NCBI GenBank assembly: GCA_903944345.1
Contig: CAJARJ010000002.1
Location: 1,969 to 65,968 of the forward strand
Source: Candidatus Omnitrophota bacterium
GTDB taxonomy: Bacteria > Omnitrophota > Gorgyraeia > Zapsychrales > Fredricksoniimonadaceae
Length of the DNA stretch: 64,000 nucleotides
Reading direction: 5' to 3'
In this document: positions 1 to 64,000 of the stretch, one piece after another
Layout: each line of letters opens with the position of its first letter
Numbering within the stretch: position 1 is the stretch's first letter
Notes under the pieces: model-generated
The model's input: the letters and a program-made list of their open reading frames with translations, nothing else
The model's database searches: none
What the model was told of the DNA's origin: nothing
Made by a program: the position numbers and the translations under genes

Positions 1-486
1 CTGTGCCCAAAAAGCTTTCCCCGCCTGATCCTCAGGATACATAAGAGAAGAAGTAAACTGCTTGAGCAAATAATCCTGCGCCAAAAGATCGCGCCCCATC
101 TGGGTTCCGGCAAAATTATCCGGAATAATCCTAGTGCTCTCATATGGAGACAAGTTAACCCACATATCATTGTTGGGAGTCGTCAGCGAAGCCAGAAAAT
201 ACTTGATCAGCTTGCTATACTCATTTTCCTTTATATCCGCGTCAAGGGCCTGCTCGCCCTTGTTCATAACAAAATAAAAATTGAACGGATTTTTGAGATC
301 CATCCGCATTCCCACCATGCGGGCAGGAGCAAACGCCACAGTCACCGGCGCCATTTCGCCCGGGGCTGGCATTGGAGCCACTACCTGTGCAAAGCCGCTT
401 TGCGCGGGAATCATCGCCAGCAACGACCCGATAATAGTCACGGCCAGGCTCTTGAAAAGACTCCATCGAATAAACTGTTGAAACAT
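1..486 (-). CDS. Partial CDS (N-terminal ~162 aa; C-terminus lies beyond window start) of paralogous large secreted protein family (copy P0); start codon at 484-486
   Basis: Reverse-complement translation from 486 gives MFQQFIRWSLFKSLAVTIIGSLLAMIPAQSGFAQV... (signal peptide). It then follows the N-terminus of the 683..4222 protein almost residue for residue. Nucleotides 1..486 align to 3786..4222 at roughly 80% identity. Confidence 0.6.
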   Translation of the reverse strand, partial: MFQQFIRWSLFKSLAVTIIGSLLAMIPAQSGFAQVVAPMPAPGEMAPVTVAFAPARMVGMRMDLKNPFNFYFVMNKGEQALDADIKENEYSKLIKYFLASLTTPNNDMWVNLSPYESTRIIPDNFAGTQMGRDLLAQDYLLKQFTSSLMYPEDQAGKAFWAQ

Positions 487-620
487 ATACTTCCTCCGTT
501 GATTATAAATAACCGGAATCTGCCTTTAACCCTGACTTTATTGAATAAAGAAATCGAGGTTACTCCGGCCGCCATGTTACCTTTTGTAGATTTGTGTAAG
601 TATATAGCATAGAATGACAA

Positions 621-648
621 AAAACAAGGCCGGAGCAAAACTCCGGCC
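621..648 (-). terminator. Rho-independent terminator downstream of 683..4222 CDS
   Basis: Inverted repeat GGCCGGAG-caaaa-CTCCGGCC at 628-648, preceded on the + strand by AAAAAACAA (621-627), which is a U-rich tract on the minus-strand transcript immediately after the stop at 683. Confidence 0.5.
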
Positions 649-682
649 TCATATAGCACAAATAACTACTATTGTTGGGAAC

Positions 683-3600
683 TTACCTTACAGCCATCCG
701 CATCAAATCATTCAAAACCGGCAAATTCTGTGGCGTGACCGGACCGATCTCGCGAATGATCGGCGACAGCCCTTCAATATTCACCATGGCCGGATCCTGC
801 ATGGAAGCCGGTAAAGGCATCCCCGCTCCGTCCACCTTGATATTGATCTTCAAATACTTGTCGCTCATCGTGATACCACCAACGTCGTCCTGATCTGCGT
901 TTGCCCGGATACCCGCCTGGGCCCTGGTTGACAAACGATCCCTGACCGCTTGCGCTGTCTCTTGCGCTGCCCGCATAACATTCTCTGACTCCTGAAGCAA
1001 CCGTTCCTGGGCCATATAATTACTCACAATATTCGGCGCAACCTGAATTTCTGCAAGCTGCTTGTCCAGGCGACCAATCGACAGATTCAAACGATTCATA
1101 TCCCGGCCGATACGAGCCAAACTCTTGCCACGGTTCAACCCGGTGCGTTCAGCATCATATCGCGCCTGAAACCCGGCCAAAGCCTGCTCCAACACTCCTC
1201 GACTAGCCACAATCCCTTGCGCCTGCCCTAAACCTGCGGCACTCATTTGCTCAAAACGCGCAGCCAGACCTTCAATTGAACTTCTTTGTCCTTCCAGCTG
1301 GCGCGTTTTGTTCAGGCTCTCCCGCATCTGTCCCACCGAAGAAAGAACTTCCTTCAACTGTGTGCGCTGCGCATCAAAGACCTGCCCGAGAGCGCCAACT
1401 TCCAGCTTCTCTCCAGTCTGCTCCTGCCCCCACGCCACCGCCTCACGAAACTGATCCAACTGGCGCGTCACCACATCCAGGGCCTTGACTCGCTCGGCAG
1501 AAAGGCTCTGGATCTGCTTGAGATTATCTGCAATCTGCTGTTTAAGTTCGGCCGACTGATTCTCCAAAACCTCCACATCAGCATCCGGATCTGCCGCCAA
1601 TGCCGAAGACATGTTTTGCTCCACAAGCCGCTGACGTTGTTCGAGAGCACTGTTCTGAGTCCTGATGGCTTGCTCTCTGGTATTCCAGACGGCAGATTCA
1701 TCTCCTACGGCCTTCTCCAGAGCCGCTTGCGTGATATTTGCATCCCGATCAGTCAGAATCCGCAAATTATTTTCCATCGCATCAATACGTGCAATCCGCT
1801 CATTAACAGCCTCGACCTGCGCCTGCAAATCGTTTCTGGCCGCGGAAGCCGCAGCCAGCACCTCCGGTACTCTTCTAACCTGACCGCCAAGACTCTCCGA
1901 CATCCGGTCAATTCGCGGAACTTCGACCGCTACCGGACGGGCAATTTCAGGCAAACGGAATTCAGTCTGCTGAAGAATCGGCTTTTGCGGAGCTTGCGGA
2001 GCTACAGGTGTCTCGGGAGCTTCCGGCGCCGCAACCGCTGGACGAGCCGCACCGGCTGCAGAACGAACCCCGCGCAATAAGTCTCTTAATTCCTGCGGGG
2101 TCACTATTTGATCTTCTGCAATCCGGCTAAAACTGTCCGCCAGATCTTTATCATCTTGAGCACGTGCACTTAAAGCCTTCGCCTCACTGTCTGCCGCCTG
2201 GGCTGCCGCCTGGGCCGCCGCCAATTTATTAGCTTCTTTATTACTCTTGAGCTGCCGGGCTTTACGACGAACCCAGGCCGCACCCCAACCCATAAAACCG
2301 CCACCCAAAGCCCCCAAAGCATAAGCCATCAAGCCGTCATTATTCTGGCGAGCCAACTGAATAACTGCTTTTACCTGATCCCCAGCCGAAGAATCTCCCC
2401 GCTCCAGCGCTGTAGACGCTCCCAAAATCTGCTCGGCATAGGACACGGAAGCACCCCATTCACTGCTCTTGGCTTGCCAATCAGTTGCCACCGCCTCCAG
2501 ATCTGCTGATCTGTCCTCAAGCTCTCGGGCTGAATCACGAAGTCGCCCAGCAGAAACATCACCTGACTGTGTCGCCGCACCTGCAATCGTCGAAGCAGCA
2601 GTATCTCTAACCCTATCGGAAGCGCGTACCGCTGCCTGGGCCTTGCCTTGAACTTCCTTCGTTGAAGCAGCGATGGCTGTTGTATATGTTTTTCCGTTGC
2701 GCTGCCAGAGAAACGTATCAACTCCTGCTCTGCGCGCGGCAGCAAACGCCTGGGAGAAATTACCATCAAATGTCCGCAAGACTCCTCCCGGCGCTGTTTT
2801 TCCAGCACCAGCTCTGGCCTCCCGCTGCTGCACGCGCTCGACCAGCATCTCCTCTGCCAACCGCTGATCCGGCTCCGACAACTGAGAATACTTCCCTCCC
2901 CCGGCAAGATGCGAACGCAAAGCCTCGCGCACCTGTTGGGGATTAGACACCAGCTCTCGCTGGTCTGTATCCTGAAGCGCCGATGCCGTGGCTGCAACTA
3001 CCGGAGAAGCCGATGTGGCACTCAAGATCAAAGCCAGTGCTCCGGCGGCAACTGTCGCCAAGGTGACCTGTGCGGCATCCAGACGTGAATCCGCCGCCGC
3101 AGCCTGCAGAACCGGCGCGGCCCGCTGAGGGCCGACCGCACGGGCAGTCCTATCGAAGTCAATCGGCAAAGCTCCCCCGGAGAAATACTTGCGCGGCAGC
3201 ATTTCCTGTGTCAAGGGATCCATGTCTTCCTTGATATAGTTGAAGACACCAATCTTGTAAGCCTCAAGGTACTGCTGATAAATCTTTTCGCGAGCCTGTG
3301 GATCATTAACCTCAACTCCGGCCACCTTGCTCTTGTCCGCATACACCTGTCCCAGCAAGCTTTCTTTAAGTGTCTTTTTAAACCATGCCGCAAGAATCAT
3401 CGAATTATAAATCTGGCGTACCTGGGCAAAATTGGAGCCTTCATTAACTTCTTTTTCAATAATCGGAATAATCACCTCACGCACCACATCCGAAGCAATC
3501 TTGCGCGCGGCATCTGTTTCCCCCGACTGATCCTCGATCACATTACCGAACATCTCCTTGTTCTCCTCGATCGCCATGAAATCCTGCTCCATCATGACCT

Positions 3601-4222
3601 TCAAATGGCTGTCCACCAAAAACACGGTGTCATCTTTCTGATAAATATCCGCACGGTCTGGAACAATCCACACCTTGTTAAAGGTATCCACCGGAATATC
3701 GGTCGTGCCAAATTCTTCCTGCGCCCGGGAATAAACCCGCTCCCAGAAAAGTTTCCCGGTCTCGTCCTCGGGATACATGAGTGACGAGGCAAACTGCTTG
3801 AGCAGATAATCCTGCGCCAGCAAATCCCGGCCCATCTCGGTCCCGGCAAAGTTATCCGGGATAATCCTGGTGCTTTCATAAGGAGACAAGTTGACCCACA
3901 TGTCATTATTGGGAGTCGTCAGCGAGGCCAGGAAATACTTGATCAGTTTGTTATACTCGTTCTTCTTTATATCCGCTTCCAGAAACTGTTCGCCCTTGTT
4001 CATGACAAAATAAAAGTTGAACGGATTTTTGAGATCCATCCGCATCCCCACCATACAGGCCGGAGAGAATGAACCGGAAACAGCGGTCATTTCTCCTGGA
4101 GGTGGCATGGGCGCAATCACTTGGGCATAACCCGATTCAGCAGGGATCATGGCAATAAAAGCCGCAAGCACCACAAAGGTGACCCCTTTAAACCAACGCC
4201 AATGTAAAAGGTTCTGGAACAT
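683..4222 (-). CDS. Large secreted protein (copy P1, ~1179 aa from MFQNLL start at 4222): signal peptide, conserved family N-domain, ~700 aa Ala/Gln/Glu/Arg-rich coiled-coil centre with Pro-rich linker and Gly-rich hydrophobic segments, conserved C-terminal DPAM...GLSPII motif
   Basis: Single long ORF (track 683..4327). Internal Met at 4222 gives a signal peptide ending AESGYAQ. The N-domain contains KYFLASLT, DMWVNLSPYE, TDIPVDTFNKVWIVPD and PRKYFSGG, which recur in 18134..20812 and 20916..25085. The low-complexity heptad-like centre reads as coiled coil. Confidence 0.7.
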   Translation of the reverse strand: MFQNLLHWRWFKGVTFVVLAAFIAMIPAESGYAQVIAPMPPPGEMTAVSGSFSPACMVGMRMDLKNPFNFYFVMNKGEQFLEADIKKNEYNKLIKYFLASLTTPNNDMWVNLSPYESTRIIPDNFAGTEMGRDLLAQDYLLKQFASSLMYPEDETGKLFWERVYSRAQEEFGTTDIPVDTFNKVWIVPDRADIYQKDDTVFLVDSHLKVMMEQDFMAIEENKEMFGNVIEDQSGETDAARKIASDVVREVIIPIIEKEVNEGSNFAQVRQIYNSMILAAWFKKTLKESLLGQVYADKSKVAGVEVNDPQAREKIYQQYLEAYKIGVFNYIKEDMDPLTQEMLPRKYFSGGALPIDFDRTARAVGPQRAAPVLQAAAADSRLDAAQVTLATVAAGALALILSATSASPVVAATASALQDTDQRELVSNPQQVREALRSHLAGGGKYSQLSEPDQRLAEEMLVERVQQREARAGAGKTAPGGVLRTFDGNFSQAFAAARRAGVDTFLWQRNGKTYTTAIAASTKEVQGKAQAAVRASDRVRDTAASTIAGAATQSGDVSAGRLRDSARELEDRSADLEAVATDWQAKSSEWGASVSYAEQILGASTALERGDSSAGDQVKAVIQLARQNNDGLMAYALGALGGGFMGWGAAWVRRKARQLKSNKEANKLAAAQAAAQAADSEAKALSARAQDDKDLADSFSRIAEDQIVTPQELRDLLRGVRSAAGAARPAVAAPEAPETPVAPQAPQKPILQQTEFRLPEIARPVAVEVPRIDRMSESLGGQVRRVPEVLAAASAARNDLQAQVEAVNERIARIDAMENNLRILTDRDANITQAALEKAVGDESAVWNTREQAIRTQNSALEQRQRLVEQNMSSALAADPDADVEVLENQSAELKQQIADNLKQIQSLSAERVKALDVVTRQLDQFREAVAWGQEQTGEKLEVGALGQVFDAQRTQLKEVLSSVGQMRESLNKTRQLEGQRSSIEGLAARFEQMSAAGLGQAQGIVASRGVLEQALAGFQARYDAERTGLNRGKSLARIGRDMNRLNLSIGRLDKQLAEIQVAPNIVSNYMAQERLLQESENVMRAAQETAQAVRDRLSTRAQAGIRANADQDDVGGITMSDKYLKINIKVDGAGMPLPASMQDPAMVNIEGLSPIIREIGPVTPQNLPVLNDLMRMAVR

Positions 4223-4380
4223 AACGCCTCCGTTTATAAAGCCCGCAAAAAACACTTTCTTTATCTTAGAACGACGCAGCCACAAGAAAGTATGTCTGAT
4301 AATTGACAAGAAAACAAGCAGGATCAACGAAGAAAAACAGGACTCACGACCAGAATGAAGGCGGATGTCATAATATGTAA

Positions 4381-5214
4381 TTATATGCAGTCAGCAGAAG
4401 AAGAAACTATGACAATTCCGGCACGATCGGCCAGAGAAACGGTGCGTTCCCGGTCAATAACAAGAGTACGTTCAGCCTCAATGCACAAACAGCCGCAGCG
4501 AGCACGGCGCATATGCTCAATGGTACGCGGGCCAATAACCGGAACATCAAAACGACTGTCCTGCTTGGGCTTGGACATCTTGACCACCACCGCCCCCTCA
4601 CGCGCGATCAGTCCTCCACGCGTTATGCAGCGGTCAGTTCCCTCCATAGCTTCAATAGCAACAATAGCCTTGCCCTTGACCACCACAGTCTGACCAACAT
4701 CCAATCCCCCCATCTGCCGGGCCAAATCAATACCAAAAGAGATATCGGCCAATTGTTCTTCAGTCGGGGCTTTACGGGTCAGAGTCCCTCGAGGCGCCAG
4801 AAACTCCCTGAGCAGCAGGGTAGAATCCAGAAGTTCCATTCCTTCTGCCTTCAGGCGATCGGCTACCGCGCCAAAGATCGTATCGCAGCGGCGATCCGCC
4901 AACGCTGCAAACAAAGCCCGGTAATCCTCGTCCACCGGGCGGCGATTGTTAAACAATGTATCCGGATTGATCTGCCCGGCCATAATGACGTGCCGCAGGC
5001 CTCGCTCCCGAAAAAAAGCAAAAAAACGACGCATCTCACCTGGAGTAAACCAGCGGACTTCATCACTGCAGAAATGAATTAAAAAAGACGCGTCCCCTCT
5101 GGCGGCGGCGGTAATGACTTTAATCCCCTGACGGCGGGCTGCCTGGGCAAACAAAAGAGGGAAACGTCCGTTACCGGCAATAAGGCCAATCTGGGAAGGC
5201 AAAGAAGAAGGCAT
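4381..5214 (-). CDS. lpxI: UDP-2,3-diacylglucosamine pyrophosphatase LpxI (DUF1009 family)
   Basis: N-terminus IGLIAGNGRFPLLFA is typical of LpxI. Sits immediately downstream of lpxA with start/stop overlap at 5214. Confidence 0.7.
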   Translation of the reverse strand: MPSSLPSQIGLIAGNGRFPLLFAQAARRQGIKVITAAARGDASFLIHFCSDEVRWFTPGEMRRFFAFFRERGLRHVIMAGQINPDTLFNNRRPVDEDYRALFAALADRRCDTIFGAVADRLKAEGMELLDSTLLLREFLAPRGTLTRKAPTEEQLADISFGIDLARQMGGLDVGQTVVVKGKAIVAIEAMEGTDRCITRGGLIAREGAVVVKMSKPKQDSRFDVPVIGPRTIEHMRRARCGCLCIEAERTLVIDRERTVSLADRAGIVIVSSSADCI

Positions 5215-6020
5215 CAGTCTCCGTCGCCGACTGTCGAACCACTTAATATGCCCCGCTCGGACGATTTGATAAACTGCACCAGATGCCTGAGCTCGGCCGT
5301 CTGCTCAATCTCCTGCTCGATACGTTCAACGGCTGTAGAACGAGCCAGGCCGGAATTAAAAACCAGCCGGAAGGCTTCCTTGAGATTCTTGACCGCGGAA
5401 AGCGGCATTTTGGCCCGCTTGAGCCCCACACTGTTAATCCCATAAACCGCGGCCGGCATACCGACTGACAAGGAAAACGGAGGAACGTCCTGAGTAACAC
5501 GCGAACAGCCGCCAATCATGGAAAACTTGCCCACACGGGTAAACTGATGGATCCCCACCAGTCCGCCTACGATAACATTGTCTTCCACCAGCACATGCCC
5601 CGCCAGTGTGGCCGCATTGGCCATAACACAATCACTGCCGATCTGACAGTCATGCGCCGCATGCGCATAGGCCATAAACAAATTATTATTGCCAATACAT
5701 GTTACTCCGCCACCGTCAAGGGTCCCGCGGTGAATGGTCACAAACTCCCGGAAAATATTATTGTCCCCGATCTCAAGCCGGGTCTGATCCCCGCGCCGAT
5801 GCTTTTTGTCCTGGGGATCCTGGCCAATTGAAGCGCTGGAAAAAATCCGGTTCAGCCGGCCGATCACCGTTGTTCCACTGATCATGCAATGCGCCCCGAT
5901 TTCGGTTCCATCACCAATGGTCACGTCACCTTCTATAATCGTGTATGGGCCGATCACAATATTATCTCCGAGTTTGACCTCTGGAGCAATAATGGCTGTA
6001 GAATGAATGCTATTTGACAT
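5214..6020 (-). CDS. lpxA: Acyl-ACP--UDP-N-acetylglucosamine O-acyltransferase
   Basis: Hexapeptide-repeat protein starting MSNSIHSTAIIAPEVKLGDNIVIGPYTIIEGDVTIGDGTEIG, in lpx cluster context. Confidence 0.9.
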   Translation of the reverse strand: MSNSIHSTAIIAPEVKLGDNIVIGPYTIIEGDVTIGDGTEIGAHCMISGTTVIGRLNRIFSSASIGQDPQDKKHRRGDQTRLEIGDNNIFREFVTIHRGTLDGGGVTCIGNNNLFMAYAHAAHDCQIGSDCVMANAATLAGHVLVEDNVIVGGLVGIHQFTRVGKFSMIGGCSRVTQDVPPFSLSVGMPAAVYGINSVGLKRAKMPLSAVKNLKEAFRLVFNSGLARSTAVERIEQEIEQTAELRHLVQFIKSSERGILSGSTVGDGD

Positions 6021-6029
6021 ATCTCTCTC

Positions 6030-7337
6030 TTATCCGCCGAAAGCAAAACCCATTTCAGCTTCACAAACAACTTCGCCGTCCACCTTGCAGACCCCTTTGG
6101 CCTGTGCTACCCGGGAACGTGCCTTGATCACTTCAACTTCCATCACAACCTGATCTCCAGGCTCAATCACCTTTCGAAACTTGACATTATTAACTGACAT
6201 AAAGAACGCCAGCTTACCTTTAAGTTCCGGATTTGAAAGCATAACCACACCCGTCACCTGGGCCATGGCCTCGACCATCAGAACGCCAGGCATGACCGGA
6301 CGCGCCGGAAAATGTCCCTGGAAAAACGCTTCGTTCATGGTCACATTCTTGATCGCCACCGCCCTTTTACCCACCTCAATCGAGATAATACGATCAACCA
6401 GCAGGAAAGGATAACGATGCGGAATAATATCCATAATACCCCGGACATCAATCCGGCCATCAGAAGATTCGTTAATCCTCCTCTGAACACGCGTTGACTC
6501 GTAACGCTGTTTCTGTTCAAAGATCTTCTTGAGCAGGGCACGATTGAGCGCATGCCCGCTTTTGAACGCAAACACATGCCCCTTAAGGGCAATCCCAAGC
6601 AAATAAAGATCCCCGACACAATCCATCATTTTATGCCGAGCCGGCTCGTCTACAAAGCGCAAGGTGTTATGCAATACGCCCTGGGGGCCGAACACCAGCG
6701 TGTTTTCGTAACTGGCTCCCTGCCCCAGTCCCTTGGCCCGGATCGCATCGGCCTCATCCGCCAGGCAAAACGTGCGGCAGGCGGCCAACTCTTTCTGAAA
6801 GATTTCCGGATTGATCGCAAATGTGCAGGACTGCTTGAGCAAAGGATGCGGATAATCCAGAGAATAAGAAACCCGAAAATCTTCTGCCGGAACGATGGTG
6901 ACACAGGCACCTTTATCGGACACCGTAATAGGTTCACGAATAGCGAAAACATTCTTTTCGGTCTCAAGCTCACTGACCCCCGCCGACAACAAGGCTTGCA
7001 AAAAAATATCCGCGCTGCCGTCTCCGCCGGGAGGCTCGTCATTGTCCATCTCGATACGGATATTATCGACACCCATTCCTGAAAGAGCACTCATCAGATG
7101 CTCGACAGTATAAATAACCGCTTCTCCCCGTTTAATCGCCGAATAGCGGCCGCCTTCCATGCCATGAATCACGTCGAAAGACCCCAGAGTAATCGGCCCC
7201 TCCGCAAGCTTATCAGTACGAACAAAAATAATTCCGGTCCCTGCTGGCGCCGGCTTCATGGTAAATGACACCGGATGCCCGGTATGCAGTCCCTTGCCTT
7301 GCAAGGAAATTTCTTTGGCAATAGTCCTCTGCTTCAC
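6030..7337 (-). CDS. lpxC/fabZ: Bifunctional UDP-3-O-acyl-GlcNAc deacetylase / 3-hydroxyacyl-ACP dehydratase (LpxC-FabZ fusion)
   Basis: N-terminal LpxC (KQRTIAKEISLQGKGLHTGHPV...). C-terminal FabZ hot-dog (IPHRYPFLLVDRI...FFQGHFPARPVMPGVLMVEAMAQ). Confidence 0.9.
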   Translation of the reverse strand: MKQRTIAKEISLQGKGLHTGHPVSFTMKPAPAGTGIIFVRTDKLAEGPITLGSFDVIHGMEGGRYSAIKRGEAVIYTVEHLMSALSGMGVDNIRIEMDNDEPPGGDGSADIFLQALLSAGVSELETEKNVFAIREPITVSDKGACVTIVPAEDFRVSYSLDYPHPLLKQSCTFAINPEIFQKELAACRTFCLADEADAIRAKGLGQGASYENTLVFGPQGVLHNTLRFVDEPARHKMMDCVGDLYLLGIALKGHVFAFKSGHALNRALLKKIFEQKQRYESTRVQRRINESSDGRIDVRGIMDIIPHRYPFLLVDRIISIEVGKRAVAIKNVTMNEAFFQGHFPARPVMPGVLMVEAMAQVTGVVMLSNPELKGKLAFFMSVNNVKFRKVIEPGDQVVMEVEVIKARSRVAQAKGVCKVDGEVVCEAEMGFAFGG

Positions 7338-8374
7338 AATCGATCTCCCACTTTCTTCTCCAGCGCCGCGACCTGTGCTTTCAACAATTTAATTTCTTCG
7401 GCATACCGAGGAAGTCGTTTGGTATGCGCCATAATCCGGGTAGCCACAGCATATTCTTCTGCCGGAGTTCCAAACATTTTGGCGCCCGGATCAACATCCT
7501 TGGTAATCCCCGACTGAGCCGCCACAACCGCCCGCTCCCCGACTTTTGTATGCCCGGCCACGCCCACCTGACCGGCAATAATAGCATTGCGCCCTATATG
7601 CGCACTCCCGGCAATACCTGCCAGGGCTATAATCAAGGCATTCTCCTCAATCTGGACATTATGCGCTATCTGCACCAGATTATCAATTTTGCTGCCGCGA
7701 CCAATACGTGTCTGGTCGAAACGGGCGCGGTCAATCGTCACACAAGCCCCGATCTCAACATCGTCCCCGATTTCGACTCCGCCTATCTGGGGAATCTTGA
7801 CATGACGATCATCAACCTGGACATAACCGAAACCATCGGACCCCACCACTGTTCCGCTGTGGATAATCACATTATTCCCAAGAGTAACACCTTCGCGCAA
7901 GGTCACATTGGGATAAATCAGGCAGTCCTGCCCAACCACCGTCCGGTGACCGACATAAACACCGGCACCAATCTGTGAACCGCGACCGATCTGGGCTCCG
8001 GACTCAATCACCGCGCAAGGCCCCACCGCCGCTTCAGGATGCACAAGCGCGTCGCCTGCCACGACTGCAGAAGAATGAATTCCGCTAAGACGCGCAATGG
8101 CATCTTCCTTGAACAGTCCCATAACCCGGGAGAAAGCAAGAGAAGGATTATCGGTCTGGATAAGATTCTTACCCTCAACAAAAACACCGTGCTCGACCAG
8201 AATGGCACACGCACGGGTTCCTGCAGCCAACGGAATATATTTCTTGTTAGCCAGAAAAGTCAAATCAGTAGAAGATGCTTCCTTGATGCCGGCGACACCG
8301 GAAACGATCAACTGATCGTCTCCAACGACGCGGCCGCCGATTTCTCGAGCGACATCGGCGAGCGTTCTTTGCAT
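7334..8374 (-). CDS. lpxD: UDP-3-O-acylglucosamine N-acyltransferase
   Basis: Left-handed beta-helix hexapeptide repeats with the LpxD N-terminal domain (TLADVAREIGG...). Operon position between skp and lpxC. Confidence 0.9.
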   Translation of the reverse strand: MQRTLADVAREIGGRVVGDDQLIVSGVAGIKEASSTDLTFLANKKYIPLAAGTRACAILVEHGVFVEGKNLIQTDNPSLAFSRVMGLFKEDAIARLSGIHSSAVVAGDALVHPEAAVGPCAVIESGAQIGRGSQIGAGVYVGHRTVVGQDCLIYPNVTLREGVTLGNNVIIHSGTVVGSDGFGYVQVDDRHVKIPQIGGVEIGDDVEIGACVTIDRARFDQTRIGRGSKIDNLVQIAHNVQIEENALIIALAGIAGSAHIGRNAIIAGQVGVAGHTKVGERAVVAAQSGITKDVDPGAKMFGTPAEEYAVATRIMAHTKRLPRYAEEIKLLKAQVAALEKKVGDRL

Positions 8375-8386
8375 GACAAACAGCCT

Positions 8387-8929
8387 TTATTTTTTAGGTG
8401 CCTTGTAGGCATCATTAAGCTTTTTAAGTATGGGATCCGTTATATCCGCGGTGTCCTGTCCATAAACCAGAATGCGATTATTTAGGACAAAGCTGATCCC
8501 TTCCTTCTTAGCGTGTTCACTGACCGTTTTCTCGATTTCCAGAAGAATCTCTCTGACTTTCTCATCGCGCACCTTGGTCAGGTCTGTCCGCTGGGCACGA
8601 TCGAACTCAAGCACTTCATTCTTCTGTTTTTCAAGATCGGCCTCTGCCTTCTTTTTTTCTTCGTCTTTAAGAAGAGCGGCCTTGCCCTGTAATTCCTTGA
8701 TCTTGTCAACCTTGGCATTGCGCTCTTCCTGGAACTTGGTGCTGCTAGCTTCCAGGGTTTTGTCGTAAGCCTTAGTTTTCTCATAATTGTCAAAAATCTT
8801 GGCCAGATCAACATACGCAATCTTGAGATCGGCAGCTCCCGCGCGGCACACAAACAGCATAAGCGCAAAAAAAGCTGACATTAAAACCGTCTTTCCCAAA
8901 CCCTTCATAACTGCCTCCTTTATTAACAT
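8387..8929 (-). CDS. skp: Periplasmic chaperone Skp/OmpH
   Basis: Signal peptide plus Lys/Glu-rich coiled-coil. KIAYVDLAKIFDNYEKTKA is the OmpH signature. Lies between bamA and lpxD. The true start may be the internal Met (MKGLGKT). Confidence 0.8.
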   Translation of the reverse strand: MLIKEAVMKGLGKTVLMSAFFALMLFVCRAGAADLKIAYVDLAKIFDNYEKTKAYDKTLEASSTKFQEERNAKVDKIKELQGKAALLKDEEKKKAEADLEKQKNEVLEFDRAQRTDLTKVRDEKVREILLEIEKTVSEHAKKEGISFVLNNRILVYGQDTADITDPILKKLNDAYKAPKK

Positions 8930-8963
8930 AAGCCCGACCAGGAGTCTCTCCGGCCGGAAATCG

Positions 8964-11402
8964 TTAGAAACCTCGGCTCACGCTGAAATAAAACTTTCCG
9001 GTCTTGCTCTTTTCATCCTCGTCCGGCTGACGATCCAATGGAATACCGTAATCAAGATTCATTGGTCCGATCGGGGTCTTGATTCGCAAGCCTATCCCGT
9101 ATCCGGCATAAAGGCGGTTGGAAGCAAAATCACTGTACTTTGACCAGACATTCCCGATATCAAAGAAAGTAGCAAACTTGATTACGTCAATCAGCGGAAT
9201 AGTATATTCAACACTGCCCACCAGAATTGATTCGCCACCTATCGGATCCTTGGTGTTGGCATCGAGCGGCCCGATGGAACGCTCATCATAGCCACGGATT
9301 GAACGGGCACCACCGGAGAAATAGCGTTCAAAAATCGGAACCTTGCTGGTATCGCCATAGGCGCGAACCATGCCCATGCGCCCGCTGATCTCCAGCACCG
9401 AAGCAAAGTTGAAAGGAACATAGTACGCCCCGTTGGTTTCCAGACGATAGAAATCCTTGTCGCCCGCCATCGCCCCTCCGGCCAGATCAGAAGACACGCT
9501 GGCCAGCCAGCCTTTGCTCGGCGCAAGGCGATTATCCCTGTGATCCTCGGTCAGCGAACCACCGATTGAACTGACCACATTCTTCCCCTCTTCGGCCTTC
9601 AGGTCCGCTGAAACATCAGACTCCATATCACTGATCTCGATATTTTCCAGGCGGTAGTATCCGGCCGCAGAAAGATATTCGGAGATCTCCTTGCCAAGGC
9701 GAAGCTTTCCTCCTGTACGAACCTGATTATAGGCATACCCCGTATCCGCCTCGCGCTCGTGCTGCATACGATAAATATCAAACCCGGCAGAAACCGGATA
9801 ATCAAACAGCCAGGGCTCGGTGAACGACAGGATCATATTGTTTCTGGTTGATCCAAACTCCGCGCGAGCAGAAACAGTCTGTCCTCCACCAGTAAAAGAA
9901 GGCCAGTTCGAAAAATCGAAATTTTTCTGCTCAACCTCTACAAAGCCGATCAACTGATCAACGGTCGAATACCCGCCGCCAAAGCTGAAAGCCCCGGTCT
10001 TGGCTTCCTTGACATCGACCACGAGATCTTTCTGATCCGGCACATCCGTGTCTTCGATATCAAAAGCAACATCCTCGAAATAACCGAGGCTGTTAAGCCT
10101 TTCCTTGCTGCGGCGCAGCTTGACCCCGTCAAACTGTTCTCCAGGATACATACGCAATTCCCGACGAATAACAATATCGCGAGTCTGGGTGTTGCCCTGG
10201 ATAAGAACCTTGTTGATATAGGCAATATTGCCTTCGACAATCTCCAGTCGCAAGTCAACTTTTCCAGTATTCGTGTCAAGAGATGTTGACTCGTTAACCC
10301 GGGCAAAAATATAACCCCGATCAAAATAAAGAGTTTTTACGTTAGCCAAATCATCCGCCAGGCGGATCTTGGAAAAGATACGGCCAGGCTTCATGTCTTT
10401 CATGACGGCATTAATCTCATCAACTGAAAGAACAAGATTTCCTGTCAAGGCAATATCCCCGATAAAATAACGCTGCCCCTCGTCCACCTGAACATTTAGA
10501 TTCATCAAGCCGCCGCGCACCTGCTCGATCTCGTAAGTGACCTTGGCATCAATGTAACCTTCTTTTTCGTAAAACGCCTGAACCCGCTCCATGTCTTCAT
10601 TGACTACATCATCCTTAAGGAATCCCGAATTAAGAAGCCAGGCATTGCGGGACTTCATGGCTTTGATGATACGCCCATCCTTAAAAGCCGTGTTACCAAA
10701 AATATTGATCCGGCGAATTCTGACCCGGAAGCCTTCGTCCACAACAAAATGCAGCGTGGCCTTGTTGGTTTCATCATCAACAAAGGTTTCCACGTCAATC
10801 TCGGCCTGGGTCAACCCCTTTTTGTGGTACATTTCCCTGATTGTGTTCAAATCATCATGCAGAACCTTGCGATCCAGAAATTTTCCCGTCTGGGTCTTGA
10901 GCTTGGACAAAAGCACTTTTTTCCCGAAATAGCGAATCTTGGAAAAAGTAATCTCGTCGATAATCGGCTTTTCGTCGACTGCGATAATGACCCGAACGCC
11001 ACCGTCTTCATCCTTGCGATCAAGACGCACATCCGAGAAATAGCCGGTGTTATAAAGTCTTTTAAGGTCGTCGGAAATAACATTCTGACGGTATTCCTGT
11101 CCAACACGAGTCCTGATCTTGCTTAAAATTGTCGCCAGGCCAATGCTGCGATTGCCCTGGACGTCCAGAGCCTTGACAAACCGGCCTGTTGCGTCTTCTG
11201 GCAACTGGCTTTCGGATGCATCCGGCTCCTGAGCATCAACCTCAACGTCAGCCTCGACTTCTTGCCCGACAACAGCACTCTGGGCTTCGTCCAGCGCCCG
11301 CTGAACCGGATCATCTGCCGGATCAGCCGCACGCGACAAGGAAGCCGTCAAAAGAAACGAAAGACACACAACAATGGTAGTCAGGGGGGTAGTTTTTTTC
11401 AT
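8964..11402 (-). CDS. bamA: Outer membrane protein assembly factor BamA
   Basis: Signal peptide MKKTTPLTTIVVCLSFLLTASLSRA (start codon at 11400-11402), POTRA-like repeats, and a C-terminal beta-barrel ending in an aromatic-rich ...YFSVSRGF. The ORF-track upstream extension to 11789 is unlikely to be translated. Confidence 0.85.
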   Translation of the reverse strand: MKKTTPLTTIVVCLSFLLTASLSRAADPADDPVQRALDEAQSAVVGQEVEADVEVDAQEPDASESQLPEDATGRFVKALDVQGNRSIGLATILSKIRTRVGQEYRQNVISDDLKRLYNTGYFSDVRLDRKDEDGGVRVIIAVDEKPIIDEITFSKIRYFGKKVLLSKLKTQTGKFLDRKVLHDDLNTIREMYHKKGLTQAEIDVETFVDDETNKATLHFVVDEGFRVRIRRINIFGNTAFKDGRIIKAMKSRNAWLLNSGFLKDDVVNEDMERVQAFYEKEGYIDAKVTYEIEQVRGGLMNLNVQVDEGQRYFIGDIALTGNLVLSVDEINAVMKDMKPGRIFSKIRLADDLANVKTLYFDRGYIFARVNESTSLDTNTGKVDLRLEIVEGNIAYINKVLIQGNTQTRDIVIRRELRMYPGEQFDGVKLRRSKERLNSLGYFEDVAFDIEDTDVPDQKDLVVDVKEAKTGAFSFGGGYSTVDQLIGFVEVEQKNFDFSNWPSFTGGGQTVSARAEFGSTRNNMILSFTEPWLFDYPVSAGFDIYRMQHEREADTGYAYNQVRTGGKLRLGKEISEYLSAAGYYRLENIEISDMESDVSADLKAEEGKNVVSSIGGSLTEDHRDNRLAPSKGWLASVSSDLAGGAMAGDKDFYRLETNGAYYVPFNFASVLEISGRMGMVRAYGDTSKVPIFERYFSGGARSIRGYDERSIGPLDANTKDPIGGESILVGSVEYTIPLIDVIKFATFFDIGNVWSKYSDFASNRLYAGYGIGLRIKTPIGPMNLDYGIPLDRQPDEDEKSKTGKFYFSVSRGF

Positions 11403-11505
11403 GGGCGTAATTATACTTTCCCGCGAAAGCCGTGTCAAAAGGATAAAAACAAATATTAGGAATGTAGCCGGGGGCACCCAAAACACTTGGCCTGAAGAAA
11501 ACGGT

Positions 11506-12843
11506 TCATTCCGCGTGAACGGCGTCCAGATTATCGAAGCGCACAAACTCCTTGGAAAATCTGAGCTTAACGGTGCCAACCGGCCCGTTACGCTGCTTGG
11601 CAATGATAACCTCGGCCAAGCCAAGATTTTCCGGTTTGGGATCATAATAATCCTCACGCATGAGAAGAACCACCACGTCGGCATCCTGTTCAATCGCGCC
11701 CGATTCGCGCAAATCCGACAACTGCGGTCGGTGATCCTGGCGACTTTCAACAGCCCGTGACAACTGGCTGATGGCAATAACCGGAACACTCAGTTCACGA
11801 GCCAAAGCCTTGAGGGAGCGGGATATTTCAGAAATTTCCTGCTGCCGGTTCTCGGACTTCGTAGAAGCCCGCATCAGTTGCAAATAGTCGACAATGACCA
11901 GTCCGATCTTATGCGCAGACTTGAGTCGCCTTGCCTTGGCCCGCAACTCCAGGGGAGAAATAGCCGGCGTGTCGTCAATAAAGAAAGGGATCTGGGACAA
12001 CTTGCCCGCCGCTTTCGTTAAAAGCGGCCATTCCGAGGGAACAAGCATTCCGGTACGAACTTTGGAGGCATCCACTCTCGCCTGGCTGCAAAGCATACGC
12101 ATGACAATCTGCTCTTTGGCCATTTCCAGACTGAAAAACGCAACCGGTATACCATGATTAATCGACGCATTCTCCGCCATTGAAGCTGCCAGGGCGCTTT
12201 TGCCCATGGAAGGACGCGCCGCCACAATAACCAAGTCGGAAGGCTGCAAACCTGACGTCATACGGTCAAAATCATAAAAACCGGTAGGCACTCCGGTAAT
12301 CGAGGCCTTGTTATGATAAAGCTTATCGATGGTGGCAATGGTATTCTTGACAATATCCTTGACCGAAACCGCCTGCTGCTTCTGGCGTGCTTGCGCGATC
12401 TCGAAAATAAGCTTTTCGGAGGTATCCACCAGCTCATCCACCTGCGCATCCGGATCGTAACTGCGGGTGACTATCTCGGTCGCGCTGCGGATCAACTTGC
12501 GCTTGATGCCCTTGTCCTTGACAATCGCGGCATAATGCAGAACATTGGCCGCTGTAGGAACCAGATCCACCAGTTCGGTAAGGTAGCTGACACCTCCGAC
12601 AGACTCAAGCACACCGTCGGCAGTCAGCTGGTCGGAAAGAGTGATCGTATCAACGTTCCGGCGAGAAGAATAGAGTTTGACAATAGCGTCAAAAATACGC
12701 TGGTTGGCAATTTCATAAAAAAAAGAGCTGTCAAGGACCTCAATGACGTCCCCGACAGCATCTTCACTGATCAGCATGGCCCCCAGAACCGCCTTCTCGG
12801 CGTCCGGATTCTGCGGGGGAACTCTTATTTCTTGGTGACCCAT
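11506..12843 (-). CDS. dnaB: Replicative DNA helicase DnaB
   Basis: N-terminal DnaB domain (NPDAEKAVLGAMLIS) and C-terminal RecA-like domain with Walker A GARPSMGKSALA. Confidence 0.9.
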   Translation of the reverse strand: MGHQEIRVPPQNPDAEKAVLGAMLISEDAVGDVIEVLDSSFFYEIANQRIFDAIVKLYSSRRNVDTITLSDQLTADGVLESVGGVSYLTELVDLVPTAANVLHYAAIVKDKGIKRKLIRSATEIVTRSYDPDAQVDELVDTSEKLIFEIAQARQKQQAVSVKDIVKNTIATIDKLYHNKASITGVPTGFYDFDRMTSGLQPSDLVIVAARPSMGKSALAASMAENASINHGIPVAFFSLEMAKEQIVMRMLCSQARVDASKVRTGMLVPSEWPLLTKAAGKLSQIPFFIDDTPAISPLELRAKARRLKSAHKIGLVIVDYLQLMRASTKSENRQQEISEISRSLKALARELSVPVIAISQLSRAVESRQDHRPQLSDLRESGAIEQDADVVVLLMREDYYDPKPENLGLAEVIIAKQRNGPVGTVKLRFSKEFVRFDNLDAVHAE

Positions 12844-13268
12844 AACCGGAATTTTCCTGTAACTTCCGGATGCAAGCGAACCCCGATTTCAAAAATCCCG
12901 AGCTCGTCGACCGTTTTTTCGATCACAAGATCCTTGCGCTCGTACTTGAAGCCTTCGGTCTCAAGGGCTCTCAAAATATCGTTCTCGGTCACCGAACCGT
13001 ACAACTTGTCCTGCTCGTTAACCTCGACTAGCACCGTACAGGAGACCTTGGCCAATTTCTCGGCGATGCCGGCAGCTTCAGAACGACGGGCATCATCAGC
13101 GGCCTGCTCCTTGGCTTTACGGGCTGCGATCTTCTTGAGATTGTCCTTGGTTGCAGCAACGGCCAACTGACGGGGAATAAGATAATTCCTCGCGTAACCC
13201 GCTTTAACCTTCACCACGTCCCCGGTCTTGCCCAGGGTTGCAATATCCTGACAAACAATAACTTCCAT
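12825..13268 (-). CDS. rplI: 50S ribosomal protein L9
   Basis: MEVIVCQDIATLGKTGDVVKVKAGYARNYLIPRQLA is a canonical L9 sequence. Confidence 0.9.
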   Translation of the reverse strand: MEVIVCQDIATLGKTGDVVKVKAGYARNYLIPRQLAVAATKDNLKKIAARKAKEQAADDARRSEAAGIAEKLAKVSCTVLVEVNEQDKLYGSVTENDILRALETEGFKYERKDLVIEKTVDELGIFEIGVRLHPEVTGKFRLWVTKK

Positions 13269-13275
13269 CTTTCAC

Positions 13276-13530
13276 TCACTTCCTTTTAGAAGAGCCCACC
13301 GGTAACAGAGCAAGATTTCTCGCCCGCTTGACTGCCTCTGCCAGAAAACGCTGCTGAATGGCATTGGCCCCCGTGAAGTGACGGGACAACAACTTCCCGC
13401 GTTCACTCAGAAATTTCCGCAAAGTCGGGAAATCCTTGTAATCAATAACCTCGGGCAGCGGCACCTGAACCTTGAAAGGCCGGACTGTGCGGCGAGGCTT
13501 CATGTTTTTCTTGTTATTCTTCTTTTCCAA
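13276..13530 (-). CDS. rpsR: 30S ribosomal protein S18
   Basis: [16 protein letters not shown]...[18 protein letters not shown] matches S18. Confidence 0.9.
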
Positions 13531-13572
13531 TTGATCCTCCTTATGAAACTTTTCCAGATTATCTTCCGATTA

Positions 13573-14004
13573 TTATTCTTCCCAAGTAATATCATCCGGC
13601 CGCACTGGCTCATCATTGCCGGCAGCCTGATCGGAAACCGCTCCTTCAGCCTGCATACCGCCCTCGCCAGGACGCCCCCCGGGAAGAAACTGTATCCGTT
13701 CCGCCCGCACATCCATGGTGCTGCGTTTCTGCCCTTCCGGAGTTTCCCAGGAACGGGACTGCAGGATGCCTTCAACAAAAATAGCCCGTCCTTTTTGCAA
13801 ATACTGACTGCACGTCTCGGCCTGTTTGTCCCAGACCGTAATTGTAACGAAGCAGGTGTCTTCTTTCAGTTCTCCGGTACGATCCTTGAACTTCCGGTTA
13901 ACCGCAATCCGCAAATTTGCAACCGCAGTTCCGTTAGGCGTATAGCGCAATTCCGGATCTTTTGTCAAATTCCCGATCAACAGGACTTTGTTAAGACTGG
14001 CCAT
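13573..14004 (-). CDS. ssb: Single-stranded DNA-binding protein
   Basis: OB-fold N-terminus MASLNKVLLIGNLTKDPELRYTPNGTAVANLRIAVNR, Gly-rich linker and an acidic C-terminal tail (DDITWEE). Confidence 0.85.
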   Translation of the reverse strand: MASLNKVLLIGNLTKDPELRYTPNGTAVANLRIAVNRKFKDRTGELKEDTCFVTITVWDKQAETCSQYLQKGRAIFVEGILQSRSWETPEGQKRSTMDVRAERIQFLPGGRPGEGGMQAEGAVSDQAAGNDEPVRPDDITWEE

Positions 14005-14018
14005 GATTCTTCCTTCTG

Positions 14019-14366
14019 CTACAGCTTCTCGACCGGAGCCTTGACCACTTTGGCTTTAGCCGGTTTGACTTTCCTGGGCGCCGGAATGCCTAAAATCTGA
14101 AAACGCAAGACCCGCTCGTTGATATGCAGATCCCGACGCAGCGAAGCTACGCCAGTTCCGGGCATTTCCAGATGGGCAAGATAATAAGCGCCGTCCCAGA
14201 CTTTGCGCATCGGAAAAGTCATCCTCTGCTTTTCCATCCAGACATTAACATCCAGAACTTTTCCGCCGTATTTAATAACACCGTCGGCAATCTGTTTGGA
14301 TATCTCGTTCTTCTCCCCGTCCGTGAGGCGAGCATCCAGAATATAAACCATTTCGTACTTAATCAT
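14019..14366 (-). CDS. rpsF: 30S ribosomal protein S6
   Basis: MIKYEMVYILDARLTD... matches S6. Sits in the rpsF-ssb-rpsR-rplI order. Confidence 0.9.
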   Translation of the reverse strand: MIKYEMVYILDARLTDGEKNEISKQIADGVIKYGGKVLDVNVWMEKQRMTFPMRKVWDGAYYLAHLEMPGTGVASLRRDLHINERVLRFQILGIPAPRKVKPAKAKVVKAPVEKL

Positions 14367-14970
14367 CGACCTTCCTTTTGTTGAACTTTGTCATCGCTTC
14401 GGCCGCCTGTCCGGCGATCCAGAGCCTGAGGCAACCTGCCGCATCATCTATAAATGCCCCCATGCGGGCAATCTCTTCCTTTGTGAAATCCGAAAGAACG
14501 TAATCAACTTGCCGATCCGGTGAAGGCGGCTGTCCGATTCCCATCTTCAGCCTTGCCACCTCCGCTGTCCCCATCTGCTCAATAACCGAACGCATCCCGT
14601 TATGCCCGCCGTGGGAACCGCCGGTCTTAAGCCGCACAGCCCCAAAAGCAAGATGAATATCATCGGTCACAACCAGAATGTCCGGCAACCCGATCCGCTC
14701 GTAATCCGTGATTCCCCTGAGGGCATGCCCTGACAGGTTCATATACGTCAACGGCAGAGCAAACAAAACATTCTGCCCTTCAACTTCTGTCTCGGCCACC
14801 AGAGCCTGCGCATGCCGATACCTGGTAAAACCAGTCGTGTGCAGGCCGACAACATGCTCCACAAGCATAAACCCGAGATTATGACGGGTGTTCTGATACT
14901 CCCGCCCCGGATTTCCCAGACCGACCACCAGCTTCTTGCCTGCCACCCGGCCTCCTGTCCAACAATACAA
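14359..14970 (-). CDS. pth: Peptidyl-tRNA hydrolase
   Basis: The VVGLGNPGREYQNTRHNLGF motif. The true start is likely downstream of the ORF-track Met. Confidence 0.85.
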   Translation of the reverse strand: MYCWTGGRVAGKKLVVGLGNPGREYQNTRHNLGFMLVEHVVGLHTTGFTRYRHAQALVAETEVEGQNVLFALPLTYMNLSGHALRGITDYERIGLPDILVVTDDIHLAFGAVRLKTGGSHGGHNGMRSVIEQMGTAEVARLKMGIGQPPSPDRQVDYVLSDFTKEEIARMGAFIDDAAGCLRLWIAGQAAEAMTKFNKRKVDD

Positions 14971-14976
14971 AAAGCT

Positions 14977-15720
14977 TTACTTCTTGGCTTCCGGTTTGGC
15001 TGCAGGCTTGGCTGCTCCTGCTGCAGGCTTCGCTGCTCCCGCTGCAGGCTTGGCTGCTCCCGCTGCTGCCTTGTCATCCTTCGGCTTTTCTTTAATAACT
15101 TCCAGTTCCGGTGTTGCCGCGCCTTCCGCAGTCGTCGCCTCTGCTTCACGAGTCGAGAAGACCACTGCCGCAACGGCCGCGCCCGGGTCCATCTTGGTCC
15201 GCACGCCTGAAGGCAGCTTGAGGTCACTGACGTGAACCGAAGCGTGAATATCCAGGCCAGACACATCAACGTCGATATGCTGCGGAACATCTTTGGGCAA
15301 ACAGAAAATCTCGATCTCACGCAACAACTGTTCGAGTGTAGCACCCGGCTTCTTGATTCCAATGGCCTCGCCCTTAAGAATCAGCGGAACACGCAAGGAA
15401 ATTTCCTTGTCCATGAAAATACGCAAAAAATCCAGATGGACGATCAAATCCGAAACCGGATCAAACTGTGTGGCGCGCATAAGCGCAGGAAAATCCGCCA
15501 GTTTTTTCTCGCCCTCGGAGAGCTGCAAATGGAAAATAAAACTTTCTCCACTGTGCTGACGCATGATCCGCTCGTACTGACCGCGGGTAACCTGAACGCT
15601 CATCGGCTGCTGATCTCCGCCGTAAACGACCGCCGGAATCATACCGGACTTGCGCAGATCTTTCATCCGCTGACTGCCTTTTAAATTTCTTACCTGGACA
15701 TCCAATGTTACCTGTTCCAT
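14977..15720 (-). CDS. rplY: 50S ribosomal protein L25 / general stress protein Ctc with Ala/Lys/Pro repeat tail
   Basis: Start MEQVTLDVQVRNLKGSQRMKDLRKSGMIPAVVYG (start codon at 15718-15720). C-terminal tail AAGAAKPAAGAAKPAAGAAKPAAKPEAKK. Confidence 0.8.
   Translation of the reverse strand: MEQVTLDVQVRNLKGSQRMKDLRKSGMIPAVVYGGDQQPMSVQVTRGQYERIMRQHSGESFIFHLQLSEGEKKLADFPALMRATQFDPVSDLIVHLDFLRIFMDKEISLRVPLILKGEAIGIKKPGATLEQLLREIEIFCLPKDVPQHIDVDVSGLDIHASVHVSDLKLPSGVRTKMDPGAAVAAVVFSTREAEATTAEGAATPELEVIKEKPKDDKAAAGAAKPAAGAAKPAAGAAKPAAKPEAKK
14999..15070. repeat. Three tandem copies of a 21-nt unit (GCTGCAGGCTTGGCTGCTCCY) inside rplY 3' end
   Basis: Direct reading: gctgcaggcttggctgctcct / gctgcaggcttcgctgctccc / gctgcaggcttggctgctccc. 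Encodes (AAGAAKP)n. Confidence 0.8.
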
Positions 15721-15751
15721 ATCATCCTTCCTGCCTCTTCTTCTTGAATAC

Positions 15752-16702
15752 TTATCTATTAACCTCGAACAAACAGCTGATGGACTGCTCGTTGTGAATC
15801 CGCTTGATCGCTTCCGCCAGCAAAGGGGCAACCGTAAGCTGATGAATCTTGCTCACCTTCCTGCCTTTTGCGCTTAAAGGAATGCTATCGGTGATCACCA
15901 GTTCTTCCAGGGCCTTACACTCGGCCATACGGTCGATAGCCGGGCCGGAAAGAACCCCATGGCTAACCGCAGCAAAAACCTTGTCGACTCCCGCCTCTTT
16001 CAGTGCCTCAATCGCTTCGGTCAAAGACCCGCCAGTGGCCACAATGTCGTCAACCAGAACGGCATTGCGTCCCTTGACCTTACCGAGAATATTCATAACC
16101 TCGGTCTCCTCGGGTGACATGCGGCGCTTGTCAATAATAGCCAGGCCAGCCCCCAGGCGCTTGGCATAGGCACGCGCCATACGAATACCGCCCACATCCG
16201 GAGAAACCACCACGATATTCTTCATGCTCATCTTTTCGAAATGCTCACACAAAACGTTGATCGCATACAAATGATCAACCGGGATATCAAAGAACCCCTG
16301 AATCTGACTGGCATGCAAATCCATGCACAAAACCCGGTCAGCGCCAGCCGAAGTAATCAGATTGGCCACCAGCTTGGCCGTGATCGGAACCCGCGGCTGA
16401 TCCTTGCGATCCTGACGGGCATATCCATAAAACGGAATGACCGCCGTAACCCGCTTGGCTGAAGCACGCCGGGCGGCATCGATCAGAATCAGAAGCTCCA
16501 TCAAATTGTCGTTTGTCGGAGAGCAGGTGGACTGAACAATAAAAACGTCCTTGCCGCGCACATTGGACAAAATCTGCACGCGAATTTCTCCCTCGCTGAA
16601 ACGCCCGCACAGGACATCCGCCAGCGGGATATCCAAAAACGAACAAATCTTTTCTGCCAGTTCCTTGTTGGCATTACCGGAAAGAACACAAACCTCACTC
16701 AT
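15752..16702 (-). CDS. prs: Ribose-phosphate pyrophosphokinase
   Basis: PRPP synthetase motifs (DLHASQIQGFFDIPVDHL, VLVDDIVATGGSL). Start MSEVCVLSG at 16702. Confidence 0.9.
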   Translation of the reverse strand: MSEVCVLSGNANKELAEKICSFLDIPLADVLCGRFSEGEIRVQILSNVRGKDVFIVQSTCSPTNDNLMELLILIDAARRASAKRVTAVIPFYGYARQDRKDQPRVPITAKLVANLITSAGADRVLCMDLHASQIQGFFDIPVDHLYAINVLCEHFEKMSMKNIVVVSPDVGGIRMARAYAKRLGAGLAIIDKRRMSPEETEVMNILGKVKGRNAVLVDDIVATGGSLTEAIEALKEAGVDKVFAAVSHGVLSGPAIDRMAECKALEELVITDSIPLSAKGRKVSKIHQLTVAPLLAEAIKRIHNEQSISCLFEVNR

Positions 16703-17963
16703 GACGTTCCACCTTTTTAATAACACGTGCCGGAATACCCACCGCCACCCGATTGGCAGGAACCTTGCGTCCGGGCGTTACCACACTGCCCGCCCCGACT
16801 ACTGCTCCCGCCCCGACTTCCGTAGGGGCCACCAGCACCGCATCGCAACCGATAAAAGCCCCTCGACCGATATTCGTCTTGTTTTTATTCTTGCCGTCGT
16901 AATTTGCTGTTACCGCGCCACAGCCGATATTGGCTCCGCTACCGACATCCGCATCACCCAAAAAACTGAAATGCTTCATGTTCACATCTGCTCCCAAACG
17001 TGAACGGGAAATTTCCGCAAAATTCCCGACCGAAACCCGGTCAGCCAGCACAGTTCCGGGACGCAACCGGGCAAAAGGACCGACCGAACAATTTTCACCG
17101 ACACGCACACCATGATGAATATAGGTACACGGATAAATAACCGAATCCCGTCCGATACGCACATCCGACTCAACATATGTAGTCGCAGGGTCAACAACAG
17201 TGACTCCACTGCTCATCAAATCTTTTAAAATACGCTCCCGCATGATCGAGCCCGCCAGCGCCAGGTCCGCCCGGGTATTGATCCCCAGATTGGCTGTCCA
17301 GTCATCTGTAACCAGCGTATCCACCTTACACCCGCGCGACAAGAAAAGCTCAATTATGTCGGTCAGATAAAATTCTTTTTTCTTTGGGTTTATCGCAATA
17401 TCCGCAATCGAACCAAACAATTCCTTGCCGGCAAAACAATACACCCCGACATTAATTTCTCGAATAGCCCGCTCGGAAGTGTCAGCATCTTTATGCTCGC
17501 GAATGGCCCGAACCCTGCCGCTTTCATCCCGTAAGATCCGTCCATACCCTTCAGGATTAGCCAGCTCCGCAGTCAAAAACGTACATACAGCTCCCGAACG
17601 TCGGTGCCGGGAAACAAGTTTTCGAACGATCACCGGATCAAGCAGCGGAGTGTCTCCGCACATCACCAGAACTTCGCCGGAATAAGCTTTAAATTCGTCA
17701 GCCGCACAGCGTACCGCATGTGCTGTCCCCAACTGTTCTTCCTGAAGAACGATATCGGCGCGCCCCTCGACCGCTCGGCGAACCAATTCGGCCTCATGAC
17801 CCACCACGACATATGTTTTCAAAGAACCTGCGGCTTTGGCCGTGTCAATCACATAATCCAGAACCGGTTTTCCGCAAACCTCATGCAAAACTTTCGGCAC
17901 CCGGGAATTAAAACGCGTCCCTTTGCCGGCTGCAAGAATGATTGTTTTCAATTGTCGTTCCAT
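16695..17963 (-). CDS. glmU: Bifunctional UDP-GlcNAc pyrophosphorylase / GlcN-1-P N-acetyltransferase
   Basis: N-terminal nucleotidyltransferase (LAAGKGTRFNSRVPKVLH) and C-terminal left-handed beta-helix acetyltransferase. Confidence 0.85.
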   Translation of the reverse strand: MERQLKTIILAAGKGTRFNSRVPKVLHEVCGKPVLDYVIDTAKAAGSLKTYVVVGHEAELVRRAVEGRADIVLQEEQLGTAHAVRCAADEFKAYSGEVLVMCGDTPLLDPVIVRKLVSRHRRSGAVCTFLTAELANPEGYGRILRDESGRVRAIREHKDADTSERAIREINVGVYCFAGKELFGSIADIAINPKKKEFYLTDIIELFLSRGCKVDTLVTDDWTANLGINTRADLALAGSIMRERILKDLMSSGVTVVDPATTYVESDVRIGRDSVIYPCTYIHHGVRVGENCSVGPFARLRPGTVLADRVSVGNFAEISRSRLGADVNMKHFSFLGDADVGSGANIGCGAVTANYDGKNKNKTNIGRGAFIGCDAVLVAPTEVGAGAVVGAGSVVTPGRKVPANRVAVGIPARVIKKVERHE

Positions 17964-18133
17964 AGCGCAACATTTCTACGGCGGCTCTTTGCACGCTTCC
18001 CTATATAAAGAAGAAACGGGCACACTCTTGAATTCAGCAATATATAAAACCGCCAAAGAGCGCTAGTATAGCCGACACTTTTTCTTTCGTCAAGAATTAA
18101 ACCCGAAGGGCTCGCCCGACAACTCTTTCACTC

Positions 18134-20812
18134 TCAAATCCCGAGGAGATCTGCCGGATTCGCAACAGGAACGATCCTCAGAATCTCGCCCTCCAGTCCG
18201 ACAAAATCTTCCCGTTGAAACGCTGCAAGCATGGCTGGATCAAAGCTCATCGTGACCGCATCCGCAGAACGCTCACGTTCCATAGCCATCGCGTACGGAT
18301 CAAGACTAATACCGCCCGGAGCCTCTTTTTTCTTGGGGACATCATCTTCATAATCTGAATATAGCCGCACGCCCAGTCCAAGCCCCAGCAGAGACTGAAA
18401 CAGGTTTTCTGCAGCTCCCTTGCCCGGATCGCGCGCGCTGTCTCCATACAAAAGCAGCCGCCTCCAGACACCATCCCACTGGCGCCCACTCAAGGCAGCA
18501 GGACGATAAGTCACCCCGTCATTCAGATAAAGAACCGACTTTTCAATTCTCAGATCGCCGGAAAGTCTGTCCAGATTCAAGCCCGGATTAATACGCTTAA
18601 ACTCCCTGGCATTTACCGCTCCGGACGGATAACCAGCCATAATAACCGCCGCTTCCCGGGCACTCACTCTTTTGGTCAGCAAAGAAACAAAATTATCTCC
18701 CTCTCTCCGGGAGATATCCAGAGACACCTCCCTTTGGTCCCAGGACGAAAGACGCACCCGGTATTCGATCCCCAGAAAAACAACTCGGGCCTCATCCCTG
18801 CGCTCATTAATCTGCAAATCACTGACATGCACATAGCCATCTTTAAGAGTATCACGCAGTTTTGCGATATAGCCCGTACGATTTTCGTCGGCGGGCAGAG
18901 GGTCGTCAAGGCGGGTCTGCCATCTTTTTTTCACCACCGGTTGCTGATCCACCCCGGAAACAATGTCTTCCGTCGTCGGCCTGGACTCACGATCCTGACG
19001 CATTTGCAGAACATGTCGCCGGTTCCTGAAATAACGGCCGATGGCCTCGGCATACTGCCCCGAAAGAAAAACACGCAGCTCCCCCCGGTTGATCGACATG
19101 GCATTGGCTATAACCGCAGACGATTCGAACAAACGCTCTGCATCAACCGCAATAGAAAAAATATACCCGGGCACTCCCTGACGTAAGGAAGCCTCCTGGT
19201 CTTTTCTGAAAAGAATTTTGTAAACTTTCCCGGAGGCCGCAGGCGGAGTCTGAAAATAGACCTGGTCTTCTTCCCGGATCTTCACTGCCTGCTGAGAAAA
19301 GGCTCCGGCGACAGGCTGCATATCCTTGATAACCGATAAAAACTCGTCGAGCCAGGGATACTCGTCCGCTTTAACGTCAAGGATCTGCGCGCTGTCGATC
19401 ACATCCGGCTGGCGAATCATTGTAAACACCGCCCCCCGGCGGGCAATACTGTAAAAACCTTGAGCAACTCCCTGTTCTTCAAAGAATGCCGCGATATCGT
19501 TTACCCCGGTCTGATGAAACGGAATACTGAAATCCCGCTCTGCTCTTTCTACACCGTCCGGGAACAATTGAACCATGGCCGAAGCATTCCATTGCCCGCC
19601 CCAAGCTGCAATTTCATCAGCAATAAAATGCATCACCTCCGGCAAATCACCAACAAGAACGTCCTCCGCCATTGCAGCATCTCCGGCAAAAACCTGCCGG
19701 CCCATAACCGAAACCAAAGCCAGCTTGCCGGAAGCAAGCTGGGCGCGATCCGCCTCGGTAAAAAACCTGTCACGTTCCAGCACCCGGGATAACTGTACAC
19801 CGTCAACTCCGCCGGAGAAATACTTTCTTGGAACCGACTGGCCCTGCGGCCCCGATTCTTCCCGGATATAATCAAAGACACCCTGACGAAACGATTGCAG
19901 ATACTGTTCATAAATCTTCTGCGCCGACTGCGGATCCCGGGCCAGCACCCCGCCCGTCTTGCCGCGATCACTGTAAACCTGGTTCAGCAGAGCGTCTTTG
20001 AGCGCTTCTTTATACCAGGCCGCCAGAATCATGGCGTGAAACATCTGCCGAAGCGCGGTGAAATGCCGCCCCTGATTGACTTCCCGCTCTATCTCCGGAA
20101 CAATAACCTCACGAACAACACTTTTCGTCCATTCCTGCGAAGGCGCTTTCTTCTCGCCGCGGGCTGCCTGATAATCCGATTCCAGCATCACCTTAAGATG
20201 TGCCTGCGCAACAAACACCGAGTTCCCCCGCTCAACCACCCGCGCCCGGTCGGCGACAATCCATACCTTGTGAAAGGTATCCACCGGAATATCCGTCGAG
20301 CCAAACTGCTCCCTTGCCCGCGCATAAACCCTCTGCCAGAACGCCTGTCCCAACGCCTGTTCGGGATACAAGAGGGATGCCGTCAGCTGTTTGAGCACAT
20401 AATCCTGTGCGAGCATATCCTCTCCCAAACGGGTACGCGCCAAGTCCGGTTCTGCCATCCGCTCGCGTTCGACAGGAGACAAATTAACCCAGAGATCGCT
20501 CTCCTTGACCGTCAGGGCGGCAAGAAAATATTTAACCAGTTTTTGCGCTTCTGCCCTGAAATCTCCTCCACCAATGGCAAACCCTGACTGTCCCGGATCA
20601 ATCATAAAGTCAAACCGGAGCGGCTGCTGCGGATAAACTCTCAAGCCTTTAAGCGAAACCGGAATATACGGCTGACTTTGCGCCAACATGGAGCCAGGGG
20701 CCGGCAAACCCGCAATCTGGGCCTGCGCTGGAGCAGGAAAAGAACTTCCGGAAAGAAAAATCAAAGCCAGCGCCAACCGTGCGGCGCAATGAAAAAGAGA
20801 ATCATAATTCAT
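18134..20812 (-). CDS. Large secreted protein (copy P2, ~892 aa): signal peptide, conserved family N-domain, unique central region, conserved C-terminal DPAML motif
   Basis: Signal peptide MNYDSLFHCAARLALALIFLSGSSFPAPAQA. N-domain contains LRFDFMIDPG, KYFLAALT, DLWVNLSPVE, TDIPVDTFHKVWIV and PRKYFSGG. C-terminus reads GGISLDPYAM...SFDPAMLAAF. Confidence 0.65.
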   Translation of the reverse strand: MNYDSLFHCAARLALALIFLSGSSFPAPAQAQIAGLPAPGSMLAQSQPYIPVSLKGLRVYPQQPLRFDFMIDPGQSGFAIGGGDFRAEAQKLVKYFLAALTVKESDLWVNLSPVERERMAEPDLARTRLGEDMLAQDYVLKQLTASLLYPEQALGQAFWQRVYARAREQFGSTDIPVDTFHKVWIVADRARVVERGNSVFVAQAHLKVMLESDYQAARGEKKAPSQEWTKSVVREVIVPEIEREVNQGRHFTALRQMFHAMILAAWYKEALKDALLNQVYSDRGKTGGVLARDPQSAQKIYEQYLQSFRQGVFDYIREESGPQGQSVPRKYFSGGVDGVQLSRVLERDRFFTEADRAQLASGKLALVSVMGRQVFAGDAAMAEDVLVGDLPEVMHFIADEIAAWGGQWNASAMVQLFPDGVERAERDFSIPFHQTGVNDIAAFFEEQGVAQGFYSIARRGAVFTMIRQPDVIDSAQILDVKADEYPWLDEFLSVIKDMQPVAGAFSQQAVKIREEDQVYFQTPPAASGKVYKILFRKDQEASLRQGVPGYIFSIAVDAERLFESSAVIANAMSINRGELRVFLSGQYAEAIGRYFRNRRHVLQMRQDRESRPTTEDIVSGVDQQPVVKKRWQTRLDDPLPADENRTGYIAKLRDTLKDGYVHVSDLQINERRDEARVVFLGIEYRVRLSSWDQREVSLDISRREGDNFVSLLTKRVSAREAAVIMAGYPSGAVNAREFKRINPGLNLDRLSGDLRIEKSVLYLNDGVTYRPAALSGRQWDGVWRRLLLYGDSARDPGKGAAENLFQSLLGLGLGVRLYSDYEDDVPKKKEAPGGISLDPYAMAMERERSADAVTMSFDPAMLAAFQREDFVGLEGEILRIVPVANPADLLGI

Positions 20813-20915
20813 AGCAATCACTCCATATTGCATATTTTATGCGCGATTATGGCACATACTGTCAGAATATGCAAGCAAACGCAACATGCCTTGTCGCCCT
20901 TTTATGCCACACACC

Positions 20916-23900
20916 TTACCGCAAAGCAGTCGTAACTGCGGGAATAGAAGCAACGGAAGACCGGCCAAAAAACTGATCAAAATCAACGGCCTCTCGAATA
21001 GAAAGAATAACCGGGCTCAGGCCATGCGCATTACGAAAACTCTCCAGCATAGCCGGATCAATGTCAAACTCAATCTCGCCATCAGCAGAAATTCTAAACG
21101 CAAGGGACTGCGGATTAAGATCAATACCGCCCTTGTCGGCAGGGTAATCTGACAAAAACGATACGCTCTCAGACTCTTTTGTCATCCCTGGCCGGGATAA
21201 TATTCTGAAAGAAATCTCCCGCTTTAACATCTCTTTCACATCATGACTGATCAATGGATAAACAAAAATTCCTCGGTCCTGACCGCCGGCCTCATGCACA
21301 AGCGCATGTTTTTTGACAACCTGACGAAAAATGGCCACCATCGGAGCAAGTCGCACGATATCGTGCTGTTGGCGACCAAACAAGGCATCTGTCGATGCGA
21401 GAGAAACATCGTATCTCCGGGAGAATTCACTCTCAAAATATGCGGCAACGCGCTCGTCTATACTTCGCAGAGTGTCCCGTGTGTCGTGCATCTCATACAA
21501 TCCCCAACCGAGCTCATCCTCACGGGACAACCTTCCCTCCTCAAAAGGTTTATGATCAAAGAATCCCGGTTTCCTGGTATCCTGACAAAAACCGAAGTCT
21601 ATCAGCACAAGATGCCCGTCCGATGCGAAGCCAACGTTCTCTATCGCAAAATCCCGGTCGAAGACCCCCCTTTGCCAAACCGCTTCCATCAATTCGAAAA
21701 ACATATCCACGAAAGAATTTCCCAAACGCCGGATATCTGCTTCGCTTACTTCCCGCACGCGAAGTGTCGCCGCCATGTCATCACGAATGCCCTGCCCGTT
21801 GGGCTGAATGAATCCTCGTTTGATGATCAGGAACGGAGGCACGAGTCCTCCCAATCGCGAATACGCCAGTTCAAATGATTCCCACGTCTTTGTCCAGCTA
21901 ATACCGTACATTTCTAACATACTGTATGGATGATGATGTGGAACTTTTATCCCGTAATCCCGTTCCGGATCAATATAGAAATACGACTGCTTGCCTTCTT
22001 TTCTGACCGCAGATACGCCAAAAGATAAAAGTTGACCCGAAATCATTCCGGTTGCCGAATCTCCGATCCACGACTGGAAATCCTGTTCTGCCGCGAATCC
22101 CAATCTTGACAAAATATCCTGACTTAAGGGGTGCCCTCTTTCCATGTCATCCACCAACTTTCCGGCAAGGAACTCTGAATGACTCCGGGAACCGCCCCCC
22201 ACAGCATCGATCCGTTCTATCGCGTTGTCAGAAAGAATATTTGTTGCCCCTATAAGTACGGGGGCTACTGCGGAATCAATGATTACACCTGGCGAATTAT
22301 CCTGATCAATGATCCTGCGGACTCTCTCCTCTGCCGATAATCTTTCGAGAACTTCTGGTGCAGGCACCTTAAACGCAATATTACCCCCCTGGTCCCATCC
22401 TTCCGACTTGAACCATCGATCCTCTGACCTGACAAGCAAATCAACACGTGACACACCCTCGGCAGGTAAAGGAAACCAGGCATAATAGTCACCTTGCCCA
22501 TCTGCGGCCAGTATCGTATCAATCGTCCCGTTGCCGTTAACGGTCGAGGGATACACATCATCCAACATCACCAAAGGGGGCTTCCGCCATTCATTAATAC
22601 CCCAATGCAGGGTTAACTGTTCGTCCGGTGCCCCCTGAAACCTGACGCCAAACTTCAACCCCCTTTCATCAGGCTCCAATACCAGACTCAACTCATCTCC
22701 CCGCGAAGTTCTTATCGTTTTAGACCTCCAGGGGGGGGCGCCTTGCGTCGGATGATCAGCTGCTGGCAGCGCTGATCCGGAGATATTCGTATCCGGCTTT
22801 CGAAGAACATACAGTTGCGGACTGGTCCTGCTTATGAAATACTTGCCCGGAATAGAATAATTTAGTGATTGCAATCCTTCAAAATCCGCCGCCTGCAATA
22901 ACAAATGCGTAAGTCCACCAAGCACAGAGTACCCGCCCGGTTTCAAGGCATTCCGGAGATGCCCGACCAATTCCTTAGCCTGAGACCTTGTTGCGACCTG
23001 ATGATTAAAGCCCCCTCCTGTTGAAGTGATGATATCCATGCCTCGAACAAGCTCCTCCAAAGGGTCACGCATCAAATCCGCCTGAACGATATGGAGTGCA
23101 CTTTCCAGACGAGCCGACATTGATTCCAAACGGGAGATATTGGCTCCGTTTTTCTCAACCAGCCAATATTCAATCTCCGGCACCGGCCTGGACAAAAACG
23201 CATAATGCCTGCGAATGGCCTTATCCATCTCCAGCACAAGACCTCCGTCTCCTCCAAAAATATCCGCAATCCTGATGGCTTGTCCGGGACGAATCCGGGA
23301 CAACTCGTCAACAAGCCCAACGACCGCCTGCACAACATAAGGATATACTTCCTGCGCATAAAGCAGTCTTACCGCCAGAAGAGAACTCCCCCATCCATTC
23401 CAGTAAGTGTCGGGCAACAACTCGGATTCTGCAATATGGGTGGAATTAAATTCAAACTCATCTCCCATAAGTAAAGAAAAAAGAGCCCTGAGCTGCAGAT
23501 TCCTGCTGTCTGTTTTTTCCAGCTTTATTTCGGCGTACTGTCGTGTGGCCGGAAGATACCAGAATATTGTCCGGCGCCCTCGATTAAATTTTCCGTCTGC
23601 CCAATAAAGCACCAGATGCCGGTTAGTCAGACGGAATGATTCTCCGGGATAAAACGACAACACCTCAGAAAGATCCAGTGGCATCGCGGGAGATGCCCCC
23701 TTGGGAAGATCCCCTATGGAAACTACATCTCCCCAAAGACCATCCAGAGTCTTGATCGTTTCAAGGATACGTTCCGCCCGTACCTGCCGGGACATCTCCC
23801 AGGGGCCAAAAACACCTTGCCGGAACGTCACCCGGGTATCCGCATTAGCTTGTGCGCTGTCTTCCCCGTCGAGAAGATATTTTGATGTCGAAACATTATC

Positions 23901-25085
23901 CAAAGAACCCGAAGATAAATCCGTACTGAAATTGACCTGTGAACTCACCATCAGATAATCATTTGACCAGGACAATTGAGACGCATCAGGCTCAAGCGTG
24001 TTTACAAGAAGCACCGCCATATCCATTCCCACGCCCCCCGAAAAATACTTTCTTGGAACAGCACCATCCGGGTAAACATTTTCTTCTTCCCGCACCAGGC
24101 TGAAAGCTCCCTGCCGAAAAGACTCGACATACCTCTGCCAAATCTTCTCTGCTTCCCCGGGGTCTTCAATTTTAACTCCGGCGATCTTGTTCTGATCCAC
24201 ATACACCGCCGTGAGCAGGGACTTTCTGATTTTCTTCTTGTACCACGTGGCGAGGATCAGGGATTGATAGACCTGTCGCAAAGGCGCGAAATTGGCCCCT
24301 TCGTTGACTTCCTGCTCCAGTACCGGAACAACCACTTCGCGCAGGACGGTTCGGGCGATTTCCTGGGCACCGTTGTCAGATGAACCGTCGGGCTGAAGCA
24401 AGACAAGGCTGTCATCAGTGCCAGATACAGTCCCGGCCTCTCGCGCAGAAGCAACATAGTCAGCATCCAGCATGACCTTGAGCCGGGAATCGGTAATGTA
24501 CACCGCTCCCGCCTTGACATTCTCATAGACTTCCGCTTTTTCCGGAACAATCCACACCTTGTTAAACGTATCCACCGGAATGTCGGTAGTACCATATTTC
24601 TCCTGCGCCAGAGCGTAGACTTTCTGCCAGAACCTTTTGCCTGTTTCCCCTTGCGGATACAACAACGTGGCGGTGATCTGCTTGAGAATATAATCCTGCT
24701 CCAGAAGATCCCGGCCCATTTCGGTCTGGCCAAACGCTTCAGGAATAATGCGGTCTTTCTCATACGGGCTTAAGTTCACCCACAGGTCTTTCTCGGGAAT
24801 GGTCAGGCTGGCGAGAAAATATTTGATGAGTTTCCCGGATTCCTGCCGGGCCGACACAAGGTCGGCCTCTGCGCCTGATCGGGTTCCCGGATCAAGAATG
24901 AAATCGAAGCGAAGCGGCTCTTTTGGGTACACCTTAAGCCCTTTAAGAACAGCAGGATGAGACGCTGAAAAAGGATTGAACACCCCCCCAGGTGCAGGCA
25001 GAACGCTCTGGGCATAACCCGGTTGCAGGCTATTGGCCGCAAAAGCCAGAAGAAGAATAAAACAGAAACCTTTTCTCAGAAACAT
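20916..25085 (-). CDS. Large secreted multidomain protein (copy P3, ~1389 aa): signal peptide, conserved family N-domain, Rossmann/SAM-MTase-like motif, CBM25/CBM53-like module, protein-kinase-like (Brenner motif) domain, conserved C-terminal motif
   Basis: Signal peptide MFLRKGFCFILLLAFAANSLQPGYAQ. N-domain motifs as in P1 and P2. IRIADIFGGDGGLVLEM resembles methyltransferase motif I. TLHWGINEW...WDQGGNIAFKV resembles a starch-binding CBM25. FDRDFAIENVGF...HLVLIDFGF resembles a HxDxxxxN...DFG kinase core. C-terminus reads GGIDLNPQ...DPAMLESFRNAHGLSPVILSI. Confidence 0.65.
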   Translation of the reverse strand: MFLRKGFCFILLLAFAANSLQPGYAQSVLPAPGGVFNPFSASHPAVLKGLKVYPKEPLRFDFILDPGTRSGAEADLVSARQESGKLIKYFLASLTIPEKDLWVNLSPYEKDRIIPEAFGQTEMGRDLLEQDYILKQITATLLYPQGETGKRFWQKVYALAQEKYGTTDIPVDTFNKVWIVPEKAEVYENVKAGAVYITDSRLKVMLDADYVASAREAGTVSGTDDSLVLLQPDGSSDNGAQEIARTVLREVVVPVLEQEVNEGANFAPLRQVYQSLILATWYKKKIRKSLLTAVYVDQNKIAGVKIEDPGEAEKIWQRYVESFRQGAFSLVREEENVYPDGAVPRKYFSGGVGMDMAVLLVNTLEPDASQLSWSNDYLMVSSQVNFSTDLSSGSLDNVSTSKYLLDGEDSAQANADTRVTFRQGVFGPWEMSRQVRAERILETIKTLDGLWGDVVSIGDLPKGASPAMPLDLSEVLSFYPGESFRLTNRHLVLYWADGKFNRGRRTIFWYLPATRQYAEIKLEKTDSRNLQLRALFSLLMGDEFEFNSTHIAESELLPDTYWNGWGSSLLAVRLLYAQEVYPYVVQAVVGLVDELSRIRPGQAIRIADIFGGDGGLVLEMDKAIRRHYAFLSRPVPEIEYWLVEKNGANISRLESMSARLESALHIVQADLMRDPLEELVRGMDIITSTGGGFNHQVATRSQAKELVGHLRNALKPGGYSVLGGLTHLLLQAADFEGLQSLNYSIPGKYFISRTSPQLYVLRKPDTNISGSALPAADHPTQGAPPWRSKTIRTSRGDELSLVLEPDERGLKFGVRFQGAPDEQLTLHWGINEWRKPPLVMLDDVYPSTVNGNGTIDTILAADGQGDYYAWFPLPAEGVSRVDLLVRSEDRWFKSEGWDQGGNIAFKVPAPEVLERLSAEERVRRIIDQDNSPGVIIDSAVAPVLIGATNILSDNAIERIDAVGGGSRSHSEFLAGKLVDDMERGHPLSQDILSRLGFAAEQDFQSWIGDSATGMISGQLLSFGVSAVRKEGKQSYFYIDPERDYGIKVPHHHPYSMLEMYGISWTKTWESFELAYSRLGGLVPPFLIIKRGFIQPNGQGIRDDMAATLRVREVSEADIRRLGNSFVDMFFELMEAVWQRGVFDRDFAIENVGFASDGHLVLIDFGFCQDTRKPGFFDHKPFEEGRLSREDELGWGLYEMHDTRDTLRSIDERVAAYFESEFSRRYDVSLASTDALFGRQQHDIVRLAPMVAIFRQVVKKHALVHEAGGQDRGIFVYPLISHDVKEMLKREISFRILSRPGMTKESESVSFLSDYPADKGGIDLNPQSLAFRISADGEIEFDIDPAMLESFRNAHGLSPVILSIREAVDFDQFFGRSSVASIPAVTTALR

Positions 25086-25151
25086 GCGCAAAGTATGCCC
25101 GACAGATTCCAAGTTTTCAAGTGAAGGAATCTTCTGAACCTCAAAAAGGGC

Positions 25152-27656
25152 TTACCACCCTCCTCCGCCACCACCTCCGCCACCGCCGCCGCTGGAACCG
25201 CCACCACCAGTGCCAGAGCTGGAAGAAGGCGCGGATGAAGCTGAGCTGATCGAACTGCTCAACGAACTGCCCAGACCTGAAGCAAAAGCAACACCGCCTG
25301 CCGTTGTTAACAATGAACCGGAGTACCAGTGCGGGCGATAAGCACCCTCCCCCGCAGAGGCTCGCGCCAAAACCTCGGAAAAACCTTCCGCCCAGACCTG
25401 CTCGACGCCAAGGGCAAGCGCATACGGTAAATACTGCTCGAACAACTCAACACTTTCTTGTGGACGCCCCAACATCCGCAACCGATCCTTTTCGGCCACC
25501 GAAAGATACATCCGAAAACCTTCCACCTGGTCCATAATCCTGCGCCCCTGAAAAGTCGGCGCTCTGAGCAAATAATAAAAAAGCACATCCAGCCCGACTG
25601 CCATCAAAAGAACCAGCAGTACAATTGGCGAGGAGAACGCCACAAGTGTCAAGATTCCAAAAATTTCCCCCCCAAAAAACGGCAAAGAAAAAACCGAAAG
25701 CAACAAAGCTCCCGGCAGATGAACAGGATTACGCGCAACAGACTTCCATGCCTGGAACAACGCCGCTCCAAGCGCTGCAACACCCAAAGTCCAGATCGAA
25801 AGCCACAAACACATAAACAACACGACCGGTGGGCTTTTGGCATCAGTCAATACAGTTACGGCAATAACCGCAAAACAGAGACCCAGCCCAACACCAAAAA
25901 CACCCCGGTTGGTCACAAAATAATTCTTCTCCTGGGAGCGCGCGAGGGCACCCTGCAGACGGGAAATTCCTGAAGCAATAACGGCATGATTCCTCTGCAG
26001 AAGCTCAAGCCTGCCACGTCCTCTGAAAAACTCCGCAGCCAGAACTTTTTCCTCGGAAGAAAGGACATCCTCTGCCTTTCCGGTTCTGGCAAGAACAGAC
26101 GTCCCGTCAGCTTCCTCGCTGATCGTCAGATACCCCTTGACCGCCATACTGATCAAGGCACAGGCCGCGACCTGATTATCATATCCCATATTCATCAAAT
26201 ATCGCAAACCCGCCGGAGACAGGTCTTTGGGAGGATAGAACAGCGGAATAATAACCCCTTTTTCCGGATCTCGCCCGACACGATTCCAGGAAACAAGATA
26301 AAACAGAAGAAGGATAACAAGACCCATTCCGCCTGCCAGAAAACCCCGCCAGTCCCGCAAAAAATACATCAAACGCTGTTGCGGCGTAGGCCCCAGCACA
26401 ATTCCTTTGGGCCAACTGACCGCAATCGTCAAACCTTCATGCGCGAGCAGCGCACGGGTTGTCCTGAAAGTAATTCTGTTCTGCGCATCCATGCCTGTTT
26501 CGGCATCTTTGCCCCTCGCGCCTTCCAACCCCGTATAAACCGCCGTCTTCAAAACACGCTGCTGCGCCCTGGAAGGAAGCACAACCACCGCGGAAACCTG
26601 ATTCATGGCAAAATCCCAGCCATTACCGGTCACATTCCAGTACAATTCGTCATAATCTTCATAAAAACCGGTCTGGCGGTCCGTCCCGTAGGTAATAACA
26701 TATTCATGCTCCCCGACAGAGACGATCTCTTCTTTGGATCCCAGATAAGTCCTGAGGCCATTGGCCTGTTTTTTTTGATGATATTCTTCAGGCTGACCGT
26801 CGCGCATGACCTTGAGCACTTTAAAATCCACCAGCATCCGGCGCCCAGAAGCTGTTTTATACGACGTCGGGAAATCCCGGTAAATACCATGCCTGATCTG
26901 CTTGCCTTCGGCCAGCACGCGAATAGTCTCGGTCACCAGCATAGAACCATCAACACGAACAACAATATCGCTGTGAAATGCCAAGATACGTTCCTCGGCC
27001 AGCGAAGATCCAATCCCTAAAAACACAAACAGAGCGGCAATCCCACAAGCTGCCACACCCCCTCCCAAGCCCTGATTACCTGAAAGCCGAATCTCGGGAG
27101 CCGCACGCTCAAGGGCGCTCTCAATCTCAAAAAACTTTTCTGGCCTGAACCCGGCCACGGCAGCGACAAGATTCCCCGGAAAAGAACAAACTGCTGTATT
27201 AAATTCACGAACACTCCCGTTGTAATAACGCCGGGCCATCTGCAGCTCATCCTCGATTTTGATCAGCGATTCCTGTAAAGAAAGATAATGACTGTCAGCC
27301 TTCAGATCCGGGTAAGCTTCCGCCAGGGCAAGCAGTCCACGCAATCCCAGAGACAGACTGCTTTCCGCGACCACACGCCCCAGTGGCCCGGTTGTTGTTG
27401 CCTGTGCACGCAGTGCCGTCACGTCTTCAAGAAGATCGCGTTCATAAGCGGCATAATGTTTGACCACATTGACCAGATTGGGAACAAGATCATGCCGTCG
27501 TTTGAGCTGAACATCAATACCGCTGAGGGCTTCCTGCAGGCTACTGCGCAGTTTCACAAAACGGTTAAACAACATGACGGCATAACTGGCAACCAACGCA
27601 ATCACAAGAATAATGGCCATAAATATATTGAACCCTCCGGATAAAGATTTGTCCAA
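25152..27656 (-). CDS. LemA-family domain fused to DUF2207-type multi-pass membrane protein with Gly-rich C-terminal tail
   Basis: N-terminus matches the LemA family (TM helix + LRSSLQEALSGIDVQLKRRHDLVPNLVNVVKHYAAYE). A DUF2207-like extracellular domain follows (HGIYRDFPT...YEDYDELYWNVTG), then several TM helices, and a tail SSSSGTGGGGSSGGGGGGGGGGGW. Confidence 0.7.
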   Translation of the reverse strand: MDKSLSGGFNIFMAIILVIALVASYAVMLFNRFVKLRSSLQEALSGIDVQLKRRHDLVPNLVNVVKHYAAYERDLLEDVTALRAQATTTGPLGRVVAESSLSLGLRGLLALAEAYPDLKADSHYLSLQESLIKIEDELQMARRYYNGSVREFNTAVCSFPGNLVAAVAGFRPEKFFEIESALERAAPEIRLSGNQGLGGGVAACGIAALFVFLGIGSSLAEERILAFHSDIVVRVDGSMLVTETIRVLAEGKQIRHGIYRDFPTSYKTASGRRMLVDFKVLKVMRDGQPEEYHQKKQANGLRTYLGSKEEIVSVGEHEYVITYGTDRQTGFYEDYDELYWNVTGNGWDFAMNQVSAVVVLPSRAQQRVLKTAVYTGLEGARGKDAETGMDAQNRITFRTTRALLAHEGLTIAVSWPKGIVLGPTPQQRLMYFLRDWRGFLAGGMGLVILLLFYLVSWNRVGRDPEKGVIIPLFYPPKDLSPAGLRYLMNMGYDNQVAACALISMAVKGYLTISEEADGTSVLARTGKAEDVLSSEEKVLAAEFFRGRGRLELLQRNHAVIASGISRLQGALARSQEKNYFVTNRGVFGVGLGLCFAVIAVTVLTDAKSPPVVLFMCLWLSIWTLGVAALGAALFQAWKSVARNPVHLPGALLLSVFSLPFFGGEIFGILTLVAFSSPIVLLVLLMAVGLDVLFYYLLRAPTFQGRRIMDQVEGFRMYLSVAEKDRLRMLGRPQESVELFEQYLPYALALGVEQVWAEGFSEVLARASAGEGAYRPHWYSGSLLTTAGGVAFASGLGSSLSSSISSASSAPSSSSGTGGGGSSGGGGGGGGGGGW

Positions 27657-27683
27657 CTTACAAAGCTCAGGCCTGTCAATATG

Positions 27684-27724
27684 ATAAAAAACCGGTGGGC
27701 GGTTTTAATCGCGCCACCGGTCTT
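27684..27724 (-). terminator. Putative rho-independent terminator ending the fmt-dsbD-redoxin-Cys-rich operon
   Basis: Imperfect inverted repeat CCGGTGGGCG-gttttaat-CGCGCCACCGG. On the minus-strand transcript it is followed by UUUUUUAU, just past the stop at 27745. Confidence 0.45.
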
Positions 27725-27744
27725 TGCCATTCAATCAACTCATG

Positions 27745-27951
27745 CTATTGTTCTTTCTTCCCGGCACAGTCGCAAGCCTTCTGCTGACAGGAACACTTTG
27801 CGTCCTTCATGCAATCGCATTTGCTCTCCTGGCTGCACCCGCACGCACAAGGCATTCCGTTCTTAAGACAACAGGATTTGTCCTTGGCAAAGGCCACTCC
27901 CGAGGCAAGAACAAGCATCGCACACAGCACCGCCACAACTGATCTTTTCAT
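27745..27951 (-). CDS. Small secreted Cys-rich protein (68 aa; 22-aa signal peptide + 46-aa mature peptide with 12 Cys), metallothionein-like
   Basis: MKRSVVAVLCAMLVLASGVAFA | KDKSCCLKNGMPCACGCSQESKCDCMKDAKCSCQQKACDCAGKKEQ. AAGGAG RBS 7 nt upstream of the ATG. Confidence 0.6.
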   Translation of the reverse strand: MKRSVVAVLCAMLVLASGVAFAKDKSCCLKNGMPCACGCSQESKCDCMKDAKCSCQQKACDCAGKKEQ

Positions 27952-27992
27952 AACGAACTCCTTAATGTTATTAAATTATTCCGGAGTATTTT

Positions 27993-28283
27993 TTATGCGA
28001 TCTGCGGCGGCGGGCGAAAGATATCCTTCAAGGCCTCCCGGAAATAAAACGAATCGGCGACAATAAAACATTCTTTTGATAAAACAAGCCCCAACGCCGG
28101 ATTTTCTCCGGGAATATCGGCCAGAATTGGCGGGCAGGGCATCAGGGCCGCCTGACAGCCGCAATCAGAACCATCATGACAGCAACTGCAGGCGCAAGGA
28201 AGATTCTTCCTGTCGCCTTCAAAGCCAGAAACAGGACGTGGAAGAACTATCAATAAAACAAGCAAGAAAACCAGCCAACGCAT
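27993..28283 (-). CDS. Small secreted Cys-rich protein (96 aa) sharing a PCAC(S/G)C motif with 27745..27951
   Basis: Signal peptide MRWLVFLLVLLIVLPRPVSG followed by ...NLPCACSCCHDGSDCGCQAALMPCPP.... AGGA/GGTG upstream of the ATG. Confidence 0.5.
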   Translation of the reverse strand: MRWLVFLLVLLIVLPRPVSGFEGDRKNLPCACSCCHDGSDCGCQAALMPCPPILADIPGENPALGLVLSKECFIVADSFYFREALKDIFRPPPQIA

Positions 28284-28379
28284 TTTTCCTGAACACCTTT
28301 CTTCGTAACGAGAATATCATCCCGCCCGACAATAGCCAAGAAAAAAGCCGGATCAGGCCCTCATCCCTGATGAAACGGA

Positions 28380-28982
28380 TCAATATTTGACCGAACAACC
28401 ATAAGACTTGCCGGATTCGACTGTGACCGGATTCCCCGCCAGCAACTGATCAAGCACGGCCGCCGCGTAGTTACGCGCCAGTTTTAAATCCTCCGTCGAA
28501 GTACTCGGTCTGTCGTCAATGGCACCCTGGTAAACGAGCTTGCCGGCGGCATCAATGATAAAGATGTGCGGCGTGGTCTGAGCTCCATACAGACGGCCAA
28601 CCGCGCCATCGGCGTCCATCAGGGCTGCTGTACCAGCAAACCCTTCACTGGCCAGACGAACGGCCAAACCCGCGGGAGAATAATGTCCCTGCTTCCCGGG
28701 AGCCGAAGAATTAACCGACAACCAGACAACTCCTTTAGCCGTATAATCGGCCTGCCATTTCTGCATGGCTTTGGCATCATAAAATTTTCTAACAAAAGGA
28801 CATTCCGGATTGGTCCACTCAAGCAAAACAATCTTGCCTTTAAAAGAACCCAGAGGATAGGCTTCACCCTTGACATCGGTAAGAGTAAAATCCGGAGCCA
28901 TGTCTCCGGTAACAACCTGCGCCCAAGACGCCCCGACACATAAAACAAGCGCAACCCAAAAAAGAAAAAACGTTCTTAACAT
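28380..28982 (-). CDS. Periplasmic thioredoxin-fold redoxin (TlpA/AhpC-TSA-like) with atypical active site
   Basis: Signal peptide MLRTFFLFWVALVLCVGASWAQ. GKIVLLEWTNPECPFV sits at the usual WCxxC position but has a single Cys. A second Cys lies near the C-terminus (SYGCSVKY). Confidence 0.6.
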   Translation of the reverse strand: MLRTFFLFWVALVLCVGASWAQVVTGDMAPDFTLTDVKGEAYPLGSFKGKIVLLEWTNPECPFVRKFYDAKAMQKWQADYTAKGVVWLSVNSSAPGKQGHYSPAGLAVRLASEGFAGTAALMDADGAVGRLYGAQTTPHIFIIDAAGKLVYQGAIDDRPSTSTEDLKLARNYAAAVLDQLLAGNPVTVESGKSYGCSVKY

Positions 28983-29096
28983 GTTGTCCCCCTTAATTTT
29001 GTCTTTCTGCAGAAAAAATAAGTCGAATTTGTATCGAATCAAAAGCCAACAAAGTTTAGTCTTGGAAAACTTCTGATCCTTACCAAAAGAACGAAA

Positions 29097-31124
29097 CTAT
29101 TTCTGCAAAACATCCCGCAAAAAGGGCCGGGTCAGCAGTTCCGGCAAAAGCTGAGCCGAGTCACTGCCAGCGGCATAAAACACATACAAAGGAACCCCTG
29201 CCCGCCCGAAAGACTCCAGGGCCTGCGTAATGCGTTCATCACGGCTAGTCCAGTCGGCAATAAAAAGTGCCACATTCTCTTGTTTAAACAATGCCAATAT
29301 TGCCGGAGTTTTTAATACTGTCAGCTTGTTCACCTGGCAGGTCAGACACCAACTGGCAGTAAAATCGATAAAAACCGGACGACCCTCCAAACGGGCAGCC
29401 GCGACCGCCTCCGGATCATACGACTGCCAGACAATATCTTTCCCGCTCGAATCTCCCGGCAAAACAGCCAAACCGTACACCAGCGCCGCCGCAAATACCG
29501 CCAGGGCCAGCCACCGGCGGCCACGCCCAAAAAACCAGCAGGCCAAAGCCGCCGCAAGCAAAATCCCCAAAGCACTCACCAAAACCGACATGCCCGACTG
29601 CTCACCGAGGACAGATAACAGCCAGATCACGCAGCCCATAAGGACAAAACCCAACAGCTGTTTTAACGTCAGCATCCAGTTACCGGGACGGGGAACAAAA
29701 CGTAAACAAGCAGGAAAAACCGTCACCAAAGCCATCGGCAACGCCAGTCCAAGTCCAAGAAAAGTAAAAATGAGCAAACCCGCCATCGGCGGCTGAGTAA
29801 GGGCAAAGCCCAGGGCACTACCCATAAAAGGAGCCGTACAGGGCGTAGCCACGACTGTCATCAGTACGCCCGAAAGAAATGCCGAACCCTGAACCGGGAC
29901 AGAGGCTCCGACAACAAACTCGAAAACTCCGAACAAATTTAAAGCCAACACAAACAATAAAAGACTGATCAGCAGGACAAAAACCGGCGACTGGAACTGA
30001 AACCCCCACCCCAGGGAATGACCCGCGGCCTTGAGTAAAAACAACAATACCGCAAGAGCCCAGAAAGAAACCATAATGCCCAGCACATAAAAACCTGCCT
30101 GCACCAAAGCCCGGCGCTGATCGCTCTCTTTTCTGACCAACTGCAGAACCTTGAGAGAAAGAACCGGCAGAACACAAGGCATACCATTGAGAATGATCCC
30201 GCCAATAAAAGCCAAGAAACAGGCCAGCCACAAACCCGAAATGAATGCCGGAGTCGCGGATGCCACCGATGCGCTCACGGGGGCCTTGATCCTGACCGCC
30301 CTGGCTATCCCCCGGCTGTCCCAACCCCGCTCATGCACCAATATCCCTTCAATAAAATCCGGAGCTGATGTCTCCAACCCTGAACGCTCGACCAACAGTC
30401 GCGCCCGGTTTTGCGAACGGGTAAAAACCTGACCCGCTGCATGGCGAACCAGCCGATCCGAAAAAGGAAAGAACTCCACCCGGCCTTCCTGCCAGAACGG
30501 CAAACCAAGGTCAAGCCTCCATTTATCCGCTGAAACAGTTGCCCGCACATCAAGTTCAGGCAATTCAAACGGCCAGAGCAGACGCGTCTGCTCGAAAAGC
30601 GGTGCCTGCCCGGAAGGCCGGGGCGATTCCTGCGCAAGAGTCGGCGGCAAAACCAGGGACAATTCCGCTTCGCCCGGTAAACAATCCACCTGACAAGCAA
30701 GCCAGGAGACTTGAGCGCTGATCTGTACCGGAGCCGGATTCTGCGTTGCAGGGACAGTTACCGGCACAGCCAGCAATACTTCCCGCTCATAACCATAGGA
30801 CGCCAACGGTCCGGAAACAATGCGCTCTGGATACGGCCAGCGAACTTCTCCCGCCTGCCAGCCTTCGGGCAGCCGGAGCTCAATCGATGGCGCCAGCCCC
30901 GAGTCCCCGGGGTTGCGCCAATAAACATGCCAGCCATCGTCCATAACCATGCGCAGGCCCAGCCAGAGGGTTCCTCCGGCCGGCCAGGATTCATGTTCGG
31001 CCACCAGACTGACGCTCGTATGCGCAGAATAAACTTCAGCCCGAACAAAAGAAGCGGCCCCCAAAACCACTACTCCGGCCCAGAATATCCGACAGAAAAA
31101 CTGTTGAATGGAATACGCAAACAT
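29097..31124 (-). CDS. dsbD: Thiol:disulfide interchange protein DsbD (N-terminal periplasmic domain, CcdA-like TM core, C-terminal thioredoxin domain)
   Basis: DsbD-alpha-like N-domain. TM core with conserved Cys (MPCVLPVLSLK). C-terminal thioredoxin fold with WCLTC. Confidence 0.8.
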   Translation of the reverse strand: MFAYSIQQFFCRIFWAGVVVLGAASFVRAEVYSAHTSVSLVAEHESWPAGGTLWLGLRMVMDDGWHVYWRNPGDSGLAPSIELRLPEGWQAGEVRWPYPERIVSGPLASYGYEREVLLAVPVTVPATQNPAPVQISAQVSWLACQVDCLPGEAELSLVLPPTLAQESPRPSGQAPLFEQTRLLWPFELPELDVRATVSADKWRLDLGLPFWQEGRVEFFPFSDRLVRHAAGQVFTRSQNRARLLVERSGLETSAPDFIEGILVHERGWDSRGIARAVRIKAPVSASVASATPAFISGLWLACFLAFIGGIILNGMPCVLPVLSLKVLQLVRKESDQRRALVQAGFYVLGIMVSFWALAVLLFLLKAAGHSLGWGFQFQSPVFVLLISLLLFVLALNLFGVFEFVVGASVPVQGSAFLSGVLMTVVATPCTAPFMGSALGFALTQPPMAGLLIFTFLGLGLALPMALVTVFPACLRFVPRPGNWMLTLKQLLGFVLMGCVIWLLSVLGEQSGMSVLVSALGILLAAALACWFFGRGRRWLALAVFAAALVYGLAVLPGDSSGKDIVWQSYDPEAVAAARLEGRPVFIDFTASWCLTCQVNKLTVLKTPAILALFKQENVALFIADWTSRDERITQALESFGRAGVPLYVFYAAGSDSAQLLPELLTRPFLRDVLQK

Positions 31125-31165
31125 TGGTCTCCCTTCGAAGCGGCGAGCACCGCCTCAACACTACT

Positions 31166-32101
31166 TCAGGATTTCTCCAGCATATCGCCGACGACCAGTT
31201 TGTGCCCCGCCAGAAAAGCACGCGCGTCCATGGGCCTGGAACCGGCCGGATGAACCCGCCGGATCAGGACAGCCTGGTCGGCAGCACGGACGCAAAAACC
31301 TTCCTTGTGAAGGGCCACAATCTCGCCGGGGCGACCGGCTGCGGCCAGCGGCACCGGGGAGGCTTCCAAAACCTTGACCATATGTCCCCGCCAGAAAATA
31401 AACGCGCCCGGCCAGGGCTGCAGGCCGCGCACCAGATCATGAACGGCTCTGGCCGTGCTGTTCCAGTTAATACGCCCCAACTCTTTGTGCAACTTGGCCG
31501 CGTAGGTCGCCTGACTATGGTCCTGCGGGACGGGAACAATTTCTCCCGCCTTGATGCGGGGCAAAGTGCGCGATAAAAGTCCGGCTCCCATTTCGGCCAG
31601 CCGTACGCGCAGTTCCGCCGAAGTCATCTCAAGCGAAACAGCACAGGTTTCTAAAGCCAGTATGTCTCCCTCGTCCATTCCGGGCGACATCTGCATGATG
31701 GTCACTCCACTTTGGGTCTCTCCGTTAATAACCGCCCAATTGACCGGAGCCGCCCCTCGATACCTAGGCAAAAGGGACGCATGCACATTGATACACCGAT
31801 AGGACGGCAGATTAAGAATATCCACCGGAAGAATCTTGCCGTAAGCCACAACCACAAAAATATCCGCCCGGAAAGCCGCCAGGCGCTCAAGGACTGCCGG
31901 CTCCTTGAGAGTCAAGGGCTGAAAAACATCCACTCCGTGAGCGCCGGCCACCTGTTTGGTCGCCGAAAAAACCATATGCAAACCTCGCCCCTTGGGGCGA
32001 TCCGGCTGGGTCACCAGCCCGACCACCTTGTGCCCGTCATCGAGCAGACGCCCGAGACTGACTGCGGCAAAATCATCACAACCAAAAAAAAGAATTCTCA
32101 T
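31166..32101 (-). CDS. fmt: Methionyl-tRNA formyltransferase
   Basis: MRILFFGCDDFAAVSL...VVGLVTQPDRPKGRG. Formyltransferase N- and C-domains present. Confidence 0.9.
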   Translation of the reverse strand: MRILFFGCDDFAAVSLGRLLDDGHKVVGLVTQPDRPKGRGLHMVFSATKQVAGAHGVDVFQPLTLKEPAVLERLAAFRADIFVVVAYGKILPVDILNLPSYRCINVHASLLPRYRGAAPVNWAVINGETQSGVTIMQMSPGMDEGDILALETCAVSLEMTSAELRVRLAEMGAGLLSRTLPRIKAGEIVPVPQDHSQATYAAKLHKELGRINWNSTARAVHDLVRGLQPWPGAFIFWRGHMVKVLEASPVPLAAAGRPGEIVALHKEGFCVRAADQAVLIRRVHPAGSRPMDARAFLAGHKLVVGDMLEKS

Positions 32102-33768
32102 GGATCAACATTCACGGTCACAACCGTGTCCTTTTTTCCGCGAAATGTCCGCAGAACCAGCCGAACATGCCCCATCAAAACCTTGAGCGCTCCCCCCTGG
32201 ATGACCACGCACCAGCGATATTTACCACGAAGAACCGCGCTGCGATCCGGCTGAGGCTCCATAAGCACAAGCCCCGCGGGACAATCCTTCAGTAACATAT
32301 CATACAACCTTTTGGCTTCATCGCAAGCCAGCTGTGCGTCAGCGGAACGCGCGACCAGAGCCACAATATGACGAAACGGAGGAAACCCCATCTCCCGGCG
32401 CTGTTCCAGCTCTCCGGCGTAAAAAGGCAAAGGATCGTCAGCCGCTGCCAGCTGCAGGGTCGGATCGGCGGCATTGCGGGTCTGCACAAGCACTTCGGTT
32501 CTGGTCATGGCCCGCAAATATCTTATCAGGGAAAAGGCCGCGTGCGCCGCGCGATGATCCAGGCGATGGAATTCCCGGTCAATATCCAACACACAGGAAA
32601 AGTCAAAAACCAGACTGCTGCGAAAGCGAAACAAAGACTGGGTGGCGACCACAATATCGGCCGACCCCGGCCATTGAGCCGAGGATGAATCATATCCGGC
32701 CACACGCGCGTAAATAAACGCCTCTTTGATCTCCTGCATCACCGACGCAGTCCCGCGAGCGGCCTGGATATACAAAACCGCGCGCCCTTTGGCCTGCAGA
32801 ATCTTTTCGAGGGTTATCCTCAAAGGCAAAGACAATACGCTGCCCCGACGCATTTTGAAATTTCCAAGATCCATGAGACGCGCCGGTGCCAGTGAATCCG
32901 TAAAACGGATCATCCGCCCGTTCGGTAAAGAAGCCTCATGCCAGGCTTCGGCGGAAGGGGCCAAAGACACCATAGCCACGGTACAGCCTTCCAGCCGCGA
33001 ACGCAAAAAAACCGCTTCCCGGGCATGATAAAAAGGCGACTGGTCATGTTTGTAGGACTGACTTTCCTCATCGACAATTACAATCAGTCCCAGATCCGGG
33101 ACCGGAGTCAGCGCCGCAGAAATAAAACCTGCAGCCAGTCGCCGGCGTCCCCGGCAAAGGTCATCCCAGCGTCCGGCTTCCTGCTTCTGCGTTCCCCCCG
33201 CCATAACCAGAGGATCAAGACCATACCCGCGCAGGCGACCGAGAGTATCGTCAAGGTATCCGGCGTCGGGAACGAGCACCAGAACTCTTTGTCCGGACTT
33301 CAGTGTCTGTCCGATCTTCTCCAGCAATACCGGCCAGCACTTGCGCAAACGATCATCAAAATACAACTCCACCGCCCCGCGTACGTTCCGGGATGCCTGG
33401 ATCCGCAAAGCCGGTAACGCGCCGGCAGGAGCCAGACGTTTACGCGGAAGGCGCCAGTAACCGGGAAGAAAAAGCTCCAAAGCCTCGCCCAGAGAACACC
33501 CAAAACGCAGGGCAAACACTTCCGCCAGACGCAAGGCGTGCGGCGGAAGGGACGGATCCTCATCAAGAACAGCCAAAAGAGGCTTCAACTCCGGAAAGTC
33601 GCTGCTCCCGGCCAGGGAGACAACAATCCCCACTTTTTTACGGCCGGCAAAAGAAACCAGCACCCGGACTCCGGGAGATACGCAAGACCTGTAACTGTCG
33701 GGAACAGAATAGTCAAACGGGGTCTCAACAGGGATACCGAAAGCAACTCGGGCAATACAGCTGGACAT
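32098..33768 (-). CDS. PriA-like primosomal protein N' homolog with degenerate helicase motifs (putative pseudo-helicase)
   Basis: Collinear with PriA: an N-terminal 3'-DNA-binding domain (VAFGIPVETPFDYSVP), LVLVPDAGYL, LIVIVDEESQSYKHDQSPFYHAREA, and a C-terminal LRGKYRWCVVIQ. It lacks GSGKT (Walker A), has DEES instead of DEEH, lacks the Cys4 zinc-binding insert, and has no QxxGRxGR. Confidence 0.6.
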   Translation of the reverse strand: MSSCIARVAFGIPVETPFDYSVPDSYRSCVSPGVRVLVSFAGRKKVGIVVSLAGSSDFPELKPLLAVLDEDPSLPPHALRLAEVFALRFGCSLGEALELFLPGYWRLPRKRLAPAGALPALRIQASRNVRGAVELYFDDRLRKCWPVLLEKIGQTLKSGQRVLVLVPDAGYLDDTLGRLRGYGLDPLVMAGGTQKQEAGRWDDLCRGRRRLAAGFISAALTPVPDLGLIVIVDEESQSYKHDQSPFYHAREAVFLRSRLEGCTVAMVSLAPSAEAWHEASLPNGRMIRFTDSLAPARLMDLGNFKMRRGSVLSLPLRITLEKILQAKGRAVLYIQAARGTASVMQEIKEAFIYARVAGYDSSSAQWPGSADIVVATQSLFRFRSSLVFDFSCVLDIDREFHRLDHRAAHAAFSLIRYLRAMTRTEVLVQTRNAADPTLQLAAADDPLPFYAGELEQRREMGFPPFRHIVALVARSADAQLACDEAKRLYDMLLKDCPAGLVLMEPQPDRSAVLRGKYRWCVVIQGGALKVLMGHVRLVLRTFRGKKDTVVTVNVDP

Positions 33769-33774
33769 AGACTC

Positions 33775-34905
33775 TCAGGAGAGGTTACGGATAATATCTT
33801 CGACAGAACGCGGCCGGGCGAGCGCGGCACAGGCGGAACGGGCAGCGGCAAGCCGTTCCGGCGAGGAGGCCAGAGCATGAATTTCTGCCGCAATATCCGA
33901 CAAAGACTGCCCGCTCGAACCTATCTTGTAACGTTCCAACACAGCAACATTACCGGCTTCCTGACCGGGAATTGCGCTGAAGAATATCATCGGGAGGCTC
34001 GCGGACAATGCTTCGGTGATCGAAAGACCGCCGGGCTTGGTCACCATGACATCGGTCGCCGCCAGCATCTCTTCCATATTGCTGACAAAACCGCACACCT
34101 TGTGTAAAGGGTTTTTTCGCGCGGCAATCTTTTCGGCCAAAGCCTTGTTGTTGCCACAAATAAGTATGAGCTGAACATCCTTGAGCAGTTCTGCCAATTC
34201 ATCGATAGGGCCAAAGCCGAAGGAACTGGTGGAAACAAGCGCGGTAAAAGCCTCCGGACGCAGGCCGAGCTTGCGCCGGATGTCCTGTTTGTCACGCGGA
34301 ACCAGAAACTTTTCATCCACCGGAATACCGGTCACCCGCACACGCTGCGGATCAACCCCCAGCGCGACCAGCCGTTCACGGGTATATTCACAAGCTACCA
34401 GATAAAGATCCACGCCAGCTGAAAGCCAGATACGGTGCACATCGTAATCCGTAACAATCGTCACCAGCCGGGAACGCAATTTTCCGGTCTGGCGCAAATG
34501 TCCGCAGACTTCCGTGGCAAAAAAATGCGTGGAAACAATAACGTCAAATTCCCCTTCTGTCACCAAGCGCACCAAAGGCCCGGCATTCAGCGCATTATAA
34601 ACACGCCTCACCGAACAAAAAACCGGGCTAAACCACGCCTGGTCGGAAAGCTCGAAGAACTTCTCCCATAAACCGGGCAATTTGCCGACCATATAAGCAT
34701 AGAAGGAAGCATACGTGGCCCGAAACAGGCAAGAAGAATGATCCAAAGCATCTTCCAGCCTGGCCGTGCCAACAACAGACCCGCGCGCCTGGAAACCATG
34801 ATATACCGCCTCAGCGGCTTTGCGGTGACCGGCGCCCGCGCTTGCGTGCAGGATGAGGATCTTCGGCGAGGATAAGGTCGACTGCGTCATAGAGGTCCTC
34901 CACAA
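33775..34905 (-). CDS. GT28-family glycosyltransferase (MGDG synthase / UgtP / MurG-like)
   Basis: ILILHASAGAGHRKAAEAV N-terminus and a GT-B C-terminal half are typical of the monogalactosyldiacylglycerol synthase family. The start may lie downstream; the ORF overlaps gmhB by about 80-95 nt. Confidence 0.65.
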   Translation of the reverse strand: MWRTSMTQSTLSSPKILILHASAGAGHRKAAEAVYHGFQARGSVVGTARLEDALDHSSCLFRATYASFYAYMVGKLPGLWEKFFELSDQAWFSPVFCSVRRVYNALNAGPLVRLVTEGEFDVIVSTHFFATEVCGHLRQTGKLRSRLVTIVTDYDVHRIWLSAGVDLYLVACEYTRERLVALGVDPQRVRVTGIPVDEKFLVPRDKQDIRRKLGLRPEAFTALVSTSSFGFGPIDELAELLKDVQLILICGNNKALAEKIAARKNPLHKVCGFVSNMEEMLAATDVMVTKPGGLSITEALSASLPMIFFSAIPGQEAGNVAVLERYKIGSSGQSLSDIAAEIHALASSPERLAAARSACAALARPRSVEDIIRNLS

Positions 34906-35410
34906 TAAAATCCGGACGAATATCCCAGCGTTTCATGTACTGCTGGTCTTCCCGACCGGAAAGCACAAAAACCGTTTTACAGCCGGCATTCTTTCCGGCC
35001 TTGATATCCCCTTGGGTATCTCCGACAAAATAAGTATGGCCGGCATCGTCAATGCTGTGGTCGATCGATTCCAGAGCCTTGATAACATTGCCGATCCGGG
35101 GTTTACGGCAATTGCAGGCATCGTTCGACTTGCAAGTGCAATACAACACCTCTTCAATACGGCCGCCGGCTTCGCCGACATTCCGAAGCATATACGCCGT
35201 AATCTGCTCCAGTTTCTCCCGGGAGTAAACCCCCTTGCCCACACCGGCCTGATTGGAAACCACAAAGATATGATAGCCGGCATCCGTCAAACGACGCAAG
35301 GCCTCCAGCGACCGGGGAATAAAATGAAAATCCCTGATCTTGGTCACATAAAGCCCGTTTCCGGGAAATTCGTTGATAACCCCGTCTCTGTCGAGAAAAA
35401 CAACTTTCAT
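34811..35410 (-). CDS. gmhB: D-glycero-D-manno-heptose 1,7-bisphosphate phosphatase (HAD family, histidinol-phosphatase-like)
   Basis: MKVVFLDRDGVIN...VVSNQ...CxCRKP motif string. Start codon at 35408-35410. Confidence 0.75.
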   Translation of the reverse strand: MKVVFLDRDGVINEFPGNGLYVTKIRDFHFIPRSLEALRRLTDAGYHIFVVSNQAGVGKGVYSREKLEQITAYMLRNVGEAGGRIEEVLYCTCKSNDACNCRKPRIGNVIKALESIDHSIDDAGHTYFVGDTQGDIKAGKNAGCKTVFVLSGREDQQYMKRWDIRPDFIVEDLYDAVDLILAEDPHPARKRGRRSPQSR

Positions 35411-35417
35411 ACCAGCC

Positions 35418-36239
35418 TTACCAGCTGCGCGAACCGGGTGTACCGGGCTCGTCGCCTTTGTGTGTGCCAGCCGCATGCGCTGCCGGGTTTTGTACAAGCT
35501 CGTAATATTTCGCATAACTGACAATCTGATACAGCCCGGAAAACACCGCCAGCATAAAACCGGGAAACCCGTCTTTGTAACCGCGCTTGCCGATATAATA
35601 TCGGAAGAAACGATCGATAGTACGCCATAGGGCCGTTCCCAAGGTCATTTTGCGTCCGGTCTCCACCCACTTGCGGGCCTCCATCGAGGTTTGTCCGTTC
35701 ATTTTCGAAATAAAATGCGAGAAATCGCGATAGCTATAATGAAGGATATCGCCCTTGAGGGTACGGGTCTTCCCCTCCATAAAAACGCGCGGGTGAACCC
35801 CCACTTCCTCGTATTTGAAACGATCCTTGCGAAAAAGCCGCAACTGGGCCGAAGGATACTGCCCTCCGTGTCGAAGCCAGATCGTTCCAATAAAATTCCG
35901 GCGCGGCAAATTGTATCCGGCCATGTCGGTCTCTGTCCCGAGTGTCCGGTCGATTTCCTTGCGCAGCTCGGGCGTCATTCTCTCGTCGGCATCCAGGCTG
36001 AGCACCCAGTTGTGCGTGGCACGGGCATAGGCCCAGTTGCGATGCCGGCCCTCATTATCCATCCGACGTTCAAAAACGCGGCTGGTAAAACCGCGTGCGA
36101 TCTCCACGGTACGATCGCTCGAACCATCGTCAACCACCACGACCTCGTCCGCCCAGGCGCGCACGCTGGACAGGCACGGTTCAATATTTTTCTCTTCGTT
36201 GCGGGTGATCACAACAACTGTCAGCGGAGGCCTGGGCAT
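35418..36239 (-). CDS. GT2-family glycosyltransferase (LPS core WaaE/KdtX-like)
   Basis: VVVITRNEEKNIEPCL...VVVDDGSSDRT...SLDADE matches the GT2 DXD architecture. Confidence 0.75.
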   Translation of the reverse strand: MPRPPLTVVVITRNEEKNIEPCLSSVRAWADEVVVVDDGSSDRTVEIARGFTSRVFERRMDNEGRHRNWAYARATHNWVLSLDADERMTPELRKEIDRTLGTETDMAGYNLPRRNFIGTIWLRHGGQYPSAQLRLFRKDRFKYEEVGVHPRVFMEGKTRTLKGDILHYSYRDFSHFISKMNGQTSMEARKWVETGRKMTLGTALWRTIDRFFRYYIGKRGYKDGFPGFMLAVFSGLYQIVSYAKYYELVQNPAAHAAGTHKGDEPGTPGSRSW

Positions 36240-37336
36240 CAGACAAGCTCCTTGAGCGCCCCGGTAACTTCCAGCACCTGGGCTTCCGTCATATGAGGAA
36301 ATAACGGCAGGGAAAGAATATCCGCAGCCACCGCCTCAGCCACCGGGAAAGCACCGGCGGCGCAGCCGGCATCCCGATAGGCTTCCTGCAAATGAATCGG
36401 GATCGGATAATGAATAAGTGAAGCGATACCACGGGTTTTGAGTCCTTCCATAACCCGCTCCCGCTCCTTGAGGCGGATCGCAAAGGTCTGATAAACATGA
36501 TCGCGGTCCGCCGCCTGCTGCGGCAACGCCACCGCGGCGCCCCGCAGTTCGCGGGCATAAATCGCAGCCACGTCACGGCGCATGGCGTTCCATTCGTCAA
36601 GATGCCTGAGCTTGGCGGAAAGCACTACCGCCTGCAAAGTGTCCAGCCGGGAATTAAACCCCTTCACGCGATGAGAATACCGGTCAGTGCGCCCGTAATC
36701 GCGCAACATGCTGACCGTCTGGTAAACCTTATCATCATTGGTGACCAGCATGCCGCCGTCTCCCCAACCACCCAGACCTTTGGTGGGATAAAAACTGAAA
36801 CATCCCGCACGCCCCATAGAACCGCTGCGCTGGGCCTTGTAACGGGCTCCATGCGCCTGGCAGGCGTCCTCGACAACAGCCACCCCGTGCTTGCCGGCGA
36901 TCTGACAAATCTGTTGCATATGGGCCATCTGCCCGTACAAATGCACCGGAATAACCGCCCGTGTTCTGGGGGTGATCGCCCGGGCAAACTTGTCGGGATC
37001 AATATTATAAGTTTCCTGCTCGATATCCACAAAACGCACCGTGGCCCCGGTATCGGAAACACACAAAGCAGTAGCAATAAACGTATGTGTCGGCAGAATC
37101 ACCTCGTCGCCGGGACCAATCCCCAGCGCTGCCAGGGCAAAATAAAGCGCGTCCGTCCCCGAATTAACACCTGCGGCATATTTGACTCCGCAAAAAGCGG
37201 CAAATTCGTCTTCAAATTTTTTGACATCCGGACCCATAATAAAAGCGGACTTCTCGATCACACGTTTAAAACCGGCGTCAACCTCGGCCTGTATAGCCTG
37301 GTTCTGCCGGGAAAAATCAATAAACGGCACGCTCAT
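36239..37336 (-). CDS. DegT/DnrJ/EryC1/StrS-family PLP-dependent sugar aminotransferase
   Basis: N-terminus FIDFSRQNQAIQAEVDAGFKRVIEKSAFIMGPDVKKFEDEFAAFCG, plus the fold-type I Lys region. Confidence 0.85.
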   Translation of the reverse strand: MSVPFIDFSRQNQAIQAEVDAGFKRVIEKSAFIMGPDVKKFEDEFAAFCGVKYAAGVNSGTDALYFALAALGIGPGDEVILPTHTFIATALCVSDTGATVRFVDIEQETYNIDPDKFARAITPRTRAVIPVHLYGQMAHMQQICQIAGKHGVAVVEDACQAHGARYKAQRSGSMGRAGCFSFYPTKGLGGWGDGGMLVTNDDKVYQTVSMLRDYGRTDRYSHRVKGFNSRLDTLQAVVLSAKLRHLDEWNAMRRDVAAIYARELRGAAVALPQQAADRDHVYQTFAIRLKERERVMEGLKTRGIASLIHYPIPIHLQEAYRDAGCAAGAFPVAEAVAADILSLPLFPHMTEAQVLEVTGALKELV

Positions 37337-38415
37337 AACAACTCCTTCAGCTGATTAAATAACTCGTCAACTTCAAGCAGACGAAGACAACTCAAATGCC
37401 GGCAGTCAGACATTCTGAAACGCCGGTAACAGGGCTGACAAGGCATTTTTTTCTGCACCACCGTATGTCCTGCGGCAGGAAATGGCCCGTAGACAACCGG
37501 ATCTACCGGACCAAACACGGAAACCGTTCGCGCCCCGCAAGCAACCGCAACGTGTAACGGGCCGCCGTCATTGGCCAGAACAAAACGAGAGTGACGCATG
37601 ACTGCGGCGGACTGAAGAACCGAAGTCAGGCCTGCCGCGTTGACAGCCGGAAATTTCATTGCTCCGGCCACCGCGGCACAAAGCTCTTTTTCGCCACAAT
37701 CACCCATCAGTATAATGGCCAGAGAGCTTTTTTCAACGACTTTGTCCGCCAGTTTGGCATATTCCCGGGCAGGCCAGCGTTTCTGAAAAGCACCCTGTCC
37801 CCAGCTGGCTCCTCCGCCCGGATAAACCGCAATAAACCTTCCGGGCTGCAAATGATGTTCCCGCATGAGGCCCCGGGCAAATTCCTCATCTTCTGTCGAC
37901 GGAAAAACCCGCATGGGCCAAGCTTCCTGCTCCGGCACCGTGCGCAAAAAACCCGCATGCTGCAACAAGTCCAGAGCATACTCCGCCACATGCCTCCCCT
38001 CGTAACCTTTAAAGGGAATCCTGTCAGTCAGCCAGCGCCCCCGGCCTTTATAATCGTAACCGATCCGCCGGGGGATACCGGCCAGAAACAAGGCCAGCGA
38101 CACCGGAGAACCCAGGGAACAGTCAAACGCCAGCTCAAATTTCCTGGCGCGGATTTCCTCAAGCAGCGCCTGCCAGCGCCGTAGAAACTGCCAGGGCGAG
38201 CGTCGATAAAGCGCCACAAACTCGTCGCGCTCGTAACGGAAAACACAGCTGATCCGCGGATCTGCGCGTAACAGCGGCTCGGTACGCGCATTGCCAAGAT
38301 AGCCGATGGACATGTCGGGACCATGCGCTTTTAACGCCGCGATCAGCGGTGTGGTAAAAAGCATATCCCCGATACCAAAAGGATTAACGATCAGAACGCG
38401 CGACAAGGTCGGCAT
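37333..38415 (-). CDS. ADP-heptose:LPS heptosyltransferase (GT9)
   Basis: VLIVNPFGIGDMLFTTPLIAAL and C-terminal LANDGGPLHVAVACGARTVSVFGP are GT9 hallmarks. Start MPTLSRV at 38415. Confidence 0.8.
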   Translation of the reverse strand: MPTLSRVLIVNPFGIGDMLFTTPLIAALKAHGPDMSIGYLGNARTEPLLRADPRISCVFRYERDEFVALYRRSPWQFLRRWQALLEEIRARKFELAFDCSLGSPVSLALFLAGIPRRIGYDYKGRGRWLTDRIPFKGYEGRHVAEYALDLLQHAGFLRTVPEQEAWPMRVFPSTEDEEFARGLMREHHLQPGRFIAVYPGGGASWGQGAFQKRWPAREYAKLADKVVEKSSLAIILMGDCGEKELCAAVAGAMKFPAVNAAGLTSVLQSAAVMRHSRFVLANDGGPLHVAVACGARTVSVFGPVDPVVYGPFPAAGHTVVQKKMPCQPCYRRFRMSDCRHLSCLRLLEVDELFNQLKELL

Positions 38416-39544
38416 AAATCCCCAGAGTTTCTTTGGCCATTGTTTCCCAGGAAAAATCACGGGCACGCAACAGGCCTTTTTCGATATAGGTGTCCCGTTC
38501 GGGAGAATTTCCCAGAAACAGGCCAACCGCCCGGGCAATCCCTTCCACATCATAGGGGTCAACCAGCACCGCCCCTTCTGCTGCATATTCCGGGATAGCT
38601 CCCCGGTCACTGGCCACCACCGGAACACCGTTGACAAACGCGTCCAGAATCGCCATCGGCACACCCGAATAAAACGGGGTCACCACTGACGCCGCTGCAT
38701 TGGCCTGGATCACCTGAAACACCCGGTCGGACACAAAGCCGGCGGCAATCACCTTGTCGCGAATTCCCAGCATGGACATTTTACGCAAAAGCCGGTCGTA
38801 ATGCCCTTCGGAACGAAACGTATTTCCGGTAAAAACAAAATACACATCCTGCTCCAGCTGACGATGCACCCGGGCAAACGCCTCCAGAAGCAGATCCGGA
38901 TTACGACGGCTGTGATCAAGCCCGGAAACCGCCAGGACATAACGACGCCCCTCCAGATGATATTTGGCCAGAATCTGCTGCTCTTCCCGCGGAGACATGG
39001 CCGTCTTAAGGTCGTTGTCGCAACCGACAGGCGTCACAGCTATTCTTCCTCCCGGCAACCGCCACTCCCGGGCCGCCTGGGCGCGAACGGAATCCGAAAG
39101 CGCGATGATCTTTGCCTCAGAACGGGACCAGAGCCATTGATCTGTCCGTCCACGCAATTCCTTCCAAAGGCTCTGCGGCGTCCTGCGTCCGCGGAAAAAA
39201 GGCAACTCAAAGATAGTAAGCACCGCCGGGCAAGGTGAACGAAAAAACGGCAGGAAGGACCGGATCGGGGCATGAAAGATATCGATCCCGTGCCGTGAAA
39301 GCAGCCGCGGCAAAACGCGTGCCGGCCAGGCATTGCGACGCGCTTTGCCAGGTCGCTCCACTACCCTGGTCACACGGGGTGAATTAATATAGGGTTCATA
39401 ATCTACACAAACCTTGTCCGGAGAAAACAAAAACACTTCCAGAGAGGCATCCTCAAGCAAAAGATGCTCCACCAGCCGGGACAAATAATGGGATTCAGCC
39501 GTCTTGCCTTCAGTCAACACCTGGGCGTCAAAACCTATACGCAT
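38384..39544 (-). CDS. GT4-family (GT-B, RfaG-like) glycosyltransferase
   Basis: MRIGFDAQVL start. C-terminal GT1 domain with an E..E-like motif (VVTPFYSGVPMAILDAFVNGVPVVASD). Paralogous to 41500..42663. Confidence 0.75.
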   Translation of the reverse strand: MRIGFDAQVLTEGKTAESHYLSRLVEHLLLEDASLEVFLFSPDKVCVDYEPYINSPRVTRVVERPGKARRNAWPARVLPRLLSRHGIDIFHAPIRSFLPFFRSPCPAVLTIFELPFFRGRRTPQSLWKELRGRTDQWLWSRSEAKIIALSDSVRAQAAREWRLPGGRIAVTPVGCDNDLKTAMSPREEQQILAKYHLEGRRYVLAVSGLDHSRRNPDLLLEAFARVHRQLEQDVYFVFTGNTFRSEGHYDRLLRKMSMLGIRDKVIAAGFVSDRVFQVIQANAAASVVTPFYSGVPMAILDAFVNGVPVVASDRGAIPEYAAEGAVLVDPYDVEGIARAVGLFLGNSPERDTYIEKGLLRARDFSWETMAKETLGIYADLVARSDR

Positions 39545-39716
39545 ATGATCTCCATGAATCCGGGTTAAAAACGATGCCCCTTGAGATGAAACCACCAATA
39601 AATGCCAAACAGGCGGATAATAAACCACGGCTCATATTTCGAACGATAAAACCAGAGCGGTGCTGCCAAAGAAAACCGGGATTCCAGTCCCCGCGTGATA
39701 TGCCAGATCTGAAGGG

Positions 39717-40592
39717 TCATTTATGCCCTCCTGCAATACGTAATAGCGTTTCCATCCGATGACGGTAGGTGTGCCTTGCATTGACCAGTTCCCAGCCCGC
39801 CCGCGCAAGGCTCTCGCTTTCCAGCGAAGCTACCAGCGCCCGGTCAATAACAGACTTGAGCTCTTTAGTCGTAATATCGTCAAACACCAGGCAATCTTTG
39901 CCCGGAGTAAAAAGCTCTTCAAATCCGTTATTTCTGATCCGGCTGGTCACAACCAGAGCGCCCGCCCCCATGGCCTCGAACGTCCTCATATTGATATCAT
40001 TGTTAATCGAATAATTAACAGTCAAACGTGACTGTGCGTAAATCCCGGGTAACTCTTCGCGTGGCGCGGTTCCCACAAAAGAATCGGGATACTCCGAGCG
40101 AATAAGCTCCAGCGCCACCTTGCGCAGACTGAATTTCCCGGTCGTTCCGACAAAAGCAATATCCCGACGGCGCTGCGCGAAAGGAACAAACAACGGCAAA
40201 GGAACGCTATAATCCGCCGCAGCCGGCAGCCAGTGCACCGGACGATTGAGCAGCCGCGATAGCCTTTCGCTCCCGTCTTTCTGGAAACAAAACAGATAAT
40301 CTGTCGCGCGGGCATTTGTCACAATATTGTTGAACGAATGTTTCAGGTGCGTATCGGCCACCCACCAGGCAAAAGGATGCAAATGTTCCAGCCCGCCCAG
40401 AGCATAATCACCGTCGTCCAGTCGCAGGTAAAGATCAAACCCGCCGCGCAAAGACGCGGCCGCACGCACATCAAAACATTCAAAAGTGATCCCGGGAAAT
40501 CCCGCAAGAACGCGAGCGCAACGTTCCCCGATCCCCACACGACAACCGGGATTAAAAATAAGCGCCAGCTTCATGCCAACCGGGCCTTCCAC
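39717..40592 (-). CDS. Putative glycosyltransferase (GT-B C-terminal domain, CgeB/DUF3880-like)
   Basis: C-terminal half (NMRTFEAMGAGALVVTS...LVFDD) resembles a GT1 C-domain. N-terminal half is unassigned. Confidence 0.45.
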   Translation of the reverse strand: MEGPVGMKLALIFNPGCRVGIGERCARVLAGFPGITFECFDVRAAASLRGGFDLYLRLDDGDYALGGLEHLHPFAWWVADTHLKHSFNNIVTNARATDYLFCFQKDGSERLSRLLNRPVHWLPAAADYSVPLPLFVPFAQRRRDIAFVGTTGKFSLRKVALELIRSEYPDSFVGTAPREELPGIYAQSRLTVNYSINNDINMRTFEAMGAGALVVTSRIRNNGFEELFTPGKDCLVFDDITTKELKSVIDRALVASLESESLARAGWELVNARHTYRHRMETLLRIAGGHK

Positions 40593-41503
40593 CAGGCAAT
40601 CAGATCAGCCAGCGACTGGTCCAATTCGTAGTCGAGCGAGAAACCCAGCGCCTTGAGCCTGGCGGGATTGCCGATAATGACCGGATTGTCAATCGGACGC
40701 ACCAAAGCCGGATCAGTACGCCAGCTGGCAGGAATCCCAACCATCCGGCAAATCCGCACAAGCAGATCCTGAAGGCTGATGCCTTCCCCCCGGCAGACGT
40801 TATAAATTTCACCGCTGACCCCTTTTTCGAGCACAAGATCATAGGCCGCGACCACGTCCCGGACATCGACCAGGTCGCGAACAATATCCAGATTGCCGCA
40901 AATCAGCATGTCCCTGCGGCCAAGGGCAATCTCGACGGCCTGCCGGACAAAAGAACTAACCACAAAGCGCTCGGTTTGCCCCGGCCCCAGATGATTAAAA
41001 GAGCGCGTGCAAACAATATCCAGTCCGTAACCGCGCGCATAAACCCGCGACAAATGCTCCTGGGCCACCCGGGCCACGGCATAGGGACTCATGGGATCAA
41101 GCGGATGCGTTTCTGCCAGCGGGATGTCCGCGGGACTGACCGGGCCATACTCTTCGGAAGACCCTACCGAAAGAATCCGGCAGGAGAGACCCGCGGCGCG
41201 CACAGCCTCAACCAGATTCAGGAATATATTGGTATTGTTGACAAAACAGTCCACCGGTTTCTGCCAACTAAGCCCGACGGAACTGGCAGACGCCAGATGC
41301 ACCAGCCGATCGGGCCGAAGCCTGGCGACAAGCTCCCCCAACGCCCCGGTATCCATAAGCGACATTATGTGTACACTAACCTCGGGCGGCAAACTTTGGG
41401 CCGCGGCCATATCGACTCCATAAACACTGTGTCCCTGCGCCAGCAGCCGGTCGCAAAGATGCCGGCCCACAAAGCCGGAAATACCGGTCACCAGATACTT
41501 CAT
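40571..41503 (-). CDS. NAD(P)-dependent sugar epimerase/reductase (extended SDR; GDP-4-keto-6-deoxy-sugar reductase-like)
   Basis: MKYLVTGISGFVGRHL (GxxGxxG), catalytic YxxxK (PYAVAR). SDR extended-family length. Confidence 0.7.
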   Translation of the reverse strand: MKYLVTGISGFVGRHLCDRLLAQGHSVYGVDMAAAQSLPPEVSVHIMSLMDTGALGELVARLRPDRLVHLASASSVGLSWQKPVDCFVNNTNIFLNLVEAVRAAGLSCRILSVGSSEEYGPVSPADIPLAETHPLDPMSPYAVARVAQEHLSRVYARGYGLDIVCTRSFNHLGPGQTERFVVSSFVRQAVEIALGRRDMLICGNLDIVRDLVDVRDVVAAYDLVLEKGVSGEIYNVCRGEGISLQDLLVRICRMVGIPASWRTDPALVRPIDNPVIIGNPARLKALGFSLDYELDQSLADLIAWWKARLA

Positions 41504-42663
41504 AAACGCCCCCTGGATTGTGCGGCCCGACAATAAACCGCATAGGTTTCCTGTGCCGTGCGGTTCCAGTCAAAAAAACGGACACGCTCCACGCCTCTGC
41601 GCCTGAGCTCTTCCCGTCGTTCAGAAGACGCACACAATTCTTGCAAGCTCTGTGCCAGCAGATCCGGGCGAGCCGGATCAACCAGCAACGCTGCCTCTCC
41701 CGCTATCTCGGGCACTGAGCCGCGATCATTGGCAATCGCAGGCACACCGCAGGCAAAGGATTCGGTCAAAGGAAGACAAAACCCCTCGTACAACGATGTC
41801 ACGACCGATACCTCGGCCCGGCTGAGCACGGCCTTCAAATCCCGGTCAGAAAGAAACCCCGTCACAATGACGCGATCCTCTATTCCCGCGGCCGCAATAG
41901 CCCCGCGCACCCGTTCAAAGAAGCCGTCCTGCCTGAGAATGCTGCCGGTAACCACAAGCCAGATATCCTGCGGATATTGCCGGCGAAATTGCGCAAAACC
42001 CGAAATGATAAAATCAGGATTGCGCCTCTGCTGGTTAAACCCACCCATGTTAACAATATAACGTTTGCCCGCAAGATCAAAACGTGAAAGAACTTCGTCT
42101 TCCTCTGCCGCCGACAACCGTACATCCGTGATGGCATCCGCGCCCAGATGCGTGGTGACCACATGCCTTGCCGGCACCCGGCACAAACGCACAATATCCC
42201 GCTTGCTCGCCTCGGAAATAGTCAACACCCGGGCAGAGGCATGCGCCCAAAGCATATTGCGCAGCTTGTAACGCAAAGCTTTGAAAGGCTTGCGAAAAGA
42301 ACCGGGAATGACCCAAGGAATAAGATCAAGGATGGAGACCACCACCGGACACGGCGCCCGAAAGAAAGGCCCGTCGGCGTTGAAGGGCTGATGATAGACA
42401 TCAATCCGGTGTTCTTTGAGCAGTGCCGGCATATGTGCGGCGGGCCAACGGCTAAGGTCTTTGGCTCCGTCGGGAACCGTAACCTTCGTGATCTGCTTTT
42501 GCGCCAGACAGCCAGCGTACTGCTCCAGCGGCTCGCCAGGCAGAAACAAGACCAGCTCGATCTTTTCATCCACCGAGGGCAGATGGCGCAAAAGGCGTGT
42601 AAAATACGCTACCCCGCCACATTTGGGAACAGTCAGAATACGGGCATCAAAACCGACTCTCAT
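41500..42663 (-). CDS. GT4-family glycosyltransferase
   Basis: MRVGFDARILT start, GT1 C-domain (VVTSLYEGFCLPLTESFACGVPAIAND). Paralog of 38384..39544. Confidence 0.75.
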   Translation of the reverse strand: MRVGFDARILTVPKCGGVAYFTRLLRHLPSVDEKIELVLFLPGEPLEQYAGCLAQKQITKVTVPDGAKDLSRWPAAHMPALLKEHRIDVYHQPFNADGPFFRAPCPVVVSILDLIPWVIPGSFRKPFKALRYKLRNMLWAHASARVLTISEASKRDIVRLCRVPARHVVTTHLGADAITDVRLSAAEEDEVLSRFDLAGKRYIVNMGGFNQQRRNPDFIISGFAQFRRQYPQDIWLVVTGSILRQDGFFERVRGAIAAAGIEDRVIVTGFLSDRDLKAVLSRAEVSVVTSLYEGFCLPLTESFACGVPAIANDRGSVPEIAGEAALLVDPARPDLLAQSLQELCASSERREELRRRGVERVRFFDWNRTAQETYAVYCRAAQSRGRL

Positions 42664-43454
42664 ATCGACGCTCCGGAAACCAGCTTGCCTTCACTGCGGG
42701 CTTTTTCCCAGATTTTTATCCAGCGAATCTGCGAGCCGATGACCATGCACAGACACCAGACAAGTCCGTGCAACCCGTCTTTATATCCGCGCTTTTTGAT
42801 ATACATCTTCCAAAAACTTTTGAGCGCTTTCCAGACCAGCTGGTCATGAATTTCCCGCGCGCTGACCGCCGAGCGTCCAGCCAAAAAAAGCGCGGACTCC
42901 TTTTCTCCGTAAAACAGTGCCCGCTCGATCATCTGCGATCCGGTCGAAAAAGGAAAATGATGAATCTCTGCCGCAAGCAACCGTGCGCCCCCCTGCAGCT
43001 CCAGATGATCATGCACATCAGGCTCGCGATAACGCGCCTTATCCCGGCGATACAAGCGCAGCAGCGACTGATACGCTCCGGCGTGCCTGACCGGACATCC
43101 GGCCAAATGATTAAGACGCATAAAAGAGAACGCAACAATATCTCCGGCTTCCTCCAACGCCTGGTGAATGGCGGCAACCGTTGCCGGTGGGAATATCTCG
43201 TCGGCATCCATCTGCAGAATCCAGTCATACGCGGCCTGATCCGCTCCGAAATTCCGCTGGCCGGCCAGATTGCGCTCCGACCGGTGGACAAACGTCCGCG
43301 CTCCAAATTCTTTTTGCGCAATCAAACAGGTATCATCGTCAGAAAAGTCATCAACCACAATGATTTCATCCGCCAAAGCGCACACAGATGCCAAAGCCTG
43401 GCGAAGGCGGGCCGATTCGTTTCTGGTGATAATTACAACCGATATCTTTTTCAT
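42660..43454 (-). CDS. GT2-family glycosyltransferase (WaaE/KdtX-like)
   Basis: MKKISVVIITRNESARL...IIVVDDFSDDDT...QMDADE. Paralog of 35418..36239. Confidence 0.75.
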   Translation of the reverse strand: MKKISVVIITRNESARLRQALASVCALADEIIVVDDFSDDDTCLIAQKEFGARTFVHRSERNLAGQRNFGADQAAYDWILQMDADEIFPPATVAAIHQALEEAGDIVAFSFMRLNHLAGCPVRHAGAYQSLLRLYRRDKARYREPDVHDHLELQGGARLLAAEIHHFPFSTGSQMIERALFYGEKESALFLAGRSAVSAREIHDQLVWKALKSFWKMYIKKRGYKDGLHGLVWCLCMVIGSQIRWIKIWEKARSEGKLVSGASI

Positions 43455-44092
43455 GGCCGTTGCAATACAATCAATCCGTTAGCTGCTTTGGTATACGGGA
43501 CATCCCTGAGCTCATCAATTGAAACCTGATGCCAGGCATTGTCTCTGGCGCCCGCGCTGCGGCGAAGACATCCAACCGAAACCCCCTCGAAAGCCTTCCA
43601 GTTGTCAGCTATGAACCGATCCAGGTTTCTGTTATATCCTGTCGGGATTGTGACCAAAAAAGACTGTGCCTCAAGCAACAACTTCCTGACTGCAAGAGCC
43701 GAAGCGTCAGGCTTGCTCTCAAGACTATATTCTCCTGTGCCAATATGCTCAAACGTTGAAATCGAAAGGATCTTTTTCCCGTAAAAAGAAATGTCAAACA
43801 TTGATTTCCTGATACTGACCCCGGAATGTTGATCTGTCGGATCAACAACATCAGCAATCCGCGCAGGCCAGTAATACGGAGTGACCGCCCCAATCTCCAT
43901 TACATCCCTGTCGCTTTCATGTCGGGACAGCCATGCATCCGCAAGAGCCATCTCCACCGACCTTTCGGTCATACGATAGGGCGGCCAGCCACAGTTAGTC
44001 TGATGAACAAAATGAAGATATTCTTTACCGTCAAAAGTAAACTTTAAACGATTTTCCCACCACTGAACTTGTTTGGGGCTGAGGAATAACAT
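43451..44092 (-). CDS. Hypothetical protein, possibly Rossmann/methyltransferase-like; start taken at internal Met 44092 to avoid overlap with next gene
   Basis: ORF with weak MTase-like strings (VMEIGAVTPYYWP, ILSISTFEHIG). No firm family assignment. Confidence 0.35.
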   Translation of the reverse strand: MLFLSPKQVQWWENRLKFTFDGKEYLHFVHQTNCGWPPYRMTERSVEMALADAWLSRHESDRDVMEIGAVTPYYWPARIADVVDPTDQHSGVSIRKSMFDISFYGKKILSISTFEHIGTGEYSLESKPDASALAVRKLLLEAQSFLVTIPTGYNRNLDRFIADNWKAFEGVSVGCLRRSAGARDNAWHQVSIDELRDVPYTKAANGLIVLQRP

Positions 44093-44139
44093 TGCAAAAA
44101 CCCGCTTGCGGTTGAAAACAACAAAACCGTCCCTTAAAC

Positions 44140-44298
44140 TCAGAACAACGTATAAATAAACGGTGCCACCGCCGAACTCTGGGCAAAAACCACCAAAAGG
44201 CTGAGTGCAACCAGAATAAAAAGTATCGGCGCCAGCCAGAAACGCTTGCGCTGCCTGAGAAAGCTCCACAACTCCCTGATGATCGCTATTTTGGCCAT
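44140..44298 (-). CDS. Small single-TM protein, DUF5989/SxtK-like (carbamoyltransferase-associated)
   Basis: MAKIAIIRELWSFLRQRKRFWLAPILFILVALSLLVVFAQSSAVAPFIYTLF is the recurrent small partner protein of NodU/CmcH-type carbamoyltransferases. Confidence 0.55.
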   Translation of the reverse strand: MAKIAIIRELWSFLRQRKRFWLAPILFILVALSLLVVFAQSSAVAPFIYTLF

Positions 44299-44370
44299 AT
44301 CAATTCTCCATTTAAGCGCCGACCCAAGGCCGGCCCTGTACACGCCTCGTTATTTGGAACATCGGCTCAG

Positions 44371-44769
44371 TTAAAACTGCCGCAAATAATCTTCCGCCGG
44401 TCGCTCGCCCTGTGGACGCGTATGCCAGTATGTGGACGCCGACGGATCAAAGCGACGCTCCAGATGATCTTTACGGATCAGCCGCAAGAAAAGAGCCACC
44501 GGCGTAAAAACCAGATAAAAGACCAGCGTCAGAATAATTGTGGTCACAACCGCCCCAATCCCGTGCGCCACCCGCATCCAGCCGCGGTAGCCCGGCCCCA
44601 AAGCCCGCGGACAAAAAATCGTAACCGGGAAAAAAACCGCCGCACAGGCCAGCAGCACCACCTGCGGCCAGCCCGGTCCGTGTTTGATAATCCCGCCCGC
44701 GGCAAAGACCAGGGCAATGACTCCCAGACCATACCCGAACACCAGAAGATCCCGCTGTCGCTTATTCAT
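44371..44769 (-). CDS. SxtJ-like membrane protein (carbamoyltransferase-associated)
   Basis: Start MNKRQRDLLVFGYGLGVIALVF. Two or three TM segments. Conserved position between the carbamoyltransferase and the SxtK-like gene, as in sxtI-J-K-type arrangements. Confidence 0.5.
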   Translation of the reverse strand: MNKRQRDLLVFGYGLGVIALVFAAGGIIKHGPGWPQVVLLACAAVFFPVTIFCPRALGPGYRGWMRVAHGIGAVVTTIILTLVFYLVFTPVALFLRLIRKDHLERRFDPSASTYWHTRPQGERPAEDYLRQF

Positions 44770-44773
44770 ACGC

Positions 44774-46603
44774 CTAGTCCAGTTCCCGCACAATATCTTC
44801 TTTGCTATATTTATCCCGCTCGGGCTGCTCGCGTTTATCGAGGATACAATGGCCAAGCACCAGAAAATCCATATCCGTGCACATAAAACAGCGATAAGCA
44901 TCCTCAATGGTGCAGACAATCGGCTCGCCGCGAATATTAAATGACGTGTTGATTATCACCGGACAACCGGTCTTGCGCTCGAAAGCCTTGATGACATCAT
45001 AATATTCCCCGTTACGCTCACGAGTCACGGTCTGCACCCGTGCGGAATAATTCACGTGCGTAACGGCGGGAATCGTGGAACGGCAAACCTTGAGGCTGGA
45101 GAGACCACGCGGGCCGCTAAGACGGGAATGCGGATCAACCTGGGACTCCTGCACCGGACCGACCAGAAGCATATAGGGACTCGCACAGGGCAAAGACACA
45201 TATTCTGAGGCTCTCTCTTGCAGGATACTGGGAGCAAACGGGCGAAACGACTCGCGAAACTTGATGCGCACATTCATGAGTTCCTGCATTCTTTTCGAAC
45301 GCGCGTCGCCGATAATACTGCGCGCCCCCAAAGCGCGCGGACCAAACTCCATTCGGCCCTGCACAAACCCCACCACATTTTCCCGGGCCACCAGCTCAGC
45401 GACCTGGTCATAAAAATCCGTTCCCGCGAGTCTGCGATACGGCGCATGCCGAGACTGCAGAAAAGCCTCGACCTGGTCATCTTCGATACCCGGCCCCAGA
45501 TACGAGCCCAGCTGCGTATCATTAACTCCGTCGGCCTGACGCGGCTGTCCCATATAATGATGCCAGGCAACAAGCGCCGCCCCCAGCGACCCCCCGGCAT
45601 CTCCGGCTGCCGGCTGTATCCAGACCTGGTCAAAAATCTTCTCGCGCACAATCCGGCCGTTACCCACACAATTAAGCGCCACGCCTCCGGCCAGGCACAA
45701 ATTCTTCTCGCCGGTTACCTCCCGCACATGCCGCGCGGTCCTGAGCATAATCTCTTCGGTCACTTCCTGGACAGAGCGGGCCATATCCATATAAAACTGC
45801 TCAAGCGGAGCCTCGGGCCGGCGCACGGGACGGCCAAACAAACGGTTAAACCGCGGGCCGGTCATGGTCAGCCCGGCGCAATAATCAAAATAGCGCATAT
45901 TAAGACGAAATGATCCGTCCGCCTTGATATCCACCAGTTCCCGCCGGATAAGATCGGCATAACGCGGCTCACCGTAAGGGGCCAGCCCCATCAGTTTGTA
46001 CTCGCCGGAATTAACCCGAAAGCCGCAATAATAAGTAAAAGCAGAATAAAGCAATCCCAAGGAATGGGGAAAACGCAATTCGCTCTCGAGGCGAAAGCGG
46101 CCACCGTTGCCGCGGCCAAAACTGGTTGTGGCCCACTCCCCGACACCATCCATGGTCAGAATGGCAGCTGAAGCAAAGGGCGAAGGAAAAAACGCGGAAG
46201 CCGCATGCGCCTCGTGATGCTCGCAGAAAAGAATTTCACCGCCAAAACCTGCCAGCTCTGCGGACAAGACATCCTTGAGGAACATCTTTTCCTTGAGCCA
46301 GACCGGCATGGCTTTAAGAAAGGAACCCAGCCCGGCGGGCGCGTAATTCAGATACGTCAGAAGCAGACGTTCCAGTTTCAAAAACGGCTTTTCGTAAAAA
46401 GCGGCGAGCGCCACGTCCTTAAGAGTGATGCCTGCCTCACGCAGGCAGAAAGCCACTGATTCTGCCGGAAAGCGGGCATCGTGTTTGCGACGGGTAAAAC
46501 GCTCTTCCTGGGCGGCCGCGACCAGCTGGCCATCCTTAAGAAGGGCGGCGGCACTGTCATGATAATAGGCCGAAAGACCGAGAATATACACCGGTTTGTT
46601 CAT
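44774..46603 (-). CDS. Carbamoyltransferase, NodU/CmcH family
   Basis: MNKPVYILGLSAYYHDSAAALLKDGQLVAAAQEERFTRRKHDARFP plus the C-terminal carbamoyltransferase domain. Start at 46603. Confidence 0.85.
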   Translation of the reverse strand: MNKPVYILGLSAYYHDSAAALLKDGQLVAAAQEERFTRRKHDARFPAESVAFCLREAGITLKDVALAAFYEKPFLKLERLLLTYLNYAPAGLGSFLKAMPVWLKEKMFLKDVLSAELAGFGGEILFCEHHEAHAASAFFPSPFASAAILTMDGVGEWATTSFGRGNGGRFRLESELRFPHSLGLLYSAFTYYCGFRVNSGEYKLMGLAPYGEPRYADLIRRELVDIKADGSFRLNMRYFDYCAGLTMTGPRFNRLFGRPVRRPEAPLEQFYMDMARSVQEVTEEIMLRTARHVREVTGEKNLCLAGGVALNCVGNGRIVREKIFDQVWIQPAAGDAGGSLGAALVAWHHYMGQPRQADGVNDTQLGSYLGPGIEDDQVEAFLQSRHAPYRRLAGTDFYDQVAELVARENVVGFVQGRMEFGPRALGARSIIGDARSKRMQELMNVRIKFRESFRPFAPSILQERASEYVSLPCASPYMLLVGPVQESQVDPHSRLSGPRGLSSLKVCRSTIPAVTHVNYSARVQTVTRERNGEYYDVIKAFERKTGCPVIINTSFNIRGEPIVCTIEDAYRCFMCTDMDFLVLGHCILDKREQPERDKYSKEDIVRELD

Positions 46604-46635
46604 GATGCCCCGTAATCCCGTTTTGCAAAGAAAGG

Positions 46636-48414
46636 TCACTGGTTAAAATGAAAACTCGCCAGCTTCGCGTACAACGGCGAAGAATTCAGCAGCTGGTCAT
46701 GGGTGCCTTTCTGCACAATGGCCCCTTTGTCCATAACCAGAATACAGTCCGAATGCCGGATCGTTGAAAGGCGATGCGCGATCACAATGACCGTGCGGTT
46801 ACGCATCAGGTTATCCAGAGCCTGTTGCACCAGATGCTCCGACTCGGCATCCAGCGCGGAGGTCGCTTCGTCCAGCAGAAGAATGCGAGGATCACGTAAA
46901 ATGGCACGCGCAATGCACAGCCGCTGTTTTTGCCCGCCGGAAAGCTTGAAGCCGCGATCGCCGACAACCGTATCGAGTCCCTGCGGCATCTTGTCAATAA
47001 ACTCCAGCGCCAGCGCCTGCCGCGCTGCTTCCCGGATTTCCTCGTCGGTGGCGTCTAGCTTGCCGTACAACAGATTGCCGCGAATCGTATCATTAAACAG
47101 AATCATGTCCTGCGTAACCAGCGCCACATGCGCCCGCAGCGAAGCCAGAGTAACTTTCCTGATATCCTGGCTGTCAAAAGAAACCAAACCCGAGTCCGGG
47201 TCATAAAAACGCAGGATCATGTTCATAAGTGTTGTCTTGCCGCAGCCGGTCGGCCCAACCAGCGCCGTGGTCTGCCCGACCATAAAATCATGGGAGACCC
47301 CGTTAATGGTCCAGGCTGACTCGCCCTTGTTGTAACGAAAACGAACATTGGCAAAACTGATCTGTTTTACCGGCGCCAGACATGCAGCAGCGGCGGCGTC
47401 TTCGGTGATCGCGGACTTCCAGTCAAGAATATCGTACAATCTTTTGGATGAAGCCAGCGCCTGCTGGTTGGTCCCGTAAACTTCCGCCAGTTTCTTGATC
47501 GGACGCTGAATGCTGATGACCGATGAAAGAAACAGGGCAAAAACTCCGAAGGACATCTGCCCTTCCATAACATAACGCCCGCCCATCCAGAACACCGCCA
47601 CAACAGCCAGCGCCGCGAGCAGTTCGGTCACCGGGGATAAAACAAGATTGCGGCGGATCCCCTTGATCGTGGCGCGATACAGTTTACGGTTGGCCTGTTC
47701 AAAGCGGCCGATCTCGTGTTCTTCCCGGCCGAATGCCTTGACAATGGCTACTCCCTGGTTGCTCTCGGCAATCACCGAATTAAGGTCCGCCATGGATTCC
47801 TGCGACTGCAAAGACTGCTTCTTGATCGTTTTGCCAATCACATGAATAAGCAAACCGTTAATCGGAAAAATCACTGCGATCACCAGCACCATCTTCCAGC
47901 TGATCGTCAGGGCGATCCCGGCAAAAAGAATCGCCAGCAGAAACTGGTAAACCAGATCGGTCATCCCGTAGGAGATCGCATGCCCGACAAAACTGGTATC
48001 ATGGGTGATACGGCTCATCAGTTCGCCCTGACGCTTTTCGCTATAAAAGTCCAGCGACAATTCCTGGTACTTGCGAAACAGATCGCCGCGCACATCCATC
48101 ACCGTACGCTGCGCCAGCGTATTCATAAACAATCCGCGCAGGTAAACCGCCCCGCCTTTCAAGACATAAAACAGGGGAATAAAAAAGATTATTCCGTAAA
48201 ACAGCGTATAACGGTCAAGCTGGTTGAACTTCTCTGCCAGCTGAACCAGCGCAACGGGCAAACCCTGGGGCAAAATAACCGGCTTGTTGGTAAAAATCCG
48301 GTCTGCAAGCGGAACAATGGCACCAAACTGCAGGCCTTCAAAAAGCGCACAGGCAAACATGGAAAAAATCCCGCCGGCCAGATAATGCACGTTCCGGCGG
48401 GCCAAATGGATCAT
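46636..48414 (-). CDS. msbA: ABC transporter permease/ATPase, MsbA-like lipid A/LPS flippase
   Basis: Six-TM ABC exporter core + NBD with Walker A GPTGCGKTT, signature LSGGQKQRLCIARA, Walker B ILLLDEATSALD. Start MIHLARRNVHY at 48414. Confidence 0.8.
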   Translation of the reverse strand: MIHLARRNVHYLAGGIFSMFACALFEGLQFGAIVPLADRIFTNKPVILPQGLPVALVQLAEKFNQLDRYTLFYGIIFFIPLFYVLKGGAVYLRGLFMNTLAQRTVMDVRGDLFRKYQELSLDFYSEKRQGELMSRITHDTSFVGHAISYGMTDLVYQFLLAILFAGIALTISWKMVLVIAVIFPINGLLIHVIGKTIKKQSLQSQESMADLNSVIAESNQGVAIVKAFGREEHEIGRFEQANRKLYRATIKGIRRNLVLSPVTELLAALAVVAVFWMGGRYVMEGQMSFGVFALFLSSVISIQRPIKKLAEVYGTNQQALASSKRLYDILDWKSAITEDAAAAACLAPVKQISFANVRFRYNKGESAWTINGVSHDFMVGQTTALVGPTGCGKTTLMNMILRFYDPDSGLVSFDSQDIRKVTLASLRAHVALVTQDMILFNDTIRGNLLYGKLDATDEEIREAARQALALEFIDKMPQGLDTVVGDRGFKLSGGQKQRLCIARAILRDPRILLLDEATSALDAESEHLVQQALDNLMRNRTVIVIAHRLSTIRHSDCILVMDKGAIVQKGTHDQLLNSSPLYAKLASFHFNQ

Positions 48415-48428
48415 CCGCAAATATTCTT

Positions 48429-49598
48429 TCAAACCGTCAGTCCTTTCCGACGCAAATATGCCTCGACAACCTCCGCCGCATAATCCAGCTGGCTGATTTC
48501 TATGTCCTGATGAATGCCGATATGCGTGCCCTGGTCGCTGCAGTATTCGGCCTGAGGAAAATCCCCGATACGATGCCCCAAAAAAGCATAGCTCGGGCAC
48601 TGGGTAGGCATGGAATAAAACAGATTGCGTGAATCGACCCCCTGGCTTTCAATATAAGACACAAACTCGTCTTTCCCGAAAGGCAGCCCTTCCCGCAGGA
48701 TAATGGAAAAAGCATGGGGCCCGAGTTTTTCGTGCGCCTCTTCTTTGAGGGTAATAAAATACCGGTCAAGGCGGCGAAAACGGTCAATCAGATACAACAT
48801 GTTACGCCGGCGCGTCTCAAGGATCTGCCCGAATATATCCAGATTCCCCAGACCAACCGCCGCTTCAAGTTCGTTCATCTTGGAAGAAAACCCGATCCGG
48901 GAAAACGTAAACTTTCCGGTCATACCGTGATTGCGCAAAGAGCGCAGCGCCTCGGCTGTCTGCCCGCAATTAGTCAGGATCATTCCGCCTTCAATGGTCG
49001 TCACGATGTGCGCGGCATACAGGCTGAAACAGGACATGTCCCCGATCGCCCCGATCTTGCGCCCCTTGTACTCGGCCCCGTGCGCTTCGGCGGCATCCTC
49101 GATGATCCTGAGGTTGTGCCGACGGGCAATGGCACAGATCTCGTCCATAGCCGCCGGCTTGCCCATAAGATGCACCGGCATGATCGCCCGGGTGCGCGGC
49201 GTGATCTTCTCCTCGATAAGGGCGGGATCAATATTGAGCGAGTCTCTCTGGACATCCACAAAAACCGGGGTCAGTCCGGCCTGGAAGACCGCATTCCCCG
49301 TGGCCACAAAAGACAAGGCCGGCACAATGACTTCATCTCCACGACGGGCACCAAAATCATACAAGGCAGCACAGGCCAGGGCGTCCGCATCCGTTCCGCT
49401 GGAAACCGCCACACCATGCTTCATGCCGAACAGAGCGGCAAAACGCTCCTCAAATTCGTGCACATACTTGCCCTTGGTCACCCATTTGCTGTCCAGCGCT
49501 TCATTAATCAGCTGACGGGCTCGGGGGGTAATTGACACCGTCCCGAAAGGAACCTTGTATCCGGCTTTTTTTGACTCTTGCCCCGCGGCGAACTTCAT
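48429..49598 (-). CDS. DegT/DnrJ/EryC1-family PLP-dependent aminotransferase (second copy)
   Basis: ARQLINEALDSKWVTKGKYVHEFEERFAALFGMKHGVAVSSGTDA. Start MKFAAGQ at 49598. Confidence 0.8.
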   Translation of the reverse strand: MKFAAGQESKKAGYKVPFGTVSITPRARQLINEALDSKWVTKGKYVHEFEERFAALFGMKHGVAVSSGTDADALACAALYDFGARRGDEVIVPALSFVATGNAVFQAGLTPVFVDVQRDSLNIDPALIEEKITPRTRAIMPVHLMGKPAAMDEICAIARRHNLRIIEDAAEAHGAEYKGRKIGAIGDMSCFSLYAAHIVTTIEGGMILTNCGQTAEALRSLRNHGMTGKFTFSRIGFSSKMNELEAAVGLGNLDIFGQILETRRRNMLYLIDRFRRLDRYFITLKEEAHEKLGPHAFSIILREGLPFGKDEFVSYIESQGVDSRNLFYSMPTQCPSYAFLGHRIGDFPQAEYCSDQGTHIGIHQDIEISQLDYAAEVVEAYLRRKGLTV

Positions 49599-49629
49599 GC
49601 AAATTCTCCTTGTCTGCCAACCAACAGCC

Positions 49630-50355
49630 TCAAGCGGCTGGCTCAAGCATCTCGTTTAAATGTTTCTTCGCCCATTCAAAGCGTTCGGGCGTGCCAATAT
49701 CAATAAAGGGCGCATCGGTCTTGTAAGCAAAGAAACCCTGGCCGATCAGTTTCGGAAACACATCATATTCAATCGAAAATTTTCCGGCCGCAGGCATCTG
49801 ATCAAACAGGTTCCTGTGAAAGCAGTAAATGCCCGCACTGATATACTGTGTTTCCCGTGTCTCGAACTTTTCACGAAACGCGGTAATTTCCTCTTTATCA
49901 TTGATTTGCAGCGTTCCGAAATCCTTGTTGCCCTCGACACGCACCCCCACCAGGGACGCCTGGGCCTTGCGGCTGCGATGAAAGTCCAGCAGCGCCCTGT
50001 ATTGCAATGGTGTAAAACAGTCGCCGTTAAGCCCGAAACATATTTCGTTACGGACAAGCGCCCGGGCATTCTTGAATGCCCCGCCGGTTCCAAGCGGTTC
50101 GGTTTCAATTGAGAAATCCAGCTCGACTGACGGAAACTTGTTCTTGTAATGGCTGATCAGCGTTTCTGCCTTGTACCCGGCGCACAAAATAATCCGGCGC
50201 GCGCCCTGACGCGCCAGATAACGGATCAGGAAATCAAGAAACGGCTCGCCCTGAATCTCGGCCATGACTTTGGGCGTTTCGCCTGTCACGGCACGCAGCC
50301 TGGTACCAAGCCCTCCGCAAAGAATCAGAAAATCCGCAGCAATCGCTTCATTCAT
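49630..50355 (-). CDS. Sugar-phosphate nucleotidyltransferase (HddC / heptose-1-phosphate guanylyltransferase-like)
   Basis: FLILCGGLGTRLRAVTGETPKVMAEI nucleotidyltransferase motif, ~240 aa. Adjacent to a GHMP kinase. Confidence 0.7.
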   Translation of the reverse strand: MNEAIAADFLILCGGLGTRLRAVTGETPKVMAEIQGEPFLDFLIRYLARQGARRIILCAGYKAETLISHYKNKFPSVELDFSIETEPLGTGGAFKNARALVRNEICFGLNGDCFTPLQYRALLDFHRSRKAQASLVGVRVEGNKDFGTLQINDKEEITAFREKFETRETQYISAGIYCFHRNLFDQMPAAGKFSIEYDVFPKLIGQGFFAYKTDAPFIDIGTPERFEWAKKHLNEMLEPAA

Positions 50356-50368
50356 AACGTCTCACCTT

Positions 50369-51370
50369 TCACGCCACAACCCCGCTGTTGGGCTGATAGA
50401 AAATAATCTGACTCCCCAGGTTCTCGAACTTGAAAGGAATCTCGAGCAGCCCGGACAACGCCTGGCGCACCCATGGCTTGACTCCGGGTTCCGCGTAAAT
50501 CAGGATAAACCCGCCACCCCCGGCGCCCAGAATCTTTCCGCCCGCCGCCCCTGCCTTGCGTGCCCGCTCGTAGATTGTGTCGATCTCGGGTGTCGTAATC
50601 TTTTCGGACAGCGAACGCTTCAGCTCCCAGCTTTCGTGCAGAAGCCGTCCGAACAAAGGATAGTCCGCGGCACTGACTGCCTTGAGCGCTTCCTGCACCA
50701 GGCCGTACATCGTCGTCAACTCGGAGGTCCTGTTAGGAATATTGCGAATCTGGTGCACCGCGACTTCCGAAGCCATCCGCGAGAACCCGGTGAAAAAAAG
50801 CATCAGATGTTCCTGCAACCCGTCGGTAACCGTTTTGGGCGCGGTCACCTGACGCACCGCCGGCGTACCGTCATGGGAAAACTCAATATAATTCAGACCA
50901 CCGAAAGCCGCCAGCACCTGATCCTGACAGCCGACATTTTCCCTGATCATGCTCTGCTCGATATGAATGGCTTCCCGGGCGAGCTGCTCCTTGGTGGCCA
51001 TCGACCCGCGCAAGGCATAAAGCACGTTAAGCAAGCCTACAGTAAAAGAAGAGCTGGATCCCAGTCCGGCCCTGGCCGGGAGATCTCCGTCATGGTGGAT
51101 CTCCACGCCCTCCTGGATCTTGAGAAAACGCAAGGTCTCGCGTACGGACGGATGCTCAATCTCGTCAATCGACTGACGGACATGCTCCATCCGGGAATAA
51201 ATGATCCGCGAACGATGCTCGAAAAACGGCGGAAGATACCGGGCGGTGATATAACAGTATTTGTCAATTGTCGTGCCCAGAACTGCACCGGGGTGCTCCC
51301 TGAGCCAGGCAGGGTAATCGGTTCCTCCACCAAAAAAAGACACACGAAAAGGCGTCCGGCTGATAATCAT
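50369..51370 (-). CDS. GHMP-family sugar kinase (D-glycero-D-manno-heptose 7-phosphate kinase HddA-like)
   Basis: MIISRTPFRVSFFGGGTDYPAWL N-terminus and GHMP motif LPARAGLGSSSSFTVGLL. Confidence 0.75.
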   Translation of the reverse strand: MIISRTPFRVSFFGGGTDYPAWLREHPGAVLGTTIDKYCYITARYLPPFFEHRSRIIYSRMEHVRQSIDEIEHPSVRETLRFLKIQEGVEIHHDGDLPARAGLGSSSSFTVGLLNVLYALRGSMATKEQLAREAIHIEQSMIRENVGCQDQVLAAFGGLNYIEFSHDGTPAVRQVTAPKTVTDGLQEHLMLFFTGFSRMASEVAVHQIRNIPNRTSELTTMYGLVQEALKAVSAADYPLFGRLLHESWELKRSLSEKITTPEIDTIYERARKAGAAGGKILGAGGGGFILIYAEPGVKPWVRQALSGLLEIPFKFENLGSQIIFYQPNSGVVA

Positions 51371-51418
51371 GCAATTCTCTCTTTAACCCGGGCGCAGGAA
51401 CATTTTAGCCCGGCAAGG

Positions 51419-52351
51419 TTACACGTTGGAATACTGATTGCGCCGCAGGACCTGGTAAGCCTTGACCAGTTCCGCAATACCGTCGGACAAAGAAACATCC
51501 GGCTTGAACCCGGTTCGCTCAATCTTCTCGTTGGAAACGATATAATCACGCTTGTCGGGATCTTCCCCGACAGCCGCCTCAACAAAATAAAAATCCGGGA
51601 CATGCTTTTTAATGGCCTCACACAACTCCAGCTTGCTGATATTCGCGTCGCTCAGCCCGACATTATAGGCTTCACCTTTCATCGCAGAAAAATTCTCCAT
51701 TGCATGCATAAACGCCTTGGCCACGTCACGCACATGGATAAAATTGCGCTTGAAGTGCGCCTCAAACAACACGACAAAACGATCCTGAACCGCGCGATAC
51801 ACAAAATCATTCACCAGAAGATCAAGCCGCATGCGCGGACTGGCTCCAAAAGCCGTAGCCAGACGAAGGGTCACGCCATGCCCGCTGTCGAGCACAATTT
51901 TCTCGGCTTCACACTTGAGCCGGCCATAAACGGAGATCGGCCGCAGCGGCGTTTCTTCCGTACAAAACTTGCCCTGTTCCCCGATACCATAACCACTGTT
52001 GGTCGTGGGAAAAACTATTGGCTGCTGGCGGGACGACAACTCCGCAACAAGCCTGACCGCGTCAACCAGAATTGTCTGCGCCGAAAAAGGATCTTTGGCA
52101 CATAAAGGCGCTCCGGTCAGGCAGGCCAGCGGGAATATCGCATCAACCGCGGGAACCAGTCTGGACAAAACCGCGCGGTCACGGACATCGCCGCGAATCA
52201 GGGTCAAACGAGCATCATGGCAAATATCCAGTAACGGTGTCTGGCTGTACATAAAATTATCCAGCACCGTAACACTATGCCCTTCCTGCAAAAGCCGCGG
52301 CACCATGACCGCTCCAAGATATCCGGCTCCTCCGGTCACCAAAATTTTCAT
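51419..52351 (-). CDS. NAD-dependent nucleotide-sugar epimerase/dehydratase (extended SDR)
   Basis: MKILVTGGAGYLG and YxxxK (VYGRLKCEAE). Start at 52351. Confidence 0.75.
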   Translation of the reverse strand: MKILVTGGAGYLGAVMVPRLLQEGHSVTVLDNFMYSQTPLLDICHDARLTLIRGDVRDRAVLSRLVPAVDAIFPLACLTGAPLCAKDPFSAQTILVDAVRLVAELSSRQQPIVFPTTNSGYGIGEQGKFCTEETPLRPISVYGRLKCEAEKIVLDSGHGVTLRLATAFGASPRMRLDLLVNDFVYRAVQDRFVVLFEAHFKRNFIHVRDVAKAFMHAMENFSAMKGEAYNVGLSDANISKLELCEAIKKHVPDFYFVEAAVGEDPDKRDYIVSNEKIERTGFKPDVSLSDGIAELVKAYQVLRRNQYSNV

Positions 52352-52446
52352 ATTTCCTCCAGGCTTCATCCATGAGCCGAGACAAGATCGGCCCCTACAC
52401 CCACATCACACCTAACCATCCCGCAAACCATCCGACCGAAAAAAAA

Positions 52447-53361
52447 TTATTCCGGATCCTGCGCAAACAATGCTGCAACTCCCTGCGCCAGCGAAATGCC
52501 CGGCCGCCAGCCAAGGGCATTGAGGCGAGAACTATCCAGCAGTTTTCGCGGCGCACCATCCGGCCTGGACGTGTCCCAGCAAATCCGTCCATTATAACCG
52601 GCACTGCCTGCCACCAAGCCGGCCAGTTCACGAATCGAAATATCTTCGCCCGCTCCGATATTAACCGGAGCGTCATCATCATAGCGTTCAAGCAGGAAAG
52701 CACAAGCGCTGGCAAGGTCGTCTGCGTGCATAAACTCACGCCGGGGACTCCCGCTGCCCCAAAGCGTAATTTCCGGCAAACCCTCCCGGACGGCCTGGCG
52801 CACCCGGCTGACCAGAGCCTCCAGCACATGGGACTCTTGCTGCCCCTCCCCTCCGGGACCGTAAACCGTGGCCGGAATCCCGACAATCGCATGAAACCCG
52901 TACTGCCGGCGGTAAGCCTGGCATAACACCATGCCGGCCGCCTTGGCCAAAGAATACGGCTCGGAGGTCTTTTCCATCGGACCGGAAAAAAGGTCATCTT
53001 CCTTCATCGGCTGGGAGCAATCTCTGGGATAAACGCAGGAGGCCGCAAGATAAAGCAACTTTTTAACTCCGTGCCGGAAAGAAGCATCAATAATATTGTT
53101 CTGCACCTGGAGATTTTCATACATGAATTCGGCCGGATACGCCTGGTTGGCCCCGATACCCCCCGAACGAACAGATGTCAGAATAACCCGTTCCACCGGA
53201 CAAGAACAAAAAAACGCCTCCACCGCTCCCCGATCCTGCACATTGAGCCCCACCCTCGCCGAGGAAATAACCCTCACCCCGGTCAATGAAAAATGAGCAA
53301 AAAGCTCCGCCTCCGTACAATCCCGATGCCCGACAATCAAAAGAACCGGATCATTTTTCAT
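52447..53361 (-). CDS. GDP-L-fucose synthase-like 3,5-epimerase/4-reductase (Fcl family)
   Basis: ASSCVYPRD, YSLAKAAG (YxxxK) and the overall Fcl/GER length. N-terminal Rossmann motif is atypical (LLIVGHRDCTE). Confidence 0.65.
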   Translation of the reverse strand: MKNDPVLLIVGHRDCTEAELFAHFSLTGVRVISSARVGLNVQDRGAVEAFFCSCPVERVILTSVRSGGIGANQAYPAEFMYENLQVQNNIIDASFRHGVKKLLYLAASCVYPRDCSQPMKEDDLFSGPMEKTSEPYSLAKAAGMVLCQAYRRQYGFHAIVGIPATVYGPGGEGQQESHVLEALVSRVRQAVREGLPEITLWGSGSPRREFMHADDLASACAFLLERYDDDAPVNIGAGEDISIRELAGLVAGSAGYNGRICWDTSRPDGAPRKLLDSSRLNALGWRPGISLAQGVAALFAQDPE

Positions 53362-53887
53362 TGTAAAAATTTCCCTCTTCGATGATCAGCGTCGAACGCC
53401 CGTCGCCGCGCAAATACGCACGCTCGTAAGCAGGAAAAATTTCTTGCGGTTCGTTAACCTCGACCACCTCGATCCAGTCAAACATCCGGCGAAACGCCTG
53501 GACAAAGTTGCCGACATGCTGGTGTCCGGGATGCACCGGTTTGAAAGGACCGGTAGCCACACGGATTATAATCTTGGCGGAAGCCTCGCCGCCGCTCATC
53601 GCCGAAAGCTTATCCACCATATTGGACATGTCCCCCAGGGCCAACAGCAAAAAGTTCTGCCTTGGATAAACTGACACCGGAACATATCCTTCCAGTGCCA
53701 GGCCCAGGGAAAACTGCATCTGGAAACTTTCATTAACCGGGAATTCCAAAGCACGGTCTTTGGGCACATCACGCAAAGTCTGATACATGAACGTTCCGGG
53801 CACCGCCGCTGTCTGCCCGATAAAAAGAGTATCCGGCTGCTCTGCCAGCCATTCCATGGTGCGTTTTAGTTCGTCAAAATATTTCAT
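53351..53887 (-). CDS. Small TPP-enzyme subunit, E1-beta/transketolase Pyr-domain-like (178 aa)
   Basis: N-terminus LKRTMEWLAEQPDTLFIGQ resembles the start of dehydrogenase E1 beta / transketolase Pyr domain. Truncated compared with canonical E1 beta. Confidence 0.5.
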   Translation of the reverse strand: MKYFDELKRTMEWLAEQPDTLFIGQTAAVPGTFMYQTLRDVPKDRALEFPVNESFQMQFSLGLALEGYVPVSVYPRQNFLLLALGDMSNMVDKLSAMSGGEASAKIIIRVATGPFKPVHPGHQHVGNFVQAFRRMFDWIEVVEVNEPQEIFPAYERAYLRGDGRSTLIIEEGNFYNEK

Positions 53888-53888
53888 G

Positions 53889-54527
53889 TCAGAATTTGAT
53901 CAGTTTGCCCAGACCCGAGTGCGGCCAGGCATTGGTATAACGAAAATATTCGATCTTGCTTTCAAAACGGGTCCCCTTGAACCACGGATCGGCAGATCCC
54001 CAGGCCGCACGCGTGTCGGTCATGACACTCAGGCCATTGTCCGAAACCACAAAAACCGCCGGAAGATCGAAGTTACAAATATACTTGACCGCTTCATGAA
54101 AAATCCCGGTCTCGGCGGACATATCCCCGCAGAAAAGAAAAACCCGCCCGGCCTTACCCCTGCGCTTGAGGGCCCAGGCCGCACCGGCTGCGGTCCCCAT
54201 CAGGCTGCCGACAATCCCGGAACAGTAAACCTTGTACTGCGGAAAGATCAGGGCAATGCTATGCCCGTCAACAATCGACTGCTTGACCTGTTCGCGGGGA
54301 ACTCCCTTGAGCAGGCACAATTCATGCGAATCCCAAAAACCGAAAACATAATCGTCAGGGCCAATATCATATTTACGAAAAATCCGGATAAGCTCGTGTT
54401 CCCGCCCGGCCCGCAGATGCACCGGCGCGGCAATAAGCCCCTGGGCAAAAATTCCGGCTATTTCATTTTCAAAAGCCGTCAGGTCTTCCGGTTGATATTC
54501 CGTCATTTTTTCTTTTTCCCGGCGCAA
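53889..54527 (-). CDS. Small TPP-binding subunit, E1-alpha/transketolase PP-domain-like (212 aa)
   Basis: TPP-binding GDG...N pattern in [59 protein letters not shown]. Confidence 0.5.
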
Positions 54528-55468
54528 GCCAGCTCCGAACGAAACCAGGCTATTGTCCTGGTCAAGCCTTGCTCCAGATCAATCTTAGGCTCCCAGCCCA
54601 GCCGGGTCCGGGCAACCGTAATATCCGGCCGGCGCTGTTTGGGATCGTCTTCGGGCAACGGCTCGTGCACAATCCGGCTTTTGCTTCCGGTCAACTTCAG
54701 CACCTGACGGGCAAACTCGAGCATGGTAAACTCCCCGGGATTCCCGATATTCACCGGCCCCGGCTCGGACGAAAACAAAAGCCGCAAAATCCCGTCAGCT
54801 TCGTCCTCGACATAACAAAACGAACGCGTCTGGCGGCCATCACCGTAAACCGTTAACGGCTCTCCCTTGATGGCTTGACAAATAAAATTAGGAACAACCC
54901 GTCCGTCATTCATATTCATCCTGGGCCCATAGGTATTAAAAATCCGGACAACACGGGTGTCCACCTTGAACGTACGCCGGTAAGCAAACACCGCTGCCTC
55001 GGCATACCGCTTGGCTTCATCGTAAACACTGCGCGAACCAATCGGATTGACATGTCCCCAGTAAGTTTCTTTCTGGGGGTGCTCCTTGGGGTCACCATAA
55101 ACTTCCGAGGTTGAGGTCAAAAGGTAAACCGCTTTCTTGGTACGGGCCAGCTCCAGTGTCTGGTGGGTTCCCTGGGAACCGACGAGCAATGTTTCTATTG
55201 GATAATTCAGATAATCCACCGGACTAGCCGGAGAGGCGCAATGCATGACATAGTCCACCCGTCCGGCAATCTTGAAGGGGCGTGACACATCCTGCTTGAT
55301 AAAAACAAAATCCTTGTTCCCGAGCAAATGGGCAATATTAGCCTTTTTGCCGGTAATAAAATTGTCCAGACAGATCACGCGGTGCCCGCGCTCGATCAAC
55401 TGGTCGCACATATGGCTGGCCAGAAACCCTGCCCCGCCGGTCACGACTGTAACTTTCTTTGCTGGCAT
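54503..55468 (-). CDS. UDP-glucuronate decarboxylase (UDP-xylose synthase family SDR)
   Basis: [27 protein letters not shown], and YDEAKR are UXS/ArnA-decarboxylase family signatures. Confidence 0.8.
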
Positions 55469-55486
55469 ACATTCCTTTCAGGTGTG

Positions 55487-56788
55487 TCAAAGCCGGGTAA
55501 TTTTGTCCGACCGTATCCCCTGGTAAATATTTTTTACATCAAAAACCGCCTGTGCGTGTTTGAGCACCTTCTTGTAATCAATTCCGCTGTGATCCACAGC
55601 CGCCACCACACAATCCTGCTGCGCGATCAATCCGGGCGTAAGCGCAACACCTTCCATCTTGAGTCCGTCAATATGCAGATACGGAATAAGCGGATCATGA
55701 AACTGCACCTGAACCCCGGCCTTGCCCAGCACATCAATAAAATGCACGGCCGGCGACTTGCGCAAATCCCTGACGTCTTTTTTGTACGTCACGCCCAAAA
55801 CCAGCACCCTGGCGCCCTTCAAGTCCCGGCCACTAACGGCCAGCAGTTCCTGTACCCGGGAGAGCGCGTACCGGGGCATTGCCGTATTAATGTCCGCAGA
55901 CAATTTAATAAACTTGGACGAGAAACCCCTTTGCCTGGCTTTCCAGTAAAGATAAATAGGGTCTTCGGGGATACAATGCCCGCCCACTCCGAGCCCGGGA
56001 TAAAAAGGCATAAACCCGAAAGGCTTGGTTTTGGCTGCATCAATGGCCTCCCAGATATCAATATGCATGGCCCGGCACATCATCGCCGCCTCATTGACCC
56101 AGCTGATATTGATCAGGCGAAACGTGTTCTCCAGAAGCTTGGCCATTTCGGCCGCCCGCGGCGAGGACACTGTATGAATATGGGGAATAACTGTTTTGTA
56201 CAAAGTCGCGGCAGTTTCATTGCACGCAGCCGTCACTCCGCCAAGAACCTTGGGGATGGCAGAAAGCTTGTGCGTGGTATTTCCGGGATCAATCCGTTCC
56301 GGTGAAAAAGCCAAAAAAATATCACGGCCGACTTTCAGCCCGCTTTTCTCGAGTTCGGGCATGATCAGTTCCTCGGTGGTGCCGGGATAGGTGGTGCTTT
56401 CCAGAACAACCAGCGTCCCCTTGCTCAAATGGGCCGCAACCGAACGCACCGCCGACAAAATAAATGAAATATCAGGAGTGTACCGGCGCTTGATCGGAGT
56501 CGGAACGCAGATGATAACCGCCCGGCAATCGTGCACAAGCGCAAAATCCGAGGAAGGGACAAAAGTTTTCTTCTTCAACTGACGGGAAATGTCTTGGTCG
56601 GCAACATCGGTTATATAGCTGCAGCCTTCCGCCAGACGGCGAATCTTGTCCGCACTGGTGTCGATTCCGTAGGTCACAAACCCCTTCGCCGCAAACGTCA
56701 GCGCGAGGGGCAAGCCCACATACCCCTGGCCGATAACCGCAATACGCAGTTTCCGTTCGGCGATGCTTTTAAGCAGGGCTTTACGCAT
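55487..56788 (-). CDS. Nucleotide-sugar dehydrogenase (UDP-GlcNAc/ManNAc 6-dehydrogenase WbpA/WecC-like)
   Basis: IAVIGQGYVGLPLA Rossmann motif, catalytic Cys region GGHCIPEDP. UDPG/MGDP-dehydrogenase family, distinct from the adjacent Ugd. Confidence 0.8.
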   Translation of the reverse strand: MRKALLKSIAERKLRIAVIGQGYVGLPLALTFAAKGFVTYGIDTSADKIRRLAEGCSYITDVADQDISRQLKKKTFVPSSDFALVHDCRAVIICVPTPIKRRYTPDISFILSAVRSVAAHLSKGTLVVLESTTYPGTTEELIMPELEKSGLKVGRDIFLAFSPERIDPGNTTHKLSAIPKVLGGVTAACNETAATLYKTVIPHIHTVSSPRAAEMAKLLENTFRLINISWVNEAAMMCRAMHIDIWEAIDAAKTKPFGFMPFYPGLGVGGHCIPEDPIYLYWKARQRGFSSKFIKLSADINTAMPRYALSRVQELLAVSGRDLKGARVLVLGVTYKKDVRDLRKSPAVHFIDVLGKAGVQVQFHDPLIPYLHIDGLKMEGVALTPGLIAQQDCVVAAVDHSGIDYKKVLKHAQAVFDVKNIYQGIRSDKITRL

Positions 56789-58106
56789 TGCGCCTGCCCC
56801 CTATGCCGTAATACTCAAACCCGAGATCGCCGACAGACTTCTCGTCGAGGAAGTTCCTCCCGTCGAAAATGACTGCCTGACGCATAAGCTCCCGAACCTT
56901 GGCCATATCAAGCCCCGAAAATTCCGTCCACTCGGTTAACAGGAGCAGGCAGTCCGCGCCCCGTGCCGCGGCATAAGGATCGGGGCAAAACTTTACATTG
57001 CGCAGCATTTTGGCAGCATTATCCATGGCCTGCGGATCATAGGCCTGGATCAGCGCCCCTTCCGCCTGCAGCGCCTCAATCACGTCCAGAGAGGCCGCAC
57101 GCCGCATATCGTCGGTGTCCGGCTTGAAAGCCAGACCCCAGACCGCCACAGTCTTGTCTTTGAGAATCCAAAGTTTGTCTTCGATCAGCCGGATAAAGCT
57201 CTGCTTCTGTTCTTCATTGACCTGGCGAACACTTTTAAGAATACTGAAATCGTAGCCGTTCTTCTCGGCCAGCCGGATAAAAGCATCAACATCCTTCGGG
57301 AAACAGCTGCCGCCATACCCGATCCCGGCATTAAGGAAGGATCGTCCGATCCGGCGGTCATAGCCCATCCCTTCGGCAACCTTGCCGACATCCGCCCCGA
57401 CCCGTTCACAGATCTGGGCAACGGAATTGATAAAAGAAATCTTGGTAGCCAGAAAAGAGTTGGAGGCATGCTTGATCATTTCCGCTGTAGCAACGTTCGT
57501 GACCACAATCTTGGTCTTGATCGGCTTGTATATCTCGCGTAAAAGACGTTCCGCCCGTTTGGACTCGACCCCGATCACGATCCGGTCAGGCTGCATGAAG
57601 TCGCTGATAGCCGAACCTTCCCGCAGAAATTCGGGATTGGACGCCACGTCAAACTCGACAGCGCCCTTTTTGTCTTTCCCCGACGAGGAAGGAAGATTCA
57701 AACGCACGGTCCGGGCAATACGGTCACCTGTCTGGGCAGGGACAGTCGACTTTTCCACCAGCAACTTGTAGGAATCCATGTTACGGGCCACTTCGCGCGC
57801 CACATTTTCAATATAAACCAGGTCGGCCTCACCGTTTTTCTTGGACGGAGTTCCAACCGCAATAAAAATGACCGAAGCCTTTTTAGCCGCCTCGGCAATC
57901 GAGGTACTGAAGGTCAGCCGGCTATTTTTCCGGTATTTCTCCAGCAGCTCTTCCAGTCCGGGTTCATAAATCGGCACATGCCCGGCCTTGAGCTGACGGA
58001 TTTTTTCCGCATTATTATCCACACAAACAACCGTGTGCCCGATGTGCGCAAGACACGCTCCGGTTACTAGCCCGACATATCCCGACCCGACAATAGCTAT
58101 ATCCAT
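56781..58106 (-). CDS. ugd: UDP-glucose 6-dehydrogenase
   Basis: MDIAIVGSGYVGLVTGACLA, GGSCFPKD catalytic Cys, ~440 aa. Confidence 0.85.
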   Translation of the reverse strand: MDIAIVGSGYVGLVTGACLAHIGHTVVCVDNNAEKIRQLKAGHVPIYEPGLEELLEKYRKNSRLTFSTSIAEAAKKASVIFIAVGTPSKKNGEADLVYIENVAREVARNMDSYKLLVEKSTVPAQTGDRIARTVRLNLPSSSGKDKKGAVEFDVASNPEFLREGSAISDFMQPDRIVIGVESKRAERLLREIYKPIKTKIVVTNVATAEMIKHASNSFLATKISFINSVAQICERVGADVGKVAEGMGYDRRIGRSFLNAGIGYGGSCFPKDVDAFIRLAEKNGYDFSILKSVRQVNEEQKQSFIRLIEDKLWILKDKTVAVWGLAFKPDTDDMRRAASLDVIEALQAEGALIQAYDPQAMDNAAKMLRNVKFCPDPYAAARGADCLLLLTEWTEFSGLDMAKVRELMRQAVIFDGRNFLDEKSVGDLGFEYYGIGGRRNA

Positions 58107-58121
58107 ATATTCCGTTCCTGT

Positions 58122-60257
58122 CTAGAATGCTGCGTTCTGATCAACCTTGCGCTTGTTATAACTCGTGCCGCCGTCAAACATAACCGACGGGAACGCCTTG
58201 AGTCGAAAAATAACCCATATCTCGGTAGAGTTGTCCGTATACCCCTGCTTGTCCTTGTAGGCCAACTCGACTTCCCAGGAATGCAGATCACGCACCAGCG
58301 AATACTGCTGATCCTGCCAGCTGCCGGAGTCAATATTCCAGCGGTCATAAATCACCGCCCGCCACTTGGGATTGAAAGTATATGCCAGCTGGGTCGTCAA
58401 AAGATCGTCATCGTCACGGGTAAAACGCCGGCCAATGTCCAGTTCCCAATTCTTGAGATTCCGGAAATAGGCATCAATGTTCATGGTTTCCATCGCGCGG
58501 CTTTCATCATCAAACGTCATGTCCTGATGCAGGGTCACATACGGACTGGGATAAACTTCATTCTGCCATTTCACCGGGCCAAATCCACCCCGGGAGGTTT
58601 CTCTCTCATGATTGTGCAGGCGAAAATCGCTGGTTAACAGCGAACGGGCAAGGTCGACGCTGCGTCCCTTGCGTTTGGTCTGCAAGGTATTGTCCAAGCC
58701 AAGGGAAATATCGTTGATCTGCGCCCGGCTATCTACCTCGTCAAAAGAAAAAAGCTTGGCTGACTCCAGGGTAGGATGCCGCTGGTACAAATACGATACC
58801 GTCGGAGTCACCACATGCCTGAGCTTGTTAACTTCAACCCCGAACCGGTCGAAATCGGCATCGAAGACCCGATAAAACTTCGTACTGACATCCATTCCCG
58901 TCCGGAAAATACCACGGACAGAATCATTATCGGCCTTGTCGATTGTCCGCGTAAAATAAGTCTGCTCGGTTCCGGCAAAGGGACGCATTTCCAGAAAAGA
59001 AAGCTTGAACGGCCGGGACAGCTCGGTATCGGAATCCATACGGACGGTTCGCTGGGAGACATCACTGGCCGAAGGATATTTTCTGATCAGACGGGAAGCC
59101 GTGTTCAGGCTTTTGAAATAAAACCCGGTATCGGCAATCGGCTGATTGCTCCAGCTAAGACTGCCCTCCGGAAGCCGTTCCACACCTTCCTCAAAACGGT
59201 TGGTGCGCACATCCGTACGCAATGCCGCCGTGACACGGTCGGCGTTGTGCGTCAATACCGCAAAACTGGCCGGAGACTTGTCTTCGCGGTATTCCCGTTC
59301 AAAATAAGTCTTGAGCACATCATTATCGGACATCTTGTAAAACTGCATGATCAGACCTGTCCTCGGATCAATGTCCAGCTTGTGCCGCCATTCCAGACGG
59401 TAACGCTCCCGTTCCACTGTCGCGAAATCCCTGGGCAGCCAGACGTGCTTGTCGTGAATCAGCCGTTCGTTCATATAATACGTCCTGACCAGGCCCTGGC
59501 CAAACCACATCGGATCATATTTGAGATCCACGCCCCAGGCAACATCGCGGCGTTCCCTGTAATCAAAATGATAGGTAGTCTCGGTACGACTGGTGGGACG
59601 CACACGGTAACGGGTCAACAAATAAGCACCAAAGTCCTTGGAATAACCGGGGATAACACTAAAATGCGGGCGATTGTCTCTCAAATCCTGGGTGTACCTG
59701 GGCAGATAAAGAACCGGCAGCGCTCCCAGATACATGGTCGAGGAGGTGGCCACCGCCTTATCACCCGGCCAGACCTCAATCCGGCGCGACTTGATCCGAT
59801 ACTCGGGATCATCATAATCGCTGGTTGACAGCCAGCCGTCCGAAAGCAGATAGTAGTTTTCCCCCACACGGGTGATGGAGGCCGCCTGACCGAAAACCGG
59901 ATAAGAAAAAATCCTGGCATTCGTGAATTCGCCACGTTTGGTGCCAAAATTATAAAAGGCTTTTTCTGCCCAGACACTACCCTTGTCGGATTCCAGCATC
60001 ACATCGCCATAAGCGTGCGCCTCCTTACGGTCACGATAAAATTCGACCCGATCACAAAAAAGCACCGCGCCGTCCTGATGCAGGACAACATTTCCGCTGG
60101 CCACAAACTTGCCTTCATCTGCCTGGAACTCGACCGAGTCACCGGTTAACTCAACCGGATTCGCGGGTTCGGCCAGAACCATCCCGCCGGAGGTAAGTGC
60201 GAACAAAAAAACAAGAACCAAACACAATCTTCCCGGCATCTTTGCGTTATTTGTCAT
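58122..60257 (-). CDS. lptD: LPS-assembly protein LptD (OstA/Imp)
   Basis: Signal peptide, N-terminal OstA-like beta-jellyroll (LTGDSVEFQADEGKFVASGNVVL...), large C-terminal beta-barrel. The start is either MTNNAK at 60257 or MPGRLC at 60239. Confidence 0.85.
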   Translation of the reverse strand: MTNNAKMPGRLCLVLVFLFALTSGGMVLAEPANPVELTGDSVEFQADEGKFVASGNVVLHQDGAVLFCDRVEFYRDRKEAHAYGDVMLESDKGSVWAEKAFYNFGTKRGEFTNARIFSYPVFGQAASITRVGENYYLLSDGWLSTSDYDDPEYRIKSRRIEVWPGDKAVATSSTMYLGALPVLYLPRYTQDLRDNRPHFSVIPGYSKDFGAYLLTRYRVRPTSRTETTYHFDYRERRDVAWGVDLKYDPMWFGQGLVRTYYMNERLIHDKHVWLPRDFATVERERYRLEWRHKLDIDPRTGLIMQFYKMSDNDVLKTYFEREYREDKSPASFAVLTHNADRVTAALRTDVRTNRFEEGVERLPEGSLSWSNQPIADTGFYFKSLNTASRLIRKYPSASDVSQRTVRMDSDTELSRPFKLSFLEMRPFAGTEQTYFTRTIDKADNDSVRGIFRTGMDVSTKFYRVFDADFDRFGVEVNKLRHVVTPTVSYLYQRHPTLESAKLFSFDEVDSRAQINDISLGLDNTLQTKRKGRSVDLARSLLTSDFRLHNHERETSRGGFGPVKWQNEVYPSPYVTLHQDMTFDDESRAMETMNIDAYFRNLKNWELDIGRRFTRDDDDLLTTQLAYTFNPKWRAVIYDRWNIDSGSWQDQQYSLVRDLHSWEVELAYKDKQGYTDNSTEIWVIFRLKAFPSVMFDGGTSYNKRKVDQNAAF

Positions 60258-61170
60258 GACAGACCAGAACCTTTGCGCCCACAAGACCGGCATCTGTCCC
60301 CAGACGCGCCCGGACAACTTTCACCATGCCGGCCTGGATCTTCATGCAGCGACGTTTGATGGTTTCTTCTATGGCCGGACGGATAAAATCAAAACTTCCG
60401 GCAACGCCCCCGCCAATAACGATCCTTGACGGATTAAGTATATTGATCGTCCCGACCAGACCTGTACCAACGCGGCCGCCGACCACGGCCCAGAAACCCA
60501 GGGCCTTTTTATTACCCTCGACCGCCAGCCGGTAGACGTCTTCCAGAGAAATATCTTTGCGCCCAAACGCGGCTGCCGCATTCTTCTGCAAACAACGATT
60601 GCCGACATACTGCTCGAAACAGCCCCAGCCACCACAACCGCAGGCCGGCCCCTCCTCATTGAGAGGCGCATGACCAATTTCGCCCGCCGCAAAACCCGGG
60701 CCACGATAAATTGCATTATTCAGAATTAATCCACCGCCGACGCCTGTTCCAAGAGTAATACAAACCAGATCATGCACACCGCGTCCGGCGCCGAATTTCC
60801 ATTCACCCAGCGTTATCATGTTGACATCGTTCTCCAGAACGACCTCCATGCGCAATTTACGCTGCAGGATTCTTCTGAGCGGAACATCCAGCCAGCCAGG
60901 AATATTCGGCAGTATCCGCACAATTCCCTTGTCTGCATCCACCAGCCCCGGCAATCCGACACCCACCCCGGCTACAGCGCTGCGATCAATGCCACGAGCC
61001 GCCATAAGCGCCTGCACAGCCTGAACCAACGCATCAATCAAAACTGCCGGCTGGCTGACATGAGCCCCGGTGGAAAAAGACGAGCGGGCGATAACCTTGC
61101 CTTTGACATTGACCACACCCAGCTTGACATTGGTTCCGCCGACATCAATACCGATGACATATTGAGACAT
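60247..61170 (-). CDS. ROK-family sugar kinase (glucokinase/N-acetylglucosamine kinase-like)
   Basis: VIGIDVGGTNVKLGVV and the ROK Zn motif HAPLNEEGPACGCGGWGCFE. Confidence 0.8.
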   Translation of the reverse strand: MSQYVIGIDVGGTNVKLGVVNVKGKVIARSSFSTGAHVSQPAVLIDALVQAVQALMAARGIDRSAVAGVGVGLPGLVDADKGIVRILPNIPGWLDVPLRRILQRKLRMEVVLENDVNMITLGEWKFGAGRGVHDLVCITLGTGVGGGLILNNAIYRGPGFAAGEIGHAPLNEEGPACGCGGWGCFEQYVGNRCLQKNAAAAFGRKDISLEDVYRLAVEGNKKALGFWAVVGGRVGTGLVGTINILNPSRIVIGGGVAGSFDFIRPAIEETIKRRCMKIQAGMVKVVRARLGTDAGLVGAKVLVCHDK

Positions 61171-61273
61171 AAATCGTTTCCGCATGAGAAGTTTGATTTC
61201 AGGATAAAATATTATTCTACACAAAAAAACCGCCGGTGCAACTGCTATCGGGCGTTAATTACAGGATCCGGGA

Positions 61274-62302
61274 TTAGGCCTCCAGTTGATAAATGCTAAA
61301 GCCCGCCACCTGATCCCGGCCTTTCTTCTTGGCTCGGTACAAAGCCCAATCAGCTTTATCCAGCAATTCATCAGGCTGACGGGCATCATCAGGAAAAGTG
61401 GCAGCCCCTATGCTGAGAGTCACCGTCAGCACAGCATCAAAAGCGCGTATCTTCGCCTCACGAACGGCCGAACGGATGCGCTCGGCTGTCAACATCGCAC
61501 CAGCCTTGTCGGTGTCCGGCAGAATGACACAAAATTCTTCTCCACCATAACGGCCGGCAATATCGATCTCTCGAATATTCTCATTAATCAAACGGGCTGT
61601 TTCTCTCAGGATAACATCTCCCGTCAGATGGCCATACCGGTCATTGACCTGCTTGAAATGATCCAGGTCAATCATGAGAAACGAAACAAACGATTGCCGC
61701 AACTGCGCACGCCCGAACTCTTCGGCAAAACGTTCCATAAAATGCCTCCGGGTATGCAGTTGAGTCAGGCCGTCAGTGATCGCCATTCTTTCCAGCTCGC
61801 TATAAAGACGAATCCGCTTGAGTGCCAGGGCAAACTGATGGGCCAGAATGACAAAGATTTCTTCATCCCCCTCGGGCAACCCCTTGTAAGCCAGTTCCCC
61901 CAAAACCTTGCGTTTGGCTTTGAGCGAAAAAAAACGGTATCCGTGGTATTTTTCCGGGGACGGCGAAGAAAGGCGCGGCACCGGCAGCATCCGGCAATCC
62001 TCAAACGAAGTCTGGCGCGCCAGATGAGCCCGGAAAGACTGGAAAGCCGCCGCCTCATCAAAGGTCCCGGTGACCTCCCGCGTAAATTCATAAAGCGTAA
62101 AAATACGGTTGGCCTCTTCTTGCAGGCGCTTTTTCTCCTGCGCCAGATCATCCTTGCGCTGAATGATGCCGAAATACGCCTCCTTGACTTTCATCACATC
62201 ATTATCCGCAGTTTCCTCCAGCTGAAGAACCACCACCTTGGCCAGATATACCACCAGAATAACAAAAGCAACAACCAGAACAAACATGAGATAGACATGC
62301 AT
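61274..62302 (-). CDS. Membrane-anchored diguanylate cyclase (GGDEF)
   Basis: N-terminal TM helix and a GGDEF domain with RYGGEEF active site. Confidence 0.8.
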   Translation of the reverse strand: MHVYLMFVLVVAFVILVVYLAKVVVLQLEETADNDVMKVKEAYFGIIQRKDDLAQEKKRLQEEANRIFTLYEFTREVTGTFDEAAAFQSFRAHLARQTSFEDCRMLPVPRLSSPSPEKYHGYRFFSLKAKRKVLGELAYKGLPEGDEEIFVILAHQFALALKRIRLYSELERMAITDGLTQLHTRRHFMERFAEEFGRAQLRQSFVSFLMIDLDHFKQVNDRYGHLTGDVILRETARLINENIREIDIAGRYGGEEFCVILPDTDKAGAMLTAERIRSAVREAKIRAFDAVLTVTLSIGAATFPDDARQPDELLDKADWALYRAKKKGRDQVAGFSIYQLEA

Positions 62303-62304
62303 GG

Positions 62305-63603
62305 CTATCCTCCCGCCGCACAAACCCGATTGCGCCCCTTGTTCTTGGCCATGTAAAGCGCGGCGTCAGCCTTGGCCACCAGATCATCCACGGCCCGGGC
62401 ATCCCCTGGAAAAGCCGCCACTCCGGCCGAGATGGTAATACGCGTCTTCTCCCGGCGCAAAGAAATGCTCTGGGATTCCACGGCCCGGACAAAAACCTGG
62501 GCCTGCGTCAAGGCTTCACGTAAAGAACATTCCGCAAGCAAAACGCAGAATTCTTCTCCTCCGTAACGGCAGATTATATTGCCTGGCTTGTCGAAATGCT
62601 TCTTGAGCAGTGCCGCCAGATGTTTAAGCAGGATATCTCCCGCCATATGGCCAAAGCGGTCGTTATACCCCTTGAAATGATCCAGATCCAGAAAAAGCAA
62701 AGACAGCATGCGATCAGTCCGCGTATGCCGCTGAACCTCTTCCTGACAACGCTCCAGAAAATATCTCTTTAGAAATAACCCCGTAAGCCCATCCCGAATC
62801 GCCAAATCTTCTACCCGGTCATAAAGCTGGGCATTCTCGAGGGCAACCGCGGCCGGATCTCCAATGGCCTTGAGAAAACGCAAATCTTCCTCATGAAAGC
62901 GATTAGGTAAAGGACTATCCACACGCAGAATCCCGACCGGAGTATTATGAACCATCAGCGGCACGCTTAAAAGCGAGCGAACCTGTCGAGTGTCCGCCTC
63001 CCTTTTGCCGGCATCAAAACGAAAATCGTTAAGAATATCTTCCAGCAGAAGCGGCTGCAGATTCTTGATCACCCAGCGATCAAAAACATCTCCGCGTTTG
63101 ACACGAATATTCAGCGGACGACCGCCGAGCTCGGCGCTGGCAATGGCCAGTTCCGCAGAATGCGGATCACACAAGTAAACAATAATCGCAGGCTCATCCG
63201 GGCCAAACAACAACGCCGTCTCCCGCGAAAGAACGTGCAGAGTATCATCCAGCGACAAGCACTCTCCCAGACGTTCGACAAAACCCTTCAAACGGGAATA
63301 GCCAAGAATTTTCTTGCGGAAAGCCTCAATCAGACCGGACTCCCGGTCCAGATCGGCCTTGAGCAGGTTGGTCTTTTCAAAAAACTCTTCCCGCTGCAGT
63401 TTGACCTGCGAATGCTTGCGCTTGAGCCTTTGGTAGAAAAAAAACAGGATAATAATGTTAACAGCGAAGGCCAGGGTCAGGAAAAGAAAAAATCGGGAAT
63501 CATACCGGGCCGCATAGACAAAGAAACTGACCAGCGGCAAAAGCAGACTGACAATAAAAGGAATATAGTTTCTAGATAATCGTTTTTTCAGTATCGGGAT
63601 CAA
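62305..63603 (-). CDS. Diguanylate cyclase with TM helices, GAF-like sensor and GGDEF domain
   Basis: Two N-terminal TM helices. GAF-like region (…LLSVPLMVHNTPVGILRVDS). GGDEF with RYGGEEF. Confidence 0.8.
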   Translation of the reverse strand: MIPILKKRLSRNYIPFIVSLLLPLVSFFVYAARYDSRFFLFLTLAFAVNIIILFFFYQRLKRKHSQVKLQREEFFEKTNLLKADLDRESGLIEAFRKKILGYSRLKGFVERLGECLSLDDTLHVLSRETALLFGPDEPAIIVYLCDPHSAELAIASAELGGRPLNIRVKRGDVFDRWVIKNLQPLLLEDILNDFRFDAGKREADTRQVRSLLSVPLMVHNTPVGILRVDSPLPNRFHEEDLRFLKAIGDPAAVALENAQLYDRVEDLAIRDGLTGLFLKRYFLERCQEEVQRHTRTDRMLSLLFLDLDHFKGYNDRFGHMAGDILLKHLAALLKKHFDKPGNIICRYGGEEFCVLLAECSLREALTQAQVFVRAVESQSISLRREKTRITISAGVAAFPGDARAVDDLVAKADAALYMAKNKGRNRVCAAGG

Positions 63604-64000
63604 AGAAGTGCACCTTGTTCATGTCGAAGACAACTTCCATGTCGCGATTGACTTCAGGCCGATTATGCGCCCCCACGCGGGCAATAAAGCCGTTCTTCCC
63701 GGAATTCAGGTACAAATAGACATCCGAACCCAACGGTTCAACAACTTCGCAGGTAACACGAATAGTGTTGTCCAAAGAGGCTTCGGAAACAAAAAGTTTG
63801 TCGTAAATATCTTCACTGCGAATACCAAAAATGACCGCACGGCCGGAATAAGGAGCAATCCGGTCAGACATCGAGTCCAGCAATCTGACCCGGAACTTGC
63901 CCTCATCAAAATAATACTTCTTGTCTTTCTTGAGGATCGTTCCGTTCATCAGATTGATCGGAGGTGTGCCGATAAAGCTGGCCACAAACTTGTTGGCAGG
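63572..64000 (-). CDS. Partial CDS: C-terminal part of MalK/UgpC/PotA-type ABC transporter ATPase (TOBE/transport-associated domain); N-terminus beyond window end
   Basis: Reading the minus-strand frame into the window edge gives ...ANKFVASFIGTPPINLMNG.... The C-terminal regulatory OB-fold is typical of importer ATPases. Confidence 0.65.
   Translation of the reverse strand, partial: PANKFVASFIGTPPINLMNGTILKKDKKYYFDEGKFRVRLLDSMSDRIAPYSGRAVIFGIRSEDIYDKLFVSEASLDNTIRVTCEVVEPLGSDVYLYLNSGKNGFIARVGAHNRPEVNRDMEVVFDMNKVHFFDPDTEKTII

Follow-up and report, generated by a model that had tools for sequence, protein, structure and literature searches.

Our data reveal a very large protein family, so far found only in Omnitrophota, whose members carry a swapped cargo between two constant ends. 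It is represented by four genes in the window, i.e. the whole stretch of 64,000 nucleotides analysed here. Both ends, an N-terminal and a C-terminal domain (N-domain and C-domain), are families absent from the Pfam and NCBIfam copies searched, and neither matched a known fold in our searches. As an explanation we favour, with moderate confidence, that the two domains form a chassis by which Sec-exported surface proteins or effectors are sorted or anchored.

Four paralogous genes and the family they belong to

The window contains four related minus-strand ORFs, P0 to P3, at the positions given in a preliminary description of this DNA, which the ORF list and the translations confirm. P1, P2 and P3 are complete genes, and P0 is partial. 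Their features are as follows, with residue numbers referring to the respective protein:

1..486, minus strand: P0, 5' part of a gene (162 aa), cut at the window edge; signal peptide and first half of the N-domain
624..652, minus strand: hairpin resembling a terminator (13 pairs followed by a T run), downstream of the P1 stop and ahead of the P0 start; consensus match only
683..4222, minus strand: P1, complete family member, 1179 aa
4124..4222, minus strand: P1 signal peptide, residues 1-33, predicted cleavage between GYA and Q
3173..4123, minus strand: P1 N-domain, residues 34-350, PRKYFSGG at its end
881..3172, minus strand: P1 cargo, residues 351-1114
686..880, minus strand: P1 C-domain, residues 1115-1179, GGITM...IKVDGAGMPLP...GLSPII; HMM E 9.2e-5
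18134..20812, minus strand: P2, complete family member, 892 aa
20720..20812, minus strand: P2 signal peptide, residues 1-31, predicted cleavage between AQA and Q
19808..20719, minus strand: P2 N-domain, residues 32-335
18317..19807, minus strand: P2 cargo, residues 336-832, no recognisable domain
18137..18316, minus strand: P2 C-domain, residues 833-892, GGISL...FDPAML...; HMM E 2.9e-12
20916..25085, minus strand: P3, complete family member, 1389 aa
25011..25085, minus strand: P3 signal peptide, residues 1-25, predicted cleavage between GYA and Q
24033..25010, minus strand: P3 N-domain, residues 26-351
22920..23330, minus strand: P3 methyltransferase-like module, residues 586-722; PADLOC mad2 E 1.2e-5, Pfam Methyltransf_25 E 0.19
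22392..22721, minus strand: P3 Ig-like domain of the alpha-glucan water dikinase N-terminal type, residues 789-898; Pfam Ig_N_CWD1 E 0.002, sub-gathering
21567..21785, minus strand: P3 kinase-like catalytic loop and DFG, residues ~1101-1173, DRDFAIEN...IDFG
20919..21131, minus strand: P3 C-domain, residues 1319-1389, GGIDL...IDPAML...GLSPVILSI...; HMM E 1.4e-18

The mechanical ORF list also offers upstream alternative starts (TTG 4327, ATG 20833 and TTG 25112); we prefer the ATG starts chosen previously, which agree with the alignment of the family and give a canonical signal peptide. The paralogy of the four genes is real. In BLASTP comparisons, the N-domains are 48% identical between P1 and P3 (351 aa, E 3e-101), 47% between P2 and P3 (361 aa, E 2e-94) and 46% between P1 and P2 (327 aa, E 3e-94), well over the 25% that the preliminary description had set as the limit for refutation, and all conserved blocks quoted there are found in the N-domain alignment. 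P0 is 76% identical to residues 1-162 of P1 over 162 aa, and matches of the P0-P3 N-domains to other family members reach E-values as low as 1e-145. No fifth copy was detected in the window by tblastn.

In its source scaffold (L084 13737..17688), P0 runs on to about 1,300 aa and ends with a C-domain, which lies outside the window and is matched at E 2.4e-10 by an HMM from which window sequences were excluded. Over its last 485 aa, P0 is 57% identical to residues 694-1178 of P1; the two proteins have both flanks and the distal coiled-coil region in common and differ in the centre. The terminator-like hairpin suggests that P1 and P0 are separate transcription units. The exact P1 protein is present on 9 metagenome contigs, and the exact P3 protein on 13.

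As described before, the two gene pairs bracket the lpx/bamA/ribosomal/glmU block (LpxI, LpxA, LpxC-FabZ, LpxD, Skp, BamA, DnaB, L9, S18, SSB, S6, Pth, L25, Prs and GlmU). A functional tie of the lpx/bamA block to the family was considered and rejected, as the neighbours differ at other loci. The bracketing is incidental, since no neighbouring gene family is common to more than 5 of 80 other loci (clustering of 751 flanking ORFs). Neither a consistently linked secretion-machinery gene nor a recurrent small downstream gene was found among these 80 loci.

Instead of forming a local four-gene system, P0-P3 represent a family that comprises at least 8,401 clusters at 50% identity (E<=1e-3; 6,819 clusters at E<=1e-30) and is present in more than 597 genomic stretches. 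The listed members range from 0.4 to 2.8 kaa, and in the 150 best matches the N-domain begins within the first ~50 residues. At least seven family genes occur in each of two MAGs, and tandem arrays are frequent. All 80 best loci derive from Omnitrophota-type MAGs and the DnaB of the window is 76-82% identical to named Omnitrophota relatives, so the organism is Candidatus Omnitrophota and not, as the preliminary description implied, a member of Desulfobacterota. Term searches within the searchable text of the Omnitrophota papers found no description of the family.

The conserved end domains

At the start of all four proteins, a Sec-type signal peptide precedes the ~320-aa N-domain (LPxPG ... 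WVNLSPYE ... PRKYFSGG), whose invariant columns include WVNLSP.E, D.Y.LKQ and Y.F.GG. For P1, reading of the sequence reveals a basic n-region, a hydrophobic core (Kyte-Doolittle 1.86) and a small-x-small site. Throughout the family, a hydrophobic core precedes the LPxPG motif in 312 of 319 members, and many of the members have a small-x-small-Q site.

Searches of the full proteins against Pfam, NCBIfam, PADLOC and PHROGs gave no match on either conserved end, and the N-domain indeed has no match in Pfam or NCBIfam, in line with its first reading; PDB sequence profiles gave no match to it either. The AlphaFold2 model of the P3 N-domain (pLDDT 73.6, pTM 0.66) is alpha/beta with three beta-hairpins and long helices, and no PDB fold matched it. 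Since both AlphaFold2 models, of the P3 N-domain and of the family member P0006, are of moderate confidence (pLDDT 74-76), the classification of the N-domain as lacking a known fold is provisional. In lenient scans of 50 N-domains, DUF896 appeared below threshold in 14 (best E 0.0057) and was not accepted.

The C-domain comprises ~62 aa at the extreme C-terminus with the pattern GGIDL ... DPAML ... PVIINI.P ... FLG. The shared C-terminal motif previously noticed in the complete copies is confirmed by an HMM of 66 positions trained solely on members from other genomes: among 494 six-frame ORFs of the window, it matches only P1, P2 and P3, each at the extreme C-terminus. Pairwise similarity of these three C-domains is weak (35-38% over ~50-67 aa, E 0.002-0.014), and the P1 subtype is also present in L012, L025 and L038. 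Comparison of the C-domain with PDB sequence profiles yielded nothing below E 1. COMM_domain gave 6 matches among 50 C-domains (best E 0.0017), all under the gathering score, and was not accepted; at most, this lead might hint at a role in dimerisation.

N- and C-domains co-occur strictly and co-vary. Exactly one C-domain is found in 123 of 135 representatives, with a median distance of 6 aa between its end and the C-terminus. In the 80 loci, both domains reside on the same ORF in 62 cases, and 13 ORFs have a C-domain alone. Of these 13, 12 are truncated at the start of the locus or lie after a split N-only ORF, and the last (L080, E 5.6e-4) matches in part and extends past the end of the locus. 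Over 27,255 pairs, the identity of the N-domains correlates with that of the C-domains (Spearman 0.79), for which shared ancestry must in part account. In P0006 (438 aa), the N-domain is joined to the C-domain by a short linker with almost no middle. Its AlphaFold2 model has a C-domain pLDDT of 81-85, extra short strands in the N-domain and a pTM of 0.71, to be set beside the 0.66 of the P3 N-domain as values for different family members with different MSAs. Judged by pLDDT, pTM and secondary structure of these two models built on unlike MSAs, the N- and C-domains are probably docked to each other.

Diversity of the cargo

Between their conserved ends, P1, P2 and P3 have no mutual similarity, which bears out the unrelated central payloads of the preliminary description and upholds the architecture of conserved N- and C-terminal cassettes around them. 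Across the family, the length of the middle ranges from 13 to 2,405 aa, cargo similarity is detectable in just 145 of 27,261 pairs (0.5%), and two paralogues from one MAG (L042 and L059) combine 91% identical N-domains with unrelated cargoes. A TM-like segment is absent from 190 of 231 cargoes (82%).

The P1 cargo begins with an Ala-rich stretch and, by hydrophobicity and composition, a TM-like segment at 386-416, followed by an extended helical part in which A, R, Q, L and E abound and which may be coiled-coil-like. Residues 795-987 weakly match SMC-like LmuB (PADLOC, E 0.0013). Apart from P0, no relatives of the P1 cargo were found among ~380 sampled family members, and it had no match in the PDB. 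The P2 cargo has no relatives in the same sample and no match in Pfam, NCBIfam, PADLOC, PHROGs or PDB sequences. For P3, the labels CBM-, MTase- and kinase-like are backed by convergent matches, although the E-values are weak. Residues ~415-770, around the methyltransferase-like module, recur at other positions in two family members (P0219 and P0312), and the kinase-like region matches the LanL kinase of NCBIfam (E 0.001), PD-T4-6 of PADLOC (E 1.4e-4), PKC iota in the PDB (E 0.0035) and Pfam Pkinase (E 0.1).

Our cargo census covers a minority of the family, because most cargoes contain no recognisable domain. It comprises methyltransferases, protein kinases, HATPase_c, GNAT, Fic, Zeta toxin, GGDEF, NUDIX, adenosine deaminase, GT1, HAD, PPDK_N, YkuD, HEAT, TPR and HTH. 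This repertoire speaks for enzymes and repeat scaffolds more than for a lattice protein, and the S-layer-like design suggested earlier is not supported. Cargo domains of the cytoplasmic type may alternatively be a sign that the family proteins stay unexported.

Possible function and comparison with known systems

Each family protein consists of a Sec signal peptide (predicted cleavage typically between AxA and Q), an alpha/beta N-domain of ~320 aa with the invariant PRKYFSGG at its end, the cargo, and a C-domain of ~62 aa with the invariant GGIDL at its start. N- and C-domains represent the constant chassis, and the cargo (13 to ~2,400 aa) is made up of shuffled enzyme, repeat or coiled-coil modules exchanged by recombination. 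In the mechanism that we propose, Sec would deliver the protein to the periplasm, the signal peptide would then be removed, and the terminal domains would jointly serve to sort or anchor it, being bound by some conserved component of the producer's envelope, whereby the cargo would be put on the cell surface or handed to a host or prey cell. Within this scheme, the architecture and the swapping of cargo are observed, as are family size, taxonomic range and the linkage of the two domains; we infer signal-peptide cleavage, docking of the two domains, passage past the periplasm and action as effectors.

Since many cargoes need ATP, SAM, acetyl-CoA or GTP, it is probable that some members, at least, act in the cytoplasm of another cell, in agreement with the epibiotic or predatory lifestyle proposed for Omnitrophota. 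Ultra-small size and host-dependent or predatory traits are described for this phylum (PMC10066038), and RNA of a predatory member was detected within dead cells of archaeal prey (PMC13153191). A somewhat doubtful extension of this idea is that the N/C pair is the substrate signal of a new Omnitrophota-specific sorting or secretion route. In each genome, this route would bring dozens of interchangeable enzymes that need ATP, SAM or acetyl-CoA through the outer membrane and into host or prey cells. Cargo might then be released at the invariant SGG and GGIDL junctions.

Alternatively, nothing might exit the cell: the N-domain would bind peptidoglycan, LPS or an outer-membrane component, and the cargo would remodel, signal or scaffold in the producer's own periplasm or envelope. 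A Sec signal peptide takes a protein no further than the periplasm, the 80 loci have no linked secretion genes, the highly conserved N-domain with its many invariant polar residues is what a conserved self ligand would require, and some cargoes are true periplasmic enzymes or scaffolds (YkuD L,D-transpeptidase, TPR, HEAT). Nevertheless, we consider this unlikely, as many cargoes bind DNA or need ATP, GTP, SAM, acetyl-CoA or nucleotide sugars (kinases, Fic, Zeta toxin, GGDEF, GNAT, methyltransferases, GT1, NUDIX, HTH). The periplasm is not known as a source of these cofactors and substrates, and a housekeeping function would not readily account for tens of paralogues whose cargoes are unrelated.

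It is very unlikely that the proteins are instead cytoplasmic or inner-membrane-tethered multidomain proteins of signalling or metabolism. The basic n-region, the core of 12-15 residues and the small-x-small site before a conserved Gln are the signature of a cleaved Sec peptide, the positive-inside rule puts the remainder of the protein outside the cytoplasm, and 82% of cargoes contain no TM-like segment by which they could return. What speaks for this reading is the cytoplasmic look of cargoes such as GGDEF, HATPase_c, HTH, GT1, NUDIX and methyltransferases, and a like conflict between signal-peptide/TM topology and cytoplasm-type enzyme domains that a 2026 preprint describes for Omnitrophota giant proteins (10.64898/2026.06.07.730766).

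Classical polymorphic toxins of the CDI, Rhs or MafB type, acting in interbacterial competition and accompanied by cognate immunity genes, likewise combine a conserved trafficking end with highly variable cargo in tandem arrays, and a few cargoes have known toxin folds (Fic, Zeta toxin). Such an identity is scarcely probable: the variable part is internal, between two conserved domains, with the C-domain as C-terminal tip; no recurrent small downstream gene at the 80 loci qualifies as an immunity candidate; Rhs/YD, TPS, LXG or PT-type domains were not found with Pfam and NCBIfam; and the identifiable cargoes are mostly not known toxins, many being repeat scaffolds or coiled coils. A known substrate class (T9SS CTD cargo, autotransporter, two-partner-secretion exoprotein, PEP-CTERM or other sortase-type protein, S-layer) is extremely improbable in spite of the T9SS-like form (Sec signal, C-terminal domain of ~60-70 aa, many paralogues, diverse cargo), as no T9SS CTD, PEP-CTERM-type, autotransporter, TPS or SLH model matched, the C-domain has no TM helix and basic tail as in sortase-type signals, and the N-domain model is alpha/beta, neither beta-barrel nor beta-helix.

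The candidate undescribed cell-surface system of the preliminary description is partly supported. That the family is undescribed holds within the libraries and papers searched; a surface location or export past the periplasm is what we infer. The ultra-small Omnitrophota occur widely but are uncultured, and other microbes are suspected to be their hosts or prey. With its thousands of members, many copies per genome and a fixed chassis carrying intracellular-type enzymes, the family is a concrete and easily searched candidate for their effector or surface repertoire. The end-domain HMMs can be used to catalogue cargo in any metagenome, for phylogenetic profiling of the sorting machinery and for the design of proteomic tests.

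T9SS cargo proteins of Bacteroidota have a Sec signal, a small conserved C-terminal domain and very diverse cargo, and each genome encodes tens of paralogues. The Omnitrophota family resembles them in its Sec signal, the small domain at the extreme C-terminus, the many paralogues and the diverse cargo. In contrast, T9SS cargo lacks a counterpart of the obligatory 320-aa N-domain, which in the Omnitrophota family co-varies with the C-domain, the phylum is a different one, and the C-domain has no sequence match to the T9SS CTD: sorting-domain models of the Por_Secre_tail type matched neither the full proteins nor 50 isolated C-domains (E up to 10). With TpsA/CdiA, Rhs and MafB, the family shares a conserved N-terminal trafficking module, recombining variable modules and tandem arrays, but its variable region is internal and closed by the C-domain. 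Pfam gave no match to a TPS (haemagglutination activity) beta-helix, and the AlphaFold2 N-domain models are helix-rich alpha/beta. There is no adjacent TpsB, the sole nearby Omp85 gene being of the BamA type with several POTRA domains in the Skp/LpxD operon, and no partner Omp85 or immunity gene is linked to the family in the 80 loci. A 12-stranded beta-barrel (type Va/Ve) had no Pfam match, with a C-domain of ~62 aa and an N-domain model of three hairpins and helices. PEP-CTERM, GlyGly-CTERM and sortase-type signals had no NCBIfam match, and the alignment contains no TM helix or Arg/Lys tail. SLH or S-layer domains had no Pfam match; tens of paralogues with enzymatic cargo count against an S-layer.

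Crinkler (CRN) effectors of oomycetes combine a signal peptide and a conserved N-terminal header, to which a role in delivery is ascribed, with recombining enzymatic modules such as kinases. A header with a shuffled enzymatic tail is common to both, as an analogy of design alone; CRN proteins are eukaryotic, unrelated in sequence and have no conserved C-terminal domain. Within Omnitrophota, giant proteins (Archaeovorins, Dockerin-type) of at least 10,000 aa are described in two reports, with T2SS/Tad-like loci on their flanks (10.1101/2023.11.21.568195; 10.64898/2026.06.07.730766). Neither report mentions the N-domain/C-domain pair in the passages retrieved by term search. Compared with the giant proteins, our family is smaller in protein size (0.4-2.8 kaa), has no conserved neighbours and is far more numerous. 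Nevertheless, both belong to one phylum, are predicted to be exported or membrane-associated, contain cytoplasm-type enzymes, HEAT repeats and methyltransferases, and have been read as tools for interaction with prey or host.

Conserved ends of the four window paralogues

The window encodes four paralogues, three of them complete (P1, P2 and P3) and one (P0) represented by its 5' part:

683..4222, minus strand: P1, complete ORF of 1179 aa
18134..20812, minus strand: P2, complete ORF of 892 aa
20916..25085, minus strand: P3, complete ORF of 1389 aa
1..486, minus strand: P0, ORF running past the window start

The preliminary description regarded these genes as paralogues with common ends and unrelated centres, and our comparisons bear this out. 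In BLASTP, the first ~330-360 residues of P1, P2 and P3 share 46-48% identity (E about 3e-94 to 3e-101), P0 is 76% identical to P1 in its window part, and every sequence block quoted for this N-domain (~320 aa behind the signal peptide, ending in PRKYFSGG) is found in the alignment; no fifth copy was detected in the 64-kb window by tblastn. The C-terminal motif is weak in pairwise comparisons of P1, P2 and P3 (E 0.002-0.014), so we applied a non-circular test, using an HMM trained solely on members from other genomes and run on the full set of 494 six-frame window ORFs. Its matches were confined to the very C-terminal ends of P3 (1.4e-18), P2 (2.9e-12) and P1 (9.2e-5), which confirms a common C-domain in the three complete copies. 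Between the conserved ends, P1, P2 and P3 show no mutual similarity.

The full P0, recovered from the source scaffold downstream of window position 1 (L084, 13737..17688), has its own C-domain. Its identity to P1 is 73% over residues 1-420 and 57% in the terminal 485 residues, which correspond to P1's coiled-coil half; the centres differ. Both belong to a subtype with the distinctive C-domain sequence IK(R/V)DGAG(V/M)PLP, which also occurs in other MAGs. The recovered P0 has a 100-N gap inside a tandem PVVVDA repeat, which the assembly failed to bridge.

Neither the N-domain nor the C-domain matched any model in Pfam, NCBIfam, PADLOC or PHROGs or any PDB sequence, in agreement with the earlier failure to place the N-domain in a known family. 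Weak matches to the eukaryotic COMM dimerisation domain, below threshold (best E 0.0017), were seen in 6/50 C-domains (in the window, e.g., 20919..21131); oligomerisation through this domain is a possible lead. For P3, the AlphaFold2 model of the N-domain is alpha/beta (pLDDT 73.6) and combines several long helices with three beta-hairpins. For P0006, a 438-aa member from outside the window, the model of both domains reached pLDDT 76.1 and pTM 0.71 (C-domain pLDDT 81-85) and includes short N-domain strands, e.g. at the invariant WVN, which the N-only P3 model lacks. This hints at docking of the two domains, the compared models being of different proteins with different MSAs.

An Omnitrophota family with paired ends

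Searching 1.84 billion representative proteins with the N-domain profile yielded at least 8,401 clusters (50% identity) at a cutoff of E<=1e-3; at E<=1e-30 there are 6,819. The best 150 matches are proteins of 435-2,816 aa in which the domain begins no later than about residue 50. Contigs from one genome per species contained more than 597 stretches with the domain; the MAGs behind the best 80 are titled Omnitrophota/Omnitrophica or, in the case of 'binchicken' MAGs, uncultured Planctomycetales. Named N-domain homologues are all Omnitrophota, save for a small number of records that are metagenomic or probably mis-binned, and the window DnaB has Candidatus Omnitrophota/Omnitrophica as its named relatives at 76-82% identity; both findings overturn the initial affiliation with Desulfobacterota. 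The window sequence recurs without differences on metagenome scaffolds, the longest of 630 kb.

In ORFs extracted from the best 80 of these >597 loci, most C-terminally complete members close with the ~62-aa C-domain, GGIDL - x~25 - (F)DPAML..LQNAPGF.PVIINIQP..L..FLG. Both domains are present in 62 ORFs and none carries two C-domains. Of the 13 'C-only' ORFs, 12 are either truncated at the beginning of the locus or come immediately after a split 'N-only' ORF; the other, in L080, matches weakly and partially (E 5.6e-4) where the locus ends. Exactly one C-domain was found in 123/135 further representatives, at a median distance of 6 residues from the C-terminus. P0006, present on five contigs, consists of N-domain, a short Ala/Pro-rich linker and C-domain. 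Because of these domain counts and the layout of P0006, the N- and C-domain are an obligatory pair. Their sequence identities are correlated (Spearman 0.79), and the GG of PRKYFSGG as well as that of GGIDL is invariant across all three family alignments.

In several MAG-derived family genes, a single in-frame stop or a frameshift separates an N-only from a C-only ORF (L026 4691/4695, L079 3741/3751, L001 11743-11860, L033, L038, L044, L046). These could be pseudogenes, assembly errors or cases of recoding, and the L001 contig is an error-rich long-read one. Many members also show a weakly conserved extension in the first ~45 aa after PRKYFSGG, ending in the pattern ...V.V(D).AM (P3 residues 352-395, window ~23900..24030). 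Since the minimal member P0006 lacks this extension, an optional extra element of the N-domain may follow SGG.

Exchangeable cargo and genomic surroundings

The middle part, or cargo, measures 13-2,405 aa (median 659) in 231 complete members and lacks a TM-like segment in 190 of them. Only 145/27,261 cargo pairs are similar at E<1e-5, at a mean N-domain identity of 69% in the sample. Two paralogues of one MAG (L042 and L059) have 91% identical N-domains and unrelated cargoes, and P3 shares a ~350-aa module, its methyltransferase-like part included, with two members outside the window that have it at different positions (P0219 and P0312). The middle is thus swappable cargo.

Pfam scans of 41 + 49 full-length members, together with precomputed annotations of shorter ones, revealed SAM methyltransferases, protein kinases, HATPase_c, GNAT acetyltransferases, glycosyltransferase 1, Bac_transf, Fic, Zeta toxin, GGDEF, NUDIX, adenosine deaminase, HAD, PPDK_N/glucan-water-dikinase modules, YkuD L,D-transpeptidase, HEAT and TPR repeats and HTH domains; the majority of cargoes had zero domain matches in this census. 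In P3, methyltransferase-like, Ig-like and kinase-like modules each gave weak but convergent matches, in keeping with the methyltransferase- and kinase-like regions first noticed there. The P1 cargo combines a TM-like segment with a long helical stretch in which Ala, Arg, Gln, Leu and Glu abound (weak SMC-like match), and that of P2 contains no domain recognisable in Pfam, NCBIfam or PDB sequences.

The pairs P0/P1 and P2/P3 do bracket the lpx/bamA/ribosomal/glmU block originally described; the genes between them are LpxI, LpxA, LpxC-FabZ, LpxD, Skp, BamA, DnaB, L9, S18, SSB, S6, Pth, L25, Prs and GlmU. Family genes are often in tandem in the 80 loci, but no neighbour is conserved, the commonest family among 751 flanking ORFs occurring in 5 loci, so the adjacency in the window is incidental.

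Several further features were seen in this region. Consensus matches alone mark a strong terminator-like hairpin between P1 and P0 (624..652, minus strand) and a sigma-70-like promoter just upstream of the P3 start (25092..25120, minus strand). Immediately upstream of P3 lies a co-oriented gene of 822-834 aa with LemA, DUF2207 and DUF2207_C (25152..27656, minus strand). LpxC and a FabA/FabZ-like dehydratase are fused in a single 435-aa ORF, and the lipid A pathway has LpxI instead of LpxH (6030..7337 and 4381..5214, minus strand). The BamA ORF (8964..11789, minus strand) measures 941 aa from a GTG start versus 812 aa in metagenome gene calls; because of these calls and its overlap with the DnaB ORF, the true start is probably downstream.

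Proposed role and known designs

As the constant, co-varying ends contrast with a freely exchanged middle, they probably recognise an equally conserved partner, most plausibly something in the producer's own envelope or sorting apparatus, and the middle would carry the variable function. Numerous cargoes depend on nucleotides, SAM or acetyl-CoA, none of which the periplasm is known to supply, and we therefore infer delivery into another cell for at least some members. Weighed against this cofactor demand, a role resident in the envelope appears unlikely. Delivery would be consistent with the host-dependent or predatory lifestyle that two sources propose for Omnitrophota (PMC10066038; 10.1101/2023.11.21.568195) and with the RNA of a predatory member found in dead prey cells (PMC13153191).

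The N-termini display a basic n-region, a hydrophobic core (in 312/319 family members) and a small-x-small site followed by a conserved Gln, with predicted cleavage read from the sequence as GYA|Q in P1 and P3 and AQA|Q in P2. Going by what is established for Sec signals, these features are typical of cleaved ones, so that a location of the mature protein outside the cytoplasm is expected, and we consider it improbable that there is no real export. A classical toxin/immunity system ranks slightly lower still. Taken as a whole, a sorting or anchoring chassis for surface or effector cargo is a reading to which we give an even chance.

Among the closest design analogues are T9SS cargo, with a Sec signal and a small C-terminal sorting domain, and two-partner/polymorphic-toxin proteins, with an N-terminal trafficking domain and recombining modules. 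However, the Omnitrophota family fails the defining tests of both, and membership in a known substrate class is very improbable. The literature on Omnitrophota proteins, in its accessible portion, concerns giant proteins >10,000 aa, and a term search of that portion gave no mention of the N-/C-domain pair; databases name the members 'hypothetical protein'. The general idea of interchangeable cargo between conserved trafficking ends is already known. The new elements are the two domain families, a cargo obligatorily enclosed from either side, the confinement to Omnitrophota and the scale of the family.

Follow-up and report, generated by a model that had tools for sequence, protein, structure and literature searches.

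Examination of the window, i.e., the whole 64-kb stretch of DNA that was analysed, revealed a gene on the reverse strand encoding P3, which, as read from its sequence, is a predicted exported protein joining methyltransferase (MTase)-like, starch-binding-like and kinase-like modules. P3 belongs to a very large family, found almost only in Omnitrophota, in which an N-module of ~330 aa and a C-module of ~56 aa bracket shuffled domains of cytoplasm-type enzymes. The unusual feature is this family design, in which cytoplasm-type enzymes stand behind a signal peptide, more than the particular string of modules found in P3. The features considered below are as follows, with residue numbers referring to the 1398-aa translation (subtract 9 for numbering from the ATG start).

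20916..25112, reverse strand: P3 ORF from a TTG start, 1398 aa
20916..25085, reverse strand: P3 gene from the ATG at 25085, 1389 aa, identical to database protein P0001
25011..25085, reverse strand: predicted Sec signal peptide, aa 10-34 (MFLRKGFCFILLLAFAANSLQPGYA, then Q), by sequence inspection
24027..25010, reverse strand: conserved family N-module, aa 35-362, fold without detectable relative
22785..23843, reverse strand: MTase-like cargo module, aa 424-776, from homologous modules and consensus Pfam matches
22785..23390, reverse strand: Rossmann core of the MTase-like module, aa ~575-776, with motif I DIFGGDG, post-I YWLVExN and LKPGG
22359..22727, reverse strand: candidate starch-binding-type beta-sandwich, aa 796-918, from a PF23166 match, with LHWGINEW..PP and WFKSEGWDQGGNIAF
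21195..22193, reverse strand: protein-kinase-like module, aa 974-1306, with an N-terminal helical extension and catalytic residues
20964..21131, reverse strand: conserved family C-module, aa 1328-1383 (GGIDL...DPAML...GLSPVILSI...FFG), from the family alignment
18134..20833, reverse strand: paralog P2, 899 aa, 82 nt downstream of P3, with the same N- and C-modules
683..4327, reverse strand: third paralog, 1214-aa ORF, just downstream of a bamA-skp-lpxD-lpxC/fabZ-lpxA-lpxI cluster

The initial annotation had described three motif strings in the protein encoded by 20916..25085, and all three were located by sequence where it had placed them. The MTase-like string IRIADIFGGDGG...DIITSTGGG corresponds to aa 613-701 (nt 23010..23276), the CBM-like string TLHWGINEWRKPP...EGWDQGGNIAFKV to aa 834-916 (nt 22365..22613) and the kinase-like string FDRDFAIENVGF...LIDFGF to aa 1151-1175 (nt 21588..21662). 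The combination of such modules in a single protein had been considered unusual. Indeed, P3 was the only protein in the collections searched to present this string, yet it is no isolated oddity, being instead part of a huge Omnitrophota family, with BLAST searches within the fetched proteins revealing each of its modules to recur alone, and at different positions, in other family members.

Export via the Sec system, as also proposed earlier, was predicted from the layout of the P3 leader, judged by inspection and hydropathy only. The leader (MFLRKGFCFILLLAFAANSLQPGYA followed by QS) shows the n/h/c organization of a Sec signal peptide and can be divided into MFLRKG, FCFILLLAFAANSL and QPGYA ahead of QS, corresponding to an n-region with positive charge, an h-region of 14 residues and a small-x-Ala site followed by Gln. 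When 120 relatives of P3 were considered, hydropathy revealed an N-terminal hydrophobic region in 107 and an AxA-like site was seen in 98, with the cleavage-like site being conserved in both sequence and position, immediately ahead of the N-module. In 93 of the same 120 proteins, no further hydrophobic segment was present. The presence of BamA and lipid A pathway genes identifies the source organism as a diderm. Within P3, a weakly hydrophobic stretch (Kyte-Doolittle 1.72) lies between the starch-binding-type and kinase-like modules, at aa ~942-961.

The N-module of P3 is 46-73% identical to those of relatives. More than 4800 relatives have only this module in common with P3. Searches with the predicted structure of the N-module yielded no significant structural relative, such that the module would apparently represent a new fold. 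The best, non-significant matches include alpha-helical toxins that form pores or translocate (colicin Ia, NheA, MakA, Cry6Aa and YaxB), which hints, at most, at a role in crossing membranes. For the C-module, searches of PDB and NCBIfam returned no relative of the P3 sequence. Within the family, the motif GGI[DSTN][LFM] was found in 113 of the 120 relatives, positioned 44-105 aa, and mostly 56-70 aa, from the C-terminus. Between the two modules, family members carry cargo that includes GGDEF, PGK, PRTase, PPDK, NUDIX, HAD, PP2C, HATPase and CheY domains, with HEAT and TPR repeats also being common, and the length of the proteins ranges from 779 to 2327 aa among the best 120 relatives. In all, 594 genomic loci of the family were confirmed, the best 80 of which are all in Omnitrophota-type MAGs, with several per genome. 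The analysis showed the identities of the domains, as MTase-like, starch-binding-type and kinase-like, together with their modular shuffling, the architecture of the family and its taxonomic restriction. No description of the N-/C-module family was found in the passages searched of papers on Omnitrophota giant proteins or of the Nature Microbiology survey of this phylum.

Assignment of the MTase-like region, as offered in the initial annotation, was above chance, with the signal being weaker when P3 was considered alone. In that case, Methyltransf_25 was matched with E=0.05-0.19 (12.9-14.7 bits, as compared with a Pfam cut-off of 27). Homologs of the module were, however, identified at other positions in P0002, P0003, P0006, P0008 and P0080, and the consensus of the resulting six-member alignment matched ten SAM-MTase Pfam families, two of these above cut-off (Methyltransf_25, 27.9 bits vs. 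27; Ubie_methyltran, 22.4 bits vs. 20.1). Alignment of the module to family MTases using hhalign gave 72% with E=3e-5, and a PDB profile search gave only E=0.2-3. Motif I, the acidic post-I residue, a motif II Asp and LKPGG appear in the right order, namely that seen in class I SAM MTases (Methyltransf_12/25, UbiE/COQ5, with a motif I of the Plu4894-like O-methyltransferase type). Both the acidic post-I residue (LVE/LVD/LID) and LKPGG were kept in all six module homologs. Unlike class I SAM MTases, the module of P3 contains a conserved TSxGGGFN motif and its own N-terminal extension of ~150 aa. In motif I (DIFGGDG), two of the three Gly residues are kept, with Phe replacing the first Gly of GxGxG, such that P3 is at most a putative SAM-binding protein.

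The glycan-binding module had been likened to CBM25/CBM53. Its similarity to starch-binding modules was upheld, with matches above chance, whereas the choice of family was not, given that the best match was to PF23166 (Ig-like N-terminal domain of alpha-glucan water dikinase 1). We take this family to be CBM45 of CAZy. P3 matched PF23166 with E=4.9e-5 over 114 of the 121 profile positions, with the score of 23.9 bits being below the gathering cut-off of 27. By comparison, the Pfam CBM53 profile gave E=0.12 and 13.2 bits (cut-off, 27.6), and CBM_25 was not among the matches listed. When the P3 module was aligned by hhalign with two bona fide PF23166 modules (L001 and L002, which themselves score 52.7 and 33.9 bits, respectively, against PF23166), a probability of 95.9% and E=6e-9 were obtained. 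L001 is a GH57 enzyme with a PF23166 module and a T9SS tail. As such, the predicted glycan-binding module of P3 is better matched to the PF23166 type than to CBM25/CBM53 and is homologous, as judged from these alignments, to the copies found in GH57-type proteins. In common with PF23166 modules, it presents LHWG(I/V)N(E/G)W..PP and a Trp/Gly-rich C-terminal motif, with LHWG.N.W..PP being invariant in a four-sequence alignment. The C-terminal motif reads WFKSEGWDQGG in P3, as opposed to W(D/N)NN.G.(D/N)(F/Y) in PF23166 modules. Moreover, the module of P3 is joined to kinase-like and MTase-like modules and not to an amylase or a dikinase. Among 1.84 billion representative proteins, a single close homolog was found, namely, P0011, in which the module stands ahead of a 'sugar-transfer associated' ATP-grasp domain. 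A PDB sequence-profile search with the two-sequence alignment returned only spurious globin matches at E~1.

The kinase-like core predicted in the initial annotation likewise rose above chance, as reflected in a phmmer search of the PDB, in matches of a family profile and in an AlphaFold model. In the first, aa 1143-1183 of P3 aligned to the catalytic loop and DFG motif of PKC iota (E=0.002), while the profile built from the kinase family matched AceK (E=0.003) and CIPK23 (E=0.008). The AlphaFold model (pLDDT 87.2, pTM 0.88) presents a bilobal kinase fold, comprising an N-lobe beta-sheet with alphaC and a helical C-lobe, with its nearest structural neighbours being the protein kinases AceK, RIO, PKG, IRAK and OspG. 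Pfam cut-offs for kinases were not reached by P3 (Pkinase, 12.4-14.9 bits vs. 31.7; ABC1, 11.4 bits vs. 22.9). Residues that could be assigned include the Gly-rich G1040-x-Q1042, K1056, E1081, D1154, N1159 and D1172, with D1154 and N1159 being separated by four residues and D1172, the Asp of DFG, lying 13 residues past the Asn. Across 19 kinase homologs, D1154 and D1172 were invariant. As for the catalytic Lys/Glu pair, the Lys proved well conserved, K1056 being found in 17 of the 19, whereas Glu occupies the position of E1081, a residue of the predicted alphaC helix, in only 8; in some homologs, the catalytic-loop Asn is also replaced, as in P0053 (FDHDLLIDR). The module can be described as an atypical kinase of the AceK/RIO-like type in which the catalytic Lys, Asp and Asn and the Asp of DFG are all retained.

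Identity to the AceK kinase domain and to minimal domains of the RIO/Bud32 type is only 12-15%. The P3 module differs from these in having an N-terminal helical extension and C-terminal helices of its own, in presenting GxQ rather than GxGxxG, in being without the regulatory domain of AceK and in being situated behind a signal peptide and beside a CBM. The analogy drawn in the initial annotation to secreted kinases of the Fam20/CotH type found no specific link, as neither sequence nor fold matches to Fam20C or CotH were obtained, and such kinship was rejected. Homologs of the P3 kinase are repeatedly fused to a GT30-like domain related to the Kdo transferase WaaA (PDB 2xci, E=2.6e-6), and the core is present eight times in the 3552-aa protein P0122. 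The module would represent a new branch of the kinase superfamily, one that is very rare and recurrently associated with sugar-handling domains. KdkA (Kdo kinase) and WaaP (heptose kinase) are sugar kinases with a protein-kinase-like fold, offering precedent for a kinase-fold enzyme that phosphorylates a glycan, and fusion of the P3 kinase homologs to the Kdo-transferase-like domain parallels the KdtA-KdkA partnership. Because the nearest structural neighbours are protein kinases, a protein substrate would be equally compatible with the modelled fold.

In terms of design, the P3 family resembles polymorphic toxin/effector families and T9SS-type cargo in that a constant trafficking part is combined with alternative enzymatic payloads, with multiple copies per genome and evident shuffling of modules, as in the polymorphic toxin/effector families. 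Still, the payload is central in the P3 family and C-terminal in polymorphic toxins, with metabolic and signalling enzymes taking the place of nucleases, deaminases or pore-formers. Membership among polymorphic toxins was rejected, given that the variable part is internal and that no small immunity gene is adjacent, the next gene encoding the 899-aa paralog. Searches of P3 against Pfam and NCBIfam detected no Por_Secre_tail, TPS, PAAR, Rhs or LXG domain. As such, T9SS cargo was rejected, the P3 C-terminus being without the Por_Secre_tail that L001 has, as was two-partner secretion, the defining domains of which are absent from P3. A parallel in domain content is offered by the Archaeovorins, giant Omnitrophota proteins of at least 30,000 aa. 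According to the available text of the report describing these proteins, their repertoire includes MTases, PPDK_N, NUDIX, GGDEF, HAD, HATPase_c, HEAT and TPR, with the location of these domains being predicted as extracytoplasmic (West-Roberts et al., bioRxiv 10.1101/2023.11.21.568195). As far as that text allows, both groups belong to one phylum and draw on the same uncommon set of cytoplasm-type domains, with members of the P3 family being far shorter, without multiple TM helices and defined by constant N- and C-modules.

Considering function, the reading preferred here, which is given about an even chance of being correct, is that P3 is a Sec-exported modular cargo protein serving as a glycan-directed kinase/MTase that works outside the cytoplasm of the producer. 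The middle of the protein would comprise three independently mobile modules, namely, class I SAM-MTase-like, CBM45-like and AceK/RIO-like kinase. The CBM would tether P3 to a polysaccharide or glycoconjugate, with the kinase, and possibly the MTase, then modifying the bound glycan or something attached to that glycan. A glycan-directed role is favoured because, in other proteins, this type of kinase is found joined to a glycosyltransferase that resembles Kdo transferase. Since ATP and SAM are cytoplasmic cofactors, P3 probably works at a site offering access to a foreign cytoplasm, presumably at a host or prey cell or in its interior and not in the periplasm of the producer itself. The N- and C-modules may target or deliver P3 to such a cell, a role that is conjectural given that these modules are without recognisable relatives. 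A more far-reaching version is thought unlikely. Here, the N- and C-modules would form an unrecognised delivery platform specific to Omnitrophota, by which dozens of cytoplasm-type enzymes would leave these ultra-small, host-dependent cells and be carried into or onto host or prey cells; P3 would be an effector that docks via its CBM45-like module on the storage or wall alpha-glucan of the victim, with its kinase and MTase modifying that glucan using the ATP and SAM of the victim.

Several readings would instead keep P3 at home or assign it other tasks. That P3 resides in the periplasm or at the surface of the producer, anchored to the envelope by its N- and C-modules, and there phosphorylates or methylates sugars of the LPS core, capsule or coat of the same cell seems quite unlikely. 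It would fit with the GT30-fused members of the kinase family and with the position of one window paralog directly downstream of a lipid A/BamA cluster, but the stand-alone and GT30-fused kinase homologs are without signal peptides, the CBM is of the alpha-glucan/starch type and not of an LPS-binding type, and the neighbours of P3 itself are housekeeping genes. More doubtful is that the MTase-like and kinase-like modules are pseudoenzymes retained for binding or structure in a surface layer, as is true of many pseudokinases, with the family being essentially an adhesin or coat. The degenerate motif I (G to F), the unconserved alphaC Glu and replaced Asn described above, the frequency of HEAT/TPR cargo in relatives and the absence of cofactors outside cells could all be so understood; against this, P3 holds K1056, E1081, D1154, N1159 and D1172, with both Asp residues invariant among the homologs, and the MTase post-I acid and LKPGG persist in every module homolog. 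More doubtful again is a secreted protein kinase comparable to Fam20/CotH that acts on extracellular or envelope proteins, with the CBM merely anchoring it to a polysaccharide matrix, a view in line with the intact kinase fold and catalytic residues, the protein kinases found as structural neighbours and the predicted signal peptide. The least probable reading is that P3 is not exported at all, its hydrophobic segment being an anchor or no working signal peptide and P3 being an ordinary cytoplasmic multi-enzyme protein. All cargo types of the family are indeed typical cytoplasmic enzymes that need ATP, SAM, GTP or PRPP, and the same doubt is raised, in the available text, for the glycolytic domains of Archaeovorins (West-Roberts et al., bioRxiv 10.1101/2023.11.21.568195). 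The n- and h-regions of the leader, the conserved cleavage-like site right before the N-module, the positive-inside rule, which places the C-terminal bulk outside, and the many relatives without another hydrophobic segment nonetheless argue for export, as assumed in the preferred reading of P3 as an exported, glycan-directed enzyme.

The Omnitrophota comprise uncultured bacteria of ultra-small size that are widespread and are thought to be parasites or predators, with attention so far having been directed to their giant genes. The P3 locus points to a second class of Omnitrophota protein that would be easier to study, being mid-sized, present in many copies per genome and carrying a swappable payload. 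Were the head and tail of these proteins to serve as a targeting or delivery device, then the list of payloads, including kinases, methyltransferases, cyclases, phosphatases, dikinases and nucleotide enzymes, would amount to a catalogue of Omnitrophota actions on other cells. P3 itself offers three approachable pieces, namely, a rare kinase branch, a divergent starch-binding-type module and an N-module without detectable structural relative.

Finally, the genes surrounding P3 were considered. The window contains three copies of the family, with the cargo of P2 giving no Pfam match. The neighbours of P3 are housekeeping genes, and no secretion or delivery genes were found beside it in the annotation of the window. 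Elsewhere, family genes are mostly scattered, with tandem copies being seen in 3 of 80 loci. Given the scarcity of tandem copies and the housekeeping neighbours of P3, a dedicated gene cluster is unlikely, as is a phage origin of the family, only 3 loci having been found in 2.9 million viral contigs. A protein identical to P3 is encoded on at least 13 metagenome contigs.

P3 is encoded by an ORF opening with TTG, and residue numbers here follow the resulting translation. When read from the ATG used in the initial annotation, the product is identical to database entry P0001, which is annotated as "hypothetical" only; the metagenome contigs carrying this protein number at least 13, and its neighbours are the same on them. 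The features considered were as follows.

20916..25112, minus strand: P3 ORF from the TTG start, 1398 aa
20916..25085, minus strand: P3 from the ATG at 25085, 1389 aa
23010..23276, minus strand: methyltransferase-like motif string of P3, aa 613-701
22365..22613, minus strand: carbohydrate-binding module (CBM)-like motif string of P3, aa 834-916
22230..22289, minus strand: weak hydrophobic stretch between the CBM-like and kinase-like modules
21588..21662, minus strand: kinase-like motif string of P3, aa 1151-1175
18134..20833: P2, a paralog adjoining P3
683..4327, minus strand: third family paralog
4381..11789, minus strand: BamA, Skp, LpxD, LpxC/FabZ, LpxA and LpxI genes
25152..27656, minus strand: gene upstream of P3, LemA-DUF2207 fusion, 834 aa

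The three motif strings quoted in the initial annotation were all found at the positions it had assigned them, and a whole-protein Pfam scan of P3 returned exactly three matches, all weak and sub-threshold, to the families it had named, namely, Ig_N_CWD1 (aa 798-907; E=0.002), Pkinase (aa 1134-1182; E=0.1) and Methyltransf_25 (aa 641-727; E=0.19).

The methyltransferase-like unit (aa ~424-776) recurs, at quite different positions, in P0002, P0003, P0006, P0008 and P0080, these being database relatives of P3. In an alignment of the six modules, motif I reads DIFGGDG, with the first glycine of the motif replaced by phenylalanine, the acidic residue after beta2 (YWLVExN) is kept in all six, and a TSxGGGFN motif is specific to this module; D or N stands at the motif II position, and LxxGGxLIVTG is present. 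Single module sequences reached at best E=0.006-0.05 against methyltransferase Pfam families. The HMM consensus matched ten SAM-dependent methyltransferase families, including Methyltransf_12 (3e-6), Methyltransf_25 (3.8e-6; 27.9 bits vs 27) and Ubie_methyltran (9e-5; 22.4 bits vs 20.1), and hhalign of the module with Pfam-recognised methyltransferase domains of other family members gave 72% (E=3e-5). Given these consensus matches and the hhalign result, the predicted Rossmann methyltransferase is well supported at the profile level, although the Phe at the first motif I glycine means that it may not be catalytically competent.

Taken alone, aa 780-939 match PF23166, the N-terminal Ig-like domain of alpha-glucan water dikinase 1 and here equated with CAZy family CBM45, over profile positions 3-116 of 121 (E=4.9e-5; 23.9 bits, under the cut-off of 27), the match to CBM53 being far weaker (E=0.12). 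A PDB sequence search with this region was uninformative. The only close homolog forms part of another family member, P0011 (aa ~457-540 and 708-790; 36-38% identity), in which an ATP-grasp domain (PF14397 'sugar-transfer associated', PF02655) follows it, a second case of a P3-type CBM ahead of an ATP-using enzyme. A metagenome pattern scan with LHWG[IV]N[EG]W yielded two more proteins, namely, L001 (NPIE01002167.1, 2048..5062, plus strand), a GH57 glycoside hydrolase whose C-terminus carries a T9SS sorting domain and whose PF23166 module scores 52.7 bits, and L002, whose module scores 33.9 bits. In a profile-profile comparison, the P3/P0011 pair matched the L001/L002 modules with 95.9% probability (E=6e-9), and LHWG.N.W..PP is invariant across all four. 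It is concluded that P3 carries a predicted divergent module of the starch/alpha-glucan-binding type, for which CBM45 is a better fit than the CBM25/CBM53 first proposed. L001 shows that a module of the water dikinase type also occurs in a predicted secreted bacterial starch-active enzyme.

For the kinase-like core, phmmer against PDB sequences aligned aa 1143-1183 to the part of PKC iota that holds the catalytic loop and DFG (E=0.002). An exhaustive HMMER search with aa 780-1310, covering 1.84 billion representative proteins, gave 27 relatives at E<=0.001 (14 of them <1e-10), nearly all matching the kinase part, such that this predicted kinase is a very rare branch. In an alignment of 19 of these relatives, D1154 of the catalytic loop, G1161 and D1172 of the DFG do not vary, and the G1040-x-Q1042 loop is among the conserved positions. 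K1056 is kept in 17 of the 19, and P3 itself carries E1081 and N1159. The family profile matched AceK, CIPK23, MAPK11 and PKC best in the PDB, and single members match Pfam AceK_kinase, ABC1 and Pkinase. The kinase-like domain that the initial annotation had recognised is thus judged real, and is predicted to be an atypical, "intact-looking" kinase. The same core is found as eight tandem copies in P0122 (3552 aa) and as two to three copies in P0136, P0137, P0138 and P0141 (1500-3150 aa), which suggests that very long proteins of the Omnitrophota type are also assembled from this module.

Five kinase homologs (P0121, from an Omnitrophica MAG, P0126, P0127, encoded on an 8.8-Mb contig, P0130 and P0131; P0123 is grouped with them) are fused, on either side of the kinase, to a domain that Pfam did not recognise and whose profile matches the Kdo transferase WaaA (GT30; 2xci, E=2.6e-6; 4bfc, E=0.0015). 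These fusion proteins are without a signal peptide. A gene adjoining a stand-alone kinase homolog is weakly similar to the WaaA-like domain (hhalign 23%, E=9e-4).

A whole-protein search with P3 returned more than 4800 relatives, always from Candidatus Omnitrophica/Omnitrophota where the source was named, most aligning to the first ~25% of P3 only. The domain string was confirmed; its framing as a single odd protein is only partly right. Among the best 120 relatives (779 to 2327 aa), a constant N-module (aa 35-362 in P3) falls within about the first 400 residues (usually aa 30-350), and in 113 a GGI[DSTN][LFM] motif stands 44-105, mostly 56-70, residues from the C-terminus; the C-module of P3 spans aa 1328-1383. 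Neither module matched Pfam, NCBIfam or PDB sequences, and term searches did not find them described in the searched passages of the Omnitrophota survey or the giant-protein papers. Between them, Pfam recognised methyltransferases, GGDEF, PPDK_N/PEP-utilizers, PGK, phosphoribosyltransferase, HATPase_c, response regulator, PP2C, NUDIX, HAD, SNF2 helicase, GNAT, GDSL lipase, PLD and Pkinase domains, as well as HEAT, TPR and pentapeptide repeats. P0039, P0047, P0061, P0087 and P0103 contain PPDK_N, in some cases alongside PEP-utilizers domains, these being the catalytic parts of glucan/pyruvate dikinases. A CBM45-like module would make such members GWD-like; an HMM of P3's CBM, run on 145 proteins, matched none in PPDK_N members. 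These comparisons show P3 to be a predicted exported protein whose modules are shuffled independently within its family, each cargo domain being predicted to add a new, divergent member to a superfamily already known.

The three family members in the window (P3, P2 and the third paralog) are 46-49% identical in the N-module and have the C-terminal motif in common. The third, whose cargo gave no Pfam match at a meaningful E-value, lies directly downstream of the bamA-skp-lpxD-lpxC/fabZ-lpxA-lpxI outer-membrane and lipid A cluster. At least 594 family loci were confirmed when GTDB was scanned with one genome for each species. The best 80 come from MAGs titled Candidatus Omnitrophota/Omnitrophica or 'uncultured Planctomycetales' bins, the latter taken to be Omnitrophota; among them, several genomes hold four to six copies or more. 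Family genes are usually dispersed, tandem copies occurring at 3 of these 80 loci. Only 3 family loci were found among 2.9 million viral contigs.

In the P3 leader, a basic n-region is followed by a hydrophobic core of 14 residues and then by a small-x-Ala|Gln site, which relatives keep directly ahead of the N-module. The core is present in 107 of 120 relatives, most of the others being truncated gene calls starting in or just before the N-module. Hydropathy revealed no convincing internal transmembrane helix; a weak stretch at aa ~942-961, GVIIDSAVAPVLIGATNILS (Kyte-Doolittle 1.72), is probably not one, given the Asp and Pro within it. Were it a helix, kinase and CBM would lie on opposite sides of the membrane. 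The source organism is a diderm, with BamA, Skp and Lpx proteins encoded at 4381..11789. Export of P3 is a well-founded prediction, and that P3 is not exported at all seems decidedly improbable.

As to function, P3 may act on a glycan, given that the kinase stands directly behind the CBM, that kinase homologs are fused to a WaaA-like domain, that the neighbour of a stand-alone homolog is weakly WaaA-like, and that a P3-type CBM precedes the sugar-associated ATP-grasp domain in P0011. The kinase fold serves sugar phosphorylation in KdkA, WaaP, POMK and maltokinase, and fold similarity alone does not discriminate between protein and glycan substrates. The Fam20/CotH analogy first drawn is only partly right; an extracellular protein kinase of that type is held to be quite improbable. 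A glycan target is itself proposed tentatively. A non-catalytic coat or adhesin made of pseudoenzymes is rather improbable.

The cargo enzymes of the family are of types requiring ATP, SAM, GTP or PRPP, which, to our knowledge, are absent from the periplasm and the extracellular space. The "most economical reading" would, for this reason, be that family proteins act in contact with the cytoplasm of another cell; modification of the cell's own envelope glycans is unlikely. Action at a foreign cell fits the parasitic or predatory lifestyle proposed for Omnitrophota (PMC10066038) and the metabolic domains of the giant Archaeovorin proteins, which are equally puzzling in being 'extracellular' (bioRxiv 10.1101/2023.11.21.568195). 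For P3, such a site is possible, if somewhat doubtful. The overall statement, joining domains, family, glycan target and foreign-cell site, is evenly balanced; its domain and family part alone is very probable. Polymorphic effector families and T9SS cargo resemble the P3 family in pairing a fixed trafficking component with an exchangeable payload, but their defining features are lacking here. Archaeovorins are alike in domain repertoire and unlike in size and topology.

The product of the LemA-DUF2207 gene, which precedes P3 on other P3-carrying contigs as well, has a Ser/Gly-rich tail with an 11-Gly run followed by Trp, and the gene gave a partial NCBIfam match to MamQ (LemA-type). GC skew is negative in all 2-kb bins of 1..64000 (cumulative -4.5) and genes annotated at 683-31124 lie nearly throughout on the minus strand; the window therefore probably belongs to a single replichore whose genes are strongly co-oriented.

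Follow-up and report, generated by a model that had tools for sequence, protein, structure and literature searches.

A candidate exported Cu(I)-thionein and its Cys-rich partner beside an ScsB-PrxL pair in a Candidatus Omnitrophota bacterium

Downstream of fmt in this Candidatus Omnitrophota bacterium, two small Cys-rich proteins are encoded next to a thiol reductase, which raises the question of whether the peptides handle metals in the periplasm and whether the reductase serves them. The original prediction, drawn from a 64,000-nucleotide stretch of DNA (the window), was of a single module in which DsbD and a dedicated atypical redoxin supply reducing power to two Sec-exported mini-proteins. 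Gene positions match that description: fmt is followed by the dsbD-type gene, the redoxin gene, the two small ORFs and a hairpin terminator, all located on the minus strand.

32098-33768, minus strand: priA
31166-32101, minus strand: fmt
29097-31124, minus strand: scsB-class DsbD-type gene, 675 aa (Pfam DsbD_N, DsbD_TM and Thioredoxin_7)
28380-28982, minus strand: prxL-type redoxin gene, 200 aa (Pfam AhpC-TSA and Redoxin)
28311-28319, minus strand: candidate extended -10 element TGATATTCT, 28 nt 5' of the orf96 ATG
27993-28283, minus strand: orf96, 96 aa, signal and Cys-rich region (dN/dS 0.11, homologues found)
27745-27951, minus strand: orf68, 68 aa, Sec signal and 46-aa metallothionein-like peptide
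~27685-27727, minus strand: intrinsic terminator (hairpin, then U6) closing the orf96-orf68 cassette

The two small ORFs of the original prediction are real coding genes under purifying selection. Relative to the sister-species contig L007 (dS ~0.5-1.0), dN/dS was 0.11 for orf96 and 0.26 for orf68, comparable to the 0.12 of the dsbD-type gene and the 0.14 of the redoxin gene. Indels in both ORFs remain in frame (two codons in orf96), and lineages differ in using TGT or TGC for invariant Cys residues, at 8 of 11 positions in orf68 and at all six in orf96. Good ribosome-binding sites precede the small ORFs (AAGGAG, 7 nt 5' of the ATG, for orf68), homologues occur in relatives, and the conservation is far beyond chance.

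The two larger proteins point to a system that has already been described. In the 675-aa protein, a long alpha domain is joined to a transmembrane beta and a thioredoxin gamma domain, and each contributes two of the six invariant Cys (C144/C148, C317/C429 and C593/C596; alignment A5). The first transmembrane segment is reached only after approximately 270 residues, of which the N-terminal part is conserved and the C-terminal part variable, and 498 relatives were recovered from genome_contigs. In the PDB, the N-terminal domain was matched best by ScsB-alpha from Proteus mirabilis (6c29, E = 1.9e-5), and DsbD-alpha gave no match; we conclude with modest confidence that this domain is related to the long, two-subdomain ScsB-alpha rather than to DsbD-alpha. 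The redoxin, whose ATG start is supported by alignment of its homologues (>7800, 53-67% identity), possesses a signal peptide, and LEWTNPEC replaces the peroxiredoxin motif PxxxTxxC. It had been described as a single-Cys protein, but alignment A2 revealed two invariant Cys far apart in the sequence: C61 in EWTNPECPF and C196 in a C-terminal YGCSVKY. The best PDB matches (2ywi and 3u5r) are uncharacterised proteins with a C-terminal GC(S/N)IKW in common. Such features fit the description of PrxL (peroxiredoxin-like 1, cd02969). Among 80 ScsB loci drawn from many phyla, the two genes adjoin in at least 38 and probably 49, and in at least 38 the redoxin gene lies directly 3' of its scsB neighbour. 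Judged by sequence, the "DsbD plus atypical redoxin" is the already known ScsB-PrxL pair (PMC3322552), and since this pair is widespread without the peptides, the notion of a reductase and redoxin purpose-built to accompany them gained no support. Reduction of PrxL by ScsB in vivo has been demonstrated for Caulobacter PrxL only, and PrxL has no known substrate (PMC3322552). Excerpts from work on enterobacteria (PMC10907172; a 2026 ScsD preprint) tie the Scs system to copper stress.

The novelty of the locus is the orf96-orf68 cassette. The orf68 product begins with a predicted Sec signal peptide, MKRSVVAVLCAMLVLASGVAFA, followed by a 46-aa mature peptide that starts with KDK and contains the motifs CC, CACGC, CDC, CSC and CDC. 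The predicted mature size and these motifs agree with the original prediction, but its count of about 12 Cys does not: the mature peptide has 11, and the twelfth (C10) lies inside the signal peptide. Alignment of the four lineages that make up the family (A4) revealed 11 invariant Cys columns in the pattern CC...CxCxC...CxC...C...CxC...CxC. The mature peptides are 46-53 aa long, with 23-28% Cys and ~20% Lys, and F, W, Y and H are absent from all four. Read by eye, their signals show conservation of the n-, h- and c-regions up to the final FA|K/E, and a twin-arginine motif was not found in them. Cys counts are 11, 12, 13 and 12, and species differ by the gain or loss of entire CxC units; such odd and variable counts do not fit a fixed disulfide scaffold. 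AlphaFold predicted no fold for the orf68 product (pLDDT 50) and no helices outside the signal peptide, in agreement with the expectation for an empty thionein. Being small and very rich in Cys, with CxC and CC units and with neither aromatics nor His, the predicted peptide is metallothionein-like in size and composition. Profile and structure searches of the mini-proteins, which had been proposed as a check, gave no family or PDB match. For the orf68 family this held for Pfam, NCBIfam and PHROGs (E up to 0.1-1) and for PDB sequences (E up to 10), and homology to any known metallothionein was not detected in these four databases. A scan of 1.84 billion representative proteins added only two other clusters of cassette peptides. 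With four lineages the family is tiny, and comparative inference is accordingly thin.

The second small protein, orf96, combines a hydrophobic signal at the N terminus with a CxCxCC...DCGC...PC cluster; it also contains the motifs I(L/F)AD and, at the C terminus, LKDIF(R/H)PP. Of its eight Cys, 6-7 are conserved in the family and six are invariant. Cleavage after VSG would leave 76 aa, close to the ~75 aa first predicted. Searches of Pfam, NCBIfam, PHROGs and PDB returned no match. Wherever the contig is long enough to show it, homologues (P0003, L007 and L009, and L017/L098 at 34% identity) have an orf68 homologue as their next gene downstream. The orf96 product is probably a secreted or membrane-anchored Cys-rich protein, and orf96 is the conserved partner of orf68. 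Both small proteins contain PCAC(G/S)C, as had been noticed. Profile-profile comparison nonetheless gave no homology between the two families (probability 11%).

The distribution of the cassette separates it from the reductase genes. The order scsB-prxL-orf96-orf68 is found in three closely related species, whose redoxins are 77-84% identical. Conservation of gene order, an original check on the module, therefore extends to these close relatives but no further: two more distant relatives (L010 and L013) keep scsB-prxL with other genes downstream and no peptides, and none of the 80 other scsB loci examined has an orf96 or orf68 homologue. No other secreted Cys-rich mini-protein is encoded at the 38-49 of these 80 loci at which scsB and prxL adjoin. 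Conversely, two contigs (L017 and L098) carry a porin-like gene, orf98 and an orf68 homologue, in which both the 41-42 nt spacing and the ribosome-binding site recur, so that the orf96-orf68 pairing is seen in two distant lineages. Neither scsB nor prxL was found near the L098 cassette, with ~4 kb covered downstream and much shorter flanks upstream. The L017/L098 surroundings (the porin-like gene, a convergent Rrf2 regulator and OsmC) give no specific pointer to metals. Overall, the cassette appears only loosely tied to ScsB-PrxL, and any coupling to it would be lineage-specific.

A pointer to copper came from another homologue. P0125 (orf75), recovered at E = 2e-12 in the scan of 1.84 billion proteins, begins 14 nt 3' of a CsoR-family repressor gene at locus L015 (PF02583 at 3e-28). 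The repressor's predicted ligands, C35/H60/C64, give x-C-H-C with Lys at the W position; x-C-H-C is the Cu(I)-sensor pattern, and x-C-x-C that of persulfide sensors (PMC8643695). Its best NCBIfam match is the copper sensor RicR (8e-22), with FrmR and RcnR at ~1e-9. Upstream of this csoR, ATACCCCCATGGGGTAT lies between TTGACA and GATACT and fits the TAC-N9-GTA type 2 CsoR operator with its G-tract (PMC3902906). The regulator thus has the sequence properties of a Cu(I)-sensing CsoR with a canonical putative operator. A terminator 3' of orf75 makes the P0125 peptide the sole cargo of the csoR operon, and a precedent exists in the CsoR-family repressor RicR, which controls the metallothionein gene mymT (PMC3944814). 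The earlier soft-metal reading of the 68-aa peptide thereby gains independent support from a homologue's predicted regulation, and specifically for copper; for the proposed binding of several metal ions in thiolate clusters, this csoR context is the one indirect support. Neither scsB nor prxL was found on the recovered csoR-orf75 contigs, which cover up to ~9 kb downstream and much shorter flanks upstream. Neither csoR nor a CsoR box is present in the window, so copper regulation is read from the sequence of one homologue; within ~10 kb of the window cassette there is no copA, cus, multicopper oxidase or other copper gene.

The cassette probably also has transcriptional boundaries of its own. 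Its terminator, already noted in the original prediction, is strong (-25.3 kcal/mol, z = -4.41, then U6) and conserved in sister species L007, and analogous hairpins with T-runs follow the orf68 homologues in L015 and L017. The gap between prxL and orf96 is 96 nt on the same strand. Within this otherwise diverged intergenic region, TGNTATTNT is kept in the window, L007 and L009. By inference only, TGATATTCT is a candidate extended -10 of a cassette-specific promoter; the promoter scan gave no full -35/-10 site at its position.

We lean slightly towards orf68 as a Cu(I)-thionein that is exported and works with a second Cys-rich protein, beside a separate ScsB-PrxL unit. The locus would then consist of two units side by side: scsB-prxL, whose ScsB-class membrane reductase and known periplasmic client PrxL bring reducing power into the envelope, and the rare orf96-orf68 cassette, with its strong terminator and probably its own candidate promoter. 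Following Sec export, cleavage after AFA would release a Lys-rich peptide whose 11 thiols lie in CC and CxC units. This peptide would be disordered when empty and would fold, like a metallothionein, around a Cu(I)-thiolate cluster, perhaps of ~6-8 Cu(I), judging from Cu-thioneins with a comparable number of Cys, thereby buffering or sequestering periplasmic copper and perhaps other thiophilic metals. The orf96 product, exported or anchored and with a 7-Cys cluster, may be its obligate partner, whose most likely task is to hand over or load metal. Export, cleavage, metal binding and its stoichiometry, and the role of orf96 are all deductions of this model. A Cu(I)-thiolate cluster would be unusual in an oxidising periplasm, and we count this against the Cu(I)-thionein reading. 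In the window lineage, the neighbouring ScsB-PrxL may keep the peptide thiols reduced, although electron flow from ScsB-PrxL to the peptides is doubtful. We regard as unlikely the fullest version, in which orf68, together with orf96 and kept reduced by ScsB via PrxL, would be the first genuine unmodified metallothionein outside the bacterial cytoplasm; if true, the long-missing physiological substrate of PrxL would be identified.

Chances are even that a functional cassette owes its position by scsB-prxL to inherited synteny in one genus-level clade with no functional coupling, an account compatible with the Cu(I)-thionein reading of peptide function. It draws on the close relationship of the three species with the four-gene order, the 80 scsB loci without the cassette, the different genes that follow scsB-prxL in L010 and L013, and the conserved extended -10-like element upstream of orf96. 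Against it stand the shared strand and short gap, with no convincing terminator 3' of prxL (z = -0.69), and the copper-stress connection in the enterobacterial Scs excerpts. The same adjacency in three related species, together with the vacant substrate position of PrxL, could instead mean that ScsB-PrxL recycles the peptides as carriers of thiol redox equivalents or of sulfur in the periplasm, where they could serve as a sacrificial antioxidant buffer or in persulfide/polysulfide transport. This would provide PrxL with its missing substrate. Persulfide sensing by some CsoR-family proteins (PMC8643695) and the OsmC and Fe-S-type Rrf2 regulator near the L098 copy agree with such a carrier role. 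We nonetheless consider it quite unlikely, as the L015 regulator has His at position Y rather than the persulfide-type x-C-x-C, its operator is of the copper type and its best match is RicR, and the cassette is both missing from all 80 other scsB loci and present on contigs without scsB-prxL. The iron-sulfur carrier offered as an alternative in the original prediction found no support.

Small size, a Sec signal, many Cys, an adjoining reductive/isomerising pathway and a two-gene arrangement common in peptide-plus-partner systems would also suit secreted products rich in disulfides, which ScsB-PrxL would isomerise during folding; examples would be a knotted peptide, bacteriocin-like or structural, together with a partner or immunity protein. 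This reading is very unlikely in light of the odd and variable Cys counts with inserted or deleted CxC units, the lack of hydrophobic or aromatic core residues and of a predicted fold, the absence of transporter or immunity genes nearby, and a homologue that is the sole cargo of a CsoR-operator operon. Highly improbable is a bufferin-type RiPP precursor, for which enzymes from another locus would have to modify the Cys of orf68, and perhaps of orf96, for instance into thiooxazoles. Bufferins are likewise Sec-exported, Cys-containing periplasmic copper chelators, one class having 6 or 12 Cys (PMC11626156), but no family member matches DUF2282, BUF_6/12Cys or any bufferin model in Pfam or NCBIfam, precomputed Pfam labels show no MNIO (DUF692) or DUF2063 gene within ~10 kb in the window lineage (L001) or on the L015/L099 and L017/L098 contigs, and the csoR operon consists of repressor and peptide gene alone.

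Set against known systems, the window pair resembles the ScsB-PrxL of Cho et al. (2012, mBio; PMC3322552) in architecture, Cys pattern, signal peptide and gene adjacency with no substantive difference, the only new point being the downstream cassette in this clade. L015 shares with csoR-copZ-copA operons a CsoR-type repressor with x-C-H-C ligands and a promoter overlapped by a TAC-N9-GTA operator, but its cargo is only a secreted Cys-rich peptide rather than an efflux ATPase or CopZ chaperone. Bufferins (BufA1/DUF2282, BUF_6/12Cys) are also small Sec-exported Cys-bearing peptides; copper stress induces them, and they chelate periplasmic copper (PMC11626156). To turn Cys into thiooxazoles they require an MNIO and a DUF2063 partner, both encoded within their own cluster. 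Neither gene lies beside the cassette, and the orf68 family, with no bufferin family match, has a far higher Cys density. Csp1 is an exported, Cys-lined store holding 13 Cu(I) per monomer (PMC7558416), similar in export and in the Cys-based Cu(I) storage proposed for orf68. It is a Tat-exported, pre-folded four-helix bundle of ~120 aa, in contrast to the shorter, predicted Sec-exported orf68 family with no predicted fold; without a twin-arginine motif or helices beyond the signal peptide, orf68 was rejected as a Csp1. The orf68 family resembles the metallothioneins SmtA/BmtA and MymT (of Mycobacterium tuberculosis) in small size, very high Cys content, CxC/CC units and lack of aromatics. Known bacterial metallothioneins are cytosolic (PMC7558416), as the original prediction had stated, whereas the orf68 family has a conserved Sec signal peptide, no detectable homology to them and, usually, a second conserved Cys-rich secreted protein as a partner. 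By analogy, folding around a metal-thiolate cluster would be expected for orf68 too, and the copper-sensor control of MymT (RicR, PMC3944814) parallels that suggested for the csoR-linked orf68 homologue.

The gene content and layout described in the original prediction were borne out with small corrections, and the region reads as follows.

32098-33768, minus strand: priA
31166-32101, minus strand: fmt
29097-31124, minus strand: DsbD-family protein of 675 aa with DsbD_N, DsbD_TM and Thioredoxin_7 domains
28380-28982, minus strand: secreted redoxin of 200 aa with two invariant Cys, PrxL-type
27993-28283, minus strand: orf96
27745-27951, minus strand: orf68
~27685-27727, minus strand: hairpin and U-run terminator (-25.3 kcal/mol, z = -4.4), conserved in the sister species
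25152-27656, minus strand: LemA-DUF2207 fusion gene (822-834 aa)

All seven genes identified at 25-35 kb lie on the minus strand (7/7), and GC skew is negative in each 2-kb bin over the full 64 kb (-0.06 to -0.21). Intergenic gaps in the region are 41, 114, 96 and 41 nt, and orf68 has the ribosome-binding site AAGGAG. A hairpin 3' of prxL was rejected as a terminator, with z = -0.69 not rising above shuffled sequence, and an Rfam scan of the window returned zero RNA families. Among the neighbors, the PriA-like protein (32098-33768, minus strand) is only 556 aa, the same length as in the sister species; Pfam identifies only its 3' DNA-binding domain and PriA C-terminal domain, with no match to a helicase core (DEAD/Helicase_C) at E values up to 0.1. 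The LemA-DUF2207 fusion protein ends in a long Ser/Gly tail (…SSGTGGGGSSGGGGGGGGGGGW), and its LemA portion partially matches MamQ, a magnetosome protein.

Comparison with relatives indicates that both small ORFs are indeed genes, and their conservation was confirmed on several counts. The order priA-fmt-dsbD-redoxin-orf94-orf72-lemA is kept whole in the sister species L007, where indels are in frame and dN/dS values of 0.11 for orf96 and 0.26 for orf68 (dS ~0.5-1.0) fall in the same range as those of the large genes dsbD (0.12) and redoxin (0.14). A third related species (L009, redoxin 77% identical) encodes an orf96 homologue after the redoxin, followed by the contig end, and the 68-aa protein is present with identical sequence on 14 metagenome and genome contigs. 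Invariant Cys codons switch between TGT and TGC at 8 of 11 positions of orf68 across four lineages and at 6 of 6 in orf96, which points to selection on the amino acid and not on the nucleotide sequence.

The membrane reductase carries six invariant Cys, two per domain, and ~270 residues ahead of the membrane domain. Among solved structures, the N-terminal domain is matched best by Proteus mirabilis ScsB-alpha (6c29, E = 1.9e-5). These features fit the ScsB class as set out in Cho et al. 2012 (PMC3322552); the nearest named homologues share only 43% identity and come from Omnitrophota and other candidate phyla. The redoxin is one of a very large, strongly conserved family, with >7800 matches at 53-67% identity from Kiritimatiellia, Omnitrophica, Acidobacteriota and other groups. 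Its two invariant Cys lie in EWxNxxCPF and in a C-terminal YGCSVKY, the peroxiredoxin signature PxxxTxxC is absent, and the closest structures (2ywi and 3u5r, both uncharacterised) possess the same C-terminal motif. By these sequence features the redoxin is PrxL as described by Cho et al.: an exported protein of thioredoxin fold with two distant Cys, encoded near scsB and kept reduced by ScsB in vivo, which shows no peroxidase activity and whose function has been open since 2012 (PMC3322552). Using the ScsB alignment, we retrieved 80 loci from many phyla, and a PrxL homologue lies directly downstream of scsB in at least 38 of them, probably 49 if over-long ORF calls are allowed for. The "DsbD plus atypical redoxin" is therefore a known, ancient pair that was not built for the peptides, and the idea of a dedicated, purpose-built redoxin is not supported.

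An HMM search of the same 80 scsB loci detected an orf96 or orf68 homologue in none (0/80), nor was any other secreted Cys-rich mini-ORF found there (0/80). Among more distant relatives, L010 keeps scsB-prxL with an unrelated Lys/Ala-rich 141-aa protein encoded next, and L013 keeps the pair followed by unrelated TetR and RND pump genes. The L010 product (4881-5306) is a secreted Lys/Ala/Glu-rich protein without Cys or a family match, a different small exported protein at the position of the cassette. The peptides are therefore tied to scsB-prxL only within one narrow clade. Within that clade, an extended -10-like element, TGNTATTNT, lies 28 nt upstream of the orf96 ATG and is conserved in three related species while the spacer has otherwise diverged; this hints at a candidate promoter specific to the cassette, although read-through from prxL may also occur. 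Functional coupling of ScsB-PrxL to the peptides strikes us as conceivable but rather doubtful. The original prediction of a soft-metal module thus survives in part: a periplasmic metal peptide is still the best reading, but its DsbD and dedicated redoxin are the known ScsB-PrxL pair. At the other end of the cassette, the strain-level contig L003 (10208-15833, compared with L001 from 10208) has other genes directly past the orf68 terminator. There, a PAS-GGDEF-EAL protein and a chemoreceptor with a CZB (zinc-binding) domain replace LemA-DUF2207, placing a rearrangement breakpoint right at the cassette end.

Word-indexed protein searches with orf68 and orf96 queries returned the sister species only. 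When the orf68 profile was run in a filter-only HMMER scan against 1.84 billion representative proteins, only two more small proteins emerged, P0124 (68 aa) and P0125 (75 aa), plus one spurious repeat protein, P0126 (2771 aa, 4% Cys), which was rejected as an orf68 relative because its score is the sum of 21 weak repeats. Upstream of the P0124 gene (L017/L098, 35% GC) lies the gene for a 98-aa protein, orf98, a clear orf96 homologue sharing the motifs CAC.C..HDCGC, PC..I(L/F)AD and LKDIF(R/H)PP, and the two genes match orf96-orf68 in their 41-42 nt spacing and in the ribosome-binding site. The 5.9-kb contig carrying P0124 has neither scsB nor prxL, from which we conclude that orf96-orf68 stands by itself as a conserved two-gene unit. 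Directly upstream on the same strand (L017 85-1386, L098 45-1346) is a gene for a 433-aa predicted porin-like outer-membrane protein. This protein has a signal peptide, a stretch resembling a coiled coil near its N-terminus and an aromatic residue at its C-terminus, matches Porin_4 weakly (E = 0.04), and might serve as an outer-membrane component of the cassette in this lineage. The Rrf2 gene in L017 is convergent and so permits no regulatory inference. At the L017 contig start (1-63), upstream of the porin-like gene, is a long perfect inverted repeat with 21-nt arms, TAGGGACGGACCCTATTTTTT … AAAAAATAGGGTCCGTCCCTA, for which a terminator, an operator and an artefact of assembly are all conceivable explanations.

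With the orf96 and orf68 alignments as queries, combined pattern and tblastn searches of genome_contigs and metagenome_contigs gave pattern matches and 0 confirmed relatives; these collections seem to lack or mask the lineage of the window itself. A tblastn search of plasmids gave no match. Overall, four lineages of the family were recovered from ~15 billion proteins searched. Gene callers left orf96 uncalled in L001 (9669-9959) and cut it to 49 aa in L002 (9810-9959), and an intact orf68 at L098 1768-1974 is uncalled, so protein-database counts underestimate the family.

The P0125 gene (L015/L099, 44% GC) provides a clue regarding the metal. It starts 14 nt past a gene for a CsoR-family repressor (PF02583, 3e-28) and is followed by a terminator, with no orf96 partner on the contig. 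The repressor's ligand positions C35/H60/C64, with Lys at the W position, give x-C-H-C, the pattern of Cu(I) sensors, as distinct from H-C-H-H/C (Ni/Co), P-C-H-x (formaldehyde) and x-C-x-C (persulfide) (PMC8643695). In NCBIfam it scores best against RicR, a copper sensor (8e-22), with FrmR and RcnR at ~1e-9. Upstream of csoR, TTGACATACCCCCATGGGGTATGCGATACT contains the perfect palindrome ATACCCC-CAT-GGGGTAT between -35-like and -10-like hexamers, with ATACCCCCATGGGGTAT as the candidate operator sequence in this promoter. This palindrome agrees with the type 2 CsoR operator ATATACCCCTNAGGGGTATAT (TAC-N9-GTA), as established in Streptomyces, Bacillus, Staphylococcus and Listeria (PMC3902906). 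The predicted copper-derepressed csoR operon has the secreted Cys-rich peptide as its sole cargo, and control of the metallothionein gene mymT by the CsoR-family repressor RicR is a precedent for such an arrangement (PMC3944814). A scan of the window found neither a CsoR box nor a csoR gene.

The four mature orf68-family peptides are 46-53 aa long, with 23-28% Cys, ~20% Lys and no aromatic residue or His. The precursors begin with a classic Sec signal (K/R, hydrophobic core, AFA|K) conserved in all four lineages, with a predicted cleavage site. In the mature peptides the Cys are arranged as CC-x6-7-CxCxC-x5-CxC-(xxxC)-x5-CxC-x3-7-CxC, with gain or loss of entire CxC units from one species to another, and number 11, 12, 13 and 12. 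Such counts are hard to reconcile with a fixed disulfide framework and resemble those of Cu-thioneins. AlphaFold2 gave pLDDT values of 50 for orf68 and 45 for orf96; the lack of a modeled fold for orf68 agrees with a thionein that is empty and would take up its fold only on binding metal. These features are best read as those of a periplasmic soft-metal peptide, more specifically one for copper, and we lean towards this reading with modest confidence. orf96 has an N-terminal hydrophobic segment (cleavable signal or anchor), seven conserved Cys in a 22-residue stretch, then I(L/F)AD and a C-terminal LKDIF(R/H)PP, with no match to known families. PDB sequence searches gave nothing for orf68 and noise only for orf96. 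Despite their common PCAC(G/S)C, the two were rejected as homologues of each other, as hhalign of the two families shows non-homology. Co-occurrence and the Cys cluster lead us to infer that orf96 may be a metal hand-off or loading partner.

If this copper reading is true, an unmodified ribosomal thionein exported by Sec would constitute a new, minimal form of periplasmic copper buffering. The csoR-peptide operon is a two-gene system that is easy to test, and the cassette beside scsB-prxL offers a concrete candidate substrate for PrxL. With only four lineages, general importance is limited unless under-calling of small ORFs hides members. For the envelope, copper handling has been ascribed to chaperones, oxidases and efflux pumps, joined since 2024 by enzymatically modified bufferins. 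Bacterial metallothioneins, placed in the cytosol by a 2020 copper-homeostasis review (PMC7558416), are closest in kind to orf68, but orf68 carries an export signal. Closest in place and function are bufferins and Csp1. Bufferins are Sec-exported Cys peptides that chelate periplasmic copper, but they need MNIO and DUF2063 enzymes (PMC11626156), both absent near the orf68-family genes examined. Csp1, in contrast, is exported by Tat and folds as a four-helix bundle. The cassette belongs to none of these groups, and is best described as a putative new, very rare family, metallothionein-like in its predicted action yet exported.
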